Positions 1 to 64,000 of a stretch of 64,000 nt of DNA are shown here, piece by piece (positions within the stretch are counted from its first letter, which is position 1; each line of letters starts with the position of its first letter). This DNA is from a virus (taxonomy: Duplodnaviria > Caudoviricetes): IMG/VR virus record IMGVR_UViG_3300027891_000004, positions 1 to 64,000 of that record; one strand, 5' to 3'. The notes beneath the pieces are model-generated. The model saw nothing but the letters and a program-made list of their open reading frames with translations, was not told the origin of the DNA and ran no database searches. Both the position numbers and the translations under genes were made by a program.

Positions 1-174
1 GATTCAACAATAAAATGTAAATTTCCATTTTATTTCGCTATACGTTGCGTATGGCGTGGCATTGGGGTTGTTTGTCGCTTGGTTGCGGAGATCGCGTTAG
101 ACGCGATCCTACGGCGTCTGTGGGGGCTTTGTTTGGGGTCGGACAATGAAACAGATGGTGTGGAAAAAAGCCCA

Positions 175-199
175 TGCGCCCGCCATGGCGGCGGGCGCA
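175..199. terminator. GC-rich hairpin downstream of the HTH gene; arms resemble the dispersed palindrome
   Basis: TGCGCCCGCC-ATGGC-GGCGGGCGCA, a 10-bp perfect inverted repeat just past the stop at 211 (minus), with a T run further downstream on the minus strand. Confidence 0.55.
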
Positions 200-210
200 A
201 CAAAGGGGGG

Positions 211-633
211 CTATTCAAATGCCCGGACAAGTACGGCGATCTTTGATTCGGGCCAGTCGGCCGGGATTTCAACGGTGGCCCCGCTTTTGAAACGGACACG
301 GATCGGTTCCCTAGCGTTGGTGGCCGTAGCGGGCTTGGTATGCCTGACCGGTTTGGACGCGGGTTTGGCGGACCTGGCGGGCAGCCTTCCTTCGGCACGC
401 GCTATTTTGACCCATTTGTCGATAGCCATAGGGGTGCATCCGAGTTCACGTGCGAGATGCGCCTTCCGCTCTCCGTTGACGAACATACGATGGAGCGTGC
501 TTTCCTTTTGTTCGTCCGTATAGGTTTTACGCGGCTTGCCCTTGAGCGGGTGCTCCGCCGGGGCCGGGGGAAGCAGGGGCGTGGGTTTCGGGGCTTTGGT
601 CTTTGGTTGCGGTTTGGTTGATTTTTTTGGCAT
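211..633 (-). CDS. Helix-turn-helix protein, IS66 TnpA/HTH_Tnp_1-like, orphan
   Basis: RKTYTDEQK...KAHLARELGCTPMAIDKWVK HTH plus C-terminal IRVRFKSGATVEIP...IAVLVRAF, as in IS66 TnpA; ATG at 633 preferred; no TnpB or TnpC follows. Confidence 0.6.
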   Translation of the reverse strand: MPKKSTKPQPKTKAPKPTPLLPPAPAEHPLKGKPRKTYTDEQKESTLHRMFVNGERKAHLARELGCTPMAIDKWVKIARAEGRLPARSAKPASKPVRHTKPATATNAREPIRVRFKSGATVEIPADWPESKIAVLVRAFE

Positions 634-727
634 GTCTCTTTCTGGGGTTTGCGGTATGTTGATGCGACCATGCGGTCCGGTCGCTACGTATCTACTATAG
701 GTTTTCAGAACGGATCGAGCGACGGCG

Positions 728-758
728 TACATACGAAAAGTATGATTTTTCGTATGTA
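728..758. promoter_or_regulatory. 12-bp inverted repeat, operator-like, upstream of the HTH gene
   Basis: TACATACGAAAA-GTATGAT-TTTTCGTATGTA. Confidence 0.5.
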
Positions 759-950
759 TTCCGGCGATCTATTTTGGTTGTATGGGTTATGACGGTGTAT
801 GCGTATACGTTACGGTATACGTATCGGCGTTTGGTGGCGTCCGGGTCAAGAAAAACCGGTAAAAGAAGTGGGGCCTGTTTCCCCTATGAGAGGACGGTAG
901 AATGAAGAACTGCTACATTTACACTCCTCCCATCCAACTCAAAGGGAAAA

Positions 951-1214
951 ATGAAACAAGAAGATTTGCTCAATAAAGTATTGTTGTTCGTAAAAAGTCA
1001 CCAAAGTAATGGAAAATCTTGTCGCCTGCTTCGTAATCCTGACGAACTACCAGAACAGTTCAAAATCGTAGAAGAAACTGCTTTGGATAACTGCGTTTAT
1101 GAGGCGATAAAAAAACAAGGATTACTTGAAGGAAACATTGCTTCTAATGGTTTCCTTAATCTTCGACTTACCGCAAAAGGTGAGTCGAAACTTGTAGGCG
1201 AATCGGTTTTTTAG
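951..1214 (+). CDS. Hypothetical protein, possible winged helix
   Basis: 87-aa ORF with AAGGG RBS; C-terminal GLLEG...LRLTAKGE resembles a wHTH wing. Confidence 0.6.
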   Translation: MKQEDLLNKVLLFVKSHQSNGKSCRLLRNPDELPEQFKIVEETALDNCVYEAIKKQGLLEGNIASNGFLNLRLTAKGESKLVGESVF

Positions 1215-1516
1215 TCGTCATCCGAAGGGTGCACATAAAGTATTTCAACGGTGGTTTCTTGCGGTCGGTACGCCCGGACGATTGCGCCCTTAAAAAGCCA
1301 TATAACAGGAACAGTGTAGGAACGGAGGGCAGGCCAATCCAGATGCTGGATACAACATACACCAAGAGCATTTGGAAATGCCCCTGCAATTTGTGTGGTA
1401 TGCGCGACGCCGGGATAATCGACCGTTACCGTTTTGCCGCAAGCGACGGCGACGTTTATCGCGTTACAGACTTCTGCCTTTGTTTTCGACGGCAATTTAT
1501 TCTCTTTTTTTGCCAT
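1211..1516 (-). CDS. Hypothetical protein
   Basis: ORF 1211..1606; ATG at 1516 (MAKKENK) preferred because the upstream part runs through a palindrome copy. Confidence 0.55.
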   Translation of the reverse strand: MAKKENKLPSKTKAEVCNAINVAVACGKTVTVDYPGVAHTTQIAGAFPNALGVCCIQHLDWPALRSYTVPVIWLFKGAIVRAYRPQETTVEILYVHPSDDD

Positions 1517-1530
1517 TTCTTCTATACGCA

Positions 1531-1552
1531 GATCCCGCCACGTGGCGGGATC
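1531..1552. repeat. Dispersed palindrome copy 1 (GATCCCGCCACGTGGCGGGATC)
   Basis: Perfect 22-bp palindrome; 16-bp core at 1534-1549. Confidence 0.95.
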
Positions 1553-1604
1553 GCTGTTCTTTTGGTTTATCGTTTTGGATGCCGATTTTCCGTCCGTAAC
1601 TTGC

Positions 1605-1630
1605 AAAACCCCGCCACGTGGCGGGGTTTT
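1605..1630. repeat. Dispersed palindrome copy 2, bidirectional terminator-like
   Basis: AAAACCCCGCCACGTGGCGGGGTTTT. Confidence 0.95.
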
Positions 1631-1920
1631 TGGTTTTGAATGGCAGAACGGGGCATACTAACAGCGCAGACACAAAATTTGTATTTTGTGATCTTGCGGT
1701 TGGCGTTTCAATCGTTCAATCGTTTCAATCCACGCATCCTCGCGGATACGACTATTTATGCAACCATTTTAGCAGGTATGCGAAACAATACAAGTAGGTA
1801 CACAAAAAAAATCAAAATATATGAAATCTATTTTGGATTTCCAACGTAAGCGTTTTTATGATATAATGATCGTTTGGTTTTTCTTTTGTTTGTTTGTTTA
1901 TTCTTTTGTAGGAGATAGAA

Positions 1921-2304
1921 ATGAGTGGTTTTGCGGACATATCGGTGTTTGAAGGTTTGCAACGTAATGCTAACAATGCGATGGGGTTTACGGGCGACGT
2001 TTTTACGAACGTTGACAATTTTAGTTCTGGCGGAGCTTCGGCGTTGACACGCAAATTCAAAGAAAAAGATTTAGAAGCGTCGCAAGAAAAAGATACGGAA
2101 CTTAAAAAGAAATTAGATGCGGAAGCTCTTGCCCTAAAAGAACGACGAGATGGAAGAACAAATCAGGGCATACAAAGAGCAAAGAAAAAAGAGGAAGAAA
2201 AACAAAAAGAGCGAGAGAAGGAAAATTCGTTTGGCAATCTTGTAGAGGACATAATGGTGCCACCTAACAAAAAGCATGATTACTATGGCGAAAAACTATC
2301 CTAA
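1921..2304 (+). CDS. Leader-tagged protein (ADISVFEGLQ family), charged coiled-coil payload
   Basis: MSGFADISVFEGLQRNANNAMG matches the N-termini at 25900, 11322 and 37367; GGAGA RBS; TGATATAAT extended -10 at about 1859-1867. Confidence 0.8.
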   Translation: MSGFADISVFEGLQRNANNAMGFTGDVFTNVDNFSSGGASALTRKFKEKDLEASQEKDTELKKKLDAEALALKERRDGRTNQGIQRAKKKEEEKQKEREKENSFGNLVEDIMVPPNKKHDYYGEKLS

Positions 2305-2583
2305 GATGTAATCATCGTTTTCGTACAAAGCGTCGCCATCCAAATGGGACATATCTCTAAAAAGCGAGTTTATATCCAATAAACGCATTTTAAATACGTA
2401 GTCAGACGGATCGTATTTCTCTGTTTTTTCTTCAAGCAGCCTTGCATAACTATTTTTTAGTTCTGCTATCGTCTGCTTGATTCGTTTACGTAAATCCTTT
2501 TGGATGTATTTACGAATTTCGTATTGTGGCTTCTTTCGGTAAGAAGGCTTTTCAACAAGTGCCGCATGGAAATTTGGTCGCAT
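2296..2583 (-). CDS. Hypothetical protein
   Basis: 95-aa ORF with GGAGA RBS. Confidence 0.65.
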   Translation of the reverse strand: MRPNFHAALVEKPSYRKKPQYEIRKYIQKDLRKRIKQTIAELKNSYARLLEEKTEKYDPSDYVFKMRLLDINSLFRDMSHLDGDALYENDDYILG

Positions 2584-2609
2584 ATTTTATATCTCCGCGT
2601 GAAGACGTT

Positions 2610-2909
2610 TTATCCCGTATAAACGTTTTTAATTCGGGTAGGCAGACTTTCAATAGTATCAAACAGGTTATGGAGATCAGAATCTCTCATTTTAAGAGTC
2701 ATGCCGTTAAACTTTGGGAATTCGAGCATCAAGTTGCTTGTTTTCCCCAAAGAAAAAAGATTTTTCTGTAGTTTGGGGTATTTGCGGAGTGCGAATATCA
2801 TAACTTCGATATGAAGTGGCAACACTTCAATTTTTTGACGGAGTTCATCTGCTCTCTTTTTTGCGTGATCCGCGAGGTTCTTCCCCATTATTTTTTCTAA
2901 ATCGTCCAT
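2610..2909 (-). CDS. Hypothetical protein
   Basis: ORF; ATG at 2909 (MDDLEK) with AGGTG upstream. Confidence 0.6.
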   Translation of the reverse strand: MDDLEKIMGKNLADHAKKRADELRQKIEVLPLHIEVMIFALRKYPKLQKNLFSLGKTSNLMLEFPKFNGMTLKMRDSDLHNLFDTIESLPTRIKNVYTG

Positions 2910-3008
2910 TTTGCACCTGTTCGTATTATTAGACGTGACATCGCAGACCAATTATGCCGAAATAGACGGCGAAATTCAACTGGGTGTTAAATTTCTCCTT
3001 GTACTCTT

Positions 3009-3218
3009 TTATCGGCCGGTAAGCGTAAACAAACTCTCTCGGGCAAACGAAAAATCGGGAGCCCCTTCCAGTTCGACGGAAATATGGCTTGATTTCGGCC
3101 ATGCAGAGTCTGTCAAGGATCGTTGATAAACGGCGATATTGGCCAGAAGCATTTCTTTCTCTTGTGGAGATATTTCCGCTACCCCGAGCTTACCGGCGTT
3201 GCGGGAGACGAGCGGCAA
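3009..3218 (-). CDS. Hypothetical protein
   Basis: 69-aa ORF with AAGGA upstream, co-oriented with neighbours. Confidence 0.4.
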   Translation of the reverse strand: MPLVSRNAGKLGVAEISPQEKEMLLANIAVYQRSLTDSAWPKSSHISVELEGAPDFSFARESLFTLTGR

Positions 3219-3627
3219 ATCCTTTCGGGTTAGGGGGCATGAAAACCGCCTATTTTACTTAATCCCCCCAAATGCGCAATAGAGGTTTTATGCACCCGGC
3301 CTATGGGTACGAAGCCTATGCCATAAGTGCCGGGCCATCGCAGTTCCCAAGAGTTCGTACGAGATGGCAGCCGTTGTCCCGAATCCGACGTAGTAATATG
3401 TCCGTAATAAGAAGGTGTCCAAGAGAAATATCACAATTTTACAGGTATTTTATGCTGCTGGCAATTCCCATATTTTTCAAAAAACGCCTCAATTTTGTAT
3501 TGACAGAACTTGAAAGGCTTCTTTAAATACATTAGAATCCGACGTAGAATACGTTGTGCCAAGCAAACGTCTCGTCCCAAAATTAAAGTCTGACAGGGCA
3601 GCAACAGTTAAAGTGAGGTTTCCAATA

Positions 3628-4092
3628 ATGGGCAAGCAGAGGACGGGAGATTTGATCTACTTGACACAATCCGAGGCGGATCGGCTAATCGCAATGGAAA
3701 AGCATTACCAGGGGAACAATCCCCACGATTTTCCGACAGGCGGAAAAGAGTTGCGTATTCCTCTCGTTTCCGGTGATCGTCGGCACGAATTTGATCTGGA
3801 CATTAACAGCAAGCGGTTCAACGTCAAAAAATATACGTTCGGCAACCGAACGCAGAATACCATTGTGCTTGTCCGCGTCGATCTCCTTGAAGGCGGCAGG
3901 CATGTTAATCCTGACAATAGAGAAATTGAAGGCCCGCATATCCACCGGTACCGTGAAGGATTCGGCGACATGTGGGCCGAACCGTTACCAAGCGAGTTCG
4001 GAGACCCGAATGATATTTTCGAGGTTTTTCAACGTTTTATGGACTACTGCTCCATTACGACAAAACCAGTATTTTCACAGCCGTTTTTTTGA
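3628..4092 (+). CDS. DUF6978-family prophage protein
   Basis: LTQSEADRLIAMEK...LVRVDL.GGRHVNPD..EI.GPHIH.YREGFGD.WA...FMDYC signature; TTGACA at 3500 upstream. Confidence 0.8.
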   Translation: MGKQRTGDLIYLTQSEADRLIAMEKHYQGNNPHDFPTGGKELRIPLVSGDRRHEFDLDINSKRFNVKKYTFGNRTQNTIVLVRVDLLEGGRHVNPDNREIEGPHIHRYREGFGDMWAEPLPSEFGDPNDIFEVFQRFMDYCSITTKPVFSQPFF

Positions 4093-4096
4093 TACC

Positions 4097-4870
4097 ATGA
4101 CTAACATTGATGAAATCAAAACGTTAAATGAGCAGTATTTTAATTGGCTCCGGGACAAAACGGTCTTACGTGAAGTTGGCGACAACTGGACGGAAATCAC
4201 AACGCCGTTTTTGGACAGGCACAACGATTGCTTGCAAATCTACGTCAAACCTGAAAAAAATAATGTCTCTCTGACCGACGATGGTTATATTGTCAGCGAC
4301 CTACGGATGTATGGCTGCGATATTGATTCACCCAAAAGGAAATCCATCTTGCAAGAGATGCTAAACGGTTTTGGGATCAAGCTCGTCGAGGGGCGACTAG
4401 AAGCACACGGCAACCGAAAAGAGTTTCCCCAACTCAAGCACAATCTTGTCCAAGCGATGCTTTCGGTGGACGATATGTTTTATCTGTCGTCCCCTCACGT
4501 TGCCAGCCTGTTTTCCGACGATGCGGCATCTTGGCTGGACGCGTCCGAGATACGGTTTACGCCAAAAATCAAATTTGTAGGAAAATCCGGCTTTTCCTAT
4601 AATTTCTTTGCTGCCATTCCGAAGTCCACCAAGTCACCGGAACGAATTGTGCAGCCAATCAATAATCCCGACAAGAATTCAGTCCAGCGGTTGATTTTTG
4701 AATGGGACGATATAAAAGAAACGCGTTGGCCCGGTTCTGTAATCTATCCTATTCTTAATGACTCGAAATCGCCGATCAATTCGACGATCCTTTTGGCCCT
4801 TGAAAAGTATGGAATCAACGGCATCCTCTGGTCGGAACGTGAAAAATATAAGAATTTGCTCGCATCGTAA
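4097..4870 (+). CDS. DUF1828/DUF1829 domain protein
   Basis: Y..WLRDKT...WTEITTPFLDRHNDCLQIYV...LTDDGY...KHNLVQAMLSVDDMF...F.GKSG...W.D signature; ATG at 4097 directly after the DUF6978 gene. Confidence 0.85.
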   Translation: MTNIDEIKTLNEQYFNWLRDKTVLREVGDNWTEITTPFLDRHNDCLQIYVKPEKNNVSLTDDGYIVSDLRMYGCDIDSPKRKSILQEMLNGFGIKLVEGRLEAHGNRKEFPQLKHNLVQAMLSVDDMFYLSSPHVASLFSDDAASWLDASEIRFTPKIKFVGKSGFSYNFFAAIPKSTKSPERIVQPINNPDKNSVQRLIFEWDDIKETRWPGSVIYPILNDSKSPINSTILLALEKYGINGILWSEREKYKNLLAS

Positions 4871-4892
4871 TGTTTCCCAAAGCATTCAACGT

Positions 4893-5165
4893 TTATTCGT
4901 TATTGAGCGTGTCCTGAATGATTGCAATGATTTGTTCTTTCGTTTTCGTTCCGGCCCATAGTTCGGCGATGGAGCCGTCATCGCGGCATAGTTGGTACGC
5001 CGGGACGGTGTAAAGAAGCGTGGACGCGCCGTCATCAAGGAGCGTGTTTACGTCAACGATTTCAAGGCGGACATCACCGTCGAAATGCGCCACAATCTCA
5101 TGGAGCATCGGGAGATGTTTTTTGCAAACAAAGCACTCGGTAGTGGCGAATTGTTTTAGAATCAT
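4893..5165 (-). CDS. Thioredoxin-like protein
   Basis: F.TTECFVCK (CxxC), VDV, TVP cis-Pro motif, W.G.KTKEQI. Confidence 0.75.
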   Translation of the reverse strand: MILKQFATTECFVCKKHLPMLHEIVAHFDGDVRLEIVDVNTLLDDGASTLLYTVPAYQLCRDDGSIAELWAGTKTKEQIIAIIQDTLNNE

Positions 5166-5218
5166 TTGTTGATCTGAGCTGGATTATCGCGGCGTCCCAA
5201 TTATGGAGCGTGCAGAAG

Positions 5219-5234
5219 CCCGCCACGTGGCGGG
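5219..5234. repeat. Dispersed palindrome copy 3
   Basis: CCCGCCACGTGGCGGG, 5 nt past the stop of 5240..5464. Confidence 0.95.
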
Positions 5235-5239
5235 ATCGT

Positions 5240-5464
5240 CTATTGCAGGGCACCGACGGCTTGTAGCCGGTTATGGGACTGAAATTTTGTATGCCTTTTC
5301 TTTCGTATTTTTTGGCTCACCACGGCGGCGTCGTACCATGAAAAGCTCAGTTCGGGGTCGGCCGCGTACCGTCCGAGCGTGCGTAGCAGCTCGGTGTTGG
5401 TTTCGTCGGTGTAGCGGAACACGTAGCGTTCATTCCCTTTGGTCAGCGTTACGATGCGTTGCAT
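5240..5464 (-). CDS. Small conserved protein of a planctomycete-associated family
   Basis: L.KG.ERYVF.Y.DE...ELLRTLGRYAADPELSFSWYDAAV.SQKIR; AAGGAGG RBS before ATG 5464. Confidence 0.7.
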   Translation of the reverse strand: MQRIVTLTKGNERYVFRYTDETNTELLRTLGRYAADPELSFSWYDAAVVSQKIRKKRHTKFQSHNRLQAVGALQ

Positions 5465-5537
5465 TATTTTCCTCCTTGAAAAAGTATTGAATCGAAAAAG
5501 TCGGGCCGCGTCTAATATGGGTTCGTAGAGCAGGCGT

Positions 5538-5927
5538 TCAATGGTTAGACCTACCATGTTTTTCTCGGTGCGGATTTGCCGCATGGTATACGTGTCGTTT
5601 TTCCGGGTATTCAAAATCCCATGTACATAGGTCAACGTCTAGCCTTTCCCATCGAAAATGATCGCCGGGATGATCGTCGTTGCAACGGCAATTAAGCGGA
5701 TCGCAACACATACACGGAAACAATGTAACATCTCGTATTTCATTGTCACTCGCGTCTAGAAACCATGCGAACGTATCTCGTGATACGTAATAATCACGGT
5801 TAAAAGTACGCAATTGAAAGCCTTCCGGCGTTATACCGTATATTTTTACGGCCGCCCGCCGTTTTTTCTTCCAACCGCGTATTTTTGGCATACGGCTTTT
5901 TCTTTGTCTTTTTACTTTTTTGCCCAT
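5538..5927 (-). CDS. DUF2442-family putative antitoxin (pair 2)
   Basis: ITPEGFQL....RDYYVS..TFAWF.DAS..EI.DV...HFRWERLDVDL....EYPEK; follows a DUF4160 gene. Confidence 0.8.
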   Translation of the reverse strand: MGKKVKRQRKSRMPKIRGWKKKRRAAVKIYGITPEGFQLRTFNRDYYVSRDTFAWFLDASDNEIRDVTLFPCMCCDPLNCRCNDDHPGDHFRWERLDVDLCTWDFEYPEKRHVYHAANPHREKHGRSNH

Positions 5928-5932
5928 CTACT

Positions 5933-6382
5933 TTATCTCAAATCGTAATCTTTAATTGTGGGGTCTTGCGGGTAACTTATCTTCGCCCATTCAAGCCATT
6001 TGTTGACAAATAATACGCGGTTATCCGATACGACTTCTAAAATTTTTCCCAACTCCTTTTTAGGAACAGACGGCGAAAAATTGGCAAGCGTTACCTGATC
6101 CTTATTTGGTCCTGCCGCTGTCCAAATTTTCACCTCGCCTTCAGGCAACGTAATATGCGTATGCGGAGGTTCAAGCACGCCACCATGTTGTATTTCGTTT
6201 GAACCAATTCCGAAATTCTTACCGCGATATTTAGGAGTCCCCTTGAAAATAGGCGACATATTAAACGCCGCCATCTCCGATACGCCACTGGTCCGTTCGA
6301 GCAGCGTTTGGAAATCGACCCCGGCCCCTTCGGTGCTCCCGGCCGTCCCCGCCATCTCATTGAAGCTATTGTACGTTTGCAT
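5933..6382 (-). CDS. DUF4160-family toxin-like protein with 41-aa N-terminal leader (pair 2)
   Basis: MSP...SNE...EPPHTHI....GEVKIW...EL.KI.EVV..N...F..KW; leader MQTYNSFNEM...SEMAAFN. Confidence 0.75.
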   Translation of the reverse strand: MQTYNSFNEMAGTAGSTEGAGVDFQTLLERTSGVSEMAAFNMSPIFKGTPKYRGKNFGIGSNEIQHGGVLEPPHTHITLPEGEVKIWTAAGPNKDQVTLANFSPSVPKKELGKILEVVSDNRVLFVNKWLEWAKISYPQDPTIKDYDLR

Positions 6383-6386
6383 TATA

Positions 6387-6869
6387 TTATTTATTGATTT
6401 CGTTCCAGTATTCAAAATCTAAAAGCCGGTCGCTTAACCACGGCTCCTTTCCGTTTGCGATTTGTGTATCGTTATACTTTTTTAGACGGTCCAGTTCTTT
6501 TGTAGTAAAGCCTAAAAATGTATTAGGGGCGGGGTTTTCTAGCCATTCAATACCAATGTAAATTTCTAATAAAGGCCAAAGTACCGTATCGTACATCACG
6601 CGAACATGTTTTATTTCTTCTGGCGTTGTTCCTAAAAAATGAGGATACTGATCGAATGACACAAAAAAATCTTTTTTACAATCTTCCCAGTTTTTTTTAA
6701 TAAAAAATTCTTTAGAAAAAATAGTTATCCAAAATCCATTTTGTAAAATGGAAAAAACTTCGGCACTCTGTTCAGTTGTCAGGCTGGGCTGAATCGGGTC
6801 GTTGATAAATTCGACCTCGCTTTTGTTTTCGGTTGCTTTCTTGACTGCTTTTGGGCACATGTTTGTCAT
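6387..6869 (-). CDS. DUF2442-family putative antitoxin (pair 1)
   Basis: AEV..I..NGFWI...FFVSFDQYPHF...T.EEI.HV...VLWP.L.I.IG.E.LENP. Confidence 0.75.
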   Translation of the reverse strand: MTNMCPKAVKKATENKSEVEFINDPIQPSLTTEQSAEVFSILQNGFWITIFSKEFFIKKNWEDCKKDFFVSFDQYPHFLGTTPEEIKHVRVMYDTVLWPLLEIYIGIEWLENPAPNTFLGFTTKELDRLKKYNDTQIANGKEPWLSDRLLDFEYWNEINK

Positions 6870-7281
6870 CGTATTGTCCCTTTTGTTGGGCGAAAGAAGG
6901 TATAGTTGATTTGTATTGCTGAATAAATGTTTCTTGATTGGGGACAATGTGTTTTATAGCCTGGGTTAATTCGTCGTTTCGCATATTTCCATTATCTTTA
7001 ACGGAGATGTTTGGGGTGAGCCAAAATTCTGCGTTTTTATTGCCCGGTGCGTTTACATGGACATGCGGTCGAGGTCCCTCTGTTGGCCAAATAAAAAATT
7101 CGTACCCCTCTACTTTTTTTACCGGAAATAAAGGGGGCGACATATTGAACATCGCCATCTCCGAAAGCAAAGGAGCGGAAGTGCCGCCGGTCCGTTCGAG
7201 CAACGTTTGAAAATCGACCCCGGCTCCTTCGGAGCTTCCGGTCGTCCCCAACATCTCATTGAAGCTATTGTACGTTTGCAT
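6772..7281 (-). CDS. DUF4160-family toxin-like protein with 46-aa N-terminal leader (pair 1)
   Basis: MSP...EGYEFFIW..E.PRPHVHV....NAEFWL.P.I.V..N......EL..A.K.I; leader almost identical to that at 6382. Confidence 0.8.
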   Translation of the reverse strand: MQTYNSFNEMLGTTGSSEGAGVDFQTLLERTGGTSAPLLSEMAMFNMSPPLFPVKKVEGYEFFIWPTEGPRPHVHVNAPGNKNAEFWLTPNISVKDNGNMRNDELTQAIKHIVPNQETFIQQYKSTIPSFAQQKGQYDDKHVPKSSQESNRKQKRGRIYQRPDSAQPDN

Positions 7282-7348
7282 TGTACTAAAATCAAAACGG
7301 CAAAAAGAATACAAACAAAACGGCATTGTAGCATTCCGTACCGAATTG

Positions 7349-9394
7349 TCAATCATTTCGGCGTTTGCAGAACAAGTCGATCATACTCAAAATGTACTTT
7401 TCCGTATCTGTGCCGACGCCTTTCCAACCCTTATGGCCCCGTTTCGAGAGGTAGTTTTTCAACTGTCCAACTGTTTTTATGTGGTGTCCGTACTTTATGT
7501 AGTATGCCCATTTACTTTCGTTTTTGTTTAACAACTTTTCGCCAACGGCGCACCGAAACCATGTCATTTTGCATCGCTTTTGTATCGACTTGCTTTTTTC
7601 GTCTTTTTCTATGAGCCATAAGTGGAAGTCGTCAACGGACATTGTTTCGGGATCGGGCCGTTGTTTTTTTGGTAATTTTGCTTTTGGTGCCAGATCAGGG
7701 GCTATGGATGCTATCAATTCGGGCGTAATTGGTTTCGGTTTGAAATTAGGCGTAGGCTCATTTGGAACCGTAGCGGGTGGCGTCGTTTCCTGGCCCGCCT
7801 TTGCTTCGCATACGGGAGTTACGGGCGTTTCCGGTTCTTTTGGGTAAAAGAACTTTTCCTTTTGTCCGGTCTTTTCATCACGGAGACTGACCGTGATACC
7901 TCGGCAAACGTACGCCATGTATTGCAGAGAATACTTCAGTGCGTCGTAGCCCATCACGCCGTCTGGGAATATTTCTGGATCGGGCGTGATAGTTATTTGA
8001 GTACCGCATTTTTCGGTCTTTTTCAAAACAGACACGGGGCCTACGGGAATTCCGCGTTTGCATATCAGCCGCATAACCTGCCCGTTATTGTGCACATCGA
8101 CGATGCACCGTTTGGCGATCAAATTGAACCGTCGAACGAGGTACAAATCGTTAGGCACCAAATGTTGGCTTTCTTTGAACGTGCCTTTGAAATAATACGG
8201 GTATTTTTCGATAGGCAAACAATGCCTATCGTTTGCAAACGTGACGGTGCCGTCTTTTTTGATCGCTACGATTATTACCGATACGTTTTTCTTTAGTTCG
8301 ATAAAATAGGTGCGGACAATATCGTGGATACGTTTTTCTGATGGCGTCATTTCTGTTTCTTTTGTTAGGGGTTCGGTTATTGTTTGTTCCGGTTCGTCCG
8401 GTTCGTTCGATTCTGACGTAGGCGAGATTGCGTGCAGGACGAGTTTGCACATTTGTTGGGTCCAATCGTAGGCGGGAGCCAACCCGTGAATTCGTTTTAT
8501 CCTTTTCGCTTCATTCACGACGCTGACGAGAACATCATCGTGTGAGGCTTCCCTGTCGCGTCTGGCCAACTCATAAAAAGTTTCCCACCGTTCTAGGCAA
8601 TTTTGTATTTCGTTTTGAAACGGCGTACAATCGTCGTGTGCTACTGTGGGCTTGATGGACGTATCTGGCGTTGTTTCCGCTCGTGTTACGAGGCCTCGCT
8701 CCGTTTCCTGTCGTTCCTCTGTTTCTTCCGTGGTTATTTCTTCTTTTTCGATTTGTTTCATGGCTTCTTTTACCAATGGCTGATTTTTGTTGCATTCTTT
8801 CCGATCTGTGCGCCTTGAGCATTCGATATTTTTTGCAATAATCTCATCGGTCCGGTCTTTGATATTTTCCAATTCTTTTTCGGAAGCGTTTTTTGCACGA
8901 ACACCAAGATCGGCCTCTGCTTTTGCGAGCGCGTTATCGACATGTTCGATAGATAGTGTGCCGTCAATAATCTGTCGTTGGAGGTCAAGAGAAGCATATT
9001 TTCTGATCCTTACTCCACGTTCTATATGCCGCCAACTTACGCCTGATATTTTGGACGCCGACTTGCTCGTTACTTTGTATCCGCCTTTTTTTCGTAACAG
9101 ATAGTAATCGACAGCGAGCAACGTCAACTGCGAAGGCGTCATGTGATGCCTATACCTGTTATTTTGTATTGCGAATCCCAGCGGATCGTCGCCCAGATAA
9201 TCATTGTACGCGGGGTAGGCACCGACTCGTGCGGCCGCGAGGTATCTGTCGTACCCGTCCAATATCCGGCCCTCGTACATAATAATCACGGGGGGACACC
9301 CGGCTTTGATCTCGTTGACGCGAGCTTCAATGTCGGTATCATCCGGCATAGGCAGCATCGCGGCGTATTCGTGTAGTTCTGGTTTTGTTGACAT
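7349..9394 (-). CDS. ParB-like N-terminal domain protein fused to a degenerate GyrB ATPase fragment
   Basis: N-terminal LHEYA..LP.P...I.MYEGRILDG..RY.AA...DPL.F....N..RHHMT.SQ plus HTH; ~7841-8350 reads ...DGTVT..ND...LP.E...YKRG-like CKRG.P...GT.IT..PDPEIF...L..L.Y...GI.V.L.DE.T...FFYP. Confidence 0.75.
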   Translation of the reverse strand: MSTKPELHEYAAMLPMPDDTDIEARVNEIKAGCPPVIIMYEGRILDGYDRYLAAARVGAYPAYNDYLGDDPLGFAIQNNRYRHHMTPSQLTLLAVDYYLLRKKGGYKVTSKSASKISGVSWRHIERGVRIRKYASLDLQRQIIDGTLSIEHVDNALAKAEADLGVRAKNASEKELENIKDRTDEIIAKNIECSRRTDRKECNKNQPLVKEAMKQIEKEEITTEETEERQETERGLVTRAETTPDTSIKPTVAHDDCTPFQNEIQNCLERWETFYELARRDREASHDDVLVSVVNEAKRIKRIHGLAPAYDWTQQMCKLVLHAISPTSESNEPDEPEQTITEPLTKETEMTPSEKRIHDIVRTYFIELKKNVSVIIVAIKKDGTVTFANDRHCLPIEKYPYYFKGTFKESQHLVPNDLYLVRRFNLIAKRCIVDVHNNGQVMRLICKRGIPVGPVSVLKKTEKCGTQITITPDPEIFPDGVMGYDALKYSLQYMAYVCRGITVSLRDEKTGQKEKFFYPKEPETPVTPVCEAKAGQETTPPATVPNEPTPNFKPKPITPELIASIAPDLAPKAKLPKKQRPDPETMSVDDFHLWLIEKDEKSKSIQKRCKMTWFRCAVGEKLLNKNESKWAYYIKYGHHIKTVGQLKNYLSKRGHKGWKGVGTDTEKYILSMIDLFCKRRND

Positions 9395-9525
9395 TGTTTT
9401 CTACTGCTGTATTTTGGCGCAATAATTGTGAACTGTTGTATAATATGCCAATTTGGACAGTTATTTAGAAAAAAAAAAACAGATAAGGCGTTTTGCATTA
9501 TCTGTTCTCAAAATACGCGTACCAG

Positions 9526-10065
9526 TCATGCGATGGCGACGAATTCCCCGTTGACAAGTTTGTACGTAACGCCCGCTTCAATATCCTTACCAACAATGCC
9601 GCACTTGGCGTTAATAATGTTCCATTCATCGTCGCGTTCGACAAGGAAAATAACACTCCCCGGTTTGGTTGCCCTCGCGGTACAATCCAGGCCCGTCGCT
9701 ACGGCCACTGAATTTTCTCCTTCGACAATCGCAATCGAGTCTTTACCGTTTACAGCGGCAATGCTATACTTTCCGGTATTACTTGAACTGCTTCGATTCC
9801 CGGTGTTACTTGAACTGCTATACTTTCCGGTGTTACTTGAACTGCCTCGATACCCGGTGTTGCTTGAAAGGCTATAATTCCCGGTGTTACTTGAACTGCT
9901 ATACTTTCCGGTGTTACTTGAACTGCTTCGATTCCCGGTGTTACTTGAAAGGCTCCAATCCCCGGTGTTACTTGAAATGCTTCGATATTCGGTGTTACTT
10001 GACATGGCAATAATCCTTTTTGAAAAATGTTTTTGAATTTTGTAAGGTTCGTTCCTTACACACAT
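9526..10065 (-). CDS. N-terminally truncated paralogue of 30862..31563 (NTG repeat protein)
   Basis: About nine SSNTGxxS repeats (27-bp period); 3' ~230 bp highly similar to 30866-31101; N-terminal domain absent. Confidence 0.6.
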   Translation of the reverse strand: MCVRNEPYKIQKHFSKRIIAMSSNTEYRSISSNTGDWSLSSNTGNRSSSSNTGKYSSSSNTGNYSLSSNTGYRGSSSNTGKYSSSSNTGNRSSSSNTGKYSIAAVNGKDSIAIVEGENSVAVATGLDCTARATKPGSVIFLVERDDEWNIINAKCGIVGKDIEAGVTYKLVNGEFVAIA

Positions 10066-10124
10066 ATTTCAATAGATTCGTAGAGCAAGTTTAAAAGAAA
10101 AATATATTCAGAATCGCTATTCGT

Positions 10125-10385
10125 TCCCATTGTGGTCCGCTCTCTATCGTAGAAAGACGCCCGGAGGCACGGGGAACCGTAACGAAAACCGTACCTCCGG
10201 AGCGCACGAAACCGGGGATTGCAGGACACGCGTAAAACATGTGCCGAGGCACAAAAGACGATTTATCAATATCTTTCGTTCAGCCGCTACAACCAAGCGA
10301 ACTTGGACAAAGTCACGAAACTCACCTCGGCACACGCTACTACTGCCGGACCACGAAATGCTAACTATCCTGCAGCCTCGCGCTT
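10125..10385 (-). ncRNA. Candidate structured ncRNA with long-range pseudoknot, family not recognised
   Basis: Stems 10132-39/10347-54, 10161-72/10189-200, 10220-26/10368-74, 10237-50/10324-37; UUCG hairpin 10293-10306; G-U pairs form only on the minus strand. Confidence 0.6.
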
Positions 10386-10546
10386 GTTCTACAAAACAAA
10401 TATGCGGTCGTAAGAATTAAAAACAAGATCAATTTTCGGTAAGGCAACCCATGATTTTTACACAGCCTGCTTGAAACTTGTCTAATTTTCCGCATATTAT
10501 AAAAGTCGAATTCAAATCTATTTCTTTATCAGGGGCACCAAACGGC

Positions 10547-10882
10547 ATGAAAAATCTAAACGAAAAACAAATAGCGTACTATACGAAAATGTACAACAGA
10601 ATGACGGACGAGGAAAAAGGCGGAATTTCCCTTGAGGAGTGTTTGAACTTTTTTGACCTCAGTTACGAGACGATGGGCAATATGGTACGCAATGCACACA
10701 GAATGGCAGAGGAGGATTGGTCCGCCTTTCATGCTTCTATGAACGCATGCGCCAACCAAGCGTTCACTGATTCCGCAACACGCGATATGCCCAAAATGTC
10801 ATTAGAAGAAATATCTGCCGGGTGGAAATCAAAAGTTAGAGAATGCGAAGAGTTTTTAAAAAAACAGCGCATCGAACCGTAA
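10547..10882 (+). CDS. Hypothetical protein
   Basis: ATG 10547 with AGGGG upstream and a sigma70-like TTGTCT...TATTAT promoter. Confidence 0.6.
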   Translation: MKNLNEKQIAYYTKMYNRMTDEEKGGISLEECLNFFDLSYETMGNMVRNAHRMAEEDWSAFHASMNACANQAFTDSATRDMPKMSLEEISAGWKSKVRECEEFLKKQRIEP

Positions 10883-10896
10883 AATTCAAAACATCC

Positions 10897-11322
10897 CTAA
10901 TTACGATCCAACCACTCCCCTGTTTCCGATTTTGCTATGATGTTGTAATCTTTTTGTGGCCTATCTCTTTCTTTTTTATAATGGTCCATTAGCGGAATAA
11001 ACTGCCGTTGGTAATCCTGTTCTATTTCTTTTATTCTGCGATTTTTTGCATCCGAAGACGGGGAGGCGTTTAATTTTGTTAGCTCTATCATCCTCGCATA
11101 ATTAAGCGCGGACATCGCCGCTTCCGTTTCATTGATATTCTCAAGCCGATCCCGTACAACGGACGGCGGCACATCTTCGATTTTCACCTCGTTACCCCTT
11201 TCCCAGAAGGTGGCGTTATCCACATGCGCTGCGTTAAACGGTTGCATAACCGACATGCCCATTCGGGCATGGGCACCGTTTTGTAGATTTTCAAACATTC
11301 CAATATCAGCGAGCTTTTCCAT
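10897..11322 (-). CDS. Leader-tagged protein (ADIGMFENLQ variant), helical payload
   Basis: MEKLADIGMFENLQNGAHARMGMSVMQPFN aligns with MQKLADISVFEGLQRGAHAQMNIPSEMSVFN (25900). Confidence 0.8.
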   Translation of the reverse strand: MEKLADIGMFENLQNGAHARMGMSVMQPFNAAHVDNATFWERGNEVKIEDVPPSVVRDRLENINETEAAMSALNYARMIELTKLNASPSSDAKNRRIKEIEQDYQRQFIPLMDHYKKERDRPQKDYNIIAKSETGEWLDRN

Positions 11323-11349
11323 TGTGTTTTAATTGAAAGAACAATTTTT

Positions 11350-11403
11350 GTAGTATCCTACGTAGCATCCTACAAAAACGTAGCACCCTACGTAGCATCC
11401 TAC
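11350..11403. repeat. Four 12-bp dyad units GTAGyAyCCTAC, operator or arm-site-like
   Basis: Units at 11350, 11362, 11380 and 11392. Confidence 0.8.
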
Positions 11404-11406
11404 AAA

Positions 11407-11430
11407 AAAGCCCGCCACGTGGCGGGCTTT
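11407..11430 (-). terminator. Dispersed palindrome copy 4, positioned as terminator of the fibre/lysis operon
   Basis: AAAGCCCGCCACGTGGCGGGCTTT; T6 follows the stem on the minus strand; 17 nt past stop 11448. Confidence 0.8.
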
Positions 11431-11447
11431 CGAGCGAGGCATAAAAA

Positions 11448-12056
11448 CTATTCGGCCTCTTCTTCATCTACCTCGAGGTCGGTATCTTCTTCTTCGCCCG
11501 TTTCATCATCGCCGCTTTCGGAGGCGTTTTCTTCTTCGGGCGTGTCTTCTTTAGGTTCGCCTTTCGGTTCTTCCTCCGGTTCGTCCGGCGTCGCGGGCGG
11601 CACAATTGTGAACCCGACTTCTTCGGACACCTCTTCCATAGTGCCCGCCGTAAGCACCGGCGCAGGAGGCGCAGGAGGCGGGGTCATATCCTTCAAGCCG
11701 GAAATAAACAGGAAGCTCGGCTCCGACCAGTTACCGGCCTTATCCGCAGTTCTGGTATAAATCTCCGCCTCCGTTTCATACGGGATGACAAACCGGACCA
11801 CGCATTCCTCAAGCGGAAGCTCTCCGGTCTGTACCTTCTCTTCTTTTACAAAAAACTCCAGCATCCGTACAACGGGGCTCCCCGCCGCCGGAACTGCCGG
11901 GAACAACACGGTAAATGCAACTTTATCAGACATATCAAACACCTCGGTAACAAAAGGAGTAGGCGGTTTCGGCGGACCGCCGAACAGCAGGCCGCGAAAC
12001 CGCCATAAAAAACAAACGAACAAAAAGCAGATAATAAACTGGAGCCAAACAGTCAT
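11448..12056 (-). CDS. Membrane-anchored protein with FN3/Ig-like segment and acidic tail
   Basis: N-terminal hydrophobic helix, ADKAGNWSEPS motif, Pro-rich linker, E/D-rich C-terminus. Confidence 0.7.
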   Translation of the reverse strand: MTVWLQFIICFLFVCFLWRFRGLLFGGPPKPPTPFVTEVFDMSDKVAFTVLFPAVPAAGSPVVRMLEFFVKEEKVQTGELPLEECVVRFVIPYETEAEIYTRTADKAGNWSEPSFLFISGLKDMTPPPAPPAPVLTAGTMEEVSEEVGFTIVPPATPDEPEEEPKGEPKEDTPEEENASESGDDETGEEEDTDLEVDEEEAE

Positions 12057-12445
12057 AGCTCTTCAAGCGCACTTGCCTTATCGATGACCGTATCGACCTC
12101 GTTATGGAGTTCATCGATAAGTAGGATTAAATCATGGTCCACCGTGTTGATATTTTTATTGAGCTGCTCCAGTGTGTCGTTAAGCACCGCAATCGACGCA
12201 TCGAAGGATTGAATACATCTCGTATATTCTTTTCGGTCTTTAATCGTCGTATACCACAGGAAGACCACGGCCAGGAATTGCACCACAATAAACGCCAGTA
12301 ACCCCTGCGGGAGTATCTCCATTACGTGTTTATAGTATTGGTAGCGTTCGGACCTGCGCATCGCGTTACGCTTCCTTACAAAGCGGTCCCCCACACCATT
12401 TTCACGGCTTTCAACGGGCGTATCGTGTGTATTTTCAAAAGACAT
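12053..12445 (-). CDS. Holin-like membrane protein (one TM plus coiled coil)
   Basis: QGLLAFIVVQFLAVVFLWYT TM followed by a heptad tail, BhlA-like architecture. Confidence 0.55.
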   Translation of the reverse strand: MSFENTHDTPVESRENGVGDRFVRKRNAMRRSERYQYYKHVMEILPQGLLAFIVVQFLAVVFLWYTTIKDRKEYTRCIQSFDASIAVLNDTLEQLNKNINTVDHDLILLIDELHNEVDTVIDKASALEEL

Positions 12446-12463
12446 AACCTGAGATATGAAAAA

Positions 12464-12488
12464 GTGGAAACCGCCACTCGGTTTCCAC
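12464..12488 (-). terminator. Rho-independent terminator-like hairpin
   Basis: GTGGAAACCG-CCACT-CGGTTTCCAC, with TTTT following on the minus strand. Confidence 0.6.
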
Positions 12489-12502
12489 GTTGTTGCGAAA
12501 AT

Positions 12503-12955
12503 TCATTGTTCCAAACGATAATCGGTGCCTGTCGGCAAGTCGTCCGGCGATACGATCAAATCGGGAAACTCGCCATCTGCCTTTACGCCGCTTGTGGCCC
12601 GGTCTATTTGCGATATTTTGCTGCCCAGAATGATGATATTCGTATTGATACGATCAACTTTTTCTACAATCTTTTCCAGCAGCAAGTCTCGTTGTTTCAG
12701 ACTGACGGTCAATTCGCTCAACACAAGATGGAACCCGTTTACGCTTTTTATGTATTCGACCCGGTCGGCACCTGCGTCTCGCCATAGGATATAGACGGTC
12801 CCGAACAGACCGATAAAAAGAAAGATAAAGATATTCAACATGACGCCGAACTGGTACTTCAAAAGCGAGGTAGGCGACATTTTCGAGACGGCGTGCCCTT
12901 CCGTGGACGCCTGCCCGCTAAGATGTGCTATCATGTTGAATATGAGTTTTAGCAT
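12503..12955 (-). CDS. Holin-like membrane protein (one TM plus coiled coil)
   Basis: FGVMLNIFIFLFIGLFGTVYILW TM followed by a coiled coil. Confidence 0.55.
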   Translation of the reverse strand: MLKLIFNMIAHLSGQASTEGHAVSKMSPTSLLKYQFGVMLNIFIFLFIGLFGTVYILWRDAGADRVEYIKSVNGFHLVLSELTVSLKQRDLLLEKIVEKVDRINTNIIILGSKISQIDRATSGVKADGEFPDLIVSPDDLPTGTDYRLEQ

Positions 12956-12967
12956 GGCGGTTCAAAA

Positions 12968-13249
12968 TCATTTCTCTTGGTGTTTGTGTGTACGCCTGTT
13001 CCGATACTCCGGCGGCAGGTCCATCCGCTTCCTCTCCCAAATATAGCTCTGTTCACAATGCCTGCGGCCCTGCTCATCCACCTGCCAAAAGAAGAGCGAG
13101 TCCAAGACATACCGGAACCACCGCTTCTCCCGCCAGCAGCGGGCGGAAAGGCTCTCGTCGGCGAACCCAAAAAATATCGCGTTAATCAATTGGTCCACCG
13201 CGATAGATAAGTTCTTGAAGTACAACAGCACTCTTCTCTCTTCAGGCAT
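12968..13249 (-). CDS. Conserved phage protein (DQL.NA..G..DE.LS.R.W family)
   Basis: IAVDQLINA..FG.ADESLSARCWR...D.LFFWQ....HC..SY..E..R..LPPEYR; typical of tail/lysis regions. Confidence 0.8.
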   Translation of the reverse strand: MPEERRVLLYFKNLSIAVDQLINAIFFGFADESLSARCWREKRWFRYVLDSLFFWQVDEQGRRHCEQSYIWERKRMDLPPEYRNRRTHKHQEK

Positions 13250-13271
13250 AGGCTCACCTGCTTTCTCTCAA

Positions 13272-13730
13272 TTACGACAGTTCCGGCTCAATAACATCGG
13301 GCGTAACTTCCGGCTCCACCGGCGTCTTGTACGCAATCAGTTTCAAATCACCGGAATAAACAACCGTGTAGTCGCCCGGCTCTTCCGAGATCACAGGAAC
13401 CGCATCCTGCCGCACTGTACCGACCCCTTGTATGTAGGGCAGCTCTTCCTTAATGACATCGGCCAGGCGGAAGAAATCGGGTGGCGGGACCGGCTCGTCC
13501 GCAATACCGACAAGGATAAATGCGTACTTGCCCTGGATCACCTTGACCGGCTCGCCAATCTTCGTCGGGTCCTCCATATCACCGTAGTAGAAAGGCCGCT
13601 GGGTCTGTTTCGGCAGATTACTTGCCTTCAGCTCCTCAACATCAAGCTCCTGCGGTTCGACCACCTGGGCCAGGTTCGCAATGACAATGGTTCCGGGAAT
13701 AATGTTTGGATTGTTACTCATAGTACTCAA
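13272..13730 (-). CDS. Hypothetical protein in fibre operon
   Basis: 152-aa ORF in the operon. Confidence 0.7.
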   Translation of the reverse strand: MSTMSNNPNIIPGTIVIANLAQVVEPQELDVEELKASNLPKQTQRPFYYGDMEDPTKIGEPVKVIQGKYAFILVGIADEPVPPPDFFRLADVIKEELPYIQGVGTVRQDAVPVISEEPGDYTVVYSGDLKLIAYKTPVEPEVTPDVIEPELS

Positions 13731-13744
13731 AATGTGTTAAATGG

Positions 13745-13873
13745 TTAATCGTGATTGCCCTCTGCCAATTGATCGTTCAAATGTTCCTCGTCGTCCGGAC
13801 CAGCTTCCTCCCTGTCCGCGGACACGGAAGGAATCTCGTCAGACCGAACATAACTGTAACGTTTATCAATCAT
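13745..13873 (-). CDS. Small acidic protein (42 aa), not in ORF track
   Basis: MIDKRYSYVRSDEIPSVSADREEAGPDDEEHLNDQLAEGNHD; start overlaps the end of the upstream gene and the ORF fills the gap. Confidence 0.4.
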   Translation of the reverse strand: MIDKRYSYVRSDEIPSVSADREEAGPDDEEHLNDQLAEGNHD

Positions 13874-15446
13874 AGCCGTAGGTTATTGGGAATTCATTGG
13901 AATAAACGGGGTCAGTAAACGGCGTACCGTCCCAAGTGGTAAAGTTGGTGATTATCATTCGGTAAATAACCGTCCAATCAATAATCGCATTACTTGCCGG
14001 TGTAAATCTCACCGGATTGGGATACGTACTCGGCGATGTCCCGACGGTTCCCGTCCAATTCAGCGTATCTACATCTTGCCAAGAGCCACCAGCCGATTTC
14101 TTTTGCAGCTTGATCGTCGGGTTCGTAATCGCCGGTGCAATCTGGAAATCAAACCAGGTCGTAGGAACCCACTGGACAGTGGAGCCGGACGACGAACCGA
14201 CGATCTTAAACTCCAAAAGCGGCGCAACTGCAACAATCTGACTCGTCGGTACATCACAGCCCTCAATCTTGTAGTATTTCGTACCGGTACTTTTCGGGTT
14301 ATCGAGATATACCAGAGGCACCGTAATTGGCGTGCCTCCGGGAAATGCAGCGGTGCTCCCGTGTATCCAAATACCTTTCCACGGACCATCGGTACTATCT
14401 GCTCTGTATACGGAGGTATCCGCCGGTTCTGGCGGGGTAGTATGTGAAAGTTCAAACGTCAGTTCCGTCGGCGGGTTCTCCTCGACGAATATCTTATTCT
14501 CACGGATCGGTGCCAGCGGCGAGAAATAGTCTATATCATGCACCGGCAACACAGGCACACCGTTGACCTTGCTAATCCAGAGGCTGGGATAGTTCACTTT
14601 CACAACCTTTGAGGGGCCATAGGTTCCAATAGTTCTCAGGTAAATAGGCAACGGCGGGCTAACGGTCGGGTTGTTCTTGTAGAACTGAACACGTATTGTC
14701 CCAGCATTTACATCCACGCCGCTTGTTTGCTGTGCCCTTCCTATCTCGGTCCACGGCCCGCTAGGGTTATCGCTTCGTTCAACGGTAAAAGTCATCGAGT
14801 CATCGGGCGACGAAATAACACAGCCGCCGGGCGGGTTGAGCCACATACCATTTACCTCGCCGCCAACAACCGGAACACCGCGATACTTGCCTGCCCAGGG
14901 GACCTGTGTTCCAATATCACTACCTGGAGAGTAGCTATGAAAATTATCCAAGACCTCGCCGACAGAAACAATCGACAAAGGCATAAACTCAACCTTAATG
15001 ACCGGGGTAGTTCCCAGTTCTGTTTGTACGTAGTAATAAAGCGGACCGGCCCACTTACTGTCCGATATTGCCACAGGGTAGTACCAACCCGGCATCATAC
15101 CCGAAGTAACACCGGTAGACCCAACTTGAGTCCACGGGCCCGTAGGACTGGTACTGCGATACGCAGTTGTATTGAAATCGCCGCTGCCGCTGGTAGCGTA
15201 CACCCATAAAGTTGCAACCGGATTAAACACTACATCACTTGCAACTCCGTCTATGACCTCGACAACGTTACCAGTCGGTGGCGTCGGACTATGAGACCCG
15301 TAGTAACGACTAACAGCATCTACATGCGTGATATGTACGTTCTTGGCCCGCTGCCACACAATGGTATTGCCGCACTTCACCACCTCGATTGGTTTAGTAC
15401 CCACACGTACATCACTGATATTTTTATAGCCGACTCCAATAGGCAT
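13866..15446 (-). CDS. Fibre tip / receptor-binding protein with tandem beta-sandwich repeats
   Basis: N-terminal IGVG.KNISDV.VG.K.I..V.CG...VW docking motif; repeated (Y/E)R(S/A)....GPW units. Confidence 0.7.
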   Translation of the reverse strand: MPIGVGYKNISDVRVGTKPIEVVKCGNTIVWQRAKNVHITHVDAVSRYYGSHSPTPPTGNVVEVIDGVASDVVFNPVATLWVYATSGSGDFNTTAYRSTSPTGPWTQVGSTGVTSGMMPGWYYPVAISDSKWAGPLYYYVQTELGTTPVIKVEFMPLSIVSVGEVLDNFHSYSPGSDIGTQVPWAGKYRGVPVVGGEVNGMWLNPPGGCVISSPDDSMTFTVERSDNPSGPWTEIGRAQQTSGVDVNAGTIRVQFYKNNPTVSPPLPIYLRTIGTYGPSKVVKVNYPSLWISKVNGVPVLPVHDIDYFSPLAPIRENKIFVEENPPTELTFELSHTTPPEPADTSVYRADSTDGPWKGIWIHGSTAAFPGGTPITVPLVYLDNPKSTGTKYYKIEGCDVPTSQIVAVAPLLEFKIVGSSSGSTVQWVPTTWFDFQIAPAITNPTIKLQKKSAGGSWQDVDTLNWTGTVGTSPSTYPNPVRFTPASNAIIDWTVIYRMIITNFTTWDGTPFTDPVYSNEFPITYGYD

Positions 15447-15448
15447 TC

Positions 15449-17428
15449 CTACGCCTCCTCATAGAAGAAAAGGGTCTCTTCCGTTACGGGGAACCCGGAC
15501 GATATACGCTCGGCCTCCGTTCCCACCCATAGTGTTTTAATCGGGCCAAAATTATAGTGCGTACCCACAACATTGACCGGGTTCATCAGAACCCAATAGG
15601 TTCCGTCGAACATCATCAGCGCACGATGATTCGCTGGCAATTGATGTAGTACCGGCACGTTACCGTTCGGCATCCTAATACCCGCTGCTCCTGTTCCGTT
15701 CACATTCAACGTAGGGGCCGCCGCCGAGTTACCGCTCGTGAATATCACCGAGATCGTACTGCCCGTTACACGATTGAACTGGGCATTGGCAGTGCCGATA
15801 GTTACTGACTTGCCCGCAGTGGCCGCCGCATCGCTGCACGTTACAACAGGGGGCGTAAATGTACTTGCCGCCGGGTTTATCATTATCCATTGCGTACCGT
15901 CGAAATACAAACGTGCCACATGCCCGGCAGGGATATGGGCCAAAACAGGTGCGGTTACCTTATCCTCCAAACGGATCGCCGCCGCGCCCGTAGACGAGAT
16001 ATTCAACGTAGGGGCCGTGGCCGAGTTACCATTCGTGAACTTGATATCAACGAGCTGCCCGGTAACACGTGTGAATCCGGCAATCGTAACCACCTTATTG
16101 GCGGTAGCTGCCGCGTCTCCACACACGACAAACGTTTTGTCCAATTCTGTCCGGACCGCTTTCTCTGTCGCCCAATTCGTATCTGTCGCTGTTCCTGCCG
16201 TCCGTATAGTGGTAGCGGCATCTGCAACTTTAACAACACCGCTTAGGTCAACACTGCCGCCACCTTCAAATTCAGCCAGCAGATCATTGACGGCCTTGAC
16301 CGACGGGACATCCTTATCCGCAGCAGGAACGCCCGGTATAGACGGTGTTCCTCCTACGGTTACAATCGTCTGGGTGCTCATCCCCCAGAATGTAAAATCA
16401 CTAAGCTGATCCCCCGCCTGCAACGTAACATCAAGAACCCAGTTATTGGCAACAGGAGCACTTGGGTTACCTTGCGCATACCATGTCCAGGTTCTACCAA
16501 ACGGAGTGGGAGCATATGCCTCAATGATTGAATTTGGATTTTCATGTGCATCCTCACCGGACGCTACTAACCCGCTACCCGGATTAGACGCCCAGGCTAC
16601 TAATGTATTACTCCATAGAGACTGATTTCCGTATATCCTCAGAATACGTGTACCGGGTGTGCCTGGTATCTCCGGCGTACCAAATGAATCGACGACCTTA
16701 CGGGTGCTATCGACAGGAGCACCTGCCGAACCAATCGCAACAAGATTACCGAGCGTTCCCGATATTGAGCCCCCGGCACTACCGACGCTATTAGCCACCT
16801 GCCTGATCTTACTCCAGATCGTTTGCAGCATATTGGGTATAGAATCCGCACTAACCGCCGGGGTCGTTTTATCCGTCCCGACCCCCGTCTCGGCAGACAA
16901 CGAAACGTTAGGCAGCCGGGCCACGTTAAACGTACCGGTGGTCGTCTTTGCCGCATCCAGATTTGGTATTCTTGCGTCGGCCAGCGTACCGGTTGTTATC
17001 TTCCCCGCATCAAGATTCGGTATTCGGTCCGTATGCAGCGTACCTGCGATTACATCGCCCGCGTTATGCGTATGTGCGTTCGGCGGGAAATCCGTCGGCA
17101 CATTGGTGATCTGACTCCAATCGATACTGCCGCTACTGCCGCCGCCGATTGTCTTCCACGCGCCGGAAACAACGATCTTAAACAAAGGCGGATCAACGGT
17201 CATATCCAGATACACAGTATCTGCTTCGGCTGACCCGGCAGCCAACGCCGACGTGAGCACTCGCACATCGCCGAACAGCGTAAACGCATTATTCGCGGTC
17301 GCCAGCCGAACCTTCCGGCCCGTGATATAAAATGTGCCCGCCACAAACGCGCTCGATCCCTGAAGGGTACTAAATTCCCCGTCCGTTACCAAACAAACGC
17401 CTACTGCAGTACCTGTTGTAATAGCCAT
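15449..17428 (-). CDS. Tail or head fibre protein
   Basis: DFPPNAHTH, repeated RIPNLDA.K.TTGT, two CxDAAATA.K.VTI...TG..I...FT.GNSA.APTLN domains, C-terminal LWVGTEAE...TLFF. Confidence 0.8.
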   Translation of the reverse strand: MAITTGTAVGVCLVTDGEFSTLQGSSAFVAGTFYITGRKVRLATANNAFTLFGDVRVLTSALAAGSAEADTVYLDMTVDPPLFKIVVSGAWKTIGGGSSGSIDWSQITNVPTDFPPNAHTHNAGDVIAGTLHTDRIPNLDAGKITTGTLADARIPNLDAAKTTTGTFNVARLPNVSLSAETGVGTDKTTPAVSADSIPNMLQTIWSKIRQVANSVGSAGGSISGTLGNLVAIGSAGAPVDSTRKVVDSFGTPEIPGTPGTRILRIYGNQSLWSNTLVAWASNPGSGLVASGEDAHENPNSIIEAYAPTPFGRTWTWYAQGNPSAPVANNWVLDVTLQAGDQLSDFTFWGMSTQTIVTVGGTPSIPGVPAADKDVPSVKAVNDLLAEFEGGGSVDLSGVVKVADAATTIRTAGTATDTNWATEKAVRTELDKTFVVCGDAAATANKVVTIAGFTRVTGQLVDIKFTNGNSATAPTLNISSTGAAAIRLEDKVTAPVLAHIPAGHVARLYFDGTQWIMINPAASTFTPPVVTCSDAAATAGKSVTIGTANAQFNRVTGSTISVIFTSGNSAAAPTLNVNGTGAAGIRMPNGNVPVLHQLPANHRALMMFDGTYWVLMNPVNVVGTHYNFGPIKTLWVGTEAERISSGFPVTEETLFFYEEA

Positions 17429-17440
17429 CGATGCTCCTCA

Positions 17441-17647
17441 TTATTGTTGGTTTTGGTTTCCGACCTTCCAGGTCAGTTTGGCCGTGTCCGCCGCATTCGC
17501 CGCCTGCGTCGCTGTATTCTGCGCCTGCTGCACTGCGGGTAGCACGTCCTCTTCAATCACGGACGTTACAACGCCCTCGATAAATTCTTTGGGCAGTATT
17601 ACATCAGGTATTTCGCCGTTTACTAATCTTGGTACTGTTACTGACAT
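17441..17647 (-). CDS. Small fibre-associated protein
   Basis: VPRL..G.IP...LP, AQ.A...A coiled coil, C-terminal LTWKV. Confidence 0.7.
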   Translation of the reverse strand: MSVTVPRLVNGEIPDVILPKEFIEGVVTSVIEEDVLPAVQQAQNTATQAANAADTAKLTWKVGNQNQQ

Positions 17648-17648
17648 C

Positions 17649-18131
17649 TTAGATACCCACCTTCCATTTCAGACCGCCCTTTAGGCTGTCCAGCCATTCT
17701 TGTTCCGTCCCGACAAACCCGTTCTTCACGGCAACCTCATAGGCGGACAGCCCCTCCGCCGCGAGCTGCAACGTGCCGACGATATACTGCACCTCGACAG
17801 TGCTACCGACGGCCAGCGTGCCTGATACCGTTATATCCTTATCGCTCAGCGTCCATTCGCCGAACGTCAGTGTTGCGGCATCCACCACGAACACGTGCAT
17901 GACAAACACCGGCTCGTATCGAAGCGCAAATGTATTACTCCCCGTATACGAAAACGTCTCCCGCACAAATGCGACATCGCTCTCACCGCCTATTTCAATC
18001 CGGCTCCCTTCCGACGTATCGTAGGCAATCTTCTTTTTATCCCGCACAACGATCAGATTACCGGGGCTGATCGGCACACCACCCAGCTTCGATTCGACCG
18101 TCTCGATACTATTGAAATAAACGTCTGCCAT
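17649..18131 (-). CDS. Fibre adaptor protein
   Basis: GLSAYEVAVKNGFVGTEQEWLDSLKG, a common phage fibre/collagen-associated motif; C-terminal LKWKV. Confidence 0.8.
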   Translation of the reverse strand: MADVYFNSIETVESKLGGVPISPGNLIVVRDKKKIAYDTSEGSRIEIGGESDVAFVRETFSYTGSNTFALRYEPVFVMHVFVVDAATLTFGEWTLSDKDITVSGTLAVGSTVEVQYIVGTLQLAAEGLSAYEVAVKNGFVGTEQEWLDSLKGGLKWKVGI

Positions 18132-18355
18132 GTTTTCAAATTAAATGGAAATTTTCCAGCCGACCGACGACCGTTTCGGCAAGCCTCACGTTCAAAGGAA
18201 CAACTGGAAAATTTCTTTTCCCACAAAAAAAGAGATACGCCTGTTTCACAGCAACGCGCTATAAAGCCTTAGCAAAAGTGCATCGCCTTTTAGGGAACAC
18301 ACTCTACAAAAAGAGGGTGTTCTGTTTTGAGCTTACCTCTACAGGGGAAAAAATC

Positions 18356-19576
18356 CTAACGTTCCAACAAATCAGTTACCCACACCGCCATCCCGTTCTT
18401 CGTCTTGTACCGGTGCGAGGTCAAAGTAACCGAACTTAAAATCCCATGTGTGTATTGTCCCTGCCGGTAGGTCGGCTGCCCTATTATGCCGACCGGGGCG
18501 ATATATTCGCTGACCGCAAATTTGATATACGATTTCGGGCTAAGCCAAATATTACCGGGCCGTGTTTCGCCCTCCGAACGCGGGCTACGGTGCAGCGGAT
18601 CCATAAGCTGGTCTGGCGGCAGCTCCTGGGACCGTATCAGCGGCACCTTATACAGCCGGGCGTAGGCCAGCGAGCCTGCCGTAGAGGAATCAACCCTTAC
18701 CTGATCGCTTACCTTCACCTGGGCCGTCATAACCGCAGAGCCGCCTGCGGCATACGTACATCTCTGGACCGGGACATTATTCACGTACAGCGTATGGGTC
18801 GAACCGCTCGCATGTTGCACCTCGACCGTAACCATACAATCCTCCACTGCGTACCAGGTCATATTTGTCGGTGTGAACGCACTGTACTGTATCCGGCCCG
18901 CGTAATTCGGTGATAAATGGGCACCCCGCATCCTCCGACCTGATCTCCGTCTTGTATGGACAATCAACTGCTTCATCAAATAATCCGCCGGGATAACAAT
19001 CTGTTTGATACCCGGAGCCAGCCGGATAATCCCGTCCCGGTAGAACTTGTTACCGGAACCATCTGTAAAAATGGGGATCATCGGTATCAGCCCGCCGTAA
19101 CCGTTCGCAGACTGGATATTTTTCGAGATATTAACCTGCGACCATCCTTTTTTCTTCTGCCTTCCTCTCGGCCAGGATCGGAACAAAAGCTGGTTACCCG
19201 TCGGCCCGCTCGTCTCACATTGGTTCCTCGGCAGCCTGTTATACACAAACGGCTGCAGGAAACAGTTTTGTCCAATCGGCTTATCGAAATCAATAATAAG
19301 CGGCCGTACCGAAGACTGGCCCCATTCAAGTGTCGCATAAAACGGCTGTCGGCATTGGACGCCAGATGGCACGCCGTAATACTGCTTCCCGTTAAATTTG
19401 ATCGTTGTAACAATCGGAAGATCAGACATCCGTGTCCGATGATTCCGTGATGTATCATGGAGTATCTCTTTGGTATCCCGCGTGAGTATAAGCTGCCCCT
19501 TAACCATCGGAATCGATGGTACAAGAGCATTTTCACCCTCGATGACACTGAAGAGTTCTTTACTATACGTTGCCAT
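18356..19576 (-). CDS. Fibre-associated protein
   Basis: N-terminal GQLILTRDTKEILHDTS is similar to GNLIVVRDKKKIAYDTS of 17649..18131; Arg/Lys-rich inserts. Confidence 0.7.
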   Translation of the reverse strand: MATYSKELFSVIEGENALVPSIPMVKGQLILTRDTKEILHDTSRNHRTRMSDLPIVTTIKFNGKQYYGVPSGVQCRQPFYATLEWGQSSVRPLIIDFDKPIGQNCFLQPFVYNRLPRNQCETSGPTGNQLLFRSWPRGRQKKKGWSQVNISKNIQSANGYGGLIPMIPIFTDGSGNKFYRDGIIRLAPGIKQIVIPADYLMKQLIVHTRRRSGRRMRGAHLSPNYAGRIQYSAFTPTNMTWYAVEDCMVTVEVQHASGSTHTLYVNNVPVQRCTYAAGGSAVMTAQVKVSDQVRVDSSTAGSLAYARLYKVPLIRSQELPPDQLMDPLHRSPRSEGETRPGNIWLSPKSYIKFAVSEYIAPVGIIGQPTYRQGQYTHGILSSVTLTSHRYKTKNGMAVWVTDLLER

Positions 19577-19642
19577 GTTTTTACATGTGTGGGGGGTGCA
19601 GACTTCGGAGCCATCCTAGCCCCGAAGCCCACAAGTTACAAA

Positions 19643-20668
19643 CTACGGATTGATCACGGTCCAGCGGACGCGGGCCGATTCAATCGCTCGTTCAACATAC
19701 GCCGTGGTCGCCGGAGCAACCGAGTTGTCTCCTTCGGCAGCCGTGGAGAACGCAAGCGCGATACTCACGTTGGCCGACCCGTCAAACGAGGCCGCCGTAC
19801 CAGACAGGCCGGTACCGGTAACGTTAATGGTACGCGCGGTGTACAACGTAGAAGCCGTAGAAGCGTTACCAAGAATCGTCTGAGAAAACGTCTTCTGGCC
19901 GGTAATCGTTTGGGCACCGGAGATCGTAACCAGATTGGTCAGATCAACAAGCGAACCGGATTTCTCAAATGTCGTGCCGTTGAAAATCCAGAATTCGCCG
20001 GTGTCCAGAAGCTGGTACACGTCGCCAAGAGTCGGCGTACCGGATTCAATTACGTCAAGCGCATTCTTGTCGGCAATAACGCCTTTGAACCGCATCACGG
20101 CGGTCAGCTTGCTGTCCACTTCCAGTTTCGTGTAGATATCGGCAACGTTGGCCTTGAGGAGCAGACCGGCATCGACATACTTGGTATTGGCCAATGCGCC
20201 GCTGTTATTGTTCGCCGCAAGATCGCCGGTAGTAACACCAACGGCAATCACTCCGCTCAAACCGGTAGCATCCAAAGCGGTAACATTGATCGTAACGTTG
20301 GCCGTACCGTCGAATGCGACGGCACCGGCGGTCGTTACCTTACCGGAAAGATCGAAATTCCGTGCATTGGTGAGTTTAAGTGCTTCGTCGGCAGGTCCGC
20401 TCAGACCACCGATCTGCTGCCACGCGGAGCCGGTCCACCGGTGCAAAGACGCGGTCGTCGTATTCACGTAGTAACGATCCGTAAGCCCGGATGCGGGCAA
20501 CGAGGCGACGTTTTCGACCTGGCCCAAAAGCTGCTGGGTCGAGTCCGTCGGGGCGTAATACAATCCGTTACGCCAAATAGTAAAAGTTCCTTCCGGTTGC
20601 GCCACATTGGTAGTACCAGTATTAAGCACAATATCGAGAGGGGTCACGCCGTCAGTAATAGCTGCCAT
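19643..20668 (-). CDS. Tail fibre protein
   Basis: A.KL.NAR...LSG.V.....FDGTANV.I repeats, YTK.EVD.KL, GAQTITGQKTFS, ATTAYV; C-terminal VRWTV. Confidence 0.85.
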   Translation of the reverse strand: MAAITDGVTPLDIVLNTGTTNVAQPEGTFTIWRNGLYYAPTDSTQQLLGQVENVASLPASGLTDRYYVNTTTASLHRWTGSAWQQIGGLSGPADEALKLTNARNFDLSGKVTTAGAVAFDGTANVTINVTALDATGLSGVIAVGVTTGDLAANNNSGALANTKYVDAGLLLKANVADIYTKLEVDSKLTAVMRFKGVIADKNALDVIESGTPTLGDVYQLLDTGEFWIFNGTTFEKSGSLVDLTNLVTISGAQTITGQKTFSQTILGNASTASTLYTARTINVTGTGLSGTAASFDGSANVSIALAFSTAAEGDNSVAPATTAYVERAIESARVRWTVINP

Positions 20669-20705
20669 GAGTTATTTCTCCTTAGAGTAGTAGAAAAAGT
20701 GGTGG

Positions 20706-21026
20706 TCAATCTTCCAAAACCGTCCATCGCAAGCCACCACCCTCGGCTATGCTGTAGACAACTGCGATCTCGTCCATTGAAGACAATGGCACGTTTACGG
20801 TAAGTATGTTCCCGGATACGGCGTAGTCCGTTGCTTTGCTATCCGTCTTACCATTGACAGAAACAAGCACCACACGGACAGGGATATGCTCCAAAGTAAA
20901 GCTGGGATTGCCGCTATAGACGAAATACTCCTTACGAAGCTCCATGTTCGGATCGCCGCCACCCGCACCGCCCAACGGAGCCGCAAGCAGCCCGTCCGGT
21001 TTTTTTGTAACAAGAACAATACTCAT
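20706..21026 (-). CDS. Small virion structural protein
   Basis: F..SG...FTL...P......VNG......DY.VSG..LT...L...D.I.V.Y beta domain, also in 17649..18131; C-terminal LRWTV. Confidence 0.75.
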   Translation of the reverse strand: MSIVLVTKKPDGLLAAPLGGAGGGDPNMELRKEYFVYSGNPSFTLEHIPVRVVLVSVNGKTDSKATDYAVSGNILTVNVPLSSMDEIAVVYSIAEGGGLRWTVLED

Positions 21027-21038
21027 CGATTTCTCCTA

Positions 21039-22037
21039 TCAAGTGAAGAAAATACACGGGAAAAACAAGCCTGCATTCGGGAAACCACTACTTGCGTCCA
21101 GCGGTATGGATGCCAGCCCGGATGCAGAAGTGATGACCGGACCATTTAGCCCCAAACCCAAATTATTCGCACAGGTGCCTACCACGGGAGTCGCCATAGT
21201 GCCGAGAAACAATATCGCCGCCCAATAAATCGTATTCGGCTGCAAAGTGAACGGCGCACTAAATGCGGTAGCATTAAAAGGAGCACTGGCAGCCAGATAA
21301 TTAGCACCAGTACCAGAGACGTAAGCGTGTCGCGTCGTGCGGTTCTCACTAAAAATCGCCGCCTGAAAGCCCGTGTGTGTTGCCGTAGTCGTGTTTTTTA
21401 GCCAGATGTTAGAAACAGTACCGCCAGCACCGCTGTTAAACTTTACGAGGTAAACCATTCCGGGGCTACAAGAACAGGCCACTGACCCCAAATACGGTGG
21501 CACAGTCCACGCCACAATATCCGACCGTACCTCTTTCGGCAACAGTTCATGGCGTGGCGGCAATTCACTCCAGGCCGCGTTTTTACGACCGTAGAGCTTC
21601 CCGTTATTAGGCGCCTCTTCAATAGGCGAAACAACTTCTTCCCAATCCGCATCTTTGCGGCCATAGAGCTTCCCGTCCTCAGGAGCCTCTTCAATACCTG
21701 TGCCGCCTTCTCCGCCCCCTTCTCCACCCTCCAGGATATACACATCCTCGAGAAATTCACCGGTCGGCTGGCCGGACGCATCCAGCTTCTCCACTTTGCC
21801 GATCCGGGTCGTCTCGTTCAGTTCAACAACCTTACCGATAACCGTCTCCGACCCGCTGACCGGTACGTAATCAGTACCATCCCAAACGACCGCGGAACCA
21901 ATGTCGCGGACCCATATCACGAGCCCCTCTTTTTTGAACTCTCGAAGCAGAAGATCGCCCATCGAATCGACGATCATATCCGCGTCGATAAGCACGGGAG
22001 CATTTAACTTAAATCCGGATGCTATTGGAATTGCCAT
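21039..22037 (-). CDS. Head or tail fibre protein
   Basis: Start MAIPIASGFKLNAP; two IEEAP.(D/N)GKLYGRK.A.W fibre repeats. Confidence 0.75.
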   Translation of the reverse strand: MAIPIASGFKLNAPVLIDADMIVDSMGDLLLREFKKEGLVIWVRDIGSAVVWDGTDYVPVSGSETVIGKVVELNETTRIGKVEKLDASGQPTGEFLEDVYILEGGEGGGEGGTGIEEAPEDGKLYGRKDADWEEVVSPIEEAPNNGKLYGRKNAAWSELPPRHELLPKEVRSDIVAWTVPPYLGSVACSCSPGMVYLVKFNSGAGGTVSNIWLKNTTTATHTGFQAAIFSENRTTRHAYVSGTGANYLAASAPFNATAFSAPFTLQPNTIYWAAILFLGTMATPVVGTCANNLGLGLNGPVITSASGLASIPLDASSGFPNAGLFFPCIFFT

Positions 22038-22072
22038 TGGACCGTACCGTAGAAAGAAACAAAAGATCAACA

Positions 22073-22104
22073 GCGTTAGCCCATAATTGACTATGAGCTA
22101 ACGC
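22073..22104 (-). terminator. Hairpin between structural genes
   Basis: Minus-strand GCGUUAGCUCAUAG-UCAA-UUAUGGGCUAACGC, 14 bp including G-U pairs. Confidence 0.55.
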
Positions 22105-22123
22105 ACCTAATCGCATCCGTCAA

Positions 22124-23275
22124 CTAGAAATAAAAGGTGACGGTGAAATTGCTCTGCGTGGTCGGATTATTCAAAATCCACACACGCCCGGCAACGGTTT
22201 CACCAGCCGCGTTGACAATACTGAGCGGTGTACTCGTAAAGCTCGTGGTCATGTTGAAACTGTTCGGGTCCATGATCCGGGAAATTGCGTTCCAGGTATT
22301 AGGAACCCAGATGGCAAATTTCTCGTTGGTTAGCGTGTAGGCCAGCGATTGTGTTACATTCGGCAATGCGATCCGTTTTGTCATCCCGGTAACGTCCGTA
22401 TCAGTTACAGTACTCGGTGTAACCGTAGCCGGGACAGAGCCAATAAACATCGGATTGACAAACTGGAACTTACCGGATTTCGTTGTAACCAACGAATTGG
22501 TATCCGTGACTTCGACACCGTAAGTCATATCCGTTTTACCATCCAAAGACAGGCCCGTATGCTGTACCGTTTCACCGGCAGGGACCGTTACCGTCGCCAG
22601 GCCAAGCGAAGTCGCCCCTTCAAAGAATTCGACCTTACTGATCGGATACTTGGTCTTAACAAACGCGGCAGACAGGTCGATACTGGAAATCGCCACACCA
22701 CGTTCACGGACACCAAACGCAGGCAACGCGGAGAACGTAACCGTCGGCGGCACGTCCGGGTTGACCTGCATGTCCATCATCTCAGAGAACGTGAGATTTT
22801 CCAGCTTCGTCCCAGCCGGGATGTTGGAAAACGGAAGCAACGTTGCGTCGATAGAATAGGTGTCCGCAGAGGACGAATCCCATTTATCCAGATCGTCTTC
22901 AAGCGTAGCCGGAGACGGCGAAGAGGTGTGCGTGGTATTCACACGCCACAGGGTCCCGTTCCACCAAACTATCTGACCTTCGTAATACTCCGTATCATTC
23001 TCCCATATCGAGAGAATCGGGGGCGGTGCAGTGATGTCGATCTCCCAATCCGCGTCAGTAACTCCGGATTTCAACCGATACGTCTGTTTCTCGTCAATCA
23101 CATAAACGGCACGTCCGATGAACCGCAGGTAGCTTGCAAAGATACCGGGAGCAGTAGGATGGTCAGGCAGGTTCAAATCCTGCCGGGTATTAACAAACCC
23201 GTAAGGATCGAGCGGTGTAGGCGAATTATTGGAAAAACCAGCCGCGATATTGATTCCTTGAAATGGAAAAGGCAT
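22124..23275 (-). CDS. Virion decoration protein with carbohydrate-binding-like and Ig-like domains
   Basis: N-terminal GF.NNSP.PLD; W...TEY.EG.IV.WNG.LW.....HTS resembles CBM5/12; paralogous to 23287..24273. Confidence 0.7.
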   Translation of the reverse strand: MPFPFQGINIAAGFSNNSPTPLDPYGFVNTRQDLNLPDHPTAPGIFASYLRFIGRAVYVIDEKQTYRLKSGVTDADWEIDITAPPPILSIWENDTEYYEGQIVWWNGTLWRVNTTHTSSPSPATLEDDLDKWDSSSADTYSIDATLLPFSNIPAGTKLENLTFSEMMDMQVNPDVPPTVTFSALPAFGVRERGVAISSIDLSAAFVKTKYPISKVEFFEGATSLGLATVTVPAGETVQHTGLSLDGKTDMTYGVEVTDTNSLVTTKSGKFQFVNPMFIGSVPATVTPSTVTDTDVTGMTKRIALPNVTQSLAYTLTNEKFAIWVPNTWNAISRIMDPNSFNMTTSFTSTPLSIVNAAGETVAGRVWILNNPTTQSNFTVTFYF

Positions 23276-23286
23276 GTTATGCTCCT

Positions 23287-24273
23287 TTATTTAAATTGGA
23301 AAGTTAATTGAAATTCGTCCGACATATTGGCCATCGAATAAACGAATACGTTGTAATCCACGTCATGCAAACCGAGCGTGAACTCCTGCACCGTATGTGT
23401 GAACAGAGCGAGATAGTCGTTCCCGTTATCATCGCGGATCGCAATCGGCATCCCCCATTCAACGGGGAAACATCCGCACATGCGTTTGCCGATATGCGTG
23501 TAGGAATGCGCCACGTTCGATTTATTAACAAGATGTTTGTCCAACGCCTGCAACACGGGCACAGCCGGTGTTGCCGTGTTGACCGAACCGGTATAGGCCG
23601 GACAAACAAACTCAAATTTCTTATAGGCCGCTTGTGTGATGCCTTTGACATCCTCCACAAGGCACCTGTACTCCCGGATACCCTGATCCATACCGACCGA
23701 ATCGGTAATAGAGACAGTTCCGCTGTCCGTAATACTCAGGTCTTCCGTAAGCAGGGTATCAGGCAAACTGATGATATGGACAGACCGAATATCATTCTCG
23801 CCCTTCTCAACTTCGACGGTCAGCGTTACCGAGGAGATTGCTTCACCGACCTCCTTCAAGCCAAACTCATCCGGCTCCGCCGTAAAAGAGACAATCACGG
23901 GCGGGGCTGCCGGGTCAAGCAGCCGCTTCCATACTTCCGTAAGTGGCGTGCCCGCCGCGATACTATCGCCGGTCTTCACGCCACCGGCGTCTACCGTCGC
24001 GGCGATCTTACTGCCGAGCAACGGTTCGCCTCCGTCGGCGACTGGAACAAAATCCTCGTTGGCAATACTGCCGATGAAACGATATGTGCGATTCTCGCTT
24101 TGTATGTACACAGCCATACCGACATGCCGCCTACCGTATGCAAGAAACGGCTTAGCGATTCCGTTCACCATTTCGCCGGTGACCAAGCATCCGTTTACAG
24201 TCGCATAAATAAGCCGATCATCCGCCTCGTCTCTACTGTTTATAGTAAAGCCGGAACTAAGTGGTACGCCCAT
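23287..24273 (-). CDS. Virion decoration protein, Ig-like
   Basis: N-terminal GVPLSSGF..NS; GG.K.GD.I.AGT.L.E....LL.P; F.FV.P.Y.GSV...I.D.N shared with 22124..23275. Confidence 0.7.
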   Translation of the reverse strand: MGVPLSSGFTINSRDEADDRLIYATVNGCLVTGEMVNGIAKPFLAYGRRHVGMAVYIQSENRTYRFIGSIANEDFVPVADGGEPLLGSKIAATVDAGGVKTGDSIAAGTPLTEVWKRLLDPAAPPVIVSFTAEPDEFGLKEVGEAISSVTLTVEVEKGENDIRSVHIISLPDTLLTEDLSITDSGTVSITDSVGMDQGIREYRCLVEDVKGITQAAYKKFEFVCPAYTGSVNTATPAVPVLQALDKHLVNKSNVAHSYTHIGKRMCGCFPVEWGMPIAIRDDNGNDYLALFTHTVQEFTLGLHDVDYNVFVYSMANMSDEFQLTFQFK

Positions 24274-24289
24274 TCCAACGCTCCCTTTA

Positions 24290-25549
24290 TTAAGTGAATT
24301 TAAACTTGACCGGCGTTACGCCCGCTATGTCGTTACTCAACAAACCGTTGTACGTCACGCCGCCAATGACTGCGCTAATGGGCGTCCAAGCAGTATAGGG
24401 AAACGTTCCGGTACCGTCCCAAGCTGTAATTGTGCCCCAGGCAGTTCCTTTGACCAAAATAAAGCCGCGAACGCCGACATTGACCCACGTTGCGAACGGG
24501 ACCGGCGGCGATGGTTGAATCGCGTTCCAATCCGTTACGTTTGCATCTACTGTAAGATCAAGCGTGCGCACGGAACCAGTGATTTCGGTTGTCCCTGTAA
24601 ACGCTACGGCTGCGTCGCCGTCGAACGACGGGAACGTAGGAACCAACGGGGTTGCCGTTGAATCCGGGTACCATATACCCATCCAACCTGTCGGGACCGG
24701 CGGGGGCGGCGTTTTGGTAAACGTGAAACTAACCGGCTTGGTAGTTACGTTTGTTTTGGTAATCGTAACCTGATACGTACCGGCCGTCGTGAGCGGGGCG
24801 GATACTTCAAACGTGAGCGGCCCAGTCTGTGTTACGGACGTGGGGACAATGCCGCCGGAAATACTAATCTCGGAAAGCGCAAGCGGTCCCAAAATAGGGG
24901 CGAGCGGGTTTTCGATGAACGTAATAAGAATCCCGGTCGGGTCGAGCGACGTGGGGATAGGCGTAACGGAAAACTTTGAGATCGGGACGACGGGCGCACT
25001 TTTCTTACGGGACCCGATACGGACCCTGAGCAGGTTGACGATTGCACCGTTCAGGTTCGGGTCACGCTGCGGCATATCCCGCGTAGAGGCGTCCACCAAA
25101 TCGACCATATCCGGGGTACATTCAAAGTTTTCCTGCGCCCAACCGATAAACTTCCCCTCGCCTTCACGCGATACGTAGATACCGTTCGGGGTTTGTGTTG
25201 CGTATACCGGCTGCCCGAATTTATAGGTATCGGGCACGCACCGCAACAGGTAGAGGTCGCCGGAAACGACCCGGCGGCAAAGTATCTGCTCGCCATCGTA
25301 AGAAGCGGCATTGATCCCCTTACCGAGCAACGCATTTTCGAGGATCACTATTGTCTCGAAACCTTCGATATTTGTGGCTTCGGAATGGACGGTGTTGACG
25401 ATGTGTTTCTGCTCGGCGTCGGTCATAGCGACGATAGAACCGGGCAGGCAAAGACCCTGCGGGTTGGACGGCGTAGACGCCTGCAAGACAAACTCTTCGT
25501 AAACGCCCTTGCGTACATTCAATTCGATCCTGTTTGCATCTTTTTGCAT
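24290..25549 (-). CDS. Head decoration/cement-like protein with C-terminal extension; first gene of operon
   Basis: N.IEL...EE...PG.IV...LENAL.GKGI.A...GEQI......GD; AAGGAGG RBS. Confidence 0.6.
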   Translation of the reverse strand: MQKDANRIELNVRKGVYEEFVLQASTPSNPQGLCLPGSIVAMTDAEQKHIVNTVHSEATNIEGFETIVILENALLGKGINAASYDGEQILCRRVVSGDLYLLRCVPDTYKFGQPVYATQTPNGIYVSREGEGKFIGWAQENFECTPDMVDLVDASTRDMPQRDPNLNGAIVNLLRVRIGSRKKSAPVVPISKFSVTPIPTSLDPTGILITFIENPLAPILGPLALSEISISGGIVPTSVTQTGPLTFEVSAPLTTAGTYQVTITKTNVTTKPVSFTFTKTPPPPVPTGWMGIWYPDSTATPLVPTFPSFDGDAAVAFTGTTEITGSVRTLDLTVDANVTDWNAIQPSPPVPFATWVNVGVRGFILVKGTAWGTITAWDGTGTFPYTAWTPISAVIGGVTYNGLLSNDIAGVTPVKFKFT

Positions 25550-25570
25550 GGTATTCCTCCTTCGAGACAG

Positions 25571-25654
25571 TTATAGAGCCGCTCAAAGGATATACCCAAA
25601 TGGCGGTTCTGGAAACGTGATGTTTGCACGGCGAGTTTAGTGAACTCACAAACT
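25571..25654. promoter_or_regulatory. Three-block motif shared with 61291-61383
   Basis: TTATAGAGCCG ... GCGGTTC ... CACGGCGA in the same order, upstream of structural operons. Confidence 0.5.
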
Positions 25655-25660
25655 GGGGCG

Positions 25661-25845
25661 TAGTATACCATAAAAGTTTGCTACTGTGTAAAAACCGCGC
25701 ACTAGAGAATTTTTTTCATAAACTTGAGGTTTATGATACACGCGATCCCGCCACGTGGCGGGATCAGGCGTTTGTTTTTCGTTGGTTTGTAGAAAAATTC
25801 TCTAGTGCGCCCGATTTCCAAAGTTTGCGGATTTATGGTATAATG
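25661..25845. promoter_or_regulatory. Divergent promoter pair with 18-bp inverted boxes around palindrome copy 5
   Basis: GCGCACTAGAGAATTTTT (25697-25714) and AAAAATTCTCTAGTGCGC (25793-25810), each followed 25-26 nt later by TGGTATA(A/C)T. Confidence 0.75.
25744..25765. repeat. Dispersed palindrome copy 5 (22-bp form)
   Basis: GATCCCGCCACGTGGCGGGATC. Confidence 0.95.
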
Positions 25846-25899
25846 CGGCGTAAGCTGTACTGCGCCCATAAACTTTAACAATATAAGAATATAAGAATC

Positions 25900-26451
25900 A
25901 TGCAGAAATTAGCCGACATTAGTGTTTTCGAGGGGCTTCAACGCGGCGCGCACGCACAAATGAACATTCCAAGCGAAATGTCTGTTTTTAACGATTACAG
26001 CGAAGCGGAAAAACAAGAGCGCACCGCAAGAATAGAGCAAGAGATAGAAGATATAAAACGGGAAACAAATAAATTATACTATGATGCTCGAAATGCGAGG
26101 CAACAAATGGAAGCCGAAAAGAAAGCGGCATTCTCCGAATTGGGCGCGGTTGCGCAACGGGCTGGATGGGACGAGAACCAAAAGCAGGATTATTGGCGAA
26201 AATACGATGAAATACTGTTACAAGAACACGAGGAAAAATACTTTTGGGCTAACAAAGAAATGAAAGATAGAGCAGATGCGCTTAGAGGCCGCGTAAAAGA
26301 GATACGAGGAAACGACCCTGATGGCCGTTTTGCGATTCCTTGCTTTGCTATTGAGGACAAACTAGACAAATTCGAGATGCAAATAAAATCGACAATGAGC
26401 AAGAAACCAGTAGAAAGAAAGACGCTTAGTAATATGTCGGCGTTTCAATAG
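25900..26451 (+). CDS. Leader-tagged protein, coiled-coil payload
   Basis: MQKLADISVFEGLQRGAHAQMNIPSEMSVFN; the C-terminus also ends SNMSAFQ. Confidence 0.85.
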   Translation: MQKLADISVFEGLQRGAHAQMNIPSEMSVFNDYSEAEKQERTARIEQEIEDIKRETNKLYYDARNARQQMEAEKKAAFSELGAVAQRAGWDENQKQDYWRKYDEILLQEHEEKYFWANKEMKDRADALRGRVKEIRGNDPDGRFAIPCFAIEDKLDKFEMQIKSTMSKKPVERKTLSNMSAFQ

Positions 26452-26758
26452 CCCCTTTTGCAATGCCCGTGCCGCTAAGCAGCCCGTCAAAATAGGCCAC
26501 GTAGTGCATCGAAAAGAATAAAAAATTTAAGTCACTTTTGTGACTTGCCTGATTATGTTCCCAATTGTTGTATCGAGATATTGTATCTTTCCAAAAAACG
26601 GTGCGTTCGTTATGGCTTTTCAAATGACCAACGTCGCGTTGTTCGTATTTCAAGCCTTCTTGCAATTTTCGGCGCCATATCTCCCTTTGCTCTGCGCGGG
26701 TATGGCAATTGTAGACCGCCTTCGTTTTCAAAGCGGTTTCAATAAAATCGGTAGTCAT
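26426..26758 (-). CDS. Hypothetical protein
   Basis: ATG 26758 with AGGAAGG RBS. Confidence 0.6.
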   Translation of the reverse strand: MTTDFIETALKTKAVYNCHTRAEQREIWRRKLQEGLKYEQRDVGHLKSHNERTVFWKDTISRYNNWEHNQASHKSDLNFLFFSMHYVAYFDGLLSGTGIAKGAIETPTYY

Positions 26759-26779
26759 TTGACAGCCTTCCTGTAAAAT

Positions 26780-26795
26780 CCCGCCACGTGGCGGG
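26780..26795. repeat. Dispersed palindrome copy 6
   Basis: CCCGCCACGTGGCGGG, 13 nt past the rpsF stop, followed by ATTTT on the minus strand. Confidence 0.95.
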
Positions 26796-26808
26796 ATCGT
26801 GTGCGGCA

Positions 26809-27237
26809 TCAATCGGATTCCGTATCTCTGTTTTTATATTTCTCTTCCAATTCTTTCATAAGCGGGTCGTTATCCAGGTCGATTTTCTCATCGTCCTCTT
26901 GCGGAGTCGGCTTGTGTTTTTTCGCATGATCGACAAGCGTATCGACCAATTTTGGATCTATTACGATAAACAAGTACCGGAGCACGCACGCCTCGTTTTG
27001 GAACAGGTCCGATACCGCCTTGATCCGTTCGGGATCGCACCGAAAATAGGAAAGCCAGTAAATAGCTCGCAAATGGCCGGGAACTCCGTAATTCAAAGTA
27101 CGTTCGTTCCATAGCGAGCTGTGAAGCATCTCGCCGCCCTCCCGCCCGACCATTTCGGCAAGACGTCCCGAAACGGCGTCCGGATTCTCGTCGTACATCG
27201 ATGCGTCGAGCACAAATAGCCCTTCATAAACGTTCAT
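26809..27237 (-). CDS. rpsF: 30S ribosomal protein bS6, planctomycete type, phage-encoded
   Basis: NVYEGLF.LD...Y..NP..VSG...EM....GGEML.S.LW.ER.L.Y...G.....YWL.YF.........LRYLF...DP.LVD.LV.HA plus acidic tail. Confidence 0.85.
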   Translation of the reverse strand: MNVYEGLFVLDASMYDENPDAVSGRLAEMVGREGGEMLHSSLWNERTLNYGVPGHLRAIYWLSYFRCDPERIKAVSDLFQNEACVLRYLFIVIDPKLVDTLVDHAKKHKPTPQEDDEKIDLDNDPLMKELEEKYKNRDTESD

Positions 27238-27348
27238 GTCGTCAAAATGGTGAAATTTGAAAAATGGAAACGAAGTTTCCTGCCGTTCTGGAATATGCCA
27301 ATAACGGCCATGATAACAAACAGAAAATCAAAAAACAATAGGACAACG

Positions 27349-27687
27349 TTAAGATTCCAAATCAAGATCACTGACCTCCAGACATTTTTCACAGCCGGGA
27401 ACAAAAGTAAGGCAGGCATACGGGCGTGTCGCATAAATGAAGCAACCGTCGTCCGTTAAAAACGGGCAATGCGGCTCCTGATCTAGACGATGGCAATTTC
27501 CGTCATGGGCGACGTAGATTGTCCCGTCCTCATCTTCAAAAAGACCGCATGGGCCTTTTACTCCTTTGAACGGTTTGGACTGCTCCAATAATCGCGGTTC
27601 ACGGATAATGTCCAGACACTCCAGATCAATGATAAACTGACCGCGACAACAATTGCCACAGCGTTTACATGGGTCGTGTTGTTTCAT
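27349..27687 (-). CDS. YkgJ-family Cys-cluster (CxxCxxCC) protein
   Basis: CKRCGNCC...CPFLTDDGCFIYATRPYAC..F. Confidence 0.85.
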   Translation of the reverse strand: MKQHDPCKRCGNCCRGQFIIDLECLDIIREPRLLEQSKPFKGVKGPCGLFEDEDGTIYVAHDGNCHRLDQEPHCPFLTDDGCFIYATRPYACLTFVPGCEKCLEVSDLDLES

Positions 27688-27809
27688 TTGTTTGTTCTTA
27701 CGGATTTTTAATAGCGTTCAAGTTTGTCTACATAATCAATGTAATAACTCAAACTGTAAACGCCTTCGTTGAGAATCGCTCACCGTCGGCTCGCGTTTTA
27801 CCAAAAAAA

Positions 27810-28445
27810 TCACTCGACGGGAATCAGGAGTGCGTTCAATTTTCGGGCAACACCATTGTACCTGGTGCCGTCCGAAAACGATTTGATCCGGTCCGTAGTC
27901 AACATGTTGCGCAAAATCCCTTGCATCTGTTCCACACTCGACAGTCGAAGCACGTCGCGTCCTTTCTGTAATAGTTTGATAAATCCTAGACTATGTCTAT
28001 CATGGGTACATTTGCTTCCATCGTCACATTTCGCACATGCGGCACAGTTATTTTTCACAAGCCGCTCTACGCAGTCAAACATCTCCGGTGCGGCAAGGAT
28101 AAGTCGTATGTTTTCTTCAACGTTGTTACTTAGAGCCGTAGCAGCAATCCAGTTTCTGTTTGCGTCATAAACATCGTGGGCATCGTGTTCGCTCGTGCCT
28201 TTTTTCCACGGACCCGGCGAGAATGTTTTCTCCGGCTTCTCCGTTTTAGTGAAGTCCATCAATTTTGTAACGTGTGCTTCAAGGACCGTAATACGTTCAT
28301 CCAACGCCTCCCATATACTTTCTATAAGCTCTATAGGACCATTATCTGGTTGAGGTTTGAAAATATCTTCACGTATCGGTGGGTCATTAGGTATACCGGC
28401 ATTTTTGTAATTATCTGATATTCTATCTGACATTCGAGTTGGCAT
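27810..28445 (-). CDS. Phage protein with PGPW...N.RLI.AAPE domain
   Basis: FSPGPWK...EENIRLILAAPEM. Confidence 0.7.
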   Translation of the reverse strand: MPTRMSDRISDNYKNAGIPNDPPIREDIFKPQPDNGPIELIESIWEALDERITVLEAHVTKLMDFTKTEKPEKTFSPGPWKKGTSEHDAHDVYDANRNWIAATALSNNVEENIRLILAAPEMFDCVERLVKNNCAACAKCDDGSKCTHDRHSLGFIKLLQKGRDVLRLSSVEQMQGILRNMLTTDRIKSFSDGTRYNGVARKLNALLIPVE

Positions 28446-28464
28446 TATATCTGCTCCTTTAGTT

Positions 28465-28815
28465 CTAGCGTTGTTCTTTGTAATATTTAGGAAAATCTGG
28501 ATCGAGATATTTAGCGATGGTATACGCATGACACCTCTTAAATGGGACAGGATCATTGGATGGAAAGTTTACGCACCAACACCCCAGCGCTACAGAATAC
28601 CCAGCTTCCAGCATCTTAACCATAGATGCCAATAGTCGCCTGGCCATCTCATCGGTTTCTCGTCTGCCTACAAGCATGGCTTCAAACCATGCCTCGTATT
28701 TATCACAGGCATAATCTCTGTCAGACTCAGTTTTCATAATATACGGATTGCCAAGTGGACCAAAACGGTCCACCCGGACAAAGTACTCTCGATTTTGCTC
28801 TTTATAGTTGTGCAA
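28465..28815 (-). CDS. DUF4326 domain protein
   Basis: RVDR..PLGNPY.M..E.DRD.ACDKYE.W...LGCWC......P.K.CHA..I. Confidence 0.85.
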   Translation of the reverse strand: MHNYKEQNREYFVRVDRFGPLGNPYIMKTESDRDYACDKYEAWFEAMLVGRRETDEMARRLLASMVKMLEAGYSVALGCWCVNFPSNDPVPFKRCHAYTIAKYLDPDFPKYYKEQR

Positions 28816-29407
28816 AACAACTATTTTTATTTTTCACATCTTCTCCATTGATTTTACATAGTAATGCTTTTGCTTTTACTGCACACAGTCTCTCAGTCCA
28901 GGAAGTATAAATGTCGTCCTTCCAGTACTGCACGATGTCGTTGATAAAATCAAGCATATCAGGTGCTGCAAGGAGGAGACGTGTCAGAGATTCTGTGTCA
29001 ACCCTGTGTTCGCTAATGCGAGCAACGATACTACCAGTTTGATCGAAAATGAGATTCGACGTGGCAGGTGTATCGCCTCTATGCAAAAGTATGGTGGATG
29101 GAGTTTTCCCCTTCGGTTGCTTAGATTTTTCAGTACTGCTCGTTGGTTCAGTAGGGCCAGGCTTAAAATACTTATCAACACACCGCCGATGTGCCCGCCT
29201 CATTGCATTTTCCTTACCTATACATTGTGTAGACATATCATCGTCAAGGAAAAACACACCGGCCCCGCCTCCAGAGATGGAGTAAACAACTTCGCCATTC
29301 GGCTTGTGCAAATAATGCCTTCTGGTTATGTCGTACCAGCTACAACTCTCGAGAAAATCAATCTGTTCCTGAGTGTACCCTTCGTAATTTTCAAATTTAT
29401 GTTTCAT
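28802..29407 (-). CDS. Hypothetical protein with C-terminal RLL.AAPDML domain
   Basis: IFDQTG.IVA...RLLLAAPDMLD. Confidence 0.7.
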   Translation of the reverse strand: MKHKFENYEGYTQEQIDFLESCSWYDITRRHYLHKPNGEVVYSISGGGAGVFFLDDDMSTQCIGKENAMRRAHRRCVDKYFKPGPTEPTSSTEKSKQPKGKTPSTILLHRGDTPATSNLIFDQTGSIVARISEHRVDTESLTRLLLAAPDMLDFINDIVQYWKDDIYTSWTERLCAVKAKALLCKINGEDVKNKNSCFAQL

Positions 29408-29409
29408 GT

Positions 29410-29595
29410 TTAATTAGTGGTTAAGTGTTTTTCAAGCAAAGTGTCAAGTTTCTGTTCTATACGATCCAGTCGATCTTCACGAATGTTCCCGCCATTGATA
29501 TAAGCACTTACACAAATAAAAACCAAGCATACAAAAGTAATTACTCCGAACATTGTAACAAACGCTTTGACTACAATTGTAAATCCATTGTCCAT
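29410..29595 (-). CDS. Small membrane protein
   Basis: One TM plus RLDRIEQKLD; AAGGAG RBS. Confidence 0.65.
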   Translation of the reverse strand: MDNGFTIVVKAFVTMFGVITFVCLVFICVSAYINGGNIREDRLDRIEQKLDTLLEKHLTTN

Positions 29596-29789
29596 TATTT
29601 TTCTCCTTAATTGAAAACTCAAATTTGTCCCACAGTGCGTTCGTCAACTTAGTCGTCTGCTCAGGAGTGAGACTGGGAGTAACACTCTTCAATAAATAAG
29701 AAATGTCTCTTTTGTATATTGGAATTCCCGACAATTCGTTGATAGGAATCTCCTGTATATAACCGCTCGTCACTTGCGTTTGTGGCAGA

Positions 29790-30050
29790 TTATATTCTGC
29801 CGTCTGCCAAAGCCGCTTCTTCCTTAGGCGGCACTAATGTCTCCAATACCACCTGCTCAAAGTTAGCTTTCTCGTTTAATTTAAAATGCAGCGTTGACTT
29901 TGGAAGCTCAATGCGTAACTGACCCGGAAAACCTTCCGGTGCGTAAATAGCATGTATTTCCGAGCGTTTAACTACAGCATGTACCTTGCCATCCTTATGG
30001 AAGATAGCATAGTCGTCTCCTATCGCGTTTTGTAATTCAATGTGTGTCAT
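29790..30050 (-). CDS. Hypothetical protein
   Basis: ATGA-coupled ORF in operon. Confidence 0.65.
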   Translation of the reverse strand: MTHIELQNAIGDDYAIFHKDGKVHAVVKRSEIHAIYAPEGFPGQLRIELPKSTLHFKLNEKANFEQVVLETLVPPKEEAALADGRI

Positions 30051-30298
30051 TTCTTAATTATGGTTAAAAGGTCTTTGCATGTCATTCTCCAACCGATCTC
30101 ACGACCGTTCATCCTGAACGTCAAACCGTTTAGTAGCGTAACCAAGCCATTATCCTTTAGGATACAAATATGCGGAGGCTTCGGCTTGGTAGCGAGGTTG
30201 TACCTGATGTACAAATTGACGTCGTCCTCTTTATGGAAATCAAAAGCGGGACTATCTGCCAGAACATCTAAAACAGATTCAATGTCCGGTAACATCAT
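30047..30298 (-). CDS. Hypothetical protein
   Basis: ORF in operon. Confidence 0.6.
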   Translation of the reverse strand: MMLPDIESVLDVLADSPAFDFHKEDDVNLYIRYNLATKPKPPHICILKDNGLVTLLNGLTFRMNGREIGWRMTCKDLLTIIKK

Positions 30299-30326
30299 TT
30301 AATCATTTACAATCCAGGAATCGCAG

Positions 30327-30548
30327 TTATTTCTGTGACCATAACAAGTCACAAATTCTTGAGCAGAACAAAATCGTTGGTGACCGGGATCGTCCTCGCT
30401 TTCGCGACCAGTGCATCTTAATATCCCAATCTCCTTTCTTATTTGGTGTCCATTCAAGTGTAATATCCGGCTCCAATGAAAGCGAATCACCTTCTGGATT
30501 GCTTTTGATGCGGGATACAATGTCATCTGTGGTAACTTGGTTTTGCAT
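30327..30548 (-). CDS. Hypothetical protein
   Basis: ORF in operon; the alternative frame 30299..30526 suggests a possible frameshift. Confidence 0.45.
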   Translation of the reverse strand: MQNQVTTDDIVSRIKSNPEGDSLSLEPDITLEWTPNKKGDWDIKMHWSRKRGRSRSPTILFCSRICDLLWSQK

Positions 30549-30569
30549 TCGTTGTTTATTTTTTATATT

Positions 30570-30845
30570 TCAATCCGGATAAAAAGTTAATCGGTCTTTG
30601 TCCGCCTCGTATTTACAATTGCCCGTTAGCCAGTTCCAACGGGTCAGCCAAATCCATCGCTGCCTGGCCAGCCACGTATAATCTATCGGAGACCAGTCAT
30701 ATCCGTATACAACTCTCTGAATGTATCCGACATCGCCTAACCTGCGTAACAGCGTAAATTCACGGAGCATAACAGACTGTATTCTTATCAGACGCAAAAG
30801 ATACAGCGTGTGTGTCAGCACTACAAGCAAAATGACATAAATCAT
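30570..30845 (-). CDS. Small membrane-anchored protein
   Basis: ATG 30845 with AAGGAG upstream; N-terminal TM; Trp-rich. Confidence 0.6.
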   Translation of the reverse strand: MIYVILLVVLTHTLYLLRLIRIQSVMLREFTLLRRLGDVGYIQRVVYGYDWSPIDYTWLARQRWIWLTRWNWLTGNCKYEADKDRLTFYPD

Positions 30846-30861
30846 TCTTTCTTTCTCCTTA

Positions 30862-31563
30862 TTATGTGACGGCGACGAATTCACCATTGACAAGTTTGTA
30901 CGTAACGCCCGCTTCAACATCCTTGCCAACAATGCCACATTTGATGTTAATAATGTTCCAATGTTCGTCACGTTCGACAAGGACAATAGCACTCCCCGGC
31001 TTGGTTGCCCTCGCGGTACAATCCGGGCCCGTCGCTACCGCTACTGAATTTTCTCCTTCGACAATCGCAATCGAGTCTTTACCGTTTACAGCGGCAATGC
31101 TCCAATCCCCGGTGTTGCTTGAAATGCCACAATCCCCGGTGTTGCCTGAAATGCCACAATCCCCGGTGTTGCTTGAACTGCTATAACGCAAGGTGTTGCT
31201 TGAAATGCTCCAATCCCCGGTGTTGTGGTCTTTATTTTCTACCGTATTTTCTTGCGTATATTTCACGGCGGCTTCGCATAATTCGTTTATTGTCAATTCA
31301 CGGATAATGCGCATCTTTGACGCCACCGTTTTTGTATCGTCGCTTTCTATCCTGCCCGACAATTCCACTTCGCAATATCTGGATGTCGCGGACGGGTAGA
31401 ATTCAAAAATATCATTTGGATATTTGCACGCATGGAAACCCGATTCGCATACTCTCAAATCCCCGTCATGTTTGTATTCCTTTCCAACTTCGTATTGGAA
31501 TCCTTTACAGCAAAGGTTCATATCAAAACCCTTGTACGCAATGATCTTCTTTTCGTCTGGCAT
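30862..31563 (-). CDS. Conserved phage protein (AYKGFD...CKGFQYEVGK...GFHAC, DUF7666-like) with NTG repeats
   Basis: Signature N-terminal domain plus NTGDxxxS repeats; AGGAG RBS. Confidence 0.85.
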   Translation of the reverse strand: MPDEKKIIAYKGFDMNLCCKGFQYEVGKEYKHDGDLRVCESGFHACKYPNDIFEFYPSATSRYCEVELSGRIESDDTKTVASKMRIIRELTINELCEAAVKYTQENTVENKDHNTGDWSISSNTLRYSSSSNTGDCGISGNTGDCGISSNTGDWSIAAVNGKDSIAIVEGENSVAVATGPDCTARATKPGSAIVLVERDEHWNIINIKCGIVGKDVEAGVTYKLVNGEFVAVT

Positions 31564-31575
31564 GGTAATAATCTC

Positions 31576-32031
31576 CTATTTCAAAGTACAAACAACAATA
31601 TCAAATTTCGGAAGCAAAATTTCCTGAATCATCGTTTCGATGATCCGCCAGTTGCCGCCAGCGATCCCTGCCCCAATTTTCGGCATAACAATCCGACAAG
31701 GAGCACAATGCGTGACTACTTTCTCGAAACAAATACATAACGCATCGTAGCTCAATGCTCTTCGTCGGTTTATAGACGGGAACCCGTCTTGGGCGATCAG
31801 ATTAACTACCATAGGGTTGCCGTACCCGTTATGAACCAGTTGAATCGTTCCAAGCGACCCAAAACCGGTATACTCTTCCATGTACACCTCTCGTGTTCTC
31901 GGATACCTTTCTGCAAGGGGGATTACAAAGCCTGCACCCCAACCGCCTTGATTATTACAAACATGAAGGATCGTATCGCCGCATGTTACAAACTCAAACA
32001 AATCGCCTTTATGGTATCGAAGCTCGTTCAT
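31576..32031 (-). CDS. Macro domain protein (ADP-ribose processing, TARG1/DarG-like class)
   Basis: KGDLF...ILHVCNNQGGWGAGF...L..RYP...VVNLIAQ...Y.AL..C...MPKIGAGIAGGNW..IE..I. Confidence 0.9.
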   Translation of the reverse strand: MNELRYHKGDLFEFVTCGDTILHVCNNQGGWGAGFVIPLAERYPRTREVYMEEYTGFGSLGTIQLVHNGYGNPMVVNLIAQDGFPSINRRRALSYDALCICFEKVVTHCAPCRIVMPKIGAGIAGGNWRIIETMIQEILLPKFDIVVCTLK

Positions 32032-32033
32032 GT

Positions 32034-32222
32034 TTACATAGTTCCTTTTTTACGAAAGTACAGCCAAATTACGCCGGAGCCGGAAAAACAAGTCATTACA
32101 ATAGCAGCAGTAGGCGGCGTAGTTACCGCTAGAAAAAGCATCCCCAAAAGGAATAAGAGGGCTAACACAAGTGCACCTAAAACGACCGCAAAAAGAGCTA
32201 CTTTATCCAAAATCTCAAACAT
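32034..32222 (-). CDS. Small two-TM membrane protein
   Basis: ATG 32222 with GGGAG RBS; two hydrophobic helices. Confidence 0.65.
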   Translation of the reverse strand: MFEILDKVALFAVVLGALVLALLFLLGMLFLAVTTPPTAAIVMTCFSGSGVIWLYFRKKGTM

Positions 32223-32227
32223 CAAAA

Positions 32228-32557
32228 TTATCTCCCAAACAAAGTTTGTAAAATGAAATCTTCGCCGTCCGACGCTCCACCGCCCTGTCGGGCGGCCTCC
32301 ACATATTGCGTAAATGGGGTTAGCCACCCGACCGTTTCGGCAAGAAATGTTATCATCGCCTGCTTTATCCGACCGTTACATTCCTCCGAAATCTCCAAAA
32401 ATTCCGAAGTATACATGCCATCATCGTCTGGACCGTAATAATCCGTCGCCTGCTTCAATGCCTCGGTTTGTTCTTTAACAACGTCCATAAGAAAATGAAG
32501 CTGTTTTGCAAATACCGTGTCTGTATCACGGTTGTTTCGCATCTTATATTCAAACAT
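32228..32557 (-). CDS. Hypothetical protein
   Basis: 109-aa ORF with AGGA RBS. Confidence 0.7.
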   Translation of the reverse strand: MFEYKMRNNRDTDTVFAKQLHFLMDVVKEQTEALKQATDYYGPDDDGMYTSEFLEISEECNGRIKQAMITFLAETVGWLTPFTQYVEAARQGGGASDGEDFILQTLFGR

Positions 32558-32585
32558 GAGTTTTATCCTGTGAAAAAATAATTCT

Positions 32586-32652
32586 CCGGCATAGTGAATG
32601 CTATGGGAAAGGGATTTAAAATCCCTAGCGTCTGCCGTTCCGCCACTCCAGC
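32586..32652 (-). pseudogene. Truncated tRNA-Leu-like gene, anticodon reads UUA
   Basis: GCTGGAG-TG-GCGGAACGGCAGACGC-T-AGGGA-TTTTAAA-TCCCT, long variable arm, GCCGG, then no TTC loop and no 3' acceptor strand. Confidence 0.75.
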
Positions 32653-32712
32653 ATGTTTATATGCCATTATGACGCTACTTGTTCATAACAATTCACCGTT
32701 TTTATGGTTCCC

Positions 32713-32939
32713 CACCAGAATCTGTGGGTAAAAAATAGGTTTTTTGAGGTATGTGGAACAGAAAAGTAGATAATGGACCTTGAAAGTAAAGTATTTCAGT
32801 CACGTTGTATCGAAATAGTACATCTGGAAATATCTGTCAAATTTGAACCTCACTTTCTCGGCCACAAAAACAGTTGTAGGTATTTGATACAAAAGCAGTT
32901 AGCTTCATTTTACTAAAAAACCACCCACAGATGTTGGTG
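32713..32939. other. att-like non-coding region with 17-bp inverted repeats
   Basis: CACCAGAATCTGTGGGT (32713-29) matches the reverse complement of 32923-39 at 15/17; IHF-like AT tract near 32878-32902. Confidence 0.45.
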
Positions 32940-33002
32940 AGGAGGCGATTTTATTAACCACCGATGGGCCGTGTATGTCCGCGACACAAACACATCTCAA
33001 GC

Positions 33003-33257
33003 TCATTGCATCTCCTTTTCAAGGATCTCAACCTGTATCCATTGATCTGAATACTCGTTCCACGCATTGAATAAACCGTCAACGTTTCTAACCTCCCACT
33101 CGTCGTCAGCGTCAATACCATTTGCTTCGAGTTCACCCGCGACTACATGCCCGAATCGTTCTCTGGCAGACTCCAACGAGGTGTGTACCGAATCAATGTA
33201 ATGGCCGGGATCAGTATGTCTTAGGTCCCAACTTTGTACAATCGCATAAACTCTCAT
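33003..33257 (-). CDS. Hypothetical protein
   Basis: ATGA-coupled ORF. Confidence 0.7.
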   Translation of the reverse strand: MRVYAIVQSWDLRHTDPGHYIDSVHTSLESARERFGHVVAGELEANGIDADDEWEVRNVDGLFNAWNEYSDQWIQVEILEKEMQ

Positions 33258-33544
33258 GTTCGTATCCCCAATTGTTGTAAAAAATGTTTATTCTTCACCT
33301 CGCGATTAGCCTCTTCAACGACTTCTTCAATTGTTTTGCACGCTTTTGTATTACCGGTTACGCGAGACATAACGCCCACATAGTAGCCCTTGTACGGGCC
33401 GTCTTCCGCTTCGTATATATTGCACATAAAACGCACACCACCACTGCCGGAAAACGGAACGGTTTTCACACTTTTTGACGTACAAAAGGCAGGTTCCCGC
33501 TCTTCCCGTCGTTCAATCTGTTTCTTTTTTCTTGGCATAATCAC
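33254..33544 (-). CDS. Hypothetical protein
   Basis: Coupled ORF. Confidence 0.65.
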   Translation of the reverse strand: MIMPRKKKQIERREEREPAFCTSKSVKTVPFSGSGGVRFMCNIYEAEDGPYKGYYVGVMSRVTGNTKACKTIEEVVEEANREVKNKHFLQQLGIRT

Positions 33545-33822
33545 GCTCGCTTGTTGTTGGTATTGGTTAAACCAGTCGGGGTATCGTATTTATGGGGCAC
33601 ACGACATATCTTTCCTTCTTCCGGTTCACAATCAGGATGACATTCATCCTTAGATACACCGTCACAAATTTCCCTCTTCGCCAATTGACAATCTTGATTA
33701 AGTTCGTCGCACGGACAGTCCGCGTCACATCCGCAATTGAATTCGGAATTGTACAATGCTTCTACGCCCAAGAACTCAATTGCCCAATGTAACAAGTCTC
33801 CTACGTCGTTAAGTTTTTTCAT
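33541..33822 (-). CDS. Cys-rich hypothetical phage protein
   Basis: G.EALYN....CGC...CPC...C motif. Confidence 0.7.
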   Translation of the reverse strand: MKKLNDVGDLLHWAIEFLGVEALYNSEFNCGCDADCPCDELNQDCQLAKREICDGVSKDECHPDCEPEEGKICRVPHKYDTPTGLTNTNNKRA

Positions 33823-33836
33823 AGCTTTCTTTTCAA

Positions 33837-34106
33837 TTAGTGTGTATTGATATTACAAATTACCTCGACAACTTCACCGTCAATGGGCCAGTTACTTTTA
33901 ATGTTGTACGAAAAGCCGCCTAGCATCCAGTCCTTATATACTTCCTCATCGACGTTGTAATCAGTAGTAACAGCGTCAACCGATCTGTCATAGAGGGACC
34001 GAAGTGCTTCTTCTTTCGTAGAACAGCATTCTGACTCATAGATAAGAGCATTCCAGTCCTCGTCAACACAATAATTAAGCCTTGCTTGATAGAGACGTAC
34101 TTTCAT
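33837..34106 (-). CDS. Hypothetical protein
   Basis: ATGA-coupled ORF. Confidence 0.7.
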   Translation of the reverse strand: MKVRLYQARLNYCVDEDWNALIYESECCSTKEEALRSLYDRSVDAVTTDYNVDEEVYKDWMLGGFSYNIKSNWPIDGEVVEVICNINTH

Positions 34107-34495
34107 TGTTCATCCTGTTCTTGTAAAAATTGTATTGCATCTTCAAGGGTTGCAAAATCCTGGTAGTCTTTACGATAAGGATATGCCGCATGAAAAGGAT
34201 ATGCTGCAAAAGGCAAACTACCCGGCTGGCGGCTGTCATAAGAAATCGACCCTATTTTTTTCGCGCCACGGGTAACAACCCACCGGGCGGGAGTTGCCTT
34301 AGCGGGTTCCTGCCATACTTCCCAGTCAGTCGCTAATGTATCGTCCTCCGAAAACGTCGTACCGCAATTAGAAATAGGCGTACAGCGTTTCAACTGATCG
34401 TCCTTGTAAAAGTAATACTTATCCTTACCGCCCCACGATTTTCTGCACACTCGCTCCCCACTATACAGTTGGTAACATGCTTGCACGATGTTCAT
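34103..34495 (-). CDS. DUF2829/Tad2-like protein with C-terminal extension
   Basis: MN..QA...L.SGERV.R.SW.GK.......S..D.LA.DWEV; GGGAG RBS. Confidence 0.7.
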   Translation of the reverse strand: MNIVQACYQLYSGERVCRKSWGGKDKYYFYKDDQLKRCTPISNCGTTFSEDDTLATDWEVWQEPAKATPARWVVTRGAKKIGSISYDSRQPGSLPFAAYPFHAAYPYRKDYQDFATLEDAIQFLQEQDEQ

Positions 34496-34697
34496 TATGT
34501 GTCTCCCTTAGTTTAATGTATTCTTCTGCCAGTTCCCGTGTATCAAAATCGGCGACCCAACAATCGATCCCATCATCGTCACTTTTATACACACCCCAGA
34601 GTTCCGCTTCGTCATCGTTGTCAACAGAATCATAAACGATACTGTGTTCGTCGGCATGAACGATCTTTGCTCCTCTACATCGGAATTGTTTACTCAT
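34461..34697 (-). CDS. Hypothetical protein
   Basis: ATG 34697 with AAGGAGG RBS. Confidence 0.65.
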   Translation of the reverse strand: MSKQFRCRGAKIVHADEHSIVYDSVDNDDEAELWGVYKSDDDGIDCWVADFDTRELAEEYIKLRETHNEHRASMLPTV

Positions 34698-34876
34698 TGC
34701 TTGTCCTCCTTCCATTTCTCTTCGACCCATCGGACAGCTTTTCCGAGTGTTGGGTGGCGTTTAGGTTTTTTTTTTGTTCCACGCTTCAAACGGAAAATCT
34801 TGCGGCTCATCTCGCTCAACAAGGCCAATACACTCACCATCTTTAAGCACTCTCCACTTAACAGGAATTGTTTCAA
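34694..34876 (-). CDS. Small basic hypothetical protein
   Basis: Fills the operon gap. Confidence 0.4.
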   Translation of the reverse strand: MKQFLLSGECLKMVSVLALLSEMSRKIFRLKRGTKKKPKRHPTLGKAVRWVEEKWKEDKQ

Positions 34877-34879
34877 TCG

Positions 34880-35236
34880 TCATTTTGCCTCCTTTACAGG
34901 TGTTAAATCATCAAGAGTACAGACGTTAGTATCGTCTAACGTTTCCACAAAATCTTCGGCATCAAAGGCTACGTATTTACCATTGCGTTTTGTCCACGCT
35001 AGTTCATCTGCAACGTCCATCGGTTCTTTTGAACAGATGAAATAAGATTCGCCTTCATCGAGAACGTATGCTACATACGCAACTGTCCAATCGACGTCAA
35101 CGACGTACTCAACCACAAACTGCTTGCTCTTGGAGTTACAAAACTCCTCGAACTTCTCTTTAATAGAGGTTTCAGTGTAAGCATCGTAATCGTCGTAACC
35201 TTCGGGATCAGTTGTTTCAACTAGAAATAGTTTCAT
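34880..35236 (-). CDS. Acidic hypothetical protein
   Basis: AAGGAG RBS; D/E-rich. Confidence 0.7.
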   Translation of the reverse strand: MKLFLVETTDPEGYDDYDAYTETSIKEKFEEFCNSKSKQFVVEYVVDVDWTVAYVAYVLDEGESYFICSKEPMDVADELAWTKRNGKYVAFDAEDFVETLDDTNVCTLDDLTPVKEAK

Positions 35237-35293
35237 TATTCAGTCTCCTTGTTAGCATAACTTTCTTTGAATTTCTCCCATTCAATGTTGAGC

Positions 35294-35629
35294 TTAACTC
35301 TCATTGACAAACCCCTCACTTTCTAACAGTGCTAAAATTGCTTGATTATATTCATTGTGAAAGCCACATGCCCGACCGCCAGGAATATCTCTGCACAACT
35401 CGCCAAGTTTTTTACCACGTTTTGTCAATTGAAATCCAACCGATGTGTTGGTAACTAACCCATTATTTACGGCTCCTTGTAAATGATTCATAAACCCCAA
35501 AGTAGAACCAAAATATCTTGTCCCGTATCCTCCTTCGACAAGATCACGGCATATCGCCGCGTGACGAAAACTAATCCCTTCAATATCATAGGGCGTAGCT
35601 GGCGTATATTTTGGTTTCTTCTTTTTCAT
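35294..35629 (-). CDS. Hypothetical protein, winged-helix-like
   Basis: NGLVT.....QLTKRGK.L. Confidence 0.65.
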   Translation of the reverse strand: MKKKKPKYTPATPYDIEGISFRHAAICRDLVEGGYGTRYFGSTLGFMNHLQGAVNNGLVTNTSVGFQLTKRGKKLGELCRDIPGGRACGFHNEYNQAILALLESEGFVNES

Positions 35630-35817
35630 TGTTTTGTAGGCTAAAGCGTAGCGAATGGTAGGCTAAGAGCAGAAGGTGTTAAAATCAGCCACTATCTTTC
35701 ACCATTGCTATTCAAACGGCCTGCCCCGGCAAACGGGTAATTCACACGTGGTCTCTCGCATCCACCTCTTAGTGCAACTTGGGCCCACCAAACGCTACAT
35801 GTTTATCGTAATTCCTC

Positions 35818-35994
35818 TCACTTTTTCAGCAGTGCTCTTATGGCTTCTTGTAAACCATCAATAATCTCAGACTTGTTGACAAGTTCTGCTGCCAGGATGT
35901 CAACGATTGTTTCCAAACTAACATCGCCTTCGTGCTCTGGGCATTCGTAATCATAGCTGCGGCGTGCCCAATCAATCCAATCATTTTTCGTCAT
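35818..35994 (-). CDS. Small hypothetical protein (58 aa), not in ORF track
   Basis: MTKNDWIDWARRSYDYECPEH...EAIRALLKK, starts 3 nt after the upstream stop. Confidence 0.6.
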   Translation of the reverse strand: MTKNDWIDWARRSYDYECPEHEGDVSLETIVDILAAELVNKSEIIDGLQEAIRALLKK

Positions 35995-35997
35995 AAT

Positions 35998-36303
35998 TTA
36001 TCCGTCCGTTTCAACAAGTTCAAATTCTTTTCTTTTACGTTTTAGAAAATAACGTTTCCGCAACCGAGACAACGCTACCTTTGGATCAGGGTGAAAGCAT
36101 ATCTCGTGTAAAGCTGGCGGTTTTATATCTTCCTCATCAGGTGGACACTGCGCGGGTAGCTTAAACTCTTTAACCACCGCAACCAAGCTAGAAATCCTGG
36201 CCAACGTTCTGGTACTCTCCTCATCAATGTACCAGCGCATGCCCAACAAAGTCGCTAACTCGGCCACAAAGCCGGATACAAGCAATGCAATGAACGTAAA
36301 CAT
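35998..36303 (-). CDS. Membrane-anchored hypothetical protein
   Basis: AGGAG RBS; N-terminal TM. Confidence 0.65.
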   Translation of the reverse strand: MFTFIALLVSGFVAELATLLGMRWYIDEESTRTLARISSLVAVVKEFKLPAQCPPDEEDIKPPALHEICFHPDPKVALSRLRKRYFLKRKRKEFELVETDG

Positions 36304-36489
36304 GTGGGTCTCCTACGTAAATGGAATTTTTGTAATCATGGCGCTAATGTAGGCAAACTGAAAATGAAAAGTAGCGTTGGTGAATTCGTTTGTAGTTTTT
36401 ATATGGCGATTTTGAACCGTTTGTTGAACACTAAAATTATTTTGATAACACCGTTTCTCAAATAGATTCACAATGTGATACTCCCGCGT

Positions 36490-37158
36490 CTAAAGCCGTG
36501 GGATTTCCCACACGTTTGTCTTAAAAGTTTCAACTCGCATCCGTGCCTCGGCGATTCCGGCGGTTCCATTTTCTTTACCGTATGGGGTATGAAACGCGAT
36601 GCCGTCTAAAAATTCAATCGTCTTTTCAAGGTATTCGTCCCACCCAGTATACCGAAAACATTCGGAACGAATCCCAACTAAACAACCGAACAACGTATCA
36701 TTACAATACTGCATCATATCCGCGTCAAGAAGACACATGCGGTCGGCGGTTAAACATTCCAATTCATGCGGGTATTCCGTTGCCAAAATCAAATTCGCCA
36801 CCATATCAACATGGTAAGCATCGGGCGATATGTAAGGCTCTCGTTTCCTCTCGTTGTGAAAATGAAAATATCGGAACGCATCCGCCGCAATTTCAACATT
36901 TTTACCATCTGGGAACAAACCGCCGGAATGCCCAAAATCATGGAAAAGGGCTGCGAGCAAAACATGGACTGGGCATTCTTTTTCAAATCCCCATCGCCAC
37001 GAGTCCCAACATTTCTCGGCGTAAAACATAACGTAAAGCGAATGTTGGAGGTTATGGTACGGTAAAGCCTGCGAAGGATTGTTTTCCAGTATCCAACGGA
37101 CAACTGGGCCTAGTTGGTACTTTTCGATCAGTTGTAGAACGCTATCCGGAAATGACAT
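36490..37158 (-). CDS. HD-domain phosphohydrolase
   Basis: PYHNLQH...LLAALFHDFGHSG...D..NV..A...I.ATEYP...DADMMQ. Confidence 0.85.
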   Translation of the reverse strand: MSFPDSVLQLIEKYQLGPVVRWILENNPSQALPYHNLQHSLYVMFYAEKCWDSWRWGFEKECPVHVLLAALFHDFGHSGGLFPDGKNVEIAADAFRYFHFHNERKREPYISPDAYHVDMVANLILATEYPHELECLTADRMCLLDADMMQYCNDTLFGCLVGIRSECFRYTGWDEYLEKTIEFLDGIAFHTPYGKENGTAGIAEARMRVETFKTNVWEIPRL

Positions 37159-37179
37159 TATTTTGATGATAGAACGGCA

Positions 37180-37222
37180 GAAGTAGGCATATCGGCATGT
37201 AATACGCCGATATGCCTACTTC
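37180..37222. repeat. 17-bp perfect inverted repeat upstream of the HD gene
   Basis: GAAGTAGGCATATCGGC-ATGTAATAC-GCCGATATGCCTACTTC. Confidence 0.85.
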
Positions 37223-37267
37223 CGACGAAAACGCAAGAAAAATATCGGGATGATGCTAAGTCTACGA

Positions 37268-37320
37268 AAAAATTCTCTAGTGCGCCCGATTCCCAAAGTT
37301 TACTGATTTATGATATAAAT
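37268..37320 (+). promoter_or_regulatory. Third copy of the AAAAATTCTCTAGTGCGC promoter box
   Basis: Near-identical to 25793-25845, with TGATATAAAT 25 nt after the box. Confidence 0.75.
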
Positions 37321-37366
37321 CAGCGAAGGTTTTATTTCATTCGTAAACCTTATCCACAAAATTACC

Positions 37367-37660
37367 ATGCAAAAGTTAGCAGATATCTTCACGTTTTCGA
37401 GGGCCTACCCCGCCACGTGGCGGGGTTTCAACGTTTGCCGCCGCAACAGCCGACCAAGTGAGTGTAGACGGGCGACGAAACGGGCGGCCCGTTGTACGTC
37501 GAGTTGGCCACCGGCATTTTATCATAAACAGGCGGACTATGTTGCATCTGGGTATGGAAAAATTCCTTCTTCCGGAAGCTACCGCAGGTACGGCATTGTG
37601 CTATGTCAAGCCCAAGATTACATTTGGCGGTCTCCGCCATTCGGAAGTGTAGGCACGGTC
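37367..37660 (+). pseudogene. Degraded leader-family gene (frameshift plus palindrome insertion); 3' end approximate
   Basis: MQKLADI, then a frameshift, then GTT TTC GAG GGC CT (VFEGL), a 21-nt palindrome, and CAA CGT (QR); early stop. Confidence 0.7.
37407..37426. repeat. Dispersed palindrome copy 7
   Basis: ACCCCGCCACGTGGCGGGGT. Confidence 0.95.
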
Positions 37661-37666
37661 GCATCG

Positions 37667-40600
37667 TTATTGAAGTCGTTCTTTTGTCAGCGCACTAAAT
37701 TCCAACCGGTTAAACGACCGGTCCCATACGTATATTGTGTTGTTCCCGGAAACAACGAGTCTGCCGCTTTTATCCAACGGATCGTTCGCCACGCTCATTT
37801 CGCCGTTGTACATCGGGGCGGCGAGCCAAAAATCACCGGTCCCAGCTGCTTCGCTATAAAAAGTATTTTGCCAACAGTCAACGGGATCGTTTGCGGTTAG
37901 CCTATCGTACCTTACCGCCGTATTGTAATCGTTTACGTAAATACATCTATCTCGTAACGGATGCGTAATCGCATCCGCTTCGGACACTTCCTTCCGCTCG
38001 CCTATTTTATGGAACGGGATATACGGCACGTCGTCTTTGTGGATTTTTAGGGAATCGTGCAACTCACGATTCCAAACTATTATACACACGTTGGGGTACG
38101 ATTGTTTTATTTTGGCCCTTAGTTCGCAATCGCAGGGGTAGTCCCATATATTCATATCGTCGGGGCCTTTGCCGCCGAAACAGTCGTACCGCTCGTACAA
38201 CGGGAGCAGGTTCTTTACAACGGGCTGCTTCCGTGACCATGTAACAACCGATTGCCCAACCCCCATATCTTTCCAGTCCATGTGATCGTCCCGCTCGTTA
38301 TTCCAGGGATCGTCGTAGAACATAGAGTACGCCGCAATCCCGTGAAACACGGGTGCCGCTATTGTCCCTTTGTTCTCATACCGGAAACATACAATATTTG
38401 ATATACGGGGATCGGTAGACAACAATTTTGGCGGTTCGTTTGCAACCACGCGCTCCTCGGTGCTGTAGAAGACGTAGGCGGCCCGTTCATCCGGCGTTTC
38501 GCCCATATATTTGTATTTCCACGGCACGTAGCCGACGCGTTCTTCCTGAAGGAACCCGTGTCGCACGTAGCCTTCGTTGTTTGTGTCGAACGAATAGGCC
38601 AGGTCATGCTCAAAATAAACATCAACCTCATCGCCCCGCAAATCCTTGATCTTTGTTTTCCACCTTTTCGGTCGCTCGAATATGTAAAAATACTGCGGTT
38701 CCTGCCCCCCGGTCGGGCCTGTTTTATTCGGTTCCGTCTGTCCTTCGTACACCGCGATCTCTACCAACTCCGCCTCATATTCCAATTCAACGCCGTTTTC
38801 GTCCACGCTGACAAGTTTTACCTTTTGACCAAGTGGGCAATCTTGATAATAGTAAAAGAACATGCCCGACGTATCGGCACATGGCTCTACATCTCTGGGG
38901 CATTGACGTATTTCTGTGGTGATTTCAATATCCGGCCGTTTTCTATAGAAAGAGCCACGCTGCACCACGTAGTAATCTCGCCCGCAACAGGAAATACTGA
39001 AATTATCTTCGCCCAAAGACAATTTGTCGGTAGTCGGCAGTGTTCCGTTGCTGATCGGGGCCTCTCCGCTAACGTTAATGTTGCGTGTGCCGTTTATAAA
39101 AAGAACTTGGTCTCCGTCAGGAACGAGGGTAGGCTTGCCTTCGATAAAATGCACGGAGGTACCACGGAGAATCACGCCGTTCCCGCAGCACCCGGTTACT
39201 GTGTAATTTCTGAAATCCCCGTCTAGCTTTTTCGATTTGTAGTAGAAATTACCGCTCTCAAACAAAGCGTATTCCCCGTCGCCCAAAACGCCGTCCCCGC
39301 AACACGACGCGAACGGCGTGGTTTCATTCAACAAGGTATTGCCGTAATATGTCGTTATATTTTTGGTATCTACGTCTGTTATTTGGGTGTAGTTGCCGCA
39401 CCTTGCCGAGCTGCGACATGCACAAACCCAGCTTAACTCTCCCCGGTAGTGTACTATCTTATTCGGAACAACATGTCCGTCCGTGTCAACTGCGAGCATG
39501 GTATTACCGAAGGTAGAAATGCCCGCCATGTTGGGCGGGATTTGGCAGCACCAAATCACAGCGCTGGTATCGCCTGTTTCCCACCCTGACGATACTCCGC
39601 ACGAACTGCCACCCTCAAATCCCATACATTGAACCTTACCATCAAGCTCGCCTATATCTTCGGGATCATCGCTCGCCCACGCCGCAACTGCCGAGTTATA
39701 CTGCACAATATACGAATTAAACCCGCCTGTGGTCGTTTGCGAGTAATCGTAGTAGCTACCCATTATCTGGGCCTGCCGGGTATGTTTCGTTTCGGGGTCG
39801 GTGCTCAAGGCAGCACACCCACCCCAGCCCATACTGATGCCACGCGAAGACCCGCCACCCCCCATACTCCAGCGGGACTCGCCCCAGGCGTATATACCTC
39901 CGGGCATGTCGCCCAACATACTCCTCGGACACGTACTCCATACATGCTGCCCCGTAATACTCATATCAACGCTACAGCCGGTCGGGACCATCCGTTCGGT
40001 TTTGCTGTTCCATTTATACAGGGTAAAAGAAGCACCGATGACGCCGCCCGGTTCAGTTACATCGCCGCTATCCCCTACAATAAACAGCGACCAGTCGCCA
40101 ATTTCTGATAAGGGGAACAGACCCGTGCTAAGCGCATCGGATTCCATATAATAATCGCCCATACAAACACGAAGGAGTGATACCCATGTTTTGGAATCGC
40201 CCGCATCCGTAAAAACAGCCTTACGGATAGTGATACTTGTGCTGCAACCTCGCACGTGTTCCTCGCAATTAACGGTTTTAGCGAACATGCACGTTACAAC
40301 AATCGCGCCTCCGAGCAGAACTTGGGCACTGATCGCCTCATGCGCCACACGCCCGTCAAGCCAAACATCGACAGACGTATCGCCCGTACCACCGCACGGG
40401 TTAGGGCGGCCCTCGCCCGGTCGGTACACAAGAGCGTAACGCGGCCCGCAAATGCAATTACAACTTGTGCTCCCGTCCGCATACGTTTTGACCAACCGCC
40501 CCTTGTAGAACGCATAAAGAGTTGTCCCATCCCTCGATTGGACAAGAAGGTAGTTTTTCATAATGGCATTGCCGTACTTTTCGATGTCTGCGCGTGAGAC

Positions 40601-43600
40601 CCAACTGGATCGCAACGAAAAGATGTCCGGAACCTTGTCATAGTCGAACGATTGTGAGAATTCTTTTAGTACCGTCCGTCCCGTATTAACGGTGCTCTCC
40701 AACGATTCAGAAAAATCCAACATCCACAGCCGGAACATCTGGACGTTATCGCCTATACTATACGTTGCCACGGCATACGTATCGCCTAAACATCGCATCC
40801 CTTCTCTCATTTGCTCGCCGTTCGGGGCGATAAAAGCGCGGCTGCCCGCCTCAAGCGACCATAGAATATCGGCGTTTTTATACAATACTTTTCGATGCGT
40901 ACCGTCCGCGTCGAGGTTTACCGCGAGCATATCTCCGCAGGCGGTCATTGAAGCGACCTTGCCGACGAACAACGCCTTCGCCTGCGCACACGTCTCCCAA
41001 TCGCCGGTACTCGCTTGGTATTCCGTGGTAGGCCGCAGGTCCATCTGTCCCATGTTCTTGTAGAAAATGGCAAGTTCGCTGTTCGTCTTACCTCCGATTT
41101 CCGAGAAAGGTCTGCGCCCGTTTTCCCAATGGAACCCGGTCCAAAAGCAGTATTCATCTATATTTATCGGGTCCTGCGTAGGCGAGGATGCCTGAATCGA
41201 ATACCGCATATAATAAACATCGCCTTCCTGCGTCCCCACGCGGAGCGGCAGACCTTCGGGATCGCCCCAGCACTGTATCCATTGCCGCCACCAAATCCCT
41301 GATTCTTGGTCATCCTTCGGCGGGTGCGTTACGGTTATCAAATCCTCGCCTACAAGGATTTGTTCCGTAACCATCCTCGGAGGATCGGGCGGATCGAAAA
41401 TATCGTCCTTCCGGTATATCGGCCCCTGTACGTACCATTTACCAATTACGCCGGACGTTGAATCGGTCTCTCGGACATGCGCGTCTTGGGGCGGGACCGG
41501 CATCTTTCTTTCTAGCGTTTTCGGCTTGTCGTTTTCATCCCAATCGGGGATTTCATCGTCATCACCCCGCCCCCGCGATTTGAAATAATCGGTCCAATAA
41601 TCGGTCCAATACTGTAATATTTCCGTTTCGTCCTCGAAATGCCCCGTCGGGTTGTCCAGCTCTTTCTGAACATCGCGGGCGATAAGCCTGGCCCGTAAAT
41701 CCTTTACCTTGATAGGCGCGGTAAACCAATGCGCGTACCAAAACAACCCTTTTTTCTCAAACCGACCAAATTTCCATGTAGTGCCGTTCTCGTCTGGGAG
41801 ACTTTCGCTCGGCGGGCTGGGTATCGGGTACGTGTTGAATTTTGTTGTATCCTCTTCCAATTCCGTTTGCGGCGGGGACGGGGCGGAACCGCGTTCGTAC
41901 CTGTGCATCCGCTGATGTATATCGACATCATTCGGGATTTCAAACCCCGGTCGGGTCAGATAGGCGGGGTAGAAGAGTGTAAAATACTTGCGTAGCTCTA
42001 CCGGGTCGTCGTCTCGTGCCCATTGTTCCGTAAACCCGGTAGCGTTGTCGCGTTCTACCGTGTGCGGGGCGCGCAGCACCAACGCATGGACCGCGTTAAA
42101 CCCAAGCTGCGAATCGCTAACGTTATCGTTATCGGGTCTAACCATACCCGGCAGTTGCCGGTATAGCCCGTTTAGATTGACAACATCAATCCGCCCGATC
42201 ACCGTGTAATCTTTTTTCGTCCGGCAGTTCGCCATATCACGCACGATATAGGCGTAATTTGTCGCGTAGCCCGAATCCGAGCGGATCGGAAATATACGAC
42301 CGCCCAACGGCTCCAGTTTCGCAACGCAGCCTTCCCCATGACACTGTACAGTTCTTTTTATCGTCGCGGGTCGGCCTTCATCATCCTGTTTGCACGCGAT
42401 AAAATAGGCGTCGAACGTAGGGAGTCTGTATCCGATGCCGGGCATAACAATCCAGCCATCCTGATAGACGGGGTCATATTCGTCGCAAAACGTCGGATGC
42501 ACGCGTAGAATCCTATCGGCCAGATCGGGGTCGCACGATCCTCTCGGCCGGTGACTCCACGTCGGTTCCTTGTCTTTCCGGTCCTCTTCTGGCTCTTTAT
42601 CTGTGCCCGGCTTCCCGCCATTTATCTGGTAACAATCGCTACAGCCACTCGGCGGATCGCACCCGCACCCACCCCCGCAATTTAATTCGGAACATTCGCC
42701 TGACGAATCCTCGAAACAGACCAAGCAGCACTGTTCCATCCATTTGGAGAACGTTACTCGGACATCGTTAGGCAGGATATTACCCGACGAGCCTTCATAC
42801 CATGTTTTATGTCGCGGGTACGTCGGGACCTTATCTTCGCAATTATCGTGATACTCTACTTCCGAAAGATGGTATTGGAACTCATAATCGCACCCGAACA
42901 AAATCGACCCCAATTTTTCCTCCGGCAACGGTTTCGCCCAATACGCATCGTCCCGAAACGACCATAAAACGCGGTCGTCGATCAACGTTTCCAATTTCGT
43001 ATCGTCGATTGCTTCTTTTACCGCCCGCAGGTACGCAAGTTTCGTCCTGAGTTCAAATATGTCCGACCAACCATCCTGAAGCTCTTGTATGAAAATATCC
43101 CGTTGCGTTTTAGCGCTGTCAAGATTGCTGACGCATGACGTATGTTCCGTATTTCGGCTGCTTATCCGGCTATTCACAATTTGCAACCATGCTACCACCA
43201 TCGGATAGCGAGGGTCCGTATTGGTGTTATTGAGCAGCCATGTATCCCAAATACTTTTTTCAAGCGAAAGATCATACAAATCCGCTTCCAGTTGTGCAAT
43301 TCGACGGCCCAACGCGGTTATCTTACGCTCGTTCGCCTTGTACGCCTTGTTCTTCAGCAGTAGCGTTTTCGAGGTGGCCATCAATTCTGATTCCGCAGGT
43401 GTTACCAGGGCATCCATATCCGTCTCGTTGAACACGCCGGTTATTACGCCGGTGGCCGTCGCCACTTTAACCAACCCAAGCAATTCCCCCGACCGTTGGA
43501 GATCGTTCAACGCTTTGTTCCATTGTTCCGACGCAACCATAGCGGCTTCGTAATCCGGGAGCATTACGATCAGGTCATTTTCCAAACCGTCGCGTTCGGA

Positions 43601-44917
43601 TTCCAGACTGGGCAGTTTTCCTTCCAGCTCTCCCTTTTCATTCTTTGCGTTGGCCAGTAGCGTCTCCGTTTCGCCGTAATCCTGCCCGTCGATAGGGTTC
43701 GCCAACTTCTCTTCCGATTCTTGTATGAAATTTTCCAGGAACGCGATACGGTCTTCGGTATCGGCCACCTTTTGCGACGCGGCTATAAATAGCTCTTGGA
43801 CATCCCTAAAGCTAAGTTCTGCCTGCTCCGCCGCTTCCTGTTTCTCTTTTGCTTTCTTTTCGGCCTCGGTCCAATCAACGCTGCCCACCTCGAAAACACG
43901 GCATATCCGGGGATCGGGTACGGGCATTAAATCATCTTCCAACGGGGAGATCGGAAAATCGTATACGAATATAGGCAACACGGTTAGCCTTATTTCGTGC
44001 GGCTCTGGTTTCTGGGTGTCGTTCACGTTCGTATGGACCACGTTTCCGTATGTAATTTCGCCCTCCTCATTTATTTGCATGTCGCTGATGGCCTTATCCC
44101 ATAACGATTGGACAATAAACTGGAATTTATCGTCCACGGTCTTTTCCAGCCATTTTTGGAATTTTTCGCACGACCAGCCCAAAAAACCCCACGCGGTACA
44201 GCAGCCGGGATAGGGGCAGTATTTGACGCCGTGTGCAAACGTTACGGGGATGCCCGACGTATTCGCCTTCCCTTCGTATATCAAAGTGCCACGGTAGAAA
44301 ACAACGCAATGATCCTGCCCGTCTTGGAGGACGTAATAGCCGTTCGTAAACGGCATCTCCATAATATACGGTCGTTTCGGATTCTGCCAGAAATTGTTTC
44401 TCGGTATGATAAGCGTTTCCGCGCCGTCGCTGCTACTATTTGGGGGTGCCAACCGTGGCGGGTTACATTGTATTTTACCGGGCCGCCACGGGACCAAATG
44501 CCCGTGGCGTGGTCGTATAATTTGGGCCTTATTGTTGCCCCTGTTCGGGTTATCCCAACATATCGTAATCGTATCGGTAGTCGGCGGCTTGCATTCGGCA
44601 AGATTCTCGATAGGTGGCGGGACCAACTCCGCCGTAACATACGTATTCAACGGATAGATTTGCAGCATTGAATTGGAGCCGGGGTCGAGAAAGAAAACAA
44701 CTCCGTCCGGGTTGACCACGTAAACGCCGCCGTCCTCCGTAAGACAGTAATAGGGTTTCGTAACCGGGTGGCATACCGGCCTTTCGCAGCTACTCAGATC
44801 GTGGTCGGGCGGCCAGTAGACGCCGGGGTAAGCGTACCGATGCGTAGTTACGCCGTTTAAAATATACGCGCCGGTTTTTATCGTCCCGGCGCATCTGCTA
44901 CACTCAGATAATGGCAT
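37667..44917 (-). CDS. 2416-aa Cys-rich protein at the end of the tail operon
   Basis: Longest ORF; coiled coil at about aa 350-640; many Cys and CC pairs; overlaps the upstream stop. Confidence 0.8.
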   Translation of the reverse strand: MPLSECSRCAGTIKTGAYILNGVTTHRYAYPGVYWPPDHDLSSCERPVCHPVTKPYYCLTEDGGVYVVNPDGVVFFLDPGSNSMLQIYPLNTYVTAELVPPPIENLAECKPPTTDTITICWDNPNRGNNKAQIIRPRHGHLVPWRPGKIQCNPPRLAPPNSSSDGAETLIIPRNNFWQNPKRPYIMEMPFTNGYYVLQDGQDHCVVFYRGTLIYEGKANTSGIPVTFAHGVKYCPYPGCCTAWGFLGWSCEKFQKWLEKTVDDKFQFIVQSLWDKAISDMQINEEGEITYGNVVHTNVNDTQKPEPHEIRLTVLPIFVYDFPISPLEDDLMPVPDPRICRVFEVGSVDWTEAEKKAKEKQEAAEQAELSFRDVQELFIAASQKVADTEDRIAFLENFIQESEEKLANPIDGQDYGETETLLANAKNEKGELEGKLPSLESERDGLENDLIVMLPDYEAAMVASEQWNKALNDLQRSGELLGLVKVATATGVITGVFNETDMDALVTPAESELMATSKTLLLKNKAYKANERKITALGRRIAQLEADLYDLSLEKSIWDTWLLNNTNTDPRYPMVVAWLQIVNSRISSRNTEHTSCVSNLDSAKTQRDIFIQELQDGWSDIFELRTKLAYLRAVKEAIDDTKLETLIDDRVLWSFRDDAYWAKPLPEEKLGSILFGCDYEFQYHLSEVEYHDNCEDKVPTYPRHKTWYEGSSGNILPNDVRVTFSKWMEQCCLVCFEDSSGECSELNCGGGCGCDPPSGCSDCYQINGGKPGTDKEPEEDRKDKEPTWSHRPRGSCDPDLADRILRVHPTFCDEYDPVYQDGWIVMPGIGYRLPTFDAYFIACKQDDEGRPATIKRTVQCHGEGCVAKLEPLGGRIFPIRSDSGYATNYAYIVRDMANCRTKKDYTVIGRIDVVNLNGLYRQLPGMVRPDNDNVSDSQLGFNAVHALVLRAPHTVERDNATGFTEQWARDDDPVELRKYFTLFYPAYLTRPGFEIPNDVDIHQRMHRYERGSAPSPPQTELEEDTTKFNTYPIPSPPSESLPDENGTTWKFGRFEKKGLFWYAHWFTAPIKVKDLRARLIARDVQKELDNPTGHFEDETEILQYWTDYWTDYFKSRGRGDDDEIPDWDENDKPKTLERKMPVPPQDAHVRETDSTSGVIGKWYVQGPIYRKDDIFDPPDPPRMVTEQILVGEDLITVTHPPKDDQESGIWWRQWIQCWGDPEGLPLRVGTQEGDVYYMRYSIQASSPTQDPINIDEYCFWTGFHWENGRRPFSEIGGKTNSELAIFYKNMGQMDLRPTTEYQASTGDWETCAQAKALFVGKVASMTACGDMLAVNLDADGTHRKVLYKNADILWSLEAGSRAFIAPNGEQMREGMRCLGDTYAVATYSIGDNVQMFRLWMLDFSESLESTVNTGRTVLKEFSQSFDYDKVPDIFSLRSSWVSRADIEKYGNAIMKNYLLVQSRDGTTLYAFYKGRLVKTYADGSTSCNCICGPRYALVYRPGEGRPNPCGGTGDTSVDVWLDGRVAHEAISAQVLLGGAIVVTCMFAKTVNCEEHVRGCSTSITIRKAVFTDAGDSKTWVSLLRVCMGDYYMESDALSTGLFPLSEIGDWSLFIVGDSGDVTEPGGVIGASFTLYKWNSKTERMVPTGCSVDMSITGQHVWSTCPRSMLGDMPGGIYAWGESRWSMGGGGSSRGISMGWGGCAALSTDPETKHTRQAQIMGSYYDYSQTTTGGFNSYIVQYNSAVAAWASDDPEDIGELDGKVQCMGFEGGSSCGVSSGWETGDTSAVIWCCQIPPNMAGISTFGNTMLAVDTDGHVVPNKIVHYRGELSWVCACRSSARCGNYTQITDVDTKNITTYYGNTLLNETTPFASCCGDGVLGDGEYALFESGNFYYKSKKLDGDFRNYTVTGCCGNGVILRGTSVHFIEGKPTLVPDGDQVLFINGTRNINVSGEAPISNGTLPTTDKLSLGEDNFSISCCGRDYYVVQRGSFYRKRPDIEITTEIRQCPRDVEPCADTSGMFFYYYQDCPLGQKVKLVSVDENGVELEYEAELVEIAVYEGQTEPNKTGPTGGQEPQYFYIFERPKRWKTKIKDLRGDEVDVYFEHDLAYSFDTNNEGYVRHGFLQEERVGYVPWKYKYMGETPDERAAYVFYSTEERVVANEPPKLLSTDPRISNIVCFRYENKGTIAAPVFHGIAAYSMFYDDPWNNERDDHMDWKDMGVGQSVVTWSRKQPVVKNLLPLYERYDCFGGKGPDDMNIWDYPCDCELRAKIKQSYPNVCIIVWNRELHDSLKIHKDDVPYIPFHKIGERKEVSEADAITHPLRDRCIYVNDYNTAVRYDRLTANDPVDCWQNTFYSEAAGTGDFWLAAPMYNGEMSVANDPLDKSGRLVVSGNNTIYVWDRSFNRLEFSALTKERLQ

Positions 44918-47900
44918 TATGAAAGGTTTTCAACGTCAGGATCGGATGAGAATAGATGTATTCCGAAAAGGTCCAAATCGAGAAACATCCAATCGTCCGA
45001 GCCAGAGACAAGATTAGGGACTGGGAAAGCCGCATTATTTTTATGCAACGTGATTCTAAGCTCAAACCCGTGAAATTCAATGCCGCTATACGTGCTATCA
45101 ATCGTTCGCAATTCCATTTCATGCTCCGTTCCGTATACCACAGAATTGGACGCAAAAGAAAGAGGAGGAAGCGTGTCCAAAAGGTAACTGGAACCATTTG
45201 ACGTTTGCCCAGTATCGATAGTATTCGCACTGCCGTACGTTATGCCATACAATTCAACCTTTACATCCGCTTCTATACTCGCCGGGGACACGAGGCCCGG
45301 AGGAGGTCCGTAGGCCAACTTAAATCTCGGGCACCAATGGCTTACCTCATACTGTTTCCTGTTTCCTGTGCCCGATAAACGGTTCCCAAACCGGTATATA
45401 TACGCTATTTTGGAATCCGATCCGTACATTTGGGGAAAATCTTCGTGCCACGAATAAGTCAACGATGCAGCCGTGTGTATGCGTACACTTGCCGACGCAC
45501 CTGGGATGTTTGAAAAAGGCGCAAAGAAATTAGTCGCCGGACTCCAATTCTGCCATAAATTGTCTTTATTCGACCAAGCCCGGCCGTCAACGCCGATATA
45601 CGTAAAAACATCCAGGGTCGAAAGGTCGTGATAAAAGTTATAAAATAGCGAATCCAACACGCCCTCGTTTCCGTCGATGACGGATTGTTCCACGGGGTAA
45701 GAAACGGGAATAAAAGGAACAACTCGAATTTGTGAATTTCTCCACTTGTCGTAAGGAATAAACACAGGGACTGTTCTCGTATTTATGGCCCCTTTTGTTG
45801 GGGTGGAAATCAACGGATCGGAATCCTCGCTTATTAACACGGCCTCCTCTTCCCCGTCCGGTATGTACTCCGATTGCATGTTTACCCCCGTCTGTTTATC
45901 ATACGAAAACTCCCACGTTCCGTTTACGGCCGGTTCGTTATCGAAAGCGACCAAACTGTATGTAATTCTGTCCAACGTTAGATTTTCCAATTTAGAAACC
46001 AGCAATTCGTCGCCGGTTCTAAACACGATATCCAACGGCTCCGAAACCGCATTCGCAGACAGCGAGGGCGGGAATAGACCGTCTTTAACATGCGCGCGTA
46101 TCCTCGCCACGTAGTTTTCATTCGCATCCAAACCACGCAACGTAAACGACTGGGCGCGTATGTCGGTCAACACGTTATCGGCATCCGTAACTGTCTCCCA
46201 ATCAACTATCGTTTCGGGGCCTTCGCCGATACCGTACTCTATACTGTAATGGGAGAAATAGGGGGTCATAACCTCGTCTTCCCATTTCCAAAGCAGAGTA
46301 ACCGTATTCCAATATACCGTAAACCCGTCTTCTATAGCGCCCGGTCGCGTTTCCGGCGGCTGGACAATATCCGAGCTTGTTATCTCAATAGTTGCCCCAT
46401 CGATAATATAGCTCCAACTGGAACTCCCGATATGAGTAATCATTCGCATCCTATACGCATAACGGGTCTCCGGCATCAAACCTCTATCTACATACGAGGT
46501 AACGGAAATCGGATTGCTATTAGCATCTTGCAGCGGTATAGAAATTTCTTTAACGCTATCAGAATCAAACCCATCAGGATCACCAAATTCAATCCGTTGC
46601 AATTGGTAACGGATAGGAATCGCCTCTTCGCCGCATGGATGTTCCGGCTGCCTAATATCAAACGTCAAACTACCGAACGTAGGCGCAGGGGCGGGCAACA
46701 TCTCAATCTCCGGGGCAAGGGGCGTATTGGGGAACACGTCAAACGAGTAGGTGTACCGAACGATAAGAATTTGCTCCTCTTCCTTAATAATCGGATCGTC
46801 CTCAAAACTCACGCCGGAAATCACGTTTCCTACATAGGACGACCACCGATGACTTTTATTCACAACCATAGGCAACAGCCCATCAGACGTTACCATCATG
46901 TACCGTCGTTCGTCCTCCACGCCGAACAAATGATCTCGTAACCGTGTAAGCTGGTACTGATCGAAAACAAAACCAGGCTGATAATCGCTCGAAGCGCATT
47001 GTTTTACGTTTTTTGTTTTCGTAGGGCATTTCCACGTAAGGGGGCTGGTATCCTCTAATACATGTGTAAACGGCAGATAGTATTCGTTTCCAATAAGAGA
47101 ACCGGTACAATAAGCATTAGGGTCTGTAACATTACTGGAAGACGAAAAGGGCATTTGTCCGATAGCGTAGGGCAATACTGCGACTCTAACAGGCGGGCTA
47201 ACGTGCGCCGCCAAATTCGAGTACATGGCCGATTTCAAATAGGACGCCACATTTATTTTTAATTTGTAGACCCCGATACCGAACCCGCCCGGCTCCTTCG
47301 AGGTTTCTTCATAATCTCCGATACCCATACTGATAAAGATTTCAACGGTATCCTCGTCGGCCGTCTCCCCGCGACGTGCAACCATTACCGGTTGGCAGTT
47401 AGAAAAAGCTGCGGGGATTTCAAACGGGCACGTAACGACGCCCACGACGGCATTGTGGGAAGTACTTACCGTACCGTGTATTTGCGGCTGGACGGCGATG
47501 GACACTGTACGGGACCCGGCACCCCCCGCGTTTGATAGCGTAGCGATTGCCAACTTTATGGCACGTGTGCCGCCTTCGTCGTTTCCGGCAACCACACCAT
47601 GCCCCAAAACCATCCCGCCGCGTACCGTCGCGTTTATGTTTGTAACCGAGTTTGCGTTAAACAATTGGTTCGGTGATACCAAGTCGTTTAACATTTCCGT
47701 TTCTGTCGCGGTAGGCCCGCCTACCACGGCGGGTTTGCCGTAGTCGTAGTAGGCCATTTTTGACGGCGGCAATGACGCGACTCCCGTATCCTGATTAAAC
47801 GACACAGAGGGCACGGGCGCATACATAGCGTCGCCCCAAACCGTACCCGCACTGAAATTAGCGAACCTTTGCCGCGTCCGCACAAACGGAGCAAGCAAAT

Positions 47901-48858
47901 ACGTACCTATAGAAGTATTGGGCCGCAACCTTCGGGGCGCTCCGGGCATGTCGGAAGTGGTATAGCCACTCGATTTAGGCGCACCTTCGCTATAAGACGT
48001 TCCAGAAGTGCCACCGCCTACTGAGGGCCAGGCCGAATCCCATGTTTTATTGGCAAACGTTTGTGAAAACGAGGTATTGAGGTAGGCGTTAGAACGGCTG
48101 CTCCCGTATTCACCGGGGTAAACTCCCAATACCATACTATAGATTTCCGCAACGCCTTCGCTCTTCATATACCCGAACGTATACGAAGGATTGCCGTTAA
48201 GATTACTCCATTTGCATTCGCCCCAACTTAGTTGCATAAACCGTGCCCTGTCTTCCGACCGATCATGCCCAGACATTTGGACAACCGCCAAATTTCTATT
48301 TGATCCAAGTTTACCCACATTGTAGGGTTCGCCCCAATTGGGGAATATCATGGCCCTCGTAACCATGTTATCAACGCCGGACAAAGTATTATTGAAATAG
48401 GGTGGTATCTGCGTTGTTGCATCGACCCTACACGGCACGGACAACAGGAACACTCCGTAAGTGGCCCGACTCTCTTTGGAGGCGAACGTACCGCACGAGC
48501 ACCGTATTGCCTGATGCCCGTTTGTCTGCGTCACGCCGGTAACATCGGTAGCCGTTTTGGAATGGCTACCCAACATGGCACTGATCGGGTTGACTATAAT
48601 ATTGCGGGCCCGGTTATCTTCAGAAGCGGGCTGCCCGGAAATCGCATGGGATGGCGTAGGGTCGTCAATTTGGTGTCCGAAACGGACGGAATTATTATAG
48701 ACTCCAAGATTGCCAGCCATAAGCCAGCGGGCGAACGGTTCCGTCAGATGGTTCTGCTTGCGCACGTGTTTGACAACTCGATTGGTTGCCTTGTCGATAA
48801 GCAAAACATCAACAAACCCCTGCACGCCAAAATTATTATTTTTACAATTATCTTTCAT
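44917..48858 (-). CDS. Large tail/baseplate protein with FN3 domains (paralogue 3)
   Basis: GFVDVLLIDK.T..V.KHVR.QN..TEPFARWL; FN3 motifs GLMPETRYAYRMR and GLDANENYVARIRA. Confidence 0.8.
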   Translation of the reverse strand: MKDNCKNNNFGVQGFVDVLLIDKATNRVVKHVRKQNHLTEPFARWLMAGNLGVYNNSVRFGHQIDDPTPSHAISGQPASEDNRARNIIVNPISAMLGSHSKTATDVTGVTQTNGHQAIRCSCGTFASKESRATYGVFLLSVPCRVDATTQIPPYFNNTLSGVDNMVTRAMIFPNWGEPYNVGKLGSNRNLAVVQMSGHDRSEDRARFMQLSWGECKWSNLNGNPSYTFGYMKSEGVAEIYSMVLGVYPGEYGSSRSNAYLNTSFSQTFANKTWDSAWPSVGGGTSGTSYSEGAPKSSGYTTSDMPGAPRRLRPNTSIGTYLLAPFVRTRQRFANFSAGTVWGDAMYAPVPSVSFNQDTGVASLPPSKMAYYDYGKPAVVGGPTATETEMLNDLVSPNQLFNANSVTNINATVRGGMVLGHGVVAGNDEGGTRAIKLAIATLSNAGGAGSRTVSIAVQPQIHGTVSTSHNAVVGVVTCPFEIPAAFSNCQPVMVARRGETADEDTVEIFISMGIGDYEETSKEPGGFGIGVYKLKINVASYLKSAMYSNLAAHVSPPVRVAVLPYAIGQMPFSSSSNVTDPNAYCTGSLIGNEYYLPFTHVLEDTSPLTWKCPTKTKNVKQCASSDYQPGFVFDQYQLTRLRDHLFGVEDERRYMMVTSDGLLPMVVNKSHRWSSYVGNVISGVSFEDDPIIKEEEQILIVRYTYSFDVFPNTPLAPEIEMLPAPAPTFGSLTFDIRQPEHPCGEEAIPIRYQLQRIEFGDPDGFDSDSVKEISIPLQDANSNPISVTSYVDRGLMPETRYAYRMRMITHIGSSSWSYIIDGATIEITSSDIVQPPETRPGAIEDGFTVYWNTVTLLWKWEDEVMTPYFSHYSIEYGIGEGPETIVDWETVTDADNVLTDIRAQSFTLRGLDANENYVARIRAHVKDGLFPPSLSANAVSEPLDIVFRTGDELLVSKLENLTLDRITYSLVAFDNEPAVNGTWEFSYDKQTGVNMQSEYIPDGEEEAVLISEDSDPLISTPTKGAINTRTVPVFIPYDKWRNSQIRVVPFIPVSYPVEQSVIDGNEGVLDSLFYNFYHDLSTLDVFTYIGVDGRAWSNKDNLWQNWSPATNFFAPFSNIPGASASVRIHTAASLTYSWHEDFPQMYGSDSKIAYIYRFGNRLSGTGNRKQYEVSHWCPRFKLAYGPPPGLVSPASIEADVKVELYGITYGSANTIDTGQTSNGSSYLLDTLPPLSFASNSVVYGTEHEMELRTIDSTYSGIEFHGFELRITLHKNNAAFPVPNLVSGSDDWMFLDLDLFGIHLFSSDPDVENLS

Positions 48859-48863
48859 GTCTA

Positions 48864-51800
48864 TCAGCTTTCAATTACTGGCGTATAATCGCCATCTATA
48901 ATAATACCCCACATAAACAAACTTAACTGAAGTTCTTCTTGGACCGAGTTATCTCCCAAATGACCGGGCACAGAGCCGGGGCCCTCTACCAACCAACCGG
49001 GCTGACCCGTTTCGTTCCATATCGTCCATTCCAACTCAAACCGCTCAAATGTTTTCGCTGCGTTCGGACCTTTTACTTGGACCAGCGGACGGCGGATAGT
49101 CGATAGCGAATTCGTAAAGGTGTTCGGATTTGAACTTGTTTGCGTTAAACCGCGAGCGTCGAAAATATTACCTATCTCGATTCTAGGGGGATTGGGGACG
49201 GAAATATCCTCGATCCCGTATAATTTCATATCGCATTGGACAGGGCTATTCCACGGCGTATGTATAGCCGATGTTGAGCTCCCTGTTCGCTTATACTTAC
49301 GCAAAAAGAAAGGCATCTTCCACGCGATACATTTAACGGCCGTAGGCGTATCTGAGCCTATCGCATTATTGAACCCAAGCTGGATACGAATATACCTTTG
49401 TTTATAAAACTCGGAACCCGTTTCATTTAATACGTCCGTGTTGGCGGCCAAGATAGCCGTAGGCCCCAAATCTAAATCATTTGCCGCTGCATTTACATTA
49501 GGCTTCAAGAATAGGCTAACCAAATTATTAACTCCCGGATTGGTATCAAAAAATCCGACGTTAGGCGTATATTCAAACGGCCCCGATTCCAGCAACGTTT
49601 TAGTGGACGCGCCGGTTATCTTGTGCAGACTACATTTCAAAGGGGGTGACGACTCGCTCGCGGCGCGGTACAACGCATGTGCCGTAGAAGCCTCTTCGGC
49701 CGCGTTCTCCGGAGTGTCCATAGGAAACGAGTCATTAAACGGCCACACTTGAACCCTAATATTACTCCACGTATCGTATGGTAGGCGGTCAAAACCCACC
49801 ACAGAATTTGCTTTTTCGAGAGAGATGGAATTAGTATAAACCACTTCTGTCTGTTGCGGGTCCGATTGATCGAATGGCGTAGACTCGTCGTCCTCCTCCC
49901 ACCGCACTTGGTAATTCATCAAACCGGCACCCTGATCTTCCCACTCGATCAGCATATCCCCTCTGTCAAAATGATAATTCGTCCGCGTTACGACAATATC
50001 GCCCACAGGCACGGGTTCCGGCAGGGAAGCGGTGGTGAATGAATTGCCGGGAATGCCCGACCATTCACTGAAATAGGGCACCGCGTCAAAACCGCCGTAA
50101 GGCACTTCGATATAATAATTACTATTTATCTCGGCCCTAATACGGACAAAATAGTTTGTACCGGGCGTCAACCCCGTTATCTGGATGGTGCCCGTATCGC
50201 GATTCAAAAGCTGGCTATCATCCACATCGATCCAACCGGGATCATCCGCCGGTAAATCTTCCACGTCGCCCCATGTATCGGAACCAACCTTCCTATATTG
50301 CAACCGGTATCGTGCAAAGAACAGGGAAATATCATCACGCATACCGGAGTCGTTGGACGGCGTCGGCTGCACCCATTCCCAATTAAGGGCGACGGCCCTT
50401 GCGCCTGTCGGCGGGTCTACGTTGAAATTGGTAACGGCCACCGGCTGATTTTGCAACGGCGGGGTAAGAATACCGTTCCCCATATTTGCATACACGGCTA
50501 TGGAACTACCGCCGGTATTTACGCCACGCAGGCTATAAAAATAGCGTGTATTGGGCAAAACGGTTTTATCGACAACGCCGTCGTCGTAAAATTCGGGGAA
50601 CAACATCGGCGGCAACAATGGAATTTTTACACTATTTACCAATTCGCCCGAACTGTCTACCGCCGTTGCCCGTCGCATAACGTACCGTTCCGTATGCGGC
50701 TTTTTCGCCCAGTCCAAAAGTACGCGGGTGGCGGACGGTGCCAATTGCGGGTAGTGCAGGGCAACAAAGTTAGAGGGCGCGGCGGGCGCGGGTGGCGATA
50801 TTTCAAACGTATACGTATACCTTACCACCAAAATTTGCGTGCCTAATTTTTCGATAGGTGTGTCCAAATTTAAGCCGGACATAACAAGGCCGTGCGAATG
50901 ATCCCAACGTTGCGTTGCGTTTACGCACACAGGCGAAAGCCCCTCTTCGTTTACGAGCATCGCAATACGGGGCGAAGTGAAAGCACCGGCACTAGAAAAA
51001 GGAGCAATAGCAAAGATACAATCGCTCATCGGATGCCTTATCAAACTGCCAGCATCACAATGGATACCCGGTTGAAAATCAGGCCCCGAACATAGCATAG
51101 GGGTCAACATGTCTACATCTAGTTCTGCCTCTTTCTCGTCAAAACTCCAATTATGTAGGCTTGTCCCCTTCAAGATATGCGAAATTGGAAGATAGTAACT
51201 ATCGTCTCGCACGACATCATACGAACCTACCGTGTACCTATTGCCAGGAAATGTAGTAGAAACCGGATAATTACTGGTGATAGTAACATCCGATTTGTTT
51301 CCGGAGCCGCCAGTATTGCCCGGAAATTGACCGATTGCATATGGCAACACGGCGACACGTCCGTAATTTGTAATCTCCGAAGGGTATGCGCCAAAAAAGT
51401 TGGTAAGGGTATAACTACCGCTACCTAGTAGATTTCGTAATTTTCCAATCTTTATTACAATTTTTTGGACCTCTATTCCGGTACCGCCGGGATGGACAAC
51501 GACTTTCCCCTCTATTGTTTCTGTAGATTCTTCAAAAGTACCCGAGCCCATAGAAACAAACACCTCAACAACATCGTCCTCAGGGGCAGCACCTCTTCTC
51601 GCCACCATAACAGGCGCGTTATTTTCGTATATCTGGCTATTTATGGGTGCTCTTTCAGTTGTTGACCCTTTAACCAACGACGACGTCAACTCCAATTTAG
51701 AACTTTCAAAGTATTGGACAGACGCACCTACTGTTTCCATAGTATCCTGCGTCGTCGTTAGCGCATATTGCGCACACAGCATAAGCTGACGTTTAACAAT

Positions 51801-52883
51801 CGTCCCAGTGGCAGATCCTGCGCTGTTTGTAGCGTGGACACCAGTGCCTGCCGTCCGGTTGTAGGCCCCTCGAACCACCCGGATAGCCACTCCGTTCCCA
51901 ATAGCGAACCCACCAGCGCATACCTTGCCTATGGCTTTAACTGGGTTCGAATTAAATGTCTCACCTGTAATACTGTTTGAACCAGAAGTATCGGAGGCAG
52001 CAGGAGAATCACTTATACGTCGTAATAACAAATCAAAATACCTCATACGCGACGTAGCCGCATGGGGCGCGTACAACCCATCCCCGTAAATCACGGTGCC
52101 TTCGGACAACGAGCGGCTCGAATGCCGGTTAAAAGCCGCAATTAAAAACCGGCCGTCGTCACTTAAAATCGCAGGCAAATTAAAAGATTTTTCAGCACCC
52201 GCCGACCATGTGTTATCCCACATAGTGGGCAACAATACGGGCGATTGGCGGACCGTAATGTGCGCGGGATAACCGTTACTAAACCCATCGGGAACTGCGC
52301 CTAGCACCACGCTATGTATGACCGCCGTGTCCGTATCATCTTTGACATACGTAGTTTGAAAAGAAGGGTTGCCGCCCAGCCGCGACCAGCGGCAGTTTGC
52401 CTCGCTTATGGACATTTCCTTCCCGGTATTTGAAGATGTCCGGGTTCCGTAATACTTAACGTTACTGGAAAGCTGCGAAAGGGATGGGCTAAAATAAGGC
52501 GGTATCTGCGTATTCTTCCCCAATTCAACACGTTTTTCTATCTGTCCCGACAAGTCAAAAAGAAATATACCAAAATCTCCGCTTCCGGTATGCGAAGTTA
52601 CTGTTTGTTGGTATTGATACGGGTAGCTGCCCAGAAGATCACTTATATTATTTTTTTCAAACGTTTTCGAGCCCGATAGCGTATCTGCCGTAGGGAGCGT
52701 AAGATTGCCGGTCAGTAGCCACCTTGCAAACGGTTCCGTAATTTGGTTCTTTTGACGTATGTGCTTTACAACTTTTTTTGTTTCGCGGTCAATTAAAAGG
52801 AATTCAACATAGCCCGCGAATTCAACCGGGTTGCATACTTCTGAAAATTTTATTTTTGCCATTTGTCTATAGGTGTTTATCAA
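48864..52883 (-). CDS. Large tail/baseplate protein with FN3 domains (paralogue 2)
   Basis: GYVEFLLIDRETK.VVKHIRQKNQITEPFARWL; LPNTRYFYSLR, GLTPGTNYFVRIRA. Confidence 0.8.
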   Translation of the reverse strand: MINTYRQMAKIKFSEVCNPVEFAGYVEFLLIDRETKKVVKHIRQKNQITEPFARWLLTGNLTLPTADTLSGSKTFEKNNISDLLGSYPYQYQQTVTSHTGSGDFGIFLFDLSGQIEKRVELGKNTQIPPYFSPSLSQLSSNVKYYGTRTSSNTGKEMSISEANCRWSRLGGNPSFQTTYVKDDTDTAVIHSVVLGAVPDGFSNGYPAHITVRQSPVLLPTMWDNTWSAGAEKSFNLPAILSDDGRFLIAAFNRHSSRSLSEGTVIYGDGLYAPHAATSRMRYFDLLLRRISDSPAASDTSGSNSITGETFNSNPVKAIGKVCAGGFAIGNGVAIRVVRGAYNRTAGTGVHATNSAGSATGTIVKRQLMLCAQYALTTTQDTMETVGASVQYFESSKLELTSSLVKGSTTERAPINSQIYENNAPVMVARRGAAPEDDVVEVFVSMGSGTFEESTETIEGKVVVHPGGTGIEVQKIVIKIGKLRNLLGSGSYTLTNFFGAYPSEITNYGRVAVLPYAIGQFPGNTGGSGNKSDVTITSNYPVSTTFPGNRYTVGSYDVVRDDSYYLPISHILKGTSLHNWSFDEKEAELDVDMLTPMLCSGPDFQPGIHCDAGSLIRHPMSDCIFAIAPFSSAGAFTSPRIAMLVNEEGLSPVCVNATQRWDHSHGLVMSGLNLDTPIEKLGTQILVVRYTYTFEISPPAPAAPSNFVALHYPQLAPSATRVLLDWAKKPHTERYVMRRATAVDSSGELVNSVKIPLLPPMLFPEFYDDGVVDKTVLPNTRYFYSLRGVNTGGSSIAVYANMGNGILTPPLQNQPVAVTNFNVDPPTGARAVALNWEWVQPTPSNDSGMRDDISLFFARYRLQYRKVGSDTWGDVEDLPADDPGWIDVDDSQLLNRDTGTIQITGLTPGTNYFVRIRAEINSNYYIEVPYGGFDAVPYFSEWSGIPGNSFTTASLPEPVPVGDIVVTRTNYHFDRGDMLIEWEDQGAGLMNYQVRWEEDDESTPFDQSDPQQTEVVYTNSISLEKANSVVGFDRLPYDTWSNIRVQVWPFNDSFPMDTPENAAEEASTAHALYRAASESSPPLKCSLHKITGASTKTLLESGPFEYTPNVGFFDTNPGVNNLVSLFLKPNVNAAANDLDLGPTAILAANTDVLNETGSEFYKQRYIRIQLGFNNAIGSDTPTAVKCIAWKMPFFLRKYKRTGSSTSAIHTPWNSPVQCDMKLYGIEDISVPNPPRIEIGNIFDARGLTQTSSNPNTFTNSLSTIRRPLVQVKGPNAAKTFERFELEWTIWNETGQPGWLVEGPGSVPGHLGDNSVQEELQLSLFMWGIIIDGDYTPVIES

Positions 52884-52886
52884 AAG

Positions 52887-55800
52887 TTACGACGCGTGAA
52901 TTATATCAAGGACAGCCCACTCGCTTTCATTTAGGCCCGCCATATCGTAGTATTTCGGGTTGATGACGGCCCTTAGCCGAACCACATAATCTAAATTAGA
53001 AACGTATCCGGGCAGCGGTGCTTGCCTTGTTGTGTGCCGTTCCATATTATAGAAACCGATAGTTCTGAATTCCGAATCTGGTTCACTTGCAAACTTAAAT
53101 TGTAACTCCCATTTTAAAAAGAATCGCGTAATATCATCTTTTACAAACGGCGCAACGTTCATTTGAGGCCATTGCCAACTAACAATGTCATTATACCATA
53201 CCAAGTTGGTAGGGGCAACCGGCTTATCAACTAAAGCCGAAGTTATTATTTCACGAACGGTAGGCAAACTAAAATCCACACCGTTCCAAACTTTCATACG
53301 ATAGTAGTATTTGGTTTTTGGCAAGACGGTGCCGTCGCTAAACCTCATAACATCATGTTCGCTATCGAAAGAGGCACGCCGGGCATTCAAAGAAACGGTA
53401 TTGCCTCGAGCGAACAAATCCGACAACGCGCGGGTCAGCACAACAGAATTAGGGAACGGAACAGGGGGCCATGTAAAAGAACAAGATGTTGCCGAATTTA
53501 CCGTTACCTCAAAATCAACAGCCGACGGCGGTTCATCGTATACCTCCATTTCATACGAATAACTTACGTACAGCCGCTGGTCCTCGTTCTTAGTAACCGG
53601 TTCCTCCAAATTTAACGCGGACATCATCCATGACCATTGCGGCTGCCACCGCTGCATTTGGTTGACCGTGATCGGCACAAGACCGTCCGCCGTTGACAAC
53701 AAGGCTATTTTAACCCCGTCCACCCCGAACGGAAAATTCCGGATAAATTCAAATTCCGAATCTAATACTACGCCATGCTGGTATGTATCTGAAGAGCACA
53801 GCACAACATCTCTTGCGCTTTCTACTTCGTCATCGTAAAACCACGTAAAAGTAGAAACACCTCGTAAAAAATGGGTTACGGGCAGGTAGTACAGACCGTA
53901 CCCGGCTTCGCCGTGTGGGTCATAACCGCCGACAACGTAATCGCCGCCGAGTGTCGTCGTGTCGATCTCGGCATCTTTTTGTGAAGTCGTCCGGCCGACG
54001 GCGAACGGCAACACGGCGACCCTCCCGTGATACTGAAAAATACTGGGGTTGTTTCTGATATTAGGTCCGAACCCGGCGGTTGTCCAACGAACGTAAAAGG
54101 CGTTCAGAGTAAACTTGTGCAATTCAACGCCCACGCCTCCGGGGTGGACCCCGTGCTCGTCTTCGTATTCCTCAAATTCGCCCACGCCGAGCGACATGAA
54201 AATTTCAATTTTGTCTTCCCGCTCGGAATTCCCACGAACGGCGACCATTACGGGCGCGTTTTCCTGCCAAATAGAAAGCGGGATACTATTTCCGCCGGTG
54301 GCGTATACGATGTCCGTCTCAAACTGTTGCTTCATTCCGGACCCACCGCCGGAAAGACTATCTTGGTAGTCGATCACAAACGTTCTACCGATACACCGAA
54401 AGACGCCGGTTTCCTTACCGTCTTTTATACGCTGCTCCAACCGGTCCCGTTCATTCTGCAGGTTTAGAAGATCATTTTCTAAAATAGCAATCGAATTTAA
54501 TGTGGATGCTACAAAGTTATCGATTAAACCACTCTCATCTTCTGAACCGTACACAACTGCAATCGCCTGCATTACGTATGCGTACACTGTGTAATACGCC
54601 TCTATACGAGCCATATCGATGGCCTTATTTAACGCTAACTGTAACAAGAAATCTGCCTCGATTTCTGTTATAAGCCCGTTATTCAAATCATCATGGATTT
54701 CCTGTACAATATCTGTATATATGCTTCCCAATATCCCAATAATAGTCGTTTCTAAGTCTTGGATAATTTGCGCCACACCATTTTCCAGCTCCTGCCTCAA
54801 GTTGACGATCCTTCCAGACGTTGACACAATATCGGCATTAACTTGATCCAGTTGATCTTCCAGTTCGTCCAAATGTTCAAATATCGCTCGGCCCTTGTTG
54901 ACGCGGAACGCCTTCCCGTTCCCGATAGCGAACCCCCCGGAAACAAGGGGTGCAACAAAACTTTCCGGGGTCGTAGTGTACCGTTCGCCCGTAATGATGT
55001 TGGTAAACGAAGGCATTCCCGCTCTATTGTCGTCAAATTGCAGCGACAACAGATCGTAGAAATTGATAAAACCGTATGGGCCGACGGCGTACAGACCATC
55101 GCCAAACCGTCCCTCTCGGTACAGCATACCTGGCGGGTCAACAAAAGTAGATTTTTCCGGTTTGATAGTTGCGGACGCACGCAAAAACGGGGCAATCAAA
55201 AAGTAATCCGACCGTTTGTTTGCGACAATGGCGGGCACCCCCGATTGGGAAGGGTCTTTCCACCAATTATGCCATGCGGTATCCCACGATTCGGGCAGCT
55301 CTGCAGGCGACTGGGCTATGGCAATCGCCGTCTTATCCCTATTTCCTGGCATCGCGCCCATAACGACGCTACTAAACGTACCCGCCCCGTTGTCCTTGTA
55401 ATAGCACGTTGTGAATTTAGGGTTCGACCGTACTTTATCCCAATGACTCGCGTGTCGATGATCGGGCACTAAAAATCGCGGGTCATCTGCTTCTTTCGTA
55501 TACGAATTGCCGTAAAAGACAACAACGGATTCCTCTTCATCTCGTTCTGTGGTTATGGAATTCAAAGAAATATCGAACGTAGGAGGGATATAAGATTGCG
55601 GGTTTACAAAAACAAGGCGGGACATCAAAAACATACTAAACTGGCCGGTGCCTGAAGTATGACGTACTATTTGGTACCCCTGCATTAAATTTGTATCGTA
55701 GACAACGTTCGTGTCTTTGTCAACAAGCGGCGACGTTGCTTTCAAATACGGATTGCTTCGCAAAAACAAACTAATCGGATTGGCGTTCACGTGATCCAAT

Positions 55801-56018
55801 ACTATTTGTTCCCCCTGGTATACTTCTTCCTCCTCGTATACCTTCATACGCTTAACAGCGACCGAATCTTTTGGAGTGGGGTTGGCAAGCAGAAGCCATC
55901 GGGCGAACGCTTCCGTTATCTGGTTCCGTTGGCGCACGTGTTTATCTACCCGCCCGGTTTTTTTATCAACCAGCCAAATATCAACGTACCCGTTAAGAAG
56001 AACCAACGAATTTGCCAC
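52887..56018 (-). CDS. Large tail/baseplate protein with coiled-coil insert and FN3 domains (paralogue 1)
   Basis: GYVDIWLVDKKTG.V.KHVRQRNQITEAFARWL; LPKTKYYYRMK. Confidence 0.8.
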   Translation of the reverse strand: MANSLVLLNGYVDIWLVDKKTGRVDKHVRQRNQITEAFARWLLLANPTPKDSVAVKRMKVYEEEEVYQGEQIVLDHVNANPISLFLRSNPYLKATSPLVDKDTNVVYDTNLMQGYQIVRHTSGTGQFSMFLMSRLVFVNPQSYIPPTFDISLNSITTERDEEESVVVFYGNSYTKEADDPRFLVPDHRHASHWDKVRSNPKFTTCYYKDNGAGTFSSVVMGAMPGNRDKTAIAIAQSPAELPESWDTAWHNWWKDPSQSGVPAIVANKRSDYFLIAPFLRASATIKPEKSTFVDPPGMLYREGRFGDGLYAVGPYGFINFYDLLSLQFDDNRAGMPSFTNIITGERYTTTPESFVAPLVSGGFAIGNGKAFRVNKGRAIFEHLDELEDQLDQVNADIVSTSGRIVNLRQELENGVAQIIQDLETTIIGILGSIYTDIVQEIHDDLNNGLITEIEADFLLQLALNKAIDMARIEAYYTVYAYVMQAIAVVYGSEDESGLIDNFVASTLNSIAILENDLLNLQNERDRLEQRIKDGKETGVFRCIGRTFVIDYQDSLSGGGSGMKQQFETDIVYATGGNSIPLSIWQENAPVMVAVRGNSEREDKIEIFMSLGVGEFEEYEDEHGVHPGGVGVELHKFTLNAFYVRWTTAGFGPNIRNNPSIFQYHGRVAVLPFAVGRTTSQKDAEIDTTTLGGDYVVGGYDPHGEAGYGLYYLPVTHFLRGVSTFTWFYDDEVESARDVVLCSSDTYQHGVVLDSEFEFIRNFPFGVDGVKIALLSTADGLVPITVNQMQRWQPQWSWMMSALNLEEPVTKNEDQRLYVSYSYEMEVYDEPPSAVDFEVTVNSATSCSFTWPPVPFPNSVVLTRALSDLFARGNTVSLNARRASFDSEHDVMRFSDGTVLPKTKYYYRMKVWNGVDFSLPTVREIITSALVDKPVAPTNLVWYNDIVSWQWPQMNVAPFVKDDITRFFLKWELQFKFASEPDSEFRTIGFYNMERHTTRQAPLPGYVSNLDYVVRLRAVINPKYYDMAGLNESEWAVLDIIHAS

Positions 56019-56020
56019 AG

Positions 56021-57346
56021 CTAAAACAGGTAAATGGACCCGGTTAAATCCTCATATCCCATAACATTGGAAGGCGGCTCACGAGGGGGCGTTTCATTCG
56101 GATCGCCGACGAATACATGTTCTTGGGAAATATCCGTCAAAAGCGTAACATCCGGCTGCGTGATGTGTGGCGCAACCGGTTGGTGTACTATATCCCAAAG
56201 CAGCAACGGCTCACTCATTTCATGGAATACGCTACCGCGATGCCCTATTTCCTCGTAATACGTCAAAATATCCTCAACGCCACCATGTAGCGTGTCGTTC
56301 TTAATCTCGCCGCTTGCCCAAATAAACACGGGTTCCACAAAAGCAACCGAAACTCCGAATCTAGGTGTCTCAAACCTGTCTCGAATACGGAGGTGAATAT
56401 CGTAAATATCGTGTATGGTGCTTTCGGTAGTCCCGTAAGAAATTAGGCTACTTGCCGACCAGCCGTCCCGAACATCGAATATAGCATTTGTAAGCGCATG
56501 GTACTGGACGAAATCATCTATCGTAAAATGAGAATATACATCCTTTTCGATAATTACCTGCCATTGATAATTTACATGACCTTTGACCGTAAACGAATCG
56601 TAAACATCATGCGATATCGTAACAAGATACGAATGAGTTACGAAATCTTTTTTTGAACGGAGCCAACTTACGCCTGCATCAAAATAAACAAAATCTACGG
56701 AATAGGCCGACGTGCTATCTGAGATAACCAGAATATCGTCCAAAAAGGCGCGGCTGCTACTGGGTATAGTCATCGGAGCCTCCAGCCAACCGATTGGGGT
56801 AGACCAACCCAATTCATCGGGGGAACCGATGAAATTTGTCACTCGGTACACGTACTTGCCCGGCGCAACATACAAAACCGTAAACTGCCTACTAAAAACG
56901 CGGACCGTATACGAGCCTGCGTATTCATCCGTTCCGGTAAACATAATATCCGTAAAATCAGGGGTAAGACCCCACTGCCACCAGATACGCGTCATACCCG
57001 TAACGGGATCGTAGCGATACCCAATTTTACGGAGGAGAATATCGTCCGGCGTAAACGTTTTCAACGTTTTCAACGGTCCGATTATTTGCGAAGTGCAACC
57101 GGACCTATTACACGCGGTAAGTTTGAAATAATACGCCGTATTTGGTTCTAACGCGGTTGCCGTAAACGTATGCGCATCGCCCGAAAGTGGAAATTCGTCG
57201 ATAACCACGTCCGTTTGCCATATAGCCACTGGCGGATTCTTTGTTGTATCCCAGCCTACAACGTATTTGTCAAACAAACGCGACGTGCTTACGGAGACGG
57301 TATAATAAGAAACGAAGGTCGGGTCGGCCAAAACAAAGCTCCGCAA
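56021..57346 (-). CDS. Tail protein with N-terminal FN3 domain
   Basis: TALEPNTAYYFKLTACNRSG. Confidence 0.7.
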   Translation of the reverse strand: MRSFVLADPTFVSYYTVSVSTSRLFDKYVVGWDTTKNPPVAIWQTDVVIDEFPLSGDAHTFTATALEPNTAYYFKLTACNRSGCTSQIIGPLKTLKTFTPDDILLRKIGYRYDPVTGMTRIWWQWGLTPDFTDIMFTGTDEYAGSYTVRVFSRQFTVLYVAPGKYVYRVTNFIGSPDELGWSTPIGWLEAPMTIPSSSRAFLDDILVISDSTSAYSVDFVYFDAGVSWLRSKKDFVTHSYLVTISHDVYDSFTVKGHVNYQWQVIIEKDVYSHFTIDDFVQYHALTNAIFDVRDGWSASSLISYGTTESTIHDIYDIHLRIRDRFETPRFGVSVAFVEPVFIWASGEIKNDTLHGGVEDILTYYEEIGHRGSVFHEMSEPLLLWDIVHQPVAPHITQPDVTLLTDISQEHVFVGDPNETPPREPPSNVMGYEDLTGSIYLF

Positions 57347-57352
57347 CGAAAT

Positions 57353-59908
57353 TTACAATGTAGTAAGCGTGCTACAGGGGACGTAACACGCAGCGGCGAG
57401 CATCAGTTGGAAATTAGTATCGTCCCTTACCAACCGGTATTGTTGACCCACCAATTGCGGGGCACAATTCTCCTGCGCCGTCGCCTTATAAAAACAGGAG
57501 GGGGTCTTGCTGGGCACCGCGTACCCGAACGGGACAAAAGTCAGATTGACCGAGTTCGGGTACTCCAACGAGAACCGGTCCCGCTTCATAAAAAGCGCGA
57601 TACTCGCCTTATTTTCACAATCGTTGAACGCCCCGAACGGCTCCCGCATATCCGGCTTACTATTGCCTTCCGTAAGTCTCATCGCGGCGTAGTAAATATG
57701 GTTCGGCTCACGGAGATTCGGTAGTTCTTTAATATATGCCCGCTTAGTGATCCAAAAATCATCTTCCGTTATTATTTTCTGAACATCAATTTCGTCGTTC
57801 GTTGGTCGCCGTCGGGCGATGTCCACAAATTTGATGTGCGGGGTGCCTTCTATATCCGTTAAATAGCGTTCCGGTGGAGTTACCTCCGCGTACACAAAAT
57901 CAACGGGGTACTCATACCACGTTTTTGTGGGATCGTCGGGGTCTTTGATAAAATCACGGTGAACGTAATATAACAGTTCGATAGCTTTCATTTCGTACTG
58001 AATACGTTCGCCGGGTATGAGTATTTCGTTCCGGTCGCTTTCTTTACAAAACGCCGGTATCCATTGTTTTGTCTCTTTATGCGCGAGCCGTGGCTTCGAC
58101 GTTACCATCATCCGGTTCACGGACGTAATACCGGGCCAGAACGGAAACGAATTGATCTGATCGTATTCGATATATTTTGGTGTAAACTCCCACGTACATT
58201 CCCCGGTCTGCGGATCGCATGAAACAAGGTCATACATGCCGTAATTGGTATCGCCGTTGATCGGCTGCTGCGGATTCCGCTTGTACGTTTTGATGCTGCC
58301 GCCATCTTCATATTCAAATGTGGCCTCGCCTGTACTTGCATCGGCTTCTTTAAACACGCCGATAATAGCCGGGTTCGGACGTGGTAACTTAATAATCTCT
58401 TTTTCCACCTGCGGCGAGCTGCCACCGGCACCACTGCCCCAATCATATTCAAATTTCAGCCAGCCGCAGGTGGACGGTTCTTCTGAACCATCGATAAGCT
58501 GATGGATGCCGGGCGTGTTTCCCAACGCATCGACGCGGACACGTCGCATGTACGCCGGTTTGGTTTTTGTGAACGGGTCCAAAAACATTTGCACGCCAGT
58601 AGTATGTGGCGTATACTTACCCCCCCCTTCATAAACAACGTATTCTTCGTCCGTACTCGATTTGAAAGAGAATAACTGCGTCCAAACCCACCCAGTTTCG
58701 ATATTATGGTGCCTGCCATCAAGGTATTCTTGCGGGACTTTGGTAGGGGCCGCGTCGCCCTTTTTTATCATCGCAAACGTTTCGATGGGCACTTTGTCTG
58801 CGCCCGAATAATACGCACATTGCGGCAAACCCAGATCGCCCAAAACGGGTTCGATCAGTCCCATACTTTTTGCGCCCAGATACGACGCGGCTATTTGGGT
58901 GGCGTCCAATACGTCATGTTGCAGAAATCCCAATTTGTCGGCATCGGAAGATGTGCCCCTCGACTTTGTGTACCCGTTCGGACGCGGGTTGACGTCGGCG
59001 AACGACAATTGTGGCGAAATAGGCAATACCACGAGGGCCTCCCCACCCTCCAAGTCGGTATCGGGCACCGGTTTGTACAACGCCTCGACATACCCGGACG
59101 TTCCCGGAAGGTCATCCGGTATTATCGGGTCTACCATAGAACCAATACCGGATATATTTCCGTTTATATCCACCCCCGGCGGGCGCGGCCATACGTTATC
59201 AAGGTAGAACCCCTGCTGATCTCCCAAACGAGGGTCGGCAGGGTGCGGGCTCATCTCAAAACCGATCTCGACCTTACCTCTAATCGGCCCGTACCCTTCC
59301 AACCGGAGCGGATTGAAAAGCGGGTCGGCATTCATAGCGTTCAAAACGGGTGCTTCGGGCGGCCCTGTCACCTGATGCCTGAGAACGATGAATTCTGCCT
59401 TTAGCTCATTGCTTGAGGCGATCAGCCGTTCTCCGTCCCATTCGCACAACTGGCCCTCCGCCATAAAACCGGGCTGCGCTCGCAGGACGTATTTCTTGCC
59501 GGGGATCAACGCTTCGCACGCGATCATCTTCCGTTCGCCCTTACCCGTTATTTGCGGCGGCGAATAGGGCGCGCCGGTTATATCCGTTTTTTGCGAGCCT
59601 ACGACGTCTATACTCGAATTGCCGAGCGTGTAGAAAGGCTGCGAACCGCGACGGCGGACGGTGGACCATTTATGCGCGGATTCCGTCGGCTTGCAATAGA
59701 TAACCGAATGCGACTTTACGGTCCCCACGTCGGAATCTGTCAAATCCGCCATCGATTGTTCGTTAAGCGGGGACGGAATAATGAAATTCATACCGTCCCC
59801 AAATATCCCGTTCTGCGCGGACGGACCGCCTGAGTTGCGGAGCAACCTGTTGACCGTATCGGCCTGTAATTGTTCGCCGGGCTTGTAGGGACGGAGTGGA
59901 AGCGTCAT
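57353..59908 (-). CDS. Putative tail protein
   Basis: 851-aa ORF in the tail operon; N-terminal KPGEQL.A.T.N.L. Confidence 0.7.
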   Translation of the reverse strand: MTLPLRPYKPGEQLQADTVNRLLRNSGGPSAQNGIFGDGMNFIIPSPLNEQSMADLTDSDVGTVKSHSVIYCKPTESAHKWSTVRRRGSQPFYTLGNSSIDVVGSQKTDITGAPYSPPQITGKGERKMIACEALIPGKKYVLRAQPGFMAEGQLCEWDGERLIASSNELKAEFIVLRHQVTGPPEAPVLNAMNADPLFNPLRLEGYGPIRGKVEIGFEMSPHPADPRLGDQQGFYLDNVWPRPPGVDINGNISGIGSMVDPIIPDDLPGTSGYVEALYKPVPDTDLEGGEALVVLPISPQLSFADVNPRPNGYTKSRGTSSDADKLGFLQHDVLDATQIAASYLGAKSMGLIEPVLGDLGLPQCAYYSGADKVPIETFAMIKKGDAAPTKVPQEYLDGRHHNIETGWVWTQLFSFKSSTDEEYVVYEGGGKYTPHTTGVQMFLDPFTKTKPAYMRRVRVDALGNTPGIHQLIDGSEEPSTCGWLKFEYDWGSGAGGSSPQVEKEIIKLPRPNPAIIGVFKEADASTGEATFEYEDGGSIKTYKRNPQQPINGDTNYGMYDLVSCDPQTGECTWEFTPKYIEYDQINSFPFWPGITSVNRMMVTSKPRLAHKETKQWIPAFCKESDRNEILIPGERIQYEMKAIELLYYVHRDFIKDPDDPTKTWYEYPVDFVYAEVTPPERYLTDIEGTPHIKFVDIARRRPTNDEIDVQKIITEDDFWITKRAYIKELPNLREPNHIYYAAMRLTEGNSKPDMREPFGAFNDCENKASIALFMKRDRFSLEYPNSVNLTFVPFGYAVPSKTPSCFYKATAQENCAPQLVGQQYRLVRDDTNFQLMLAAACYVPCSTLTTL

Positions 59909-59921
59909 TAGCTAAGTTAGT

Positions 59922-61142
59922 TTAGGATTCAAGAACAATAGGCAGTTTATCCCACGTGAACACGTTAGAGCCTATAAATAAGGCATCGTCAACTACGGCG
60001 TTGGTCAAGTAGGTGTCTACAACCAACTTTCGTAACGACACGAAAATATTTCGATACAACCAAAAATAGGTACCGTTCCCCGTTTTAGCTTTCGGATCGT
60101 AATCTGGATTGTACCGAAATGTTCTTACGATATAATCATCGCCCATCATTTGATCTTCGGCGAGCGGCCCCGCCACGGGGAGACCATCAAGGGGGCCTCC
60201 CTCATGCAAGCCTTGATCCGGGCGGCTGTCGAAAGTCAAAACGGGGAACGGAGCTGGCGTGTACAGCCAATACGGGGCACCTTTGTACATAATCCGATCC
60301 ACCCCGTGCGGGCGTTGGAAATTGTTCCAACCAATCGGGTTCCAGTTTAGTTCAAACTGTAGATTCCATTGCGACGACACGGTAGGATCGTCGGTCAAAT
60401 TGATCTGCCGGTCCATAGAGACGGGGTTAAAAAGTAACTGACCGGGCTGCGCAACAAAAGAAGGAACGTACACAGGCTCCCCATCACTATCGTACACAGG
60501 CTTCCCTGTTAGCGGATCAATCTTTATCTGGGCCGATATAATATCTGACCATACATTCGAGTTGCATTTCCCGGCCAGTAGGAAGAACCAACGGGGGATA
60601 CGGCGGACCCCGCTAAGGGTCCGCGATATTTTGAGTGAAAACGACATAGCTGCGGGTGCCTCCTTATCCAACACGGGCGACCCGTCCGAATGCCAGTAAT
60701 AGCCCCAAGAAGGCAGCGTTCGCATCCCGATACTCGGCGTAACGGTTTGTTGTACCGCGCCGTTAAATCTGGCCACGCCTTCGTAGCTTGCGTCAATCTG
60801 GCACATGGTATGCGGCTGCCATACAAGATTGCTCGATTGATTCCAACCGACGGGCGGTGTCTGTCCTTCGGCTCCGAGCGGTTTCGACGACAGCGAAGAA
60901 CATATAGGGGGGTAATAAGTACTAAAAAAGAATGCGTCCTCGTCCACGCTATTAAACATAGGTTGGTATATGGACCGGGACGCTCTTTGCATGACCATGG
61001 CGCGGTGTTTCCATTCGCAAATATACGATATACTTGCGGTAAACTTCTCTTTCGCCCACTGCTCGGACCGGCTCCCGTTTACCTCCCAAACGAAACCGAC
61101 AGGTAGCCACGAAGTATAGTTTGGACGTACAGTATCAGCCAT
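59922..61142 (-). CDS. Putative distal tail protein
   Basis: First large gene downstream of the tape measure; GKCN...W...PGQLLF...F.L..NP.GWN. Confidence 0.65.
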   Translation of the reverse strand: MADTVRPNYTSWLPVGFVWEVNGSRSEQWAKEKFTASISYICEWKHRAMVMQRASRSIYQPMFNSVDEDAFFFSTYYPPICSSLSSKPLGAEGQTPPVGWNQSSNLVWQPHTMCQIDASYEGVARFNGAVQQTVTPSIGMRTLPSWGYYWHSDGSPVLDKEAPAAMSFSLKISRTLSGVRRIPRWFFLLAGKCNSNVWSDIISAQIKIDPLTGKPVYDSDGEPVYVPSFVAQPGQLLFNPVSMDRQINLTDDPTVSSQWNLQFELNWNPIGWNNFQRPHGVDRIMYKGAPYWLYTPAPFPVLTFDSRPDQGLHEGGPLDGLPVAGPLAEDQMMGDDYIVRTFRYNPDYDPKAKTGNGTYFWLYRNIFVSLRKLVVDTYLTNAVVDDALFIGSNVFTWDKLPIVLES

Positions 61143-61290
61143 AGCAGGGGCAGGGGAATATGTTTACGGGAATGTTTATGCCGAGGCAACCGACATATTA
61201 TATCAAGAACTGTGAAAGAAACAACCGAACCGCCAAAAATTTAGTAGCATCCGCCAAATAAAGTTTGCGAAATTCCGTTCTGAAAAACTT

Positions 61291-61383
61291 TTATAGAGCC
61301 GAAAGGTTTGGCCAGCGGTTCCTTGATAGGAGGCTTTTACGTCACATGGAACTCACGGCGAAGGTTTTTATGTTAATCTAACC
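61291..61383. promoter_or_regulatory. Three-block motif shared with 25571-25654
   Basis: TTATAGAGCCG (61291), GCGGTTC (61315), CACGGCGA (61354). Confidence 0.5.
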
Positions 61384-61409
61384 ATTTAGGTTCTGACCTA
61401 TTGCAACGT

Positions 61410-61931
61410 TCAATGGCAACTGCCTTCAGTTATAGGTCCTATCCATTTCATTATGTTTTTACGAGGGAATTCCCAAGCAACTTCTTCCGGAGGCAGTGAT
61501 GATTGGAATACGGGGTATCGTTGTCTGCCGTATTTTTCTACCAATTCGTGCGCTTCTTGTTTGTCTTTGGCCCTGACGCAAAATGCACCCGAACGAAAAT
61601 AAGTAATCTCTACCTCATAGCATTTTTTTGCATCAGACTTTCCCGCATCGCGAATCATCGCGGGCAGTACACGTTTAGATTCTCTTACCGCATTAATGCC
61701 GTGTACATTCGGTGGGCTGCCCACGGCCCGAAACTCCCACCCGATAAGAGGCGATTTTTTATTTGAATTTTTTTCGGGGAATGTAAAGCAAGCTCTTGAA
61801 GAGTATTTCCTACATTGATTTTCTACCAATGTGATTGCTTCTGTTGTGCCTGTCGCGTAAACAAAAAATTTCCCTGTATACGTAAGCATAACGGGCACTT
61901 TATAGTTATTCTTTTTCATTGCCTTTTCCAT
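61410..61931 (-). CDS. Internally duplicated protein, candidate non-canonical antitoxin
   Basis: Two copies of Y.V.(V/I).....G.F.V.A....EA..LVE......WEF; lies 6 nt behind the HigB-like gene. Confidence 0.65.
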   Translation of the reverse strand: MEKAMKKNNYKVPVMLTYTGKFFVYATGTTEAITLVENQCRKYSSRACFTFPEKNSNKKSPLIGWEFRAVGSPPNVHGINAVRESKRVLPAMIRDAGKSDAKKCYEVEITYFRSGAFCVRAKDKQEAHELVEKYGRQRYPVFQSSLPPEEVAWEFPRKNIMKWIGPITEGSCH

Positions 61932-61937
61932 GTGTTG

Positions 61938-62450
61938 TTAGTGATAATCCGTAATTTCCTGTATTTCAATTTCTGTAACTTTCGACCAATCTAAATTACC
62001 GTTTGCATCTACGGGAATTGGATCATGCTTTGGCACAAAGATTAAACGCCACCCACCATGCAAAGCGCCAGCAAGTTGCCCTGCCCTATCGTCTTTTAAG
62101 CTGTGAAAATTACCTTTATTGTCACGAACTCCCCGCAATTCTTTACGCCCCTTCAATTCTTCAAGTGTTATAGCTCTTTCAAGTCTCTTTAATTGCTTTT
62201 CAAGCACAATATGATTTTTTGGATTTCCACCATCGCCTCCAAATTCGATATTTCCGGGCGTACATTCAGCTTCTACCTGAGGATTAGCGTAGGAAATGCC
62301 AACCATATTATCAACGGCGTCATCATTCCAAACCTTGCCGTCTGCCGACTGACATTCTTTTATGGTTTGGAACGACGCATTGCCGCCGATGCAACGACAA
62401 TCGCCAGAACCAGGCAGTTCGCTAAAACTGTTTACAACATTCATTTTCAT
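61938..62450 (-). CDS. HigB-like (RelE superfamily) toxin with N-terminal leader
   Basis: L..L..A.TLEEL...GNFHSLK.DR.GQ.A..L..GWRLIF.P.HDP.P....G.LDW..VT.I.I.EI.DYH; leader NSFSELPG...FQTIKE; AAGGAG RBS. Confidence 0.85.
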   Translation of the reverse strand: MKMNVVNSFSELPGSGDCRCIGGNASFQTIKECQSADGKVWNDDAVDNMVGISYANPQVEAECTPGNIEFGGDGGNPKNHIVLEKQLKRLERAITLEELKGRKELRGVRDNKGNFHSLKDDRAGQLAGALHGGWRLIFVPKHDPIPVDANGNLDWSKVTEIEIQEITDYH

Positions 62451-62512
62451 TCTCCTTTTTATAGTATGCCGATTTCTTAAAATAAATCAACAAGCATGGA
62501 TTCAAAAAGGCA

Positions 62513-62534
62513 AAAGCCCGCCACGTGGCGGGCT
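62513..62534 (-). terminator. Dispersed palindrome copy 8, positioned as terminator after the tape measure gene
   Basis: AGCCCGCCACGTGGCGGGCT, followed by T4 on the minus strand; 10 nt past stop 62543. Confidence 0.8.
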
Positions 62535-62542
62535 CGCCCATT

Positions 62543-64000
62543 TCAATAGTTCCTGTTTGCCCCGCCCGCCAGTCCGGCCGGGCGGTTGTAATTGTTGGTC
62601 ACGTACTCATTGCGACCCTGCGGCATCATCGCTCGCTGTTGCGTGGCCTGGATCAATTGCGGCATAGAGGTTGTCAGGAACGTCATCAAATTCGCGTGTT
62701 GCAATTGCATATTACGGTCCATTGTGATCGTTGCATCGGCGGCGGGGTCCGTAACATGCCCGAACGCGGCGGCCTGTATCCGTTCCCACGTACCCTCCAT
62801 CGAATCCTTACCGCCCACGTCCTCACTAATCAGACCCCGGTACGTACCGCTTGCGGCCATACGGTCGGAGATCGCCTCGGCTATTTGTTTACTATTGTCC
62901 ATTTCCGCCCTTTGGTTGGCGTATTTCTCTTGGATTTGCGCCATTTCCGATTCGGTTACGCCGCGTTCTTTGGCCCGTTCGGTTTCGCGTTTCTCCTGCA
63001 CCGTTAAATCACGCGATTGCCGTTCGTATTGGAGTTCCCGGTTGCGTTTTTGAATCGCCTTCATCCAATCGGCACCGGTTTGCGCACCGGCCATATCGAC
63101 GGCGAATTGTGTATTGATATTCCCCTCGCGCCGTTGGGATTCGCCGCGTGTTTTTATCATATCGGCTTGGAAACTATCGGCTCTTTTCCTACGTTCGGCA
63201 TCAAGTTTTACCCTTTCTTCTTCAAGTTTTTGGGCGCGTTCCTGTTCTTTTTTTGACGCCGTATTTCTGGCTTCCCGTCTGTCGTCGGCTTCCATTTTTT
63301 GTCTTTTCTGTTTCGCGTCCAGATCGTCCTGCGCCATTTGATGTTGGCCTTTTTTGGTAGCTTGGTCCATAGCCAATTTACCCAATTGTGCTGTCCCTTC
63401 CTTGTAGCTTGCAGCCAACGTTTCCAGACTTGCCTTTTGATCGCCGTTATTGATGCCTAGTTGCTTCAATATATCTGCCAATATGTTGTTGCCCTGCATA
63501 GCTTGCGCAAGCTGCGCATCGCCCGCCGCGGCGGCGGCCTTCATAGCATCTGATATATCTGCGTTGGCTTCTTTGAGACCCTCTTTCATTGCTTCTTTCG
63601 CTTTGTCGTCTGCTACCTGTTCATCTGTCAGGCCGGGCGTTGTTTGAGAAGGTGGACCGCCACTTGTTACTGCGCCTGTCCCTGAAATCTCGCCCGGTTT
63701 CGCTTTCTCAATCTGCTCCTTAAAATAGTCGCGTATTTCAATAGCCGTTTTTTCATCGCCATCTTTTGAAAGCGCATTATTTATCATACCTTGTACTTTT
63801 TTGCGTTCCTCAGGACTTAAATCTGCCGTCTTAAGATAGGAAGCCATTCCTGTTGAAAGTTCTCTTGTCGCGGATGCCGCACTATCTTTCTCAGCAAACA
63901 AATTCCAACCGCTTCTTTCTTTATTGCTCTTATTTGCTTCTACAACGGTAGAACTATCCGCATACAATTTACGGAGTTCCTGCAAGTTTTTCAGTTGCTC
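62543..64000 (-). CDS. Tape measure-like protein, C-terminal part (runs off the window)
   Basis: Frame open to the window edge; A/Q/E/K-rich helical sequence; C-terminal WERIQAAA; upstream of tail genes. Confidence 0.7.
   Translation of the reverse strand, partial: EQLKNLQELRKLYADSSTVVEANKSNKERSGWNLFAEKDSAASATRELSTGMASYLKTADLSPEERKKVQGMINNALSKDGDEKTAIEIRDYFKEQIEKAKPGEISGTGAVTSGGPPSQTTPGLTDEQVADDKAKEAMKEGLKEANADISDAMKAAAAAGDAQLAQAMQGNNILADILKQLGINNGDQKASLETLAASYKEGTAQLGKLAMDQATKKGQHQMAQDDLDAKQKRQKMEADDRREARNTASKKEQERAQKLEEERVKLDAERRKRADSFQADMIKTRGESQRREGNINTQFAVDMAGAQTGADWMKAIQKRNRELQYERQSRDLTVQEKRETERAKERGVTESEMAQIQEKYANQRAEMDNSKQIAEAISDRMAASGTYRGLISEDVGGKDSMEGTWERIQAAAFGHVTDPAADATITMDRNMQLQHANLMTFLTTSMPQLIQATQQRAMMPQGRNEYVTNNYNRPAGLAGGANRNY

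Follow-up and report, generated by a model that had tools for sequence, protein, structure and literature searches.

A bipartite N-terminal leader shared by unrelated proteins of a large uncultured phage: a candidate head-targeting propeptide

Results

The window analysed here, the first 64,000 nucleotides of IMG/VR record IMGVR_UViG_3300027891_000004, belongs to the 167,820-bp (168-kb) complete genome of an uncultured phage whose host is probably a member of the Planctomycetes; we looked for a cultured relative of the phage and found none. Three genes of the window carry a cargo behind a shared N-terminal leader (1921, 10897, and 25900, named here by their lowest coordinate), one locus retains a decayed promoter-leader stub (37367), and three genes have a variant leader (5933, 6772, and 61938) (Table 1). 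A first-pass annotation of this DNA had recognized four dispersed genes with the leader. The leader itself is real, and translation bears it out for 1921, 10897-11322, and 25900, but four was an undercount, with 19 intact type-A leader genes in the complete genome, and 37367 is only a stub. The 177-aa open reading frame at 37367 is spurious: the promoter and about 37 nt of leader are kept, but 2 nt have been inserted when compared with the paralogue at genome position 126904, and unrelated DNA follows.

Table 1. Leader genes and associated features of the window
Feature	Position	Strand	Remarks
Extended -10 box (TATGATATAAT) of 1921 gene	1857..1867	+	
Leader-tagged gene, 127 aa	1921..2304	+	Leader residues 1-30 (1921-2010), variant second motif V-F-T-N; cargo Lys/Glu-rich
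DUF4160 gene, variant leader	5933..6415	-	Y-N-S-F-N-E-M ... S-E-M-A-A-F-N; probable ATG 6382
DUF4160 gene, variant leader	6772..7356	-	Leader ends S-E-M-A-M-F-N; probable ATG 7281
Leader-tagged gene, 141 aa	10897..11322	-	Leader residues 1-30 (11233-11322), end M-Q-P-F-N
Upstream region of 10897 gene	11350..11429	-	Terminator-like palindromic hairpin followed by two ~28-nt direct repeats
Divergent promoter of minus-strand structural operon (24290-25549 and onward)	25662..25712	-	16-nt AAATTCTCTAGTGCGC, 28 nt, TATACT with upstream TGG
Palindrome CCCGCCACGTGGCGGG, perfect core	25749..25760		One of eight window copies
Promoter cassette of 25900 gene	25795..25844	+	16-nt AAATTCTCTAGTGCGC, 28 nt, extended -10
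Leader-tagged gene, 183 aa	25900..26451	+	Leader residues 1-31 (25900-25992)
Convergent partner gene of 25900	26426..26812	-	3' end overlaps 25900 by 26 nt; probable start 26758
Promoter cassette copy before 37367 stub	37270..37319	+	16-nt element and extended -10
Leader stub, not a gene	37367..37403	+	About first 12 codons (~37 nt), 2-nt insertion, then palindromic hairpin
Variant-leader gene	61938..62450	-	V-V-N-S-F-S-E-L ... N-A-S-F-Q

In the three translations, the leader starts at residue 1 with a first motif A-D-I-(S/G)-x-F-E-x-L-Q and closes with a second motif, V-F-T-N in 1921, Q-P-F-N in 10897, and S-V-F-N in 25900, which ends at residues 30, 30, and 31, respectively. The Q-P-F-N end of the 10897 leader had already been read in the first pass, as had the S-N-M-S-A-F-Q that ends the 25900 protein (encoded at 26428-26448), and both are seen in the translations. 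The proposed SEMxxFN link between leader groups also stands, with S-E-M-A-A-F-N and S-E-M-A-M-F-N located directly before the DUF4160 domains of 5933-6415 and 6772-7356 and S-V-F-N in the second motif of 25900.

The cargos of 1921, 10897, and 25900 are unrelated, as had been claimed, with zero BLASTP similarity among them at E<=0.01. Relatives of the 1921 gene (P0056, P0067, and L135) have the same leader with other tails, the 10897 cargo has relatives in P0035 and P0101, and family matches of the 25900 cargo are weak and limited to coiled coil. Beyond the window, true payload paralogues exist in two groups, one uniting 25900 with 98203, 126904, and 87522 and the other comprising 81294, 83261, and 114185, so that full-length paralogy holds for 25900 against three genes outside the window and not among the window genes. 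Since 25900 and 126904 have in common the promoter, leader, cargo (46% identity), and convergent partner gene, the whole two-gene cassette was duplicated; paralogues of this partner gene adjoin three other cassette copies. The earlier idea of promoter-plus-leader shuffling thus fits the cargo-less 37367 stub but not this pair. In the relative L112 the cassette lies beside a different neighbor gene, and together with the one stub this suggests that the cassette may be mobile.

The consensus leader, about 30 residues long, reads M-x-K-L-A-D-I-S-x-F-E-x-L-Q, a spacer, and S-x-M-S-V-F-N. Its two half-sites resemble each other: A-D-I-S-x-F-E spans residues 5-11 and S-x-M-S-V-F-N about residues 25-31, with the conserved linker L-Q-x-x-A-N/H-x-x-M-G between them. 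Among 148 leader-bearing database proteins, A5 and E11 are invariant and I7, S8, F10, L13, Q14, F29, and N30 are each at least 90% conserved, against a mean column identity of 7% over the whole alignment. The positions preceding F-N are S (113/143), M or L, S/A/G, and V (123/143); the residue following the Asn is small or acidic, and conservation is absent past it, so that identity falls from more than 90% in the conserved columns to the background level over a single position. Within the first 60 residues of the encoded proteins, the second-motif pattern was counted 18 times, compared with 1.8 +/- 1.3 times in shuffles, and across the 19 genomic copies the invariant residues are encoded by all of their synonymous codons (Ala 4, Leu 5, Ser 6), including both Ser and both Leu codon families. 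By these sequence measures, the leader is under selection at the protein level.

Searching public metagenomes with a leader profile (E<=1e-3) recovered 334 further protein clusters, nearly all matching from residue 1, and distant copies preserve the peptide and not the DNA. The shuffle excess, the full synonymous codon use, and these 334 clusters indicate that the leader pattern is not due to chance. The phage genome holds, besides its 19 intact type-A genes, two further stubs, one frameshifted copy, and at least eight variant-leader genes sharing the second motif; the intact and variant-leader genes together make about 27 tagged genes. Leader genes are also numerous in relatives, with at least 13 copies in 15 kb of L143 and eight genes each in L145 and L146 within 10 kb of the protease-scaffold gene, and some also occur in replication or early-looking regions (144337 and 158724; L102 and L118). 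Searches of Pfam, PHROG, and NCBIfam gave zero matches for the leader proteins. The domains found behind the leader are unrelated (sigma factor, DUF4160, coiled coils), and tandem double leaders are present in P0006, P0094, and P0122, the first of which is an ECF sigma factor. Most cargos lack known domains.

Plus-strand leader genes are preceded by sigma-70-like extended -10 promoters. As noted in the first pass, such boxes (TGRTATAA) occur at three of the four loci, 53-66 nt upstream of 1921, 25900, and 37367, and a promoter stretch of about 60 nt is common to 25900 and 37367; none was found upstream of 10897 (11350..11429). There are only seven TGRTATAA boxes genome-wide, and five of them precede plus-strand leader genes or the stub. 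The 16-nt element AAATTCTCTAGTGCGC, part of a promoter unit with three plus-strand occurrences, lies exactly 28 nt upstream of the -10 hexamer in four structural-operon promoters and in three plus-strand leader cassettes. The palindrome CCCGCCACGTGGCGGG has 18 copies, 11 of them within 500 nt of the end of a leader gene (P ~2e-4). Besides the copy at 25749, the window has copies at 1536, 1612, 5221, 11413, 26782, 37411, and 62519; the two-gene cassette of 25900 lies between the 25749 and 26782 copies. Independent transcription, also proposed earlier, applies to the plus-strand genes, but most members outside the window are arranged in tandem downstream of the protease-scaffold gene.

A predicted prohead protease, for which the first-pass annotation had suggested a search, was located as a domain fused to the scaffold in a 564-aa protein (genome 85184-86878, minus strand; 47 homologues found). 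This protein matches DUF2213/Pa193_gp24 (PF09979) at 32.2 bits (cut-off 22) and the PHROG family "head maturation protease". A model of its protease domain (residues 1-200, pLDDT 83) best matches T4 gp21 (5jbl; Foldseek probability 1.0; Z 12.1 over 141 residues, rmsd 3.4), followed by herpesvirus proteases at Z ~8, and a low-confidence model of the C-terminal part is all-helical. H41, S133, and D162 are invariant, and H163 is almost invariant; from the fold, family labels, and conserved His/Ser, the phage-encoded protease is predicted to be catalytically active. The domain ends in a conserved L-L-I-N followed by a disordered linker, which fits self-cleavage after Asn and makes L-L-I-N a possible self-cleavage site in this model.

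The leader genes at genome 78-85 kb are on the same strand as the protease-scaffold gene and immediately downstream of it, and others flank the capsid gene. In related phages, scaffolds P0160, P0161, P0163, and P0164 end in L-S-V-F and have V-F-N about 55 residues before the end, and the P0163 scaffold shares one 101-kb contig with leader genes. The scaffold of the phage itself has no V-F-N near its end, the only similar stretch being V-T-S-F-N-E-A-L at residue 342, not conserved in homologues, and a clear F-N site was not found in the capsid protein, which has only V-S-I-T-N near its N-terminus. The capsid protein marginally matches the encapsulin family Linocin_M18 (24.8 bits, cut-off 24.3). 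Four proteins of the genome end in M-(S/A)-A-F-Q.

Discussion

We think it probable that the leader is a bipartite propeptide that targets proteins to the capsid and that the prohead protease removes. As the prohead assembles, the leader would attach either to the scaffold/protease core or to the inside of the capsid shell, carrying its cargo in; the gp21-fold N-terminal domain of the 564-aa protein would cut after the Asn of F-N, possibly with a second cut after Glu-11; and the freed cargo would remain in the head and be delivered with the DNA into the next host. Conservation breaks off sharply after Asn and the next residue is small or acidic, as expected of a cleavage junction, and the cargo types, toxin-family DUF4160 domains and the ECF sigma factor of P0006, suit delivery. 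A shared, removable leader tied to head assembly, as the first reading of this DNA proposed, is thus supported, if indirectly, by the gp21-fold protease-scaffold, gene adjacency, the promoter element, F-N in scaffolds, and the stop of conservation after F-N. Less easily reconciled with the propeptide reading are the scaffold of this phage, without V-F-N near its end, the capsid protein, without a clear F-N site, the leader genes in replication or early-looking regions, and the sigma-70-like promoters of the plus-strand leader genes. The M-S-A-F-Q copies directly before a stop codon cannot be cleavage sites, which argues for the motif being at least partly a binding element. For the 25900 family, conservation of this C-terminal motif is ambiguous, because the stretch overlaps the partner gene on the opposite strand.

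Such binding could also be all that the leader does. As a docking tag, its F-E and F-N half-sites would copy the scaffold tail and attach to the inner capsid or scaffold without being cut. The L-S-V-F ends of related scaffolds, the M-(S/A)-A-F-Q ends, the tandem double leaders, and a capsid protein just above the encapsulin cut-off are all compatible with this, as is the fragment of DUF2213-family Pa193 gp24 that remains bound under capsid vertices (PMC11456595). We nevertheless find it unlikely, given the abrupt end of conservation at Asn with a small or acidic residue next, the gp21-fold protease fused to the scaffold, and the likelihood that a sigma factor or toxin would need an N-terminal extension removed to function.

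Somewhat less likely still, the leader could act in the cell without being packaged, either as a pro-sequence that keeps effectors inactive until a protease removes it or as a chaperone, adaptor, or degradation site that times activity. The toxin-family DUF4160 cargos, the partner genes that adjoin some cargos, and the dispersal of leader genes in non-structural regions, several with their own sigma-70-like promoters, would fit such a handle. It does not account for the clustering of leader genes near the capsid gene and immediately behind the protease-scaffold gene, seen also in L145 and L146, for the promoter element common to structural operons, or for the motif in scaffold proteins, and no Prp-type protease was found in the genome.

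We regard as improbable an ordinary paralogue family, in which the N-terminus is a small functional domain (directed, for example, at a single host target) with fast-evolving C-termini unrelated to the virion. The two groups of payload paralogues and the many cargos without a known domain are in line with it, but the leader precedes unrelated domains, its column identity collapses within one residue, and leader-only stubs and double leaders exist. That the conserved unit is DNA or RNA, such as a recombination site or translation signal, is very improbable in spite of the promoter and palindrome repeats flanking several cassettes, as it is contradicted by the use of every synonymous codon at invariant residues across the 19 copies and by distant metagenomic copies that keep the peptide and not the DNA.

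We tentatively raise the possibility that a lineage of large Planctomycetes-associated phages has general protein delivery, in which the product of any gene that gains the tag would be loaded and injected. More than one-tenth of the genes would carry it, toxins among them and, in one relative, a sigma factor. With the tag copying the capsid- or protease-binding tail of the scaffold (M/L-S-V-F), one motif would be both address and cut site. If so, this would be a new portable packaging tag and a new protease specificity with Asn at P1 and Phe at P2.

If the tag truly loads the head, no phage would be known to deliver more proteins from its head than the roughly 27 encoded per genome here, and more than 334 distinct cargo clusters are tagged in metagenomes. 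These cargos, mostly of unknown function, would likely work within the first seconds after infection begins, countering defences, shutting off the host, or taking over transcription. A gp21-fold protease would then have a new recognition motif, foreign proteins could be loaded into capsids with a short tag of defined sequence, and hundreds of orphan phage proteins could be annotated by a simple rule. Given the sharp F-N junction and the scaffold tails, three recombinant genes would be enough for a direct test of the idea.

Comparison with known systems

A Prp-cleaved, L27-like leader, as on the capsid and scaffold proteins of Staphylococcus phage 80alpha, was considered and rejected, since no match to the Prp protease family (PF04327) was found in the genome of the phage; an L27 tag, with its F-A end, would also differ from the leader motif here. 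In encapsulin cargo-loading peptides and the capsid-binding tails of scaffolds, a short linear motif docks cargo inside an HK97-fold shell. The leader may likewise dock to the capsid, and related scaffolds carry its motif at their C-terminal end. The tags of encapsulin cargo are mostly found at the C-terminus, are rich in Gly and Ser, and are not cleaved.

The capsid-targeting sequence (CTS) of T4 IPI-III and Alt, processed by gp21 (PMC9026906, PMC3012670), is likewise a short conserved N-terminal tag on unrelated, fast-evolving small proteins. In IPIII, the N-terminal 10 residues are enough to direct the protein to the head, and gp21 cuts them off (PMC9026906); the first half-site here is comparable, with about 11 residues and a Glu at its end, and this phage also encodes a gp21-fold protease, as judged from fold and conserved His/Ser. 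T4 Alt is processed at its C-terminus too (PMC9026906), which the C-terminal motif on some members recalls. No sequence similarity to the T4 tag or internal proteins was found, and the leader is three times longer, bipartite, and ends in a conserved S-V-F-N rather than L/I-x-E. Moreover, the protease here is fused to the scaffold (DUF2213 family), and about 27 genes per genome are tagged, compared with a handful in T4.

Phages phiKZ, 201phi2-1, and SPN3US also have many processed head-internal proteins with more than one site per propeptide (PMC9026906, PMC10052503), and the several sites of phiKZ propeptides are redundant (PMC9026906). In these phages, cleavage follows the Glu of S/A-x-E, one leader common to all the proteins is lacking, and the protease is not of the DUF2213 type. 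The N-terminal packaging signal of P1 DarB is similar in length (about 30 residues) and sufficient in P1 to load a reporter into the capsid, but it was shown on one protein rather than across a family, and a cleavage motif of the F-N kind is not described for it (PMC9024508). The genetic arrangement partly resembles the PeSL promoter/stem-loop cassettes, through which modules are shuffled in T4-type phages (PMC2839356, PMC4122927): in both, a repeated promoter and a repeated GC-rich hairpin flank small variable genes, and one promoter-only stub is left here (37270-37403). The sequences differ, and the repeat here extends into the coding leader.

A two-motif leader on otherwise unrelated proteins

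Translation bears out the first-pass annotation in that the genes at 1921, 10897 (read from 11322 on the minus strand) and 25900 open with a common leader, M-x-K-L-A-D-I-(S/G)-x-F-E-x-L-Q followed by a short linker and a second motif that closes with F-N at residue 30 or 31 (V-F-T-N in the 1921 gene), and in that the 25900 protein has a related motif at its C-terminal end. The cargos behind these leaders are unrelated, as was also claimed: BLASTP similarity among them is absent. None has a significant Pfam, PHROG or NCBIfam match, and a word-based homologue search with the 25900 cargo returned only its own paralogue. Both half-sites are alike, as suspected (small, acidic/variable, aliphatic, Ser, x, Phe, Glu or Asn), and the proposed SEMxxFN link to the leaders of the DUF4160 genes holds for the second motif, though the first motif differs. 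The supposed pseudogene at 37367 is a genuine leader remnant, but the ORF there is no gene: DNA alignment with its paralogues shows the common promoter, ~37 nt of leader sequence into which 2 nt have been inserted, and then unrelated DNA opening in a GC-rich palindrome.

The leader genes first described as four dispersed genes are real but were undercounted, with 19 intact copies found genome-wide by regex and then profile search, besides stubs and a frameshifted copy (see table). At least eight further genes, at 5933, 6772, 61938, 72055, 72870, 80773, 94994 and a short ORF at 161874, have a variant first motif and keep the second. Within the first 60 residues of the predicted proteins the second-motif pattern is met 18 times, vs 1.8 ± 1.3 times in shuffled proteins. 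Across the 19 copies, every synonymous codon is in use for the invariant residues (Ala, Asp, Phe, Glu, Leu) as well as for the predominant Ser, which argues that selection acts on the leader peptide and rules out conservation at the DNA level.

A profile built from 18 leaders (A1) and run against 1.84 billion representative proteins retrieved 334 (E<=1e-3); of the 150 listed, nearly all align from residue 1. An alignment of 148 of these proteins has A5 and E11 as invariant positions and at least 90% conservation at I7, S8, F10, L13, Q14, F29 and N30, whereas its mean column identity over the full length is 7%. The junction in 143 proteins reads S (113), x, M/L (125), S/A/G (134), V (123), F, N, after which come one small or acidic residue and then no conservation; the distance between the two motifs is 23-25 residues in 81% of cases. 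The leader itself has no model in Pfam, PHROG or NCBIfam, and almost all cargos lack a Pfam domain, the exceptions being one DUF4160 protein and P0006, a metagenomic protein (L147:475-1251) in which Pfam finds regions 2 and 4 of an ECF-type sigma factor after two tandem leaders, making it a candidate virion-delivered sigma factor. The leader protein P0005 has nothing beyond the leader in common with the 258-aa leader protein adjoining the protease gene of contig region L145.

Coordinates of leader genes, partner genes and repeated DNA elements
Feature	Position	Strand	Remark
Leader gene	1921-2304	+	second motif V-F-T-N
Leader gene	10897-11322	-	leader from residue 1
Leader gene	25900-26451	+	leader from residue 1; C-terminal end S-N-M-S-A-F-Q
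DUF4160 gene	5933-6415	-	other first motif; S-E-M-A-x-F-N directly before domain
DUF4160 gene	6772-7356	-	other first motif; S-E-M-A-x-F-N directly before domain
Short leader stubs	37367, 99486		profile/regex search
Frameshifted leader copy	116912		profile/regex search
Extended -10 box	before 1921, 25900, 37367, 87522, 126904	+	5 of 7 boxes
AAATTCTCTAGTGCGC	25697-25712	-	promoter of tail-fibre-like operon
AAATTCTCTAGTGCGC	87376	-	promoter of protease-scaffold operon
AAATTCTCTAGTGCGC	97726	-	promoter of capsid operon
AAATTCTCTAGTGCGC	101412	-	promoter of further operon
AAATTCTCTAGTGCGC	112070	-	additional site, listed among the 7-8 promoters
AAATTCTCTAGTGCGC	25795-25810	+	leader cassette (25900)
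AAATTCTCTAGTGCGC	37270-37285	+	leader cassette (stub 37367)
AAATTCTCTAGTGCGC	126807	+	leader cassette (126904)
Convergent partner gene of 25900	26426-26812	-	no Pfam/NCBIfam match
Convergent partner gene	97881-98228	+	no Pfam/NCBIfam match
Convergent partner gene	127460-127783	-	no Pfam/NCBIfam match
Convergent partner gene	87989-88387	-	no Pfam/NCBIfam match
CCCGCCACGTGGCGGG 12-nt cores	1536, 1612, 5221, 11413, 25749, 26782, 37411, 62519		window copies

Promoters, duplicated cassettes and a repeated palindrome

Of seven copies of the extended -10 box T-R-TG-R-TATAA-W in the genome, five stand 53-66 nt before plus-strand leader genes or the stub, and a promoter unit of ~60 nt is common to 25900, 37367 and 126904. 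The first-pass annotation had seen such a box at three of its four genes and a cassette shared by two, which agrees with the boxes before 1921, 25900 and 37367 and the unit at the latter two. No box of this kind precedes the 10897 gene, which comes after a terminator hairpin and a pair of ~28-nt direct repeats. These repeats (TTTTTGTAGGATGCTACGTAGG...; 11350-11405, minus strand), placed between terminator and gene, have ends resembling the -10 (GGTATACTAC) of minus-strand structural promoters.

At 7-8 extended -10 promoters, two of them a divergent pair at 25.7 kb, the -10 hexamer is preceded at a distance of exactly 28 nt by a 16-nt element, AAATTCTCTAGTGCGC. Since it is common to structural operons and leader cassettes, it suggests that the cassettes are co-regulated with the structural genes, and an activator of structural-gene transcription probably binds to it.

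The cargo of 25900 recurs in 98203, 126904 and, more distantly, 87522 (82%, 46% and ~35% local identity), and the convergent partner genes are paralogous and overlap the 25900-type leader genes at their 3' ends by 20-67 nt. The common cargo and paralogous partners indicate that these are duplicated two-gene cassettes, which may encode cargo and inhibitor or cargo and chaperone. The pair is kept in L112, a metagenome fragment where it adjoins a homologue of window gene 211-732(-) (94% identical over 72 aligned residues); in the 168-kb genome that gene has no 25900-type cassette as its neighbour, so cassette position differs between close relatives. Gene 211-732(-) itself encodes a transposase-type HTH (HTH_Tnp_1). 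The idea of promoter-plus-leader cassette shuffling therefore survives in part: the stub at 37270-37403, a promoter and leader start without cargo, shows that the two can stay behind or move as a unit, but the 25900 family consists of duplicated two-gene units.

A perfect palindrome, CCCGCCACGTGGCGGG, which in many copies extends as far as GATC at either end, is present in 18 copies in the genome, eight of them in the window vs 0.01 expected. Eleven of the 18 are no more than 500 nt from a leader-gene end (20.6% expected, P ~2e-4), and the 25900 cassette is enclosed by those at 25749 and 26782. Only a few have a T-run, and so most are not plain terminators. Promoter/stem-loop (PeSL) cassettes are known from T4-type phages, and the repeated promoter and palindrome here resemble them (PMC2839356, PMC4122927); the leader cassettes may likewise be mobile.

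A predicted protease-scaffold protein beside the leader genes

For the prohead protease presumed by the first-pass annotation there is a candidate in a 564-aa protein at 85184-86878(-), whose first 200 residues match the DUF2213/Pa193_gp24 and PHROG 'head maturation protease' families. A model of this domain (pLDDT 83) resembles most closely gp21, the prohead protease of T4 (Foldseek probability 1.0, E 9e-4; Z 12.1 over 141 residues, rmsd 3.4), followed by herpesvirus proteases at Z ~8; a sequence search of the PDB gave no match. All 36 homologues compared have H41, S133 and D162, and nearly all have H163, a pattern that would, at the level of sequence, fit the Ser-His-His triad typical of this protease superfamily. 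The remainder is helical and variable, as would be expected of a scaffold, and a fragment of the family member gp24 of phage Pa193 has been seen bound beneath capsid vertices (PMC11456595).

Of 47 homologues of this protein, four (P0160, P0161, P0163 and P0164) terminate with L-S-V-F and contain (A/V)-V-F-N-A-C ~55 residues before the end; P0163 shares a 101-kb contig with leader genes, and its full-length model (pLDDT 54.7) is too low in confidence to place the L-S-V-F tail relative to the protease. The scaffold of the 168-kb phage lacks this tail and has at residue 342 V-T-S-F-N-E-A-L, like the first motif of variant leaders and unconserved in homologues. The protease domain ends in a conserved L-L-I-N before a disordered linker, and the capsid proteins of the 168-kb phage and of contig regions L145 and L146 have V-S-I-(S/T)-N near the N-terminus, weak hints that would fit cutting after Asn.

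Directly downstream of the protease-scaffold gene runs a series of minus-strand leader genes (78-85 kb), and other leader genes flank the capsid gene (91873-93024). Just upstream of the latter, a conserved protein of 408-470 aa (95278-96690(-); L145:4374-5600) without Pfam, PHROGs or NCBIfam match may be an unrecognised head component. Ten small head-region genes searched against PHROGs gave one gene in one family of unknown function and nothing else. A conserved small head-region protein starts with the second motif alone (99542-99841(-), M-N-S-I-F-N; L145:8822-9151, M-S-G-R-L-S-V-F-N) and has the look of a core gene fitted with a minimal leader.

Distribution and probable host

The genome is one linear virus contig of 167,820 bp from IMG/VR (CheckV completeness 94%), and the window makes up its first 64 kb. 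Megablast against phage records found no close cultured relatives, and the best matches of the capsid and protease genes, to Brevundimonas phages, are only 32-39% identical. In 80 IMG/VR loci with capsid relatives of at most 47% identity, no leader lies near the capsid gene, so the tag is lineage-specific. The sole match of a DNA-pattern scan of IMG/VR (L087) was judged a chance one. Within metagenomes, a 15-kb stretch of contig L143 bears at least 13 leader genes, and L145 and L146, head regions of 101-kb and 139-kb contigs, have eight each at no more than 10 kb from the protease-scaffold gene. Two leader proteins lie on contigs of <2 kb. All clear leader matches in GTDB species genomes are on contigs of MAGs labelled Planctomycetaceae, several adjoining homologues of genes from the 168-kb phage, and on the basis of these binning labels the host is probably a planctomycete. 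One leader-bearing contig, L144, also has flagellar export genes.

Proposed head targeting and cleavage

In T4, a short N-terminal propeptide of 10 residues gives affinity for the prohead core and is removed by the prohead protease gp21, which cuts after Glu in L/I-x-E; the cargo, which is highly diverse, afterwards accompanies the DNA (PMC9026906, PMC3012670). Propeptides of phiKZ have several redundant sites, and in T4 Alt the C-terminus is trimmed as well (PMC9026906). We lean towards this model as the best fit, with the leader targeting its cargo to the head and then being removed by the prohead protease, at a cut predicted after the Asn of F-N.

The F-E and F-N motifs may act in cutting, in docking or in both. 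The leader could instead serve for docking alone, binding and staying uncut. Motif copies at the extreme C-terminus, in four proteins here and four scaffolds elsewhere, cannot be cut sites and so favour a docking role; however, the C-terminal motif of the 25900 family also overlaps the partner gene on the opposite strand, and we therefore consider docking alone improbable and prefer targeting followed by cleavage. No Prp protease was found in the phage genome.

Our literature search returned nothing on capsid targeting in Planctomycetes phages. The leader here has 30 residues with two half-sites and is likely cut after Asn, whereas the T4 CTS has 10 residues and L/I-x-E. By sequence and site it is not a member of the CTS family; it would instead be analogous in function, with a protease of the same predicted fold acting on it.

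Follow-up and report, generated by a model that had tools for sequence, protein, structure and literature searches.

Two genes of an uncultured 168-kb phage raise the question of why proteins whose functional domains barely align should begin with nearly the same N-terminal leader, and what such a leader might do. Both genes lie on the minus strand of the window, by which we mean the whole 64,000-nt stretch of this phage that was analysed, and the locus is laid out as follows.

7281..6772, minus strand: gene A (P0001), an ORF of 169 aa
7144..7281, minus strand: gene A leader, codons 1-46, MQTYNSFNEM...SEMAMFN (sequence comparison; pLDDT <50 for aa 1-49)
6772..7143, minus strand: payload A, from Met47 (MSP...), DUF4160 domain at nt 6913-7107 (Pfam E 5.6e-9)
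6387..6869, minus strand: DUF2442-like partner of gene A (P0003), without leader (Pfam DUF2442; start codon uncertain)
6382..5933, minus strand: gene B (P0002), an ORF of 149 aa
6260..6382, minus strand: gene B leader, codons 1-41, MQTYNSFNEM...SEMAAFN (sequence comparison)
5933..6259, minus strand: payload B, from Met42 (MSP...), DUF4160 domain at nt 5996-6172 (Pfam E 1e-5)
5538..5927, minus strand: probable second DUF2442-like partner (P0004), without leader (weak BLASTP similarity)

Both N-termini take the form MQTYNSFNEM...GAGVDFQTLLERT...SEMA[MA]FN, then MSP, and the gene A leader holds three short F-[NQ] motifs (SFN, DFQ and MFN). Comparison of the DNA revealed 91.5% identity over 94 nt between 7189-7282 and 6290-6383 (blastn E 1.9e-30 within the 168-kb genome), so that the near-identity described by the first-pass annotation stands, with its count of about ten differing positions corrected to 8 mismatches. 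The copies share a further 29-nt block at 90% identity, a 15-nt in-frame indel lies between the blocks, and the likeness starts ~8 nt 5' of the ATG and stops just past ATGTCGCC. Codon alignment gave 38 of 44 identical residues and 88% nucleotide identity for the leaders, with six identical residues encoded by different codons, and 24 of 86 identical residues (28%) and 45% nucleotide identity for the payloads; this bears out the original description of near-identical leaders, ending at FN directly before MSP, on barely alignable payloads.

Evaluating the payloads, we found DUF4160 above the Pfam gathering score in both (36.5 and 26.1 bits against a cut-off of 23), at aa 59-123 of gene A and aa 71-129 of gene B, and in gene A the profile begins 12 residues past the junction Met. 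An AF2 model of gene A, built from a shallow alignment, has pLDDT <50 for aa 1-49 and 76-92 for aa 55-130, and the leader is predicted to be intrinsically disordered. The ortholog P0220 combines a payload 58% identical to payload A, including its basic C-terminal tail, with a different leader. When the payload alone was the query, a word-indexed homologue search yielded just one protein, so N-terminal extensions among chromosomal DUF4160 proteins were judged from the Pfam profile coordinates and PMC12065111. Foldseek comparison of the DUF4160 model with the PDB gave no significant match. Judged from their sequences, genes A and B have each gained a 41-46-residue leader, joined in frame to what was originally the start Met, and the earlier proposal of a leader grafted onto complete DUF4160 domains is upheld by the Pfam profile position, the disordered leader and the other leader of P0220.

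The neighbouring genes recall DhiTA of Dickeya dadantii, which is a DUF4160/DUF2442 toxin-antitoxin pair as had been stated (PMC8198452), and the domain pair and toxin-first gene order appear to agree with those seen here, where the DUF2442 match is borderline (PMC8198452, PMC12065111); canonical DhiT-type proteins, however, are single-domain, whereas here every DUF4160 protein has a leader. The ORF of P0003 overlaps the 3' end of gene A in a different frame and scored 22.6 bits for DUF2442 in one search and 24 in another, against a cut-off of 23.9, and a related contig has the same DUF4160-DUF2442 gene order. P0004 begins 6 nt past gene B, had no match in Pfam, and resembles P0003 (E 2e-4) and the DUF2442-like gene at 138 kb (E 1e-6) in BLASTP, both figures being single-pair E-values. 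Leaders occur on all four DUF4160 genes and on both phrog_3066 'TA toxin' genes, and the DUF2442 partners have none, in keeping with the earlier claim that the antitoxin-like partners are untagged; the DUF4160 copy at 79386 is without a DUF2442 neighbour. A HigB/RelE label for the genes at 62450 and 108489 was rejected, as they have no Pfam match and match only phrog_3066, 'toxin of TA system'.

Genes A and B had first been taken for a self-contained pair, and are instead two members of a family of ~30 small proteins in the 168-kb phage, with mutually unrelated payloads. A six-frame leader HMM search revealed a type-A leader with the consensus 'M.KLADIS.FE.LQ...S.MSVFN' on 19 intact ORFs, each with a start ATG that coincides with position 1 or 4 of the profile, and on one frameshifted copy (E <1e-6), together with two further degenerate remnants; ~10 further genes carry 'NSFNEL...SFQ'-type leaders (types B/B'/C/D). 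Types B, B' and D can be aligned as a single family, M..NSF[NS]EL...[SD]FQT, to which the gene A/B leader adds an SEMxxFN tail. The architecture throughout is a first amphipathic motif (S-F-N-E-L or I-S-x-F-E-x-L) with one or two downstream [S/A/G]-x-F-[N/Q] motifs; types B/D and A aligned in the expected register in hhalign with a probability of only 3%, and architecture is their sole link, which counts against a capsid-tag reading. Further members in the window include the following.

1921..2304, plus strand: type-A leader gene (MSGFADISVFEGLQ...), payload without assigned function (leader HMM E 2.6e-15)
10897..11322, minus strand: type-A leader gene (MEKLADIGMFENLQ...MQPFN), payload without assigned function (leader HMM E 9e-18)
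25900..26451, plus strand: type-A leader gene (MQKLADISVFEGLQ...SEMSVFN) (leader HMM E 3e-21)
37367..37400, plus strand: degenerate type-A leader remnant (MQKLADIFTF...) (leader HMM E 0.11, first 10 positions only)
61938..62450, minus strand: NSFSEL...ASFQ-type leader on a phrog_3066 'toxin of TA system' payload (profile match)

The gene at 25900..26451 is one of four paralogous cassettes and its protein ends in ...NMSAFQ; several proteins of the phage end in ...MSAFQ or ...AMAAFQ, directly before the stop codon. Codon-position entropy in the ADISxFExL core is 0.71, 0.44 and 1.32, and its invariant residues are encoded by all their synonymous codons; to judge from the codons, the leader is under clear peptide-level purifying selection. 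Because a related leader type varies in this way at synonymous codons, the leader of genes A and B is translated. The leader itself is represented by no model in Pfam, NCBIfam or PHROGs, an Rfam search of 5400-7600 gave no match, and a search of the leaders for signs of Sec, Tat or double-glycine export found no hydrophobic core and no GG end, the leaders being acidic and amphipathic. The payloads, tested for the basic character of T4 internal proteins, proved acidic for the most part (median pI 5.7). Roughly half of the leader genes are located away from the structural module, and several are preceded by generic extended -10 sigma-70-like promoters, which as sites do not discriminate; these promoters are compatible with early expression, a point against reading the leader as a capsid tag.

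Looking beyond this phage, we found the leader profile in 323 protein clusters among 1.84 billion proteins, nearly all with the leader from residue 1, and the uncultured relatives of the phage, mostly from termite-gut metagenomes, have it on hundreds of proteins. The many unrelated payloads that an HMM of the leader had been expected to uncover were thereby found, both within the genome and across these clusters. Across 148 metagenomic leaders, P4 is occupied by S/A/G (131 leaders), P3 by V (118), P1 by N (131) and P1' by A, D, S, G, E or T (114); this pattern of conservation from P4 to P1', in which P1' is small or acidic, resembles a protease site. Pfam matches were obtained for very few of 150 payloads, and one metagenomic cargo is a sigma-70 factor. 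A tblastn search with the leader against 50,697 cultured phage records gave no match, and among 185,579 species genomes full leaders were confined to three MAG contigs binned as Planctomycetaceae, of which one (171.6 kb) has the phage head genes, the remaining matches being internal chance matches. A leader pattern that does match in the window had 0 matches in IMG/VR, the leader HMM had none in 80 IMG/VR loci around homologs of the major capsid protein (MCP), and an all-against-all search of N-termini from those 80 loci returned ordinary paralogs only. Phages with an MCP 35-47% identical had no leader within 10 kb of the MCP gene, so the leader is not general in this capsid lineage. As far as these collections reach, it is specific to this phage clade, which argues for a phage-encoded recognition partner.

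A candidate for such a partner is encoded elsewhere in the genome.

85184-86878: DUF2213/phrog_530 'head maturation protease' (protease-scaffold; profile matches)

A model of its N-domain (pLDDT >90 over 123 residues) matched T4 gp21 (5JBL) with probability 1.0 and E 3e-4, ahead of herpesvirus assemblins as the next structural matches, and across 57 homologs two residues (S133 and D162) are invariant and two more (H71 and H163) nearly so; a sequence search of the protease against the PDB found no match. Its homolog Pa193 gp24 is a scaffold inside the capsid (PMC11456595). Directly downstream lie eleven leader genes (85060 to 78120), an array bounded by a phrog_302 virion structural protein, and the same arrays occur in relatives with 52-77% identical proteases. 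The motif had been expected in capsid or scaffold proteins, which held for the scaffold-like gene adjoining the head protease, which is tagged, and failed for the major capsid protein (91873-93024), where a leader-type motif is absent. Across 62 protease homologs, the C-terminal domains lack a conserved xF[NQ] site. A complex prediction for protease domain 1-230 and a type-A leader scored 0.00, which weighs neither way. We regard as established the leader family, its translation, modularity, predicted disorder and clade specificity, and the clustering of leader genes beside the head protease.

The reading that we favour, with a probability of about one half, is that the leader is a capsid-targeting propeptide like the CTS of T4, cut after F-N/Q; from here on we infer binding, cleavage, packaging, injection and toxicity. 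The leader would dock its cargo either on the protease-scaffold or on the core of the assembling procapsid, and the gp21/assemblin-fold maturation protease would cut after F-N or F-Q (P1 Asn or Gln). The freed cargo would remain in the head and be ejected into the next host, and the untagged DUF2442 partners would stay in the producing cell as antidotes.

Comparison with known systems gives this reading both likenesses and differences. The CTS of T4 is attested as MKTYQEFIAE (PMC8442874), and the resemblance first pointed out amounts to 4 of 10 identities (M1, T3, Y4 and F7), which are suggestive at most, lack statistical meaning and are too few and too short a match to count as evidence; with only these, the leader is at best an analog of the T4 CTS and not a homolog. 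Like the CTS that gp21 removes from IPI/II/III and Alt, it is a short N-terminal propeptide-like extension on unrelated, fast-evolving cargos in a phage that also encodes a gp21-fold protease; its hydrophobic or aromatic positions 4 and 7 (Y4, F7) agree with the T4 targeting determinants, and its putative P1 of N/Q (E in the first motif) is chemically near the T4 P1 Glu. Unlike in T4, the leader has 25-46 residues with two or three motifs rather than 10 residues, sits on ~30 genes per genome rather than a handful, accompanies a protease fused to a scaffold (DUF2213), and mostly precedes acidic payloads where T4 internal proteins are basic; the system here is, moreover, known from sequence alone. 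In phage P1, a 30-residue N-terminal signal of DarB is sufficient for capsid loading and delivery to the next host (PMC9024508), but it is found on one protein, with neither a multi-gene family nor a conserved cleavage-like motif. In giant phages of the phiKZ/SPN3US type, a gp21-like protease trims N-terminal propeptides from many head-internal proteins, among them ejection and inner-body proteins, at the short motif A/S/G-x-E, much as is proposed for this phage (PMC5694885, PMC7411985, PMC10052503). Their propeptides are not one conserved leader, and both motif and phage lineage differ. MuF-fused polymorphic toxins of temperate phages likewise have toxin domains loaded into the capsid through a fused head-targeting module, which differs in being a whole N-terminal MuF head protein and not a short, cleavable-looking leader.

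A different partner for the leader is conceivable, though unlikely in our estimate: it may be a docking peptide for another phage-encoded protein, such as a chaperone, an adaptor for degradation or timed removal, or an export or sorting device, with the conserved F-N end as a binding anchor and not a scissile bond. Protein ends in MSAFQ or AMAAFQ, as if a terminal binding peptide, would suit this, as would the half of the leader genes outside the structural module behind sigma-70-like promoters, the capsid protein without the motif and the sigma-70 factor among metagenomic cargos. Yet it is between the head protease and a virion structural gene that leader genes are most densely arrayed, in relatives too, the scaffold-like gene beside the protease is tagged, the conservation from P4 to P1' is protease-site-like, and no other candidate partner was identified. 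We give still less credence to the view, also raised in the first-pass annotation, of a pro-toxin or zymogen leader under which the payload is inactive, or prevented from binding its target, and which a phage protease would later remove in the infected cell, for superinfection exclusion or timed host shut-off and with no packaging. All recognisable toxin-family genes (four DUF4160, two phrog_3066) are tagged, with the junction exactly at the domain's native start; most payloads, however, are not recognisable toxins, coiled-coil, scaffold-like proteins are tagged in the same way, the AF2 prediction (from a shallow alignment) has the leader disordered and not packed on the domain, and two of the toxins already have antitoxin-like partners.

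The junction itself suggests another possibility, in which functional DUF4160 arises mainly from the internal Met47/Met42 as one of two isoforms, and the leader frame, acquired by recombination between paralogs, is regulatory or secondary. The junction Met, in the Asn-Met context AAT/AAC ATG, is kept in seven of eight divergent DUF4160 cargos despite their 22-50% identity, and as genes of this phage have no Shine-Dalgarno sequences and have A-rich start contexts, the internal AAT-ATG could act as a start. Internal initiation could therefore still matter, which counts against the capsid-tag reading, but as a full explanation it is improbable, given purifying selection on the leader peptide, an indel between leader copies that is in frame and a wider family without Met after F-N. 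An explanation of the repeat as a non-coding element of DNA or RNA, or as chance similarity, is effectively refuted: only the high nucleotide identity of the two copies speaks for it, and against it stand the blastn E-value together with the empty Rfam search, the third-codon-position variation and synonymous codon use, and the position of the leader at residue 1 in the 323 clusters.

Returning to the capsid-targeting propeptide, we tentatively extend it to a sorting code for the whole clade, a broader proposal in which we place distinctly less confidence. A ~30-residue leader ending in F-N would mark ~30 proteins per genome for capsid loading, release by the gp21-fold protease with Asn/Gln specificity, and injection. 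As a similarly tentative view of the cargo, this would amount to an 'effector secretion system' that carries toxin-antitoxin toxins and, in relatives, a sigma factor, and whose antitoxins stay home.

If the leader is indeed a packaging and cleavage signal, the injected-protein repertoire of an uncultured clade of ~140-190 kb phages would be readable from sequence, and hundreds of families without known function could be mined for host-takeover and anti-defence effectors. Toxin-antitoxin toxins would then have been repurposed as virion-delivered weapons, and the leader would offer a compact, portable tag for loading foreign proteins into capsids. Even without packaging, a strongly selected 30-residue peptide on ~1/8 of the genes would point to an undescribed protein-sorting or processing step.

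The IMG/VR virus record spans 167,820 bp (94% complete by CheckV), the window being its first 64 kb, and carries two neighbouring DUF4160 genes with a shared N-terminal leader, as was confirmed here. These genes and those downstream of them are as follows.

7281..6772, minus strand: gene A, encoding P0001 (169 aa), leader plus DUF4160 payload
6869..6387, minus strand: DUF2442-like gene downstream of gene A (Pfam score between 22.6 and 24 bits; cut-off 23.9)
6382..5933, minus strand: gene B, encoding P0002 (149 aa), leader plus DUF4160 payload
5927..5538, minus strand: gene 6 nt after gene B, weakly similar to other DUF2442-like genes, with no Pfam match

Both proteins open with MQTYNSFNEM.GT.GS.EGAGVDFQTLLERT and run through SEMA[MA]FN, after which MSP follows. 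Codon alignment revealed 38 of 44 leader residues to be identical (88% nucleotide identity) against 24 of 86 in the payloads (45%), bearing out the claim of near-identical leaders on divergent payloads. The leader DNA aligns at 91.5% identity across 94 nt (E 1.9e-30 in the genome), with 8 mismatches rather than the roughly ten previously counted, and a 15-nt in-frame indel separates this block from a second of 29 nt at 90% identity. Both payloads match Pfam DUF4160 above the gathering score, with the profile starting 12 residues past the junction Met, in agreement with a leader grafted onto complete DUF4160 proteins. An AlphaFold2 model of P0001, built from a shallow alignment, gave pLDDT below 50 for residues 1-49 and 76-92 for the DUF4160 domain, and short helices coincide with the three leader motifs. 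The protein P0220, an ortholog of payload A (58% identical, basic tail included), carries a different leader, MSRTFNSYAEL...TTDN, followed by MTPP.

DUF4160/DUF2442 is the DhiTA toxin-antitoxin pair, validated by experiment (PMC8198452), as the first-pass annotation says of such pairs, and DUF4160 also serves as an effector domain in Menshen NsnC proteins (PMC12065111). The partners of genes A and B are both untagged, as had been proposed, and the two DUF2442-type genes found by a genome-wide Pfam search (6869 and 138386) are without leader. Each of the genome's four DUF4160 copies (7281, 6382, 79386 and 138855) is tagged, with three leader types among them; that at 138855 is a weak match (16.3 bits, cut-off 23) that gave none at E 0.01 or better in a second Pfam search, and the DUF2442-like gene downstream of it is also weak (15 bits). 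A related ENA contig shows the order DUF4160, DUF2442, leader-tagged DUF4160-like gene. Both phrog_3066 'toxin of TA system' genes (62450 and 108489) have N-terminal extensions.

Related peptides open many ORFs of the genome, as revealed by tblastn and a regex sweep. An HMM of the type-A leader (M.KLADIS.FE.LQ..A...MG..S.MSVFN) recovered 20 ORFs at E below 1e-6, comprising 19 intact ones (E below 1e-12) and the frameshifted 116912, and every match begins at the initiator ATG or no more than 2 to 3 residues from it; two further remnants, at 37367 and 99593, are degenerate. The decayed gene (116912-117324, plus strand) shifts frame after MDQFADISRFENLQ and resumes in another frame as MAAFN..., the window remnant at 37367 (plus) is degenerate beyond 10 residues and that at genome position 99593 (minus) is a 35-aa fragment, which together indicate family turnover. 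A second leader type (M..V/Y-N-S-F-N/S-E-L ... S/D-F-Q-T) takes in the MRVV.SFNELL leaders (81291, 72462 and 73199), the MKMNVVNSFSEL and MMLNDFSQL leaders (62450 and 138855) and the leader of genes A and B, in which GAGVDFQT aligns with NMSAFQ and NASFQT of other members and an extra LLERT...SEMxxFN segment resembles the type-A end. Profile-profile comparison set the two types in the expected register (F-E-L ... S-x-F-N/Q) at a probability of only 3%, and they thus share architecture rather than demonstrable homology; intermediate leaders such as MTSIPLFESLQNEMHQRMGCSHLGCFN occur in a relative. Pfam, NCBIfam and PHROG hold no model for the leader.

Four paralogous two-gene cassettes (window 25900-26812; genome 87522-88387, 97881-98754 and 126904-127783) each pair a type-A leader protein of ~180 aa, its gene preceded by TTTATG[AG]TATAATG, with a convergent small gene; three of these proteins terminate in ...MSAFQ or ...AMAAFQ, and the gene pair recurs in a metagenome contig (L107). 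Just upstream of the leader gene at 11322, four imperfect tandem copies of a ~13-nt motif, GGATGCTACGTAG, occupy window ~11330-11400 (minus) and resemble the GG[ACT]AT[AG]CTAC extended -10-like motif ahead of several other genes. Paralogs at 7349-9394 and 162099-163328 (both minus) have N-termini that look ParB-like by eye, with no ParB family match; that of the former matches phrog_21315 (unknown function) and its residues 424-513 a topoisomerase II large-subunit PHROG, while the frame just past the latter terminates in ...SAMAAFQ.

Searching 1.84 billion representative proteins with the 36-position type-A profile (E 1e-3 or better) returned 323 clusters of proteins of 49-265 aa, nearly all with the leader at residue 1, so the leader does recur on many proteins beyond this genome. 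Among the best 150 clusters there were almost no Pfam domains (one DUF4160 and one sigma-70 factor, the latter complete with regions 2 and 4). Of the metagenomic proteins P0008, P0056 and P0070, some carry tandem double leaders, M.KLADIS.FE...SVFN then.PKLADIS.FE.... In 148 of the best 150, the residues around the putative cleavage point of the second motif are S/A/G at P4 (131/148), V at P3 (118/148), F at P2, N at P1 (131/148) and A, D, S, G, E or T at P1', with a median leader length of 30 residues. No leader was found in other IMG/VR records or in 50,697 cultured-phage records; 47 JGI metagenome contigs, which we take from their sample identifiers to be mostly from termite guts, carry it and are syntenic with this phage. 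A screen of 185,579 species genomes yielded genuine leaders from just three contigs, all of them assigned by binning to Planctomycetaceae MAGs; one is 171.6 kb long and bears the phage head genes, and the remaining pattern matches are internal chance matches. The leader is thus phage-specific, which speaks against a signal for host secretion or for a host protease, and a planctomycete host is weakly suggested by the binning.

Within the head region, leader genes adjoin a predicted protease.

85184-86878: protease gene, 564 aa, residues 48-200 matching DUF2213/Pa193_gp24 and PHROG 'head maturation protease' families
85060, 84027, 83605, 82887, 82069, 81641, 81291, 80768, 80199, 79386 and 78482: eleven leader genes directly downstream of the protease, same strand
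91873-93024: major capsid protein (MCP), phrog_771/DUF6260

Protease residues 1-230, modelled from 57 homologs (123 residues above pLDDT 90), matched T4 gp21 (5JBL; probability 1.0, E 3e-4) and then herpesvirus assemblins; S133 and D162 are invariant across the homologs, and H71 and H163 nearly so. In the Pa193 homolog, residues 286-326 bind the inside of the capsid, presumably as a scaffold (PMC11456595), which together with the protease fold makes the gene a protease-scaffold fusion. The array begins with an acidic, scaffold-like protein of 264 aa (85060) and is bounded at its end by a phrog_302 virion structural protein. Relatives with 52-77% identical proteases group leader genes just before or after the protease. 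Elsewhere in the genome, the large terminase (148237-151377, minus; 1046 aa) has ~500 extra N-terminal residues, and an HNH endonuclease and a PAPS-reductase-like gene (89004-91729, minus), which look like mobile or auxiliary head-module insertions, separate MCP from protease. An RtcB RNA ligase (73256-74365, minus; phrog_1075, E 1e-128), perhaps a countermeasure against host tRNA or anticodon nucleases, lies amid the structural and leader region.

The best-supported reading, to which we assign a probability of about 0.5, is that the leader is a capsid-targeting propeptide removed by this protease. It is held at that level because cleavage and packaging are predictions, the MCP and protease C-terminal domains have no conserved leader-type site, more distant MCP relatives have no leader near their MCP genes, generic extended -10 promoters precede the half of the leader genes that is located away from the structural block, and the cargos are mostly acidic. 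Of the capsid and scaffold proteins in which the F-N motif was expected, the scaffold-like 85060 carries a leader and the MCP lacks the motif. A further reason is the junction: in eight DUF4160 cargos with four leader kinds, Asn precedes the domain in all and Met comes next in seven, which could reflect a retained internal start and hence two isoforms, an arrangement we consider very improbable overall. That the leader docks to another phage partner is a secondary, unlikely option, and a leader that keeps a pro-toxin in check without packaging is more doubtful than docking. A non-coding repeat is effectively excluded, since the invariant ADISxFExL core of 19 paralogs has entropies of 0.71, 0.44 and 1.32 at codon positions 1, 2 and 3 and uses all synonymous codons for each of Ala, Asp, Phe, Glu and Leu, evidence of selection on the peptide rather than on DNA or RNA; Rfam gave no match at the gene A/B locus.

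As a propeptide, the leader would target its cargo to the capsid and then be removed by the protease. The first motif offers S-x-F-E as a putative site and the later ones S/A-x-F-N/Q; cutting there would leave Glu, Asn or Gln at P1, chemically near the P1 Glu of T4, and the leader, with two or three such sites, would be reduced to small peptides. The divergent internal proteins of T4 carry a 10-residue peptide that directs them to the core and that gp21 cleaves (PMC9026906), and the DarB signal of phage P1 is comparable (PMC9024508). The suggested likeness to the T4 peptide MKTYQEFIAE holds at best as functional analogy and not as sequence kinship (4 of 10 identities). The system looks functionally like those of the T4/P1/phiKZ type, yet differs from them in leader length and modular two-to-three-motif build, in its Asn/Gln end, in its ~30 leader genes per genome and in having toxin-antitoxin toxins among the cargo.

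One protein (70251-70925, minus) has an N-terminal transmembrane segment and then an internal leader-like VADLSVFE...AAFN motif, and is conserved in another contig (L087) beside a tape-measure-like gene of 2083 aa. Cleavage at that motif, if it takes place, would free the C-terminal domain of this protein from the membrane.

Follow-up and report, generated by a model that had tools for sequence, protein, structure and literature searches.

What does the longest non-coding stretch of a phage genome that is 92% coding contain, and if it is a structured RNA, on which strand would it lie and of what kind would it be? The phage is known from the IMG/VR virus record IMGVR_UViG_3300027891_000004, which is linear, 167,820 bp long and 48% GC, with an estimated completeness of 94%; the window, meaning the whole stretch of DNA analysed here, is the first 64 kb of that record. 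By gene calls, the stretch in question is a spacer of 541 nt (10006-10546), in which a reading of the sequence alone had seen a large pseudoknotted RNA encoded on the minus strand. We have followed this proposal from the spacer and its neighbours to the predicted fold, its excess over chance and its relatives, and from there to the role that such an RNA might play.

The spacer and its neighbours

The minus strand carries nearly all genes of the phage, and the strand of the candidate RNA is that of the flanking operon. The length of the spacer is taken from gene calls because greedy ORF tiling, a crude measure that left no other gap longer than 335 nt, covered the spacer itself with spurious ORFs. 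Two independent gene callings (JGI and ENA) leave it without a gene, and the ORFs that overlap the element have codon-usage scores between -0.14 and +0.01, those of the flanking genes being 0.09 to 0.26. The sequence-only reading was thus right that no credible ORF overlaps the element, and a hidden small gene is ruled out by this non-coding codon usage. With 50-60% GC, the element is an island in flanks of 29-37%. It is followed on the minus strand by the gene for the DUF7666 protein, whose AUG at 10005 is preceded at 8 nt by AAGGA, and a 681-aa gene with weak similarity to GyrB.

Several observations concern the surroundings rather than the element. Just upstream of it, a 39-aa ORF (10429-10548, minus strand) has gene-like codon usage (0.169); it is uncalled by the gene callers and belongs to no family, and its ATG overlaps that of the divergent 111-aa gene. 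The start of the DUF7666 gene (9770-10005, minus strand) encodes a run of SSNTG-type nonapeptide repeats at the N-terminus of the protein in tandem units of 27 nt, and their number differs between samples: the ENA copy, otherwise identical, is shorter by 45 residues, or five repeats. Elsewhere, the genome encodes a Phage_portal_3 portal, and intein or homing-endonuclease domains (Intein_splicing, LAGLIDADG_3, Hom_end) are found in clamp-loader-like, PolA and terminase genes (L007:7423-9447, L007:9520-11436 and L007:16237-19377). The sole tRNA gene of the 168-kb record is a tRNA-Met with the anticodon CAT (genome 74553-74625, minus strand; L003:14553-14625). The phage also carries a bS6 ribosomal protein (26809-27237, minus strand) whose nearest Atlas clusters are mostly from Planctomycetota, a hint at the host; a scan of reference genomes with bS6, aimed at reaching host genomes, gave no close relative.

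Table 1. Genes that flank the spacer, and predicted helices and strands of the element (window positions).
Feature	Position	Strand	Remarks
Divergent ORFan gene, 111 aa	10547..10882	+	codon-usage score 0.237; start bounds the spacer; transcribed away from the spacer
Downstream gene, DUF7666 protein, 159 aa, SSNTG nonapeptide repeats	9526..10005	-	
Outer closing helix P0, 5' strand (CGCAUAUUU..UUUGUAGA.CAAG)	10383..10406	-	partner 10089-10061
P0 3' strand (10089-10061, contains AUG at 10065) and 7-bp hairpin (10060-10041)	10041..10089	-	
5' strands of P2 (10383-10375) and stem A (10374-10366)	10366..10383	-	
3' strands of A (10228-10220) and P2 (10212-10204)	10204..10228	-	7-nt bulge between them
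Stem A, UGCAGGA/UCCUGCA	10374-68/10226-20	-	7 Watson-Crick pairs; extendable to 9 bp
Strand B/B', GUGGUCCG/CGGACCAC	10354-10347/10139-10132	-	8 Watson-Crick pairs; -13.8 kcal/mol
Core domain, P3 (4 bp) and 15-bp stem (10338-10324/10250-10236)	10232..10343	-	
14-bp stem	10337-24/10250-37	-	11 Watson-Crick and 3 G-U pairs
Hairpin H12, 12 bp + 4 bp, 15-nt loop, then GUCUUUCU	10157..10205	-	pair probability ~1.0
12-bp hairpin	10200-189/10172-61	-	1 G-U pair
Short hairpin CUUUCUA-CGA-UAGAGAG	10140..10156	-	pair probability 0.91 in the 451-nt context
Strand B' (CGGACCAC, 10139-10132) and extension	10109..10139	-	

Predicted fold and its excess over chance

All helices that the sequence-only reading had listed are present, the four main ones exactly as described (Table 1). 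On the minus strand, the core of 276 nt (10395-10120) has an MFE of -107.7 kcal/mol, and forcing stem A to form costs 0.4 kcal/mol (-107.3 kcal/mol). P2, with 9 bp including 4 G-U pairs, stacks on stem A, and strand B sits in an asymmetric internal loop of 22 nt, from where it can pair further in the 5' direction, as far as 10372. A three-way junction of the hairpins 10323-10310, 10306-10282 and 10279-10251 is closed by P3 together with the 15-bp stem. Three elements are fixed in the ensemble (pair probability 0.98-1.0), namely this stem and the hairpin 10279-10251, both at 0.98, and H12 (10205-10157), while the other two hairpins of the junction reach 0.4-0.6. The hairpin 10306-10282 has two alternative folds, and its CCAAG-UUCG-CUUGG version (10306-10293) has a probability of 0.38; the UUCG loop is here closed by G-C, whereas in the stable UUCG hairpins of the T4 type it is closed by the classical C-G. 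A direct repeat (D1) relates the 15-bp stem to H12, their 3' strands agreeing to 72% over 18 nt, with tails that are also similar, and a UUUCGUG motif occurs three times, each copy complementary to ACGAAA at 10279-10274. The direct repeat and the motif copies point to internal duplication and to further alternative pairings.

The wider anatomy was obtained by refolding 10450-10000, a context of 451 nt. With the flanks included, the domain becomes one of about 10406-10041, closed by the outer helix P0, which has 21 bp in segments of 9, 8 and 4 bp (pair probabilities 0.92, 0.90 and 0.73; duplex -17.5 kcal/mol), and the hairpin 10060-10041 has a probability of 0.92. A perfect 9-bp inverted repeat (10399-10407/10490-10498; AAUAUGCGG ... 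CCGCAUAUU on the minus strand) provides a second, upstream partner for the 5' strand of P0, and AAUAUG occurs in both alternative partners.

The sequence-only reading took A and B to form a long-range pseudoknot. The strands do cross, and the B core and A do not overlap, so that a pseudoknot is sterically possible; its energy is about that of the nested folds (-102.1 kcal/mol with the B strands held free plus -13.8 kcal/mol for the duplex, a sum that excludes the loop penalty). The crossing therefore stands, but the pairing goes beyond what the folds establish: in the 451-nt context B is extended to an interrupted helix of 23 bp (10372-10347/10139-10109; -22.1 kcal/mol) that is nested and replaces P2 and A, with a probability of 0.53 against 0.29 and 0.40. 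B alone does not support a pseudoknot either, a single 8-bp helix such as B/B' lying within chance (26% of shuffles). Because B extends to 23 bp and competes with A, the models put a conformational switch, or simply a nested fold, on a par with a pseudoknot, and the data as modelled allow a pseudoknot, a two-state switch or neither.

As to whether there is more structure than chance would give, the MFE of the core corresponds to a z of -3.9, with 1 in 200 dinucleotide shuffles as good, and the 451-nt context has a z of -3.07, which none of 100 shuffles equalled. There are five perfect helices of at least 7 bp where 1.4 are expected, a number attained in 1% of dinucleotide shuffles. Within the genome, scanned in sliding windows of 276 nt with correction for GC, the element ranks 17th among 3644 window-strands (z -2.55), and the non-coding gaps have a mean z of -1.34 (sd 1.87), several of them exceeding the spacer of the candidate. 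The element is not an outlier within its own genome, and its excess over chance is smaller than its appearance suggests.

The most strongly structured non-coding gaps, both well ahead of the element, are 37159-37427 (z -8.2), in which a dispersed palindrome of the phage is present, and genome 163955-164127 (L008:13955-14127; z about -5). Between the 202-aa and 141-aa genes, dense direct and inverted repeats (TTTTTGTAGGATGCTACGTAGG...) at 11330-11415 make up one of the most structured windows of the genome, and this cluster adjoins one of the CCCGCCACGTGGCGGG palindromes, here with a T-run.

The comparison of the two strands supports a structure of several helices on the minus strand: the plus strand of the same 276-nt core reaches -82.2 kcal/mol and a z of -2.0, against -3.9 for the minus strand, and G-U pairs number 15 in the minus-strand MFE structure and 6 in that of the plus strand. 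The further claim that the G-U pairs fix the orientation is too strong, as the minus strand is G+U-rich (58%) and the asymmetry is partly compositional. Owing to the G+U-rich sense strand, the minus strand has an average advantage of 7.1 kcal/mol over the plus strand in folding energy across the phage genome, and the asymmetry of the core (-25.5 kcal/mol) ranks 88th of 1822. Nor can the orientation be taken from the whole spacer, whose z on the plus strand equals that on the minus strand (-3.57 and -3.07).

Known RNA families and relatives of the locus

No match to Rfam 15 (4227 covariance models) was found in the window at gathering thresholds, and the rest of the genome gave one tRNA only. 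At E values of up to 10, the interval 9800-10700 gave only two chance matches to snoRNAs, upstream of the element. ARAGORN reported neither a tRNA nor a tmRNA in the window, which together with the Rfam result bears out the earlier statement that the element has no tmRNA or RNase P signature, the hallmarks being a tRNA-like domain with a tag ORF for tmRNA and a conserved P4 with the CR-I/CR-V core for RNase P. A number of specific identities were tried and rejected. In a group I intron, the 5' strand of P7 should come after P4-P6, whereas here B precedes the large stem domain; the element is also intergenic and has no match to an Rfam intron. For a retron msr-msd or DRT-type ncRNA there is no RVT_1 match in the 168-kb record, control genomes being positive; for an OMEGA/TnpB guide RNA or an IS110 bridge RNA there is no match to PF07282 or PF02371 in the genome; and for a bacterial Y-RNA-like RNA (YrlA) there is neither a Ro60 (TROVE) match in the genome nor one in Rfam. 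The element is not a copy of the dispersed CCCGCCACGTGGCGGG palindrome, which has a different sequence, and no second copy or paralogue of the element was found in the genome. A conserved cis-regulatory leader of DUF7666 genes was likewise rejected: upstream of three homologues (50-56% identity) the spacers measure 97, 15 and 112 nt, and a covariance model of the element (R1) had no match in them at E up to 10. The DUF7666 paralogue in the same genome (30862-31563) lies directly behind another gene.

Neither the element nor its surroundings led to a family. A blastn search in distant mode against 50,697 phage records gave no match to the element, and in IMG/VR, searches guided by the portal and by the 179-aa and 681-aa proteins gave as their sole match a 43%-identical DUF7666 gene at the end of a contig. 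The 681-aa and 141-aa neighbours were matched by identical copies only in a set of 5.8 billion cluster representatives; four flanking proteins are single-member clusters, and no record turned up for two neighbouring proteins in exact look-ups. The locus itself was recovered as identical copies only, in three samples: the JGI contig L010 is 100% identical, and an ENA contig of 165,450 bp agrees with it in gene order and spacer length, the loss of the 45 residues of DUF7666 repeats being the only difference in the neighbourhood. The nearest relative of the portal (58% identity) is on a contig of 7.5 kb, and the IMG/VR portals retrieved with a family alignment are 33-41% identical. Judged by these comparisons, the phage lineage is an orphan. 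Model R1 found only itself in the genome, nothing in about 20 IMG/VR records of portal relatives (34-39% identity) and in the record that holds L002, and no match on the fetched loci. Searches by pattern returned 16 loci for the stem pattern in IMG/VR viral contigs and 2 for the B/B' pattern in JGI metagenomes, of which R1 matched none (0 of 18); the two B/B' loci, read directly, are unrelated, GC-rich, coding-like DNA, and all the loci returned are taken as chance matches. Because no homologue was found, there is no family and no covariation, and the undescribed class that had been proposed comes down to one sequence. As it stands, the element is a candidate that awaits proof, not an RNA class shown to be new.

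Possible roles of the element

The reading that we favour, with a probability of about 40%, is that of a structured leader or small RNA on the minus strand that may act on the downstream operon. Minus-strand transcription of the 541-nt spacer would yield a structured RNA of some 250-370 nt, either as the 5' leader of the DUF7666 / ParB-GyrB-like operon or as a stand-alone small RNA. Its stable core would consist of the three-way junction closed by the 15-bp stem and of a 16-bp hairpin, surrounded by long-range helices that could be mutually exclusive (P2/A or the extended B helix) or joined as a pseudoknot. The outer helix would pull in the region directly upstream of the DUF7666 gene, and the RNA would act in cis on the downstream genes, its folding governing processing, stability, termination or how accessible the start site is. 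The helices, their thermodynamic excess over shuffles and the absence of a coding signal and of a known family are shown here; transcription, strand, ends and any function of the element are things that we infer. A search for sigma-70-like promoters upstream on the minus strand gave none, and those promoter-like sites that it did find face only the opposite way; the sole promoter signal of the minus strand is a perfect TATAAT at 10501-10496 without a recognisable -35 element. A promoter of the Bacteroidota type was rejected, the enrichment of TAnnTTTG being only mild. No canonical terminator was found after the element.

The fold might also be fortuitous, and we consider it possible, if on the unlikely side, that the spacer has no dedicated function and that a few inverted repeats, perhaps arisen through internal duplication of a hairpin module, fold well without any selection on an RNA. 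The GC-corrected rank of only 17 in 3644, the gaps with a mean z of -1.34 (sd 1.87) of which several are ahead of the spacer, the 8-bp helix found in 26% of shuffles, the 72% likeness over 18 nt of the 3' strands of the two main stems and a sequence kept in no relative found are all as this account would have them, but five long perfect helices in only 1% of shuffles, a core z of -3.9 with strand asymmetry and a spacer of 541 nt, unusual for a phage that is 92% coding, are not. It is unlikely that the element serves as a set of transcription terminators, as an insulator or as an mRNA-processing site (for example of the RNase III type), keeping the downstream operon apart from the late genes upstream of it and from the antisense-oriented 111-aa gene. 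The GC-rich 16-bp stem of H12 runs into GUCUUUCU, but the hairpin has a loop of 15 nt and a weak U-tract, and the phage's clear terminators are of the type GC palindrome plus T-run, as at 11411. A scan for intrinsic terminators (GC-rich stem, loop of 3-8 nt, adjoining U-tract) flags only 10253-10240, a local hairpin of 5 bp within the 3' strand of the 15-bp stem, followed by UGUUUUAC, and this hairpin needs the 15-bp stem to be open; the stem itself spans 103 nt, and directly upstream there is no gene end on that strand. The stacked P2, A, P3 and 15-bp stem and the extended B helix of 23 bp would provide double-stranded RNA of a size suited to RNase III. At the intercistronic sites of phage T7, RNase III processes long irregular hairpins of ~60 nt each, which resemble the candidate as long, irregular and stable helices on the sense strand between late genes; the T7 sites are single hairpins, whereas the candidate is a predicted branched domain of at least 250 nt.

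More doubtful still is a new, pseudoknotted class of phage ncRNA, of ~270-370 nt with a three-way-junction core and B/B' as a long-range tertiary helix, belonging to an unsampled lineage of 168-kb phages whose hosts may be Planctomycetota and working as a ligand- or protein-responsive switch or as a ribozyme. We regard as improbable a role at the level of DNA, in which the element beside the ParB-like / GyrB-like gene would be read in double-stranded or extruded form and not as RNA, whether for replication (an origin), for partition or for the binding of a protein, or would be what is left of a small mobile element. The plus-strand z of the whole spacer, as good as that of the minus strand (-3.57 and -3.07), would suit it, as would three of the 24 copies in 168 kb of the heptamer CACGAAA falling within 150 bp, AT-rich outer arms that are imperfectly complementary (I1, I2, I4, I6), an AT-rich stretch (29% GC) after the G-rich core and the weak GyrB similarity of a neighbouring gene; yet the core is 25 kcal/mol better as a minus-strand RNA with 15 G-U pairs, it has no second copy in the genome, the cumulative GC skew has no turning point at 10 kb and the dispersed parS-like palindrome of the phage has a different sequence. 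Hardly credible, finally, is a self-cleaving ribozyme with the nested double-pseudoknot fold of HDV. The order A, B, stem, A', hairpins, B' does correspond to P1, P2, P3, P1', P4, P2', as had been remarked, a likeness of topology only. The core of HDV-like ribozymes has a P3 of about 3 bp capped by L3, a P1.1 of 2 bp and a catalytic C in J4/2. The candidate, several times larger with its span of ~250 nt, has no such compact core or short P3/L3/P1.1, and the equivalent of P3 is the 15-bp stem that closes a three-way junction of 73 nt, in agreement with the sequence-only reading, which saw no HDV catalytic core; no model of the HDV family matched even at E up to 10, and the stable fold does not need the pairing of B.

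GOLLD and ROOL are large ncRNAs borne by phages and prophages, with multi-domain folds, long-range pairings and a function that is unknown; they are about 500-800 nt long and widely conserved, and Rfam models of them exist. A structured leader or small RNA as favoured here would be smaller, at about 270-370 nt, and it is a single sequence that does not match the Rfam models of GOLLD and ROOL. A closer comparison is with the 10,006 candidate structured RNAs (csRNAs) of phage intergenic regions that comparative genomics and covariation have brought to light (Fremin, Bhatt and Kyrpides 2023, PMC10690425). As they are summarised there, the csRNAs share with the candidate a place in a phage spacer upstream of a gene, a predicted fold of several helices and the lack of an Rfam family; they show covariation, whereas the candidate, for which no homologue was found, would fail such a screen.

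By the same summary, structured candidates of phage spacers that lack a class already run into the thousands. A single sequence cannot define a class, and for the present the element has the value of a lead. Should it be transcribed and adopt the predicted fold, it would be another large structured RNA of phages, from a lineage with almost no sampled relatives, and its long-range helices, mutually exclusive or pseudoknotted, would, if true, make it a candidate regulatory switch.

Follow-up and report, generated by a model that had tools for sequence, protein, structure and literature searches.

The window analysed here, a stretch of 64,000 nt, is the first 64 kb of an IMG/VR virus record of 167,820 bp (168 kb) that represents the genome of an uncultured phage and is ~94% complete. 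Its genes include those for a large terminase, a portal, a structural protein of the capsid type and RtcB (73256-74365), as well as several ParB-like genes. On the minus strand of the window, two small adjoining genes lie between a tape-measure-like gene and the next gene of the tail row. The first encodes a protein with a HigB-like C-terminal domain behind an N-terminal leader (hereafter the toxin) and the second a small basic protein (the partner). The features of the locus are as follows:

62543-68794 (within the window 62543..64000), minus strand: tape-measure-like gene (2083 aa), of which the window holds the C-terminal part; upstream flank of the insertion site
62514..62535, minus strand: terminator-like hairpin with T-run, upstream of the cassette, where the tape-measure gene has just ended
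61938-62450, minus strand: toxin gene (170 aa), a ~48-residue leader followed by a predicted HigB/RelE-fold domain; stop codon at 61938-61940
62307..62450, minus strand: leader and linker (toxin residues 1-48), predicted disordered, with NASFQ as second anchor and an Asn at the junction with the fold
61941..62306, minus strand: predicted HigB/RelE-fold domain (toxin residues 49-170), ending exactly in Asp-Tyr-His
61410-61931, minus strand: partner gene (173 aa, or 169 aa from the second ATG), without leader and without HTH, pI 9.5
61722..61919, minus strand: partner repeat unit 1 (~residues 5-70)
61431..61625, minus strand: partner repeat unit 2 (~residues 103-167)
61143..61409, minus strand: non-coding spacer of 267 nt that separates the cassette from the next tail gene
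59922..61142, minus strand: 406-aa tail-row protein, the downstream flank, found directly after the tape-measure gene in relatives free of the insert

The toxin and partner genes are co-oriented and separated by a gap of 6 nt. The toxin protein probably begins with MNVVNSFSEL, from the second ATG, because an AAGGAG ribosome-binding site lies 7 nt before this codon; the public gene call begins at the same ATG. A reading of the locus made earlier from the sequence only had placed the pair just after a palindrome copy, and this is where it lies: CCCGCCACGTGGCGGG (62517-62532, 16 bp), one of 17 copies genome-wide, forms a terminator-like hairpin with a T-run at this position. A sigma-70 promoter scan of the coding strand found none upstream of the cassette, and an Rfam scan of 60900-62800 gave no match at the gathering score.

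Insertion of the cassette into the tail gene row

Synteny and GC content indicate that the cassette is inserted into the tail gene row. In two relatives (a 246-kb genome and L019) a homologue of the 406-aa protein directly follows a giant tape-measure-like protein, with no cassette between them. In a third relative (L018), whose tape-measure C-terminus is 41% identical to that of the window, the same junction is occupied by a different insert, of toxin/antitoxin type, with five genes (HATPase_c, DUF4325, PIN-like, a SocA/Panacea antitoxin domain and one unknown). The GC content of the cassette is 42.6%, compared to ~51% in both flanks. The insertion proposed by the sequence-only reading is thus borne out by the synteny check, and in this group of phages the tape-measure gene and the next tail gene seem to flank a variable site that takes up accessory cargo.

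The flanks named in that reading were found, with some reservation as to their labels: the tape-measure match of the 2083-aa protein is weak (phrog_339, E 7e-4), and the term 'distal tail' for the 406-aa protein on the other side is given by position only. After the 2083-aa protein, the same strand carries a row of very large proteins (406 to 2416 aa). A tblastn search against 50,697 phage records yielded no match for the toxin or the 406-aa tail protein, and no relatives of the 406-aa protein were found in a search of viral contigs.

The toxin domain and its partner

The predicted fold of the toxin domain is almost certainly of the HigB/RelE type, in agreement with the earlier assignment. PHROG 3066 ('toxin of TA system') matched toxin residues 77-170 (E 1.2e-4), and the toxin-family profile, searched against the PDB, matched GraT (6f8s_B, E 0.007) and also HigB (4mct_B). 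In the AlphaFold (AF2) model of the toxin, residues 1-44 are disordered and the core has a pLDDT of 84-91; Foldseek returned P. vulgaris HigB on the 70S ribosome as the top match to this model (probability 1.0, TM by target 0.70), followed by YoeB, RelE and YafQ. We found 10 homologues of the toxin in 5.8 billion clusters, two of which carry a JGI name that equals an old KEGG label for HigB. PADLOC gave no defence-system match for either the toxin or the partner.

The residues at the presumed catalytic positions are conserved. HMMER aligned the F-H-x-L ... D-R-x-G-Q ... R-L-I-F block of the toxin to L-H-P-L-K-G-D-R of HigB, and to GraT, with toxin H114 (in the F-H-S-L block) aligned to the His of the HigB L-H-P-L block. 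Across the 10 homologues, H114, R120, Q123, R133 and the C-terminal D-Y-H vary little or not at all. We take the C-terminal D-Y-H to occupy the position of HigB Asp90-Tyr91-His92 and H114 that of HigB His54, residues of established catalytic role. The toxin domain is therefore, apparently, a divergent HigB-family nuclease that is intact as far as its catalytic-position residues tell.

With HigB and GraT (P. vulgaris HigB 4mct, 4w4g and 4ypb; Pseudomonas putida GraT 6f8s) the phage toxin shares the RelE-type fold, the conserved His in an F/L-H-x-L-x-x-D-R block and the C-terminal Asp-Tyr-His. It differs from them in the ~48-residue leader, in two insertions (around residues 97-106 and 138-152 relative to HigB), in its acidic net charge and in the absence of a PF05015 match, as the toxin matched nothing in Pfam or NCBIfam at E ≤ 1. 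Because it has no Pfam match at this level, the toxin appears from its sequence to be a divergent member of the family.

The partner consists of two copies of a ~65-residue alpha/beta unit that is distantly DpnD/PcfM-like. An HMM of each half finds the other half (i-E 1e-5 to 6e-12), and the model of the partner (pLDDT 83.9) contains a beta-hairpin, a helix and short strands twice over, arranged in an alpha/beta sandwich. The two repeats described in the sequence-only reading were therefore recovered by reciprocal HMM searches, whereas its DpnD/PcfM label stayed below threshold (12.6 bits against a cut-off of 25, E 0.14). No domain of any kind was found in the partner above threshold, the other weak match being DUF4288 (E 0.005), and the absence of an HTH stood in all four HMM libraries searched (Pfam, NCBIfam, PHROGs and PADLOC).

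DpnD/PcfM-like proteins (PF14207) are small proteins of unknown function, found in the DpnII cassette and on plasmid pCF10. The phage protein resembles them in its small beta-beta-alpha-type unit, and a 4-unit relative that lies beside a homologous toxin (P0018) scores 27.5 bits against the DpnD/PcfM model, above the cut-off that the window protein does not reach. The phage unit differs in being longer (~65 aa), in an invariant Cys and a Trp-x-Phe motif, and in its tandem and toxin-linked arrangement. Fold searches with the partner (Foldseek against the PDB, VIA-align wide and ESM Atlas) gave generic ferredoxin-like matches only (Z ≤ 5.1, TM < 0.6), the nearest shapes including ribosomal protein S6 and ACT or PII domains; at the level of a predicted model, such matches neither name a specific family for the partner nor show a new fold.

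An exhaustive profile search with the unit collected 78 cluster representatives, most of which are 67-80 aa long, contain one unit and have an invariant Cys and Trp. The early regions of mobile elements are where the stand-alone relatives are found (one has a PcfK gene nearby), and 3 of 36 match the DpnD/PcfM model, weakly. At the one stand-alone ~70-aa unit locus that we examined (L017), no recognised toxin gene lies beside the unit. The prevalence of stand-alone members of ~70 aa in the unit family was counted against the cargo-plus-keeper reading that is set out below. A literature search returned no paper on DpnD/PcfM function and none on a virion-packaged HigB.

The toxin adjoins a gene of one, two or four units in 10/10 loci with readable DNA, namely the window, a paralogue within the same genome (107.5-108.5 kb), L004 (three times), L005, L013, L020, L016 and L012. 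The co-occurrence of toxin and partner that was to be checked is thus strict. The gene junctions are tight, ranging from the 6-nt gap of the window to an overlap of 25 nt (overlaps of 4 to 25 nt occur in the paralogue, L013 and L016), and the toxin gene comes first as in higBA. L004 carries three tandem toxin–partner pairs on a 35.8-kb contig and L005 a partial array. The L013 partner is 48% identical to that of the window, the L016 partner has a single unit and its gene overlaps the toxin gene by 4 nt, and in L012 a 4-unit protein is encoded just upstream of the toxin and an ankyrin-repeat protein downstream. The paralogue is a copy of the entire pair:

107501-108489 (genome coordinates): second copy of the whole cassette, with a 25-nt toxin/partner overlap, next to a primase-like gene and among replication genes

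This second copy is absent from the sequence-only reading. The leader of its toxin was recognised by no profile. We counted its location among replication genes against the cargo-plus-keeper reading, as it fits an ordinary toxin-antitoxin role as well.

The cassette is like HigBA in that the toxin gene comes first and is tightly coupled to the partner gene, but its partner consists of tandem DpnD/PcfM-like units instead of an HTH (XRE-type) HigA, and the phage gene sits inside a tail row. The expectation that this class of HigB normally lies beside an HTH gene agrees with the closest leaderless bacterial relative of the toxin (P0010), which is followed by an HTH_3 + Peptidase_M78 gene. The layout of a leader-tagged toxin-family gene with a leaderless small neighbour is general in the phage genome, as exemplified by three DUF4160 genes:

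5933-6415, minus strand: leader-tagged DUF4160 gene; leaderless DUF2442-like neighbour at 5538-5927
6772-7356, minus strand: leader-tagged DUF4160 gene; leaderless DUF2442-like neighbour at 6387-6947
138271-138855: leader-tagged DUF4160 gene; leaderless DUF2442-like neighbour at 137727-138386

Three further cargo genes, all of a third type, each precede a Lar-like zinc-ribbon gene. Moreover, the unit found in the partner also ends the DUF2442-like partner of the leader-tagged DUF4160 gene at 137.7-138.9 kb, and unit fusions of this kind recur elsewhere (P0028 and P0032).

Taken together, toxin and partner are likely to form a cognate partnership. The divergence of the toxins did not correlate significantly with that of their partners (r 0.41, p 0.13; 6 pairs that are not independent), and a complex prediction for the toxin domain and the partner scored 0.00, which, as it was run without controls, counts neither way on binding. 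The partner is a repeat protein of a type not characterised before, which probably keeps the toxin in check, and there is, judging from sequence, an even chance that it would neutralise the toxin by binding to it. The strict co-occurrence, and only this, makes it a candidate for a new antitoxin type.

The leader on the toxin

As far as sequence comparison can tell, the leader sits on at least 28 otherwise unrelated genes of the phage. A profile dominated by type-A leaders matched at least 26 six-frame segments of the genome, to which the window toxin and gene 138271-138855 come in addition; the same profile failed to recognise the leader of the window toxin (E 7.6). Residues 1-35 of the toxin share 51% identity with the leader of gene 138271-138855 (E 2.8e-7 in a search of the genome), and the type-B leader of gene 80776-81483 starts with MRVVNSFNEL where the toxin has MNVVNSFSEL. 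A type-B profile built without the target found the window toxin at E 0.024 among 1669 six-frame segments. In addition, when the leaders of the homologous toxins were made into a profile, its best non-self matches were three leader genes of the genome (E 0.004-0.018).

The parallel between N-termini that the first reading had drawn consequently stands as a pattern, NSF-x-E ... F-Q-T being common to the N-termini of the window toxin and of genes 5933-6415 and 6772-7356, both on the minus strand. Its significance in profile searches is marginal (E 0.004-0.024), and the similarity of the window leader itself may be called marginally significant. The claim that the toxin is a cargo of the leader system is borne out most strongly by the toxin homologue of L016: its N-terminus is a type-A leader, recognised at E 1.1e-14 by a profile built without any toxin. 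In different phages the toxin cargo carries type-A, type-B (a short form in L004) and intermediate leaders. Because the same cargo wears all of these, which is the shuffling behaviour of the leader family, the toxin very probably belongs to the family's set of cargos.

The leader ends at the native start of the toxin fold, and all leader-bearing homologues have an Asn no more than two residues from the first strand of the HigB fold. As this junction Asn recalls the Phe-Asn/Gln with which the leaders of the family end, we infer, by analogy, a putative processing site at this residue. Pfam found no domain in the 48-residue N-terminal part and thus no MuF (SPP1 gp7-like) domain. A double-glycine (bacteriocin-type) leader was also considered and was dropped, as the spacing of the conserved positions did not fit.

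A known counterpart is the capsid-targeting sequence that phage T4 carries on its internal proteins IPI-III and Alt, a tag that is removed by the gp21 prohead protease (PMC3012670, PMC9026906). Like it, the leader described here is a short N-terminal tag common to cargo genes of a large phage that are unrelated and change fast, and it is predicted to be disordered and to end at the start of the cargo fold. Unlike the T4 sequence, it is longer (28-48 aa) and has two Phe anchors, and its putative cut would follow Asn or Gln, whereas the T4 cut follows Glu; the T4 cargos also have no dedicated keeper gene. Furthermore, the head protease of this phage is of the DUF2213 type (head maturation protease gene at 85184-86878, which adjoins the main cluster of leader genes), and the genome gave 0 matches to the T4-type prohead protease (Peptidase_S77, PF03420) and the gp23-type capsid (PF07068).

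The MuF polymorphic toxins of temperate phages (Jamet et al. 2017, PMC5576092) offer a second comparison. In both cases a toxin domain is joined to a head-associated targeting part (putative here) and a small downstream gene is thought to confer immunity. The phage toxin differs in having a short leader only, with no MuF domain, and in being of the HigB type; neither of the two phage cassettes adjoins the portal, one lying in the tail row and the other among replication genes.

Cargo, keeper and the alternatives

We propose, at odds that we consider balanced, that the two genes form a mobile 'cargo plus keeper' cassette, i.e. a leader-tagged HigB-type nuclease with a cognate, non-DNA-binding, neutralising partner that replaces HigA. 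For this we infer that the toxin is active as a nuclease, that the partner neutralises it by binding, and that the leader is cleaved and the toxin loaded into virions. The first gene would provide a HigB-family endoribonuclease domain behind a floppy ~48-residue leader. The second, leaderless and made of two DpnD/PcfM-like units, would most likely neutralise the nuclease in the producing cell, in place of HigA. The leader would mark the toxin for loading into the prohead, where the DUF2213-type head protease would trim it, possibly after the junction Asn or Gln, and the freed nuclease would enter the next host together with the DNA, the partner being left behind. That the leader loads the toxin into virions is a tentative suggestion made by analogy. 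The most specific version, in which a capsid-loaded HigB-type RNase with a cleavable leader is injected to cripple the translation of the next host and a DpnD/PcfM-unit immunity protein guards the late protein synthesis of the phage, we consider somewhat unlikely.

The alternative that survives best, although we judge it unlikely, is that the phage carries a type II toxin-antitoxin module of the ordinary kind (a moron) whose antitoxin is unusual. Its role would be addiction, superinfection exclusion or anti-defence, exerted only within a cell that is infected or lysogenic, and the N-terminal extension of the toxin would be a family-specific appendage or a regulatory tail rather than a signal for virion loading. 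A toxin-first, tightly coupled operon does resemble higBA, and the terminator-like hairpin upstream together with the low GC content suggests an autonomous unit. The L018 junction, with its Panacea-antitoxin and PIN-like genes, marks the site as a spot for accessory cargo, the second copy lies among replication genes with an unrecognisable leader, and the several ParB-like genes would fit a plasmid-prophage lifestyle. An appendage peculiar to this family is, however, hard to reconcile with a toxin cargo that bears three variants (the type-A one unmistakable, at E 1e-14) of a leader common to >25 unrelated genes, or with a disordered leader that ends at the native start of the fold. Type II toxin-antitoxin modules typically autoregulate through a DNA-binding domain, and the partner has none.

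A second possibility, which we hold to be improbable, is that the HigB-like domain has lost its toxin function and is now an acidic RelE fold put to another use (for example as a decoy for ribosome or RNA, or as a binding module), with the basic two-unit protein as a co-acting, nucleic-acid-binding partner. Ribosome-binding RelE/HigB toxins are classically basic and their antitoxins acidic. In the phage cassettes these charges are reversed relative to classical HigBA: the toxin domain is unusually acidic (pI 5.9 in the window and 4.5-7.0, i.e. neutral to acidic, across the homologues) and the two-unit partners are basic (pI 9.0-9.9). The pairing of an acidic toxin with a basic partner had not been mentioned in the earlier reading. 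Owing to the reversal, ribosome-dependent cleavage by the toxin is not assured, and a repurposed fold would also accommodate the insertions around residues 97-106 and 138-152, the lack of a Pfam match and the generic ferredoxin-like shapes nearest to the partner, which include ribosomal protein S6 and ACT/PII domains. Nevertheless, the His and the terminal Asp-Tyr-His show little or no change among homologues that are only 39-69% identical, and the HigB variants Y91A and deltaH92, named in the titles of PDB entries among the Foldseek matches, target the corresponding positions. The strict pairing with a small downstream gene is moreover the signature of a dangerous protein, and the other toxin-family cargos of the genome are paired likewise.

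Finally, it is very improbable that the partner is a loading chaperone or adaptor which escorts the leader-tagged toxin to the prohead rather than an inhibitor: although the unit is also present on the partner of the DUF4160 cargo that has the leader most closely related to that of the window toxin, unit partners accompany toxins with very different leaders (the short type-B leader of L004, the type-A leader of L016 and the unrecognisable leader of the second copy) and thus track the cargo and not the leader, and such a neighbour is missing from the majority of the leader-tagged genes in the genome.

If the partner of the proposed cargo-plus-keeper cassette neutralises the toxin, a new fold would join the antitoxins or immunity proteins of RelE/HigB-family nucleases, and the function of the DpnD/PcfM-like unit, which many phages and plasmids carry as a small orphan protein, would become approachable for the first time. 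As the cassette is small, toxicity and rescue are directly testable. If the leader loads the toxin into virions, a classical toxin-antitoxin toxin would have been turned into an injected phage effector with a keeper that stays behind, and toxin-antitoxin biology, polymorphic toxins and phage internal proteins would be linked. This would mean that toxin-antitoxin modules are recycled as virion-delivered weapons.

Copies of the toxin–partner cassette

The whole cassette, that is, the HigB-like toxin gene with its partner gene, is duplicated at genome positions 107501-108489 (stretch L002 of the same genome), where it adjoins a primase-like gene. This copy is 72% identical to the window copy in the toxin domain and 50% identical in the partner, and its toxin and partner genes overlap by 25 nt. 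The N-terminal 37 residues of its toxin matched none of the leader profiles. In a relative (L012:8932-11280) the toxin lies between an upstream partner of four units (the ∼65-residue alpha/beta repeat) and a downstream 245-aa ankyrin-repeat protein (Ank_2, E 8.5e-59), which may bind the toxin as well or stand in for the keeper.

In a related phage (L018), a different insert, of five genes, occupies the same junction, where the tape-measure gene ends and the following tail gene begins:

L018:6202-9712, HATPase_c; STAS-like DUF4325; PIN-like gene; SocA/Panacea antitoxin domain; unknown 285-aa protein

The site appears to be variable and to host accessory cargo.

Palindrome and inserted elements

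The 16-bp sequence CCCGCCACGTGGCGGG, a perfect palindrome, is frequently extended to GATC...GATC. The 168-kb genome has 17 copies of it, most of them intergenic:

window 1534, 1610, 5219, 11411, 25747, 26780, 37409, 62517
elsewhere in the genome, 9 further copies

Because terminator-like A and T runs are present beside some copies and absent from others, the palindrome may act as a protein-binding site as well.

Two genes bear on inserted elements:

genome 139423-141447, clamp-loader-like gene
genome 148237-151377, large terminase (1046 aa)

By its Pfam matches, the former contains an intein that carries a LAGLIDADG homing endonuclease. The family match of the latter is split over three separated stretches, and this pattern suggests that the terminase contains inserted elements too.

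Other modules of leader-tagged genes

In each of four paralogous, convergent gene pairs, one gene encodes a protein with a type-A leader and a charged, helical body, and the other, on the opposite strand, a small conserved protein:

window 25900-26812
genome 87522-88387
genome 97881-98823
genome 126904-127783

The main cluster of leader-tagged genes encloses an RtcB gene:

genome 73256-74365 (L006:11256-12365, same genome), minus strand, full-length, leaderless RtcB RNA ligase (Pfam E 5e-66)

Cuts by RelE/HigB-type and anticodon nucleases leave RNA ends of the sort that RtcB ligates. Three cassettes combine a small leader-tagged cargo with a leaderless Lar-like zinc-ribbon protein:

genome 72534-73199
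genome 79419-80211
genome 82108-82941

Their cargos bear three different leader types, and each time the zinc-ribbon gene lies directly 3' of the cargo. This pairing is a further recurrent cargo-plus-partner module.
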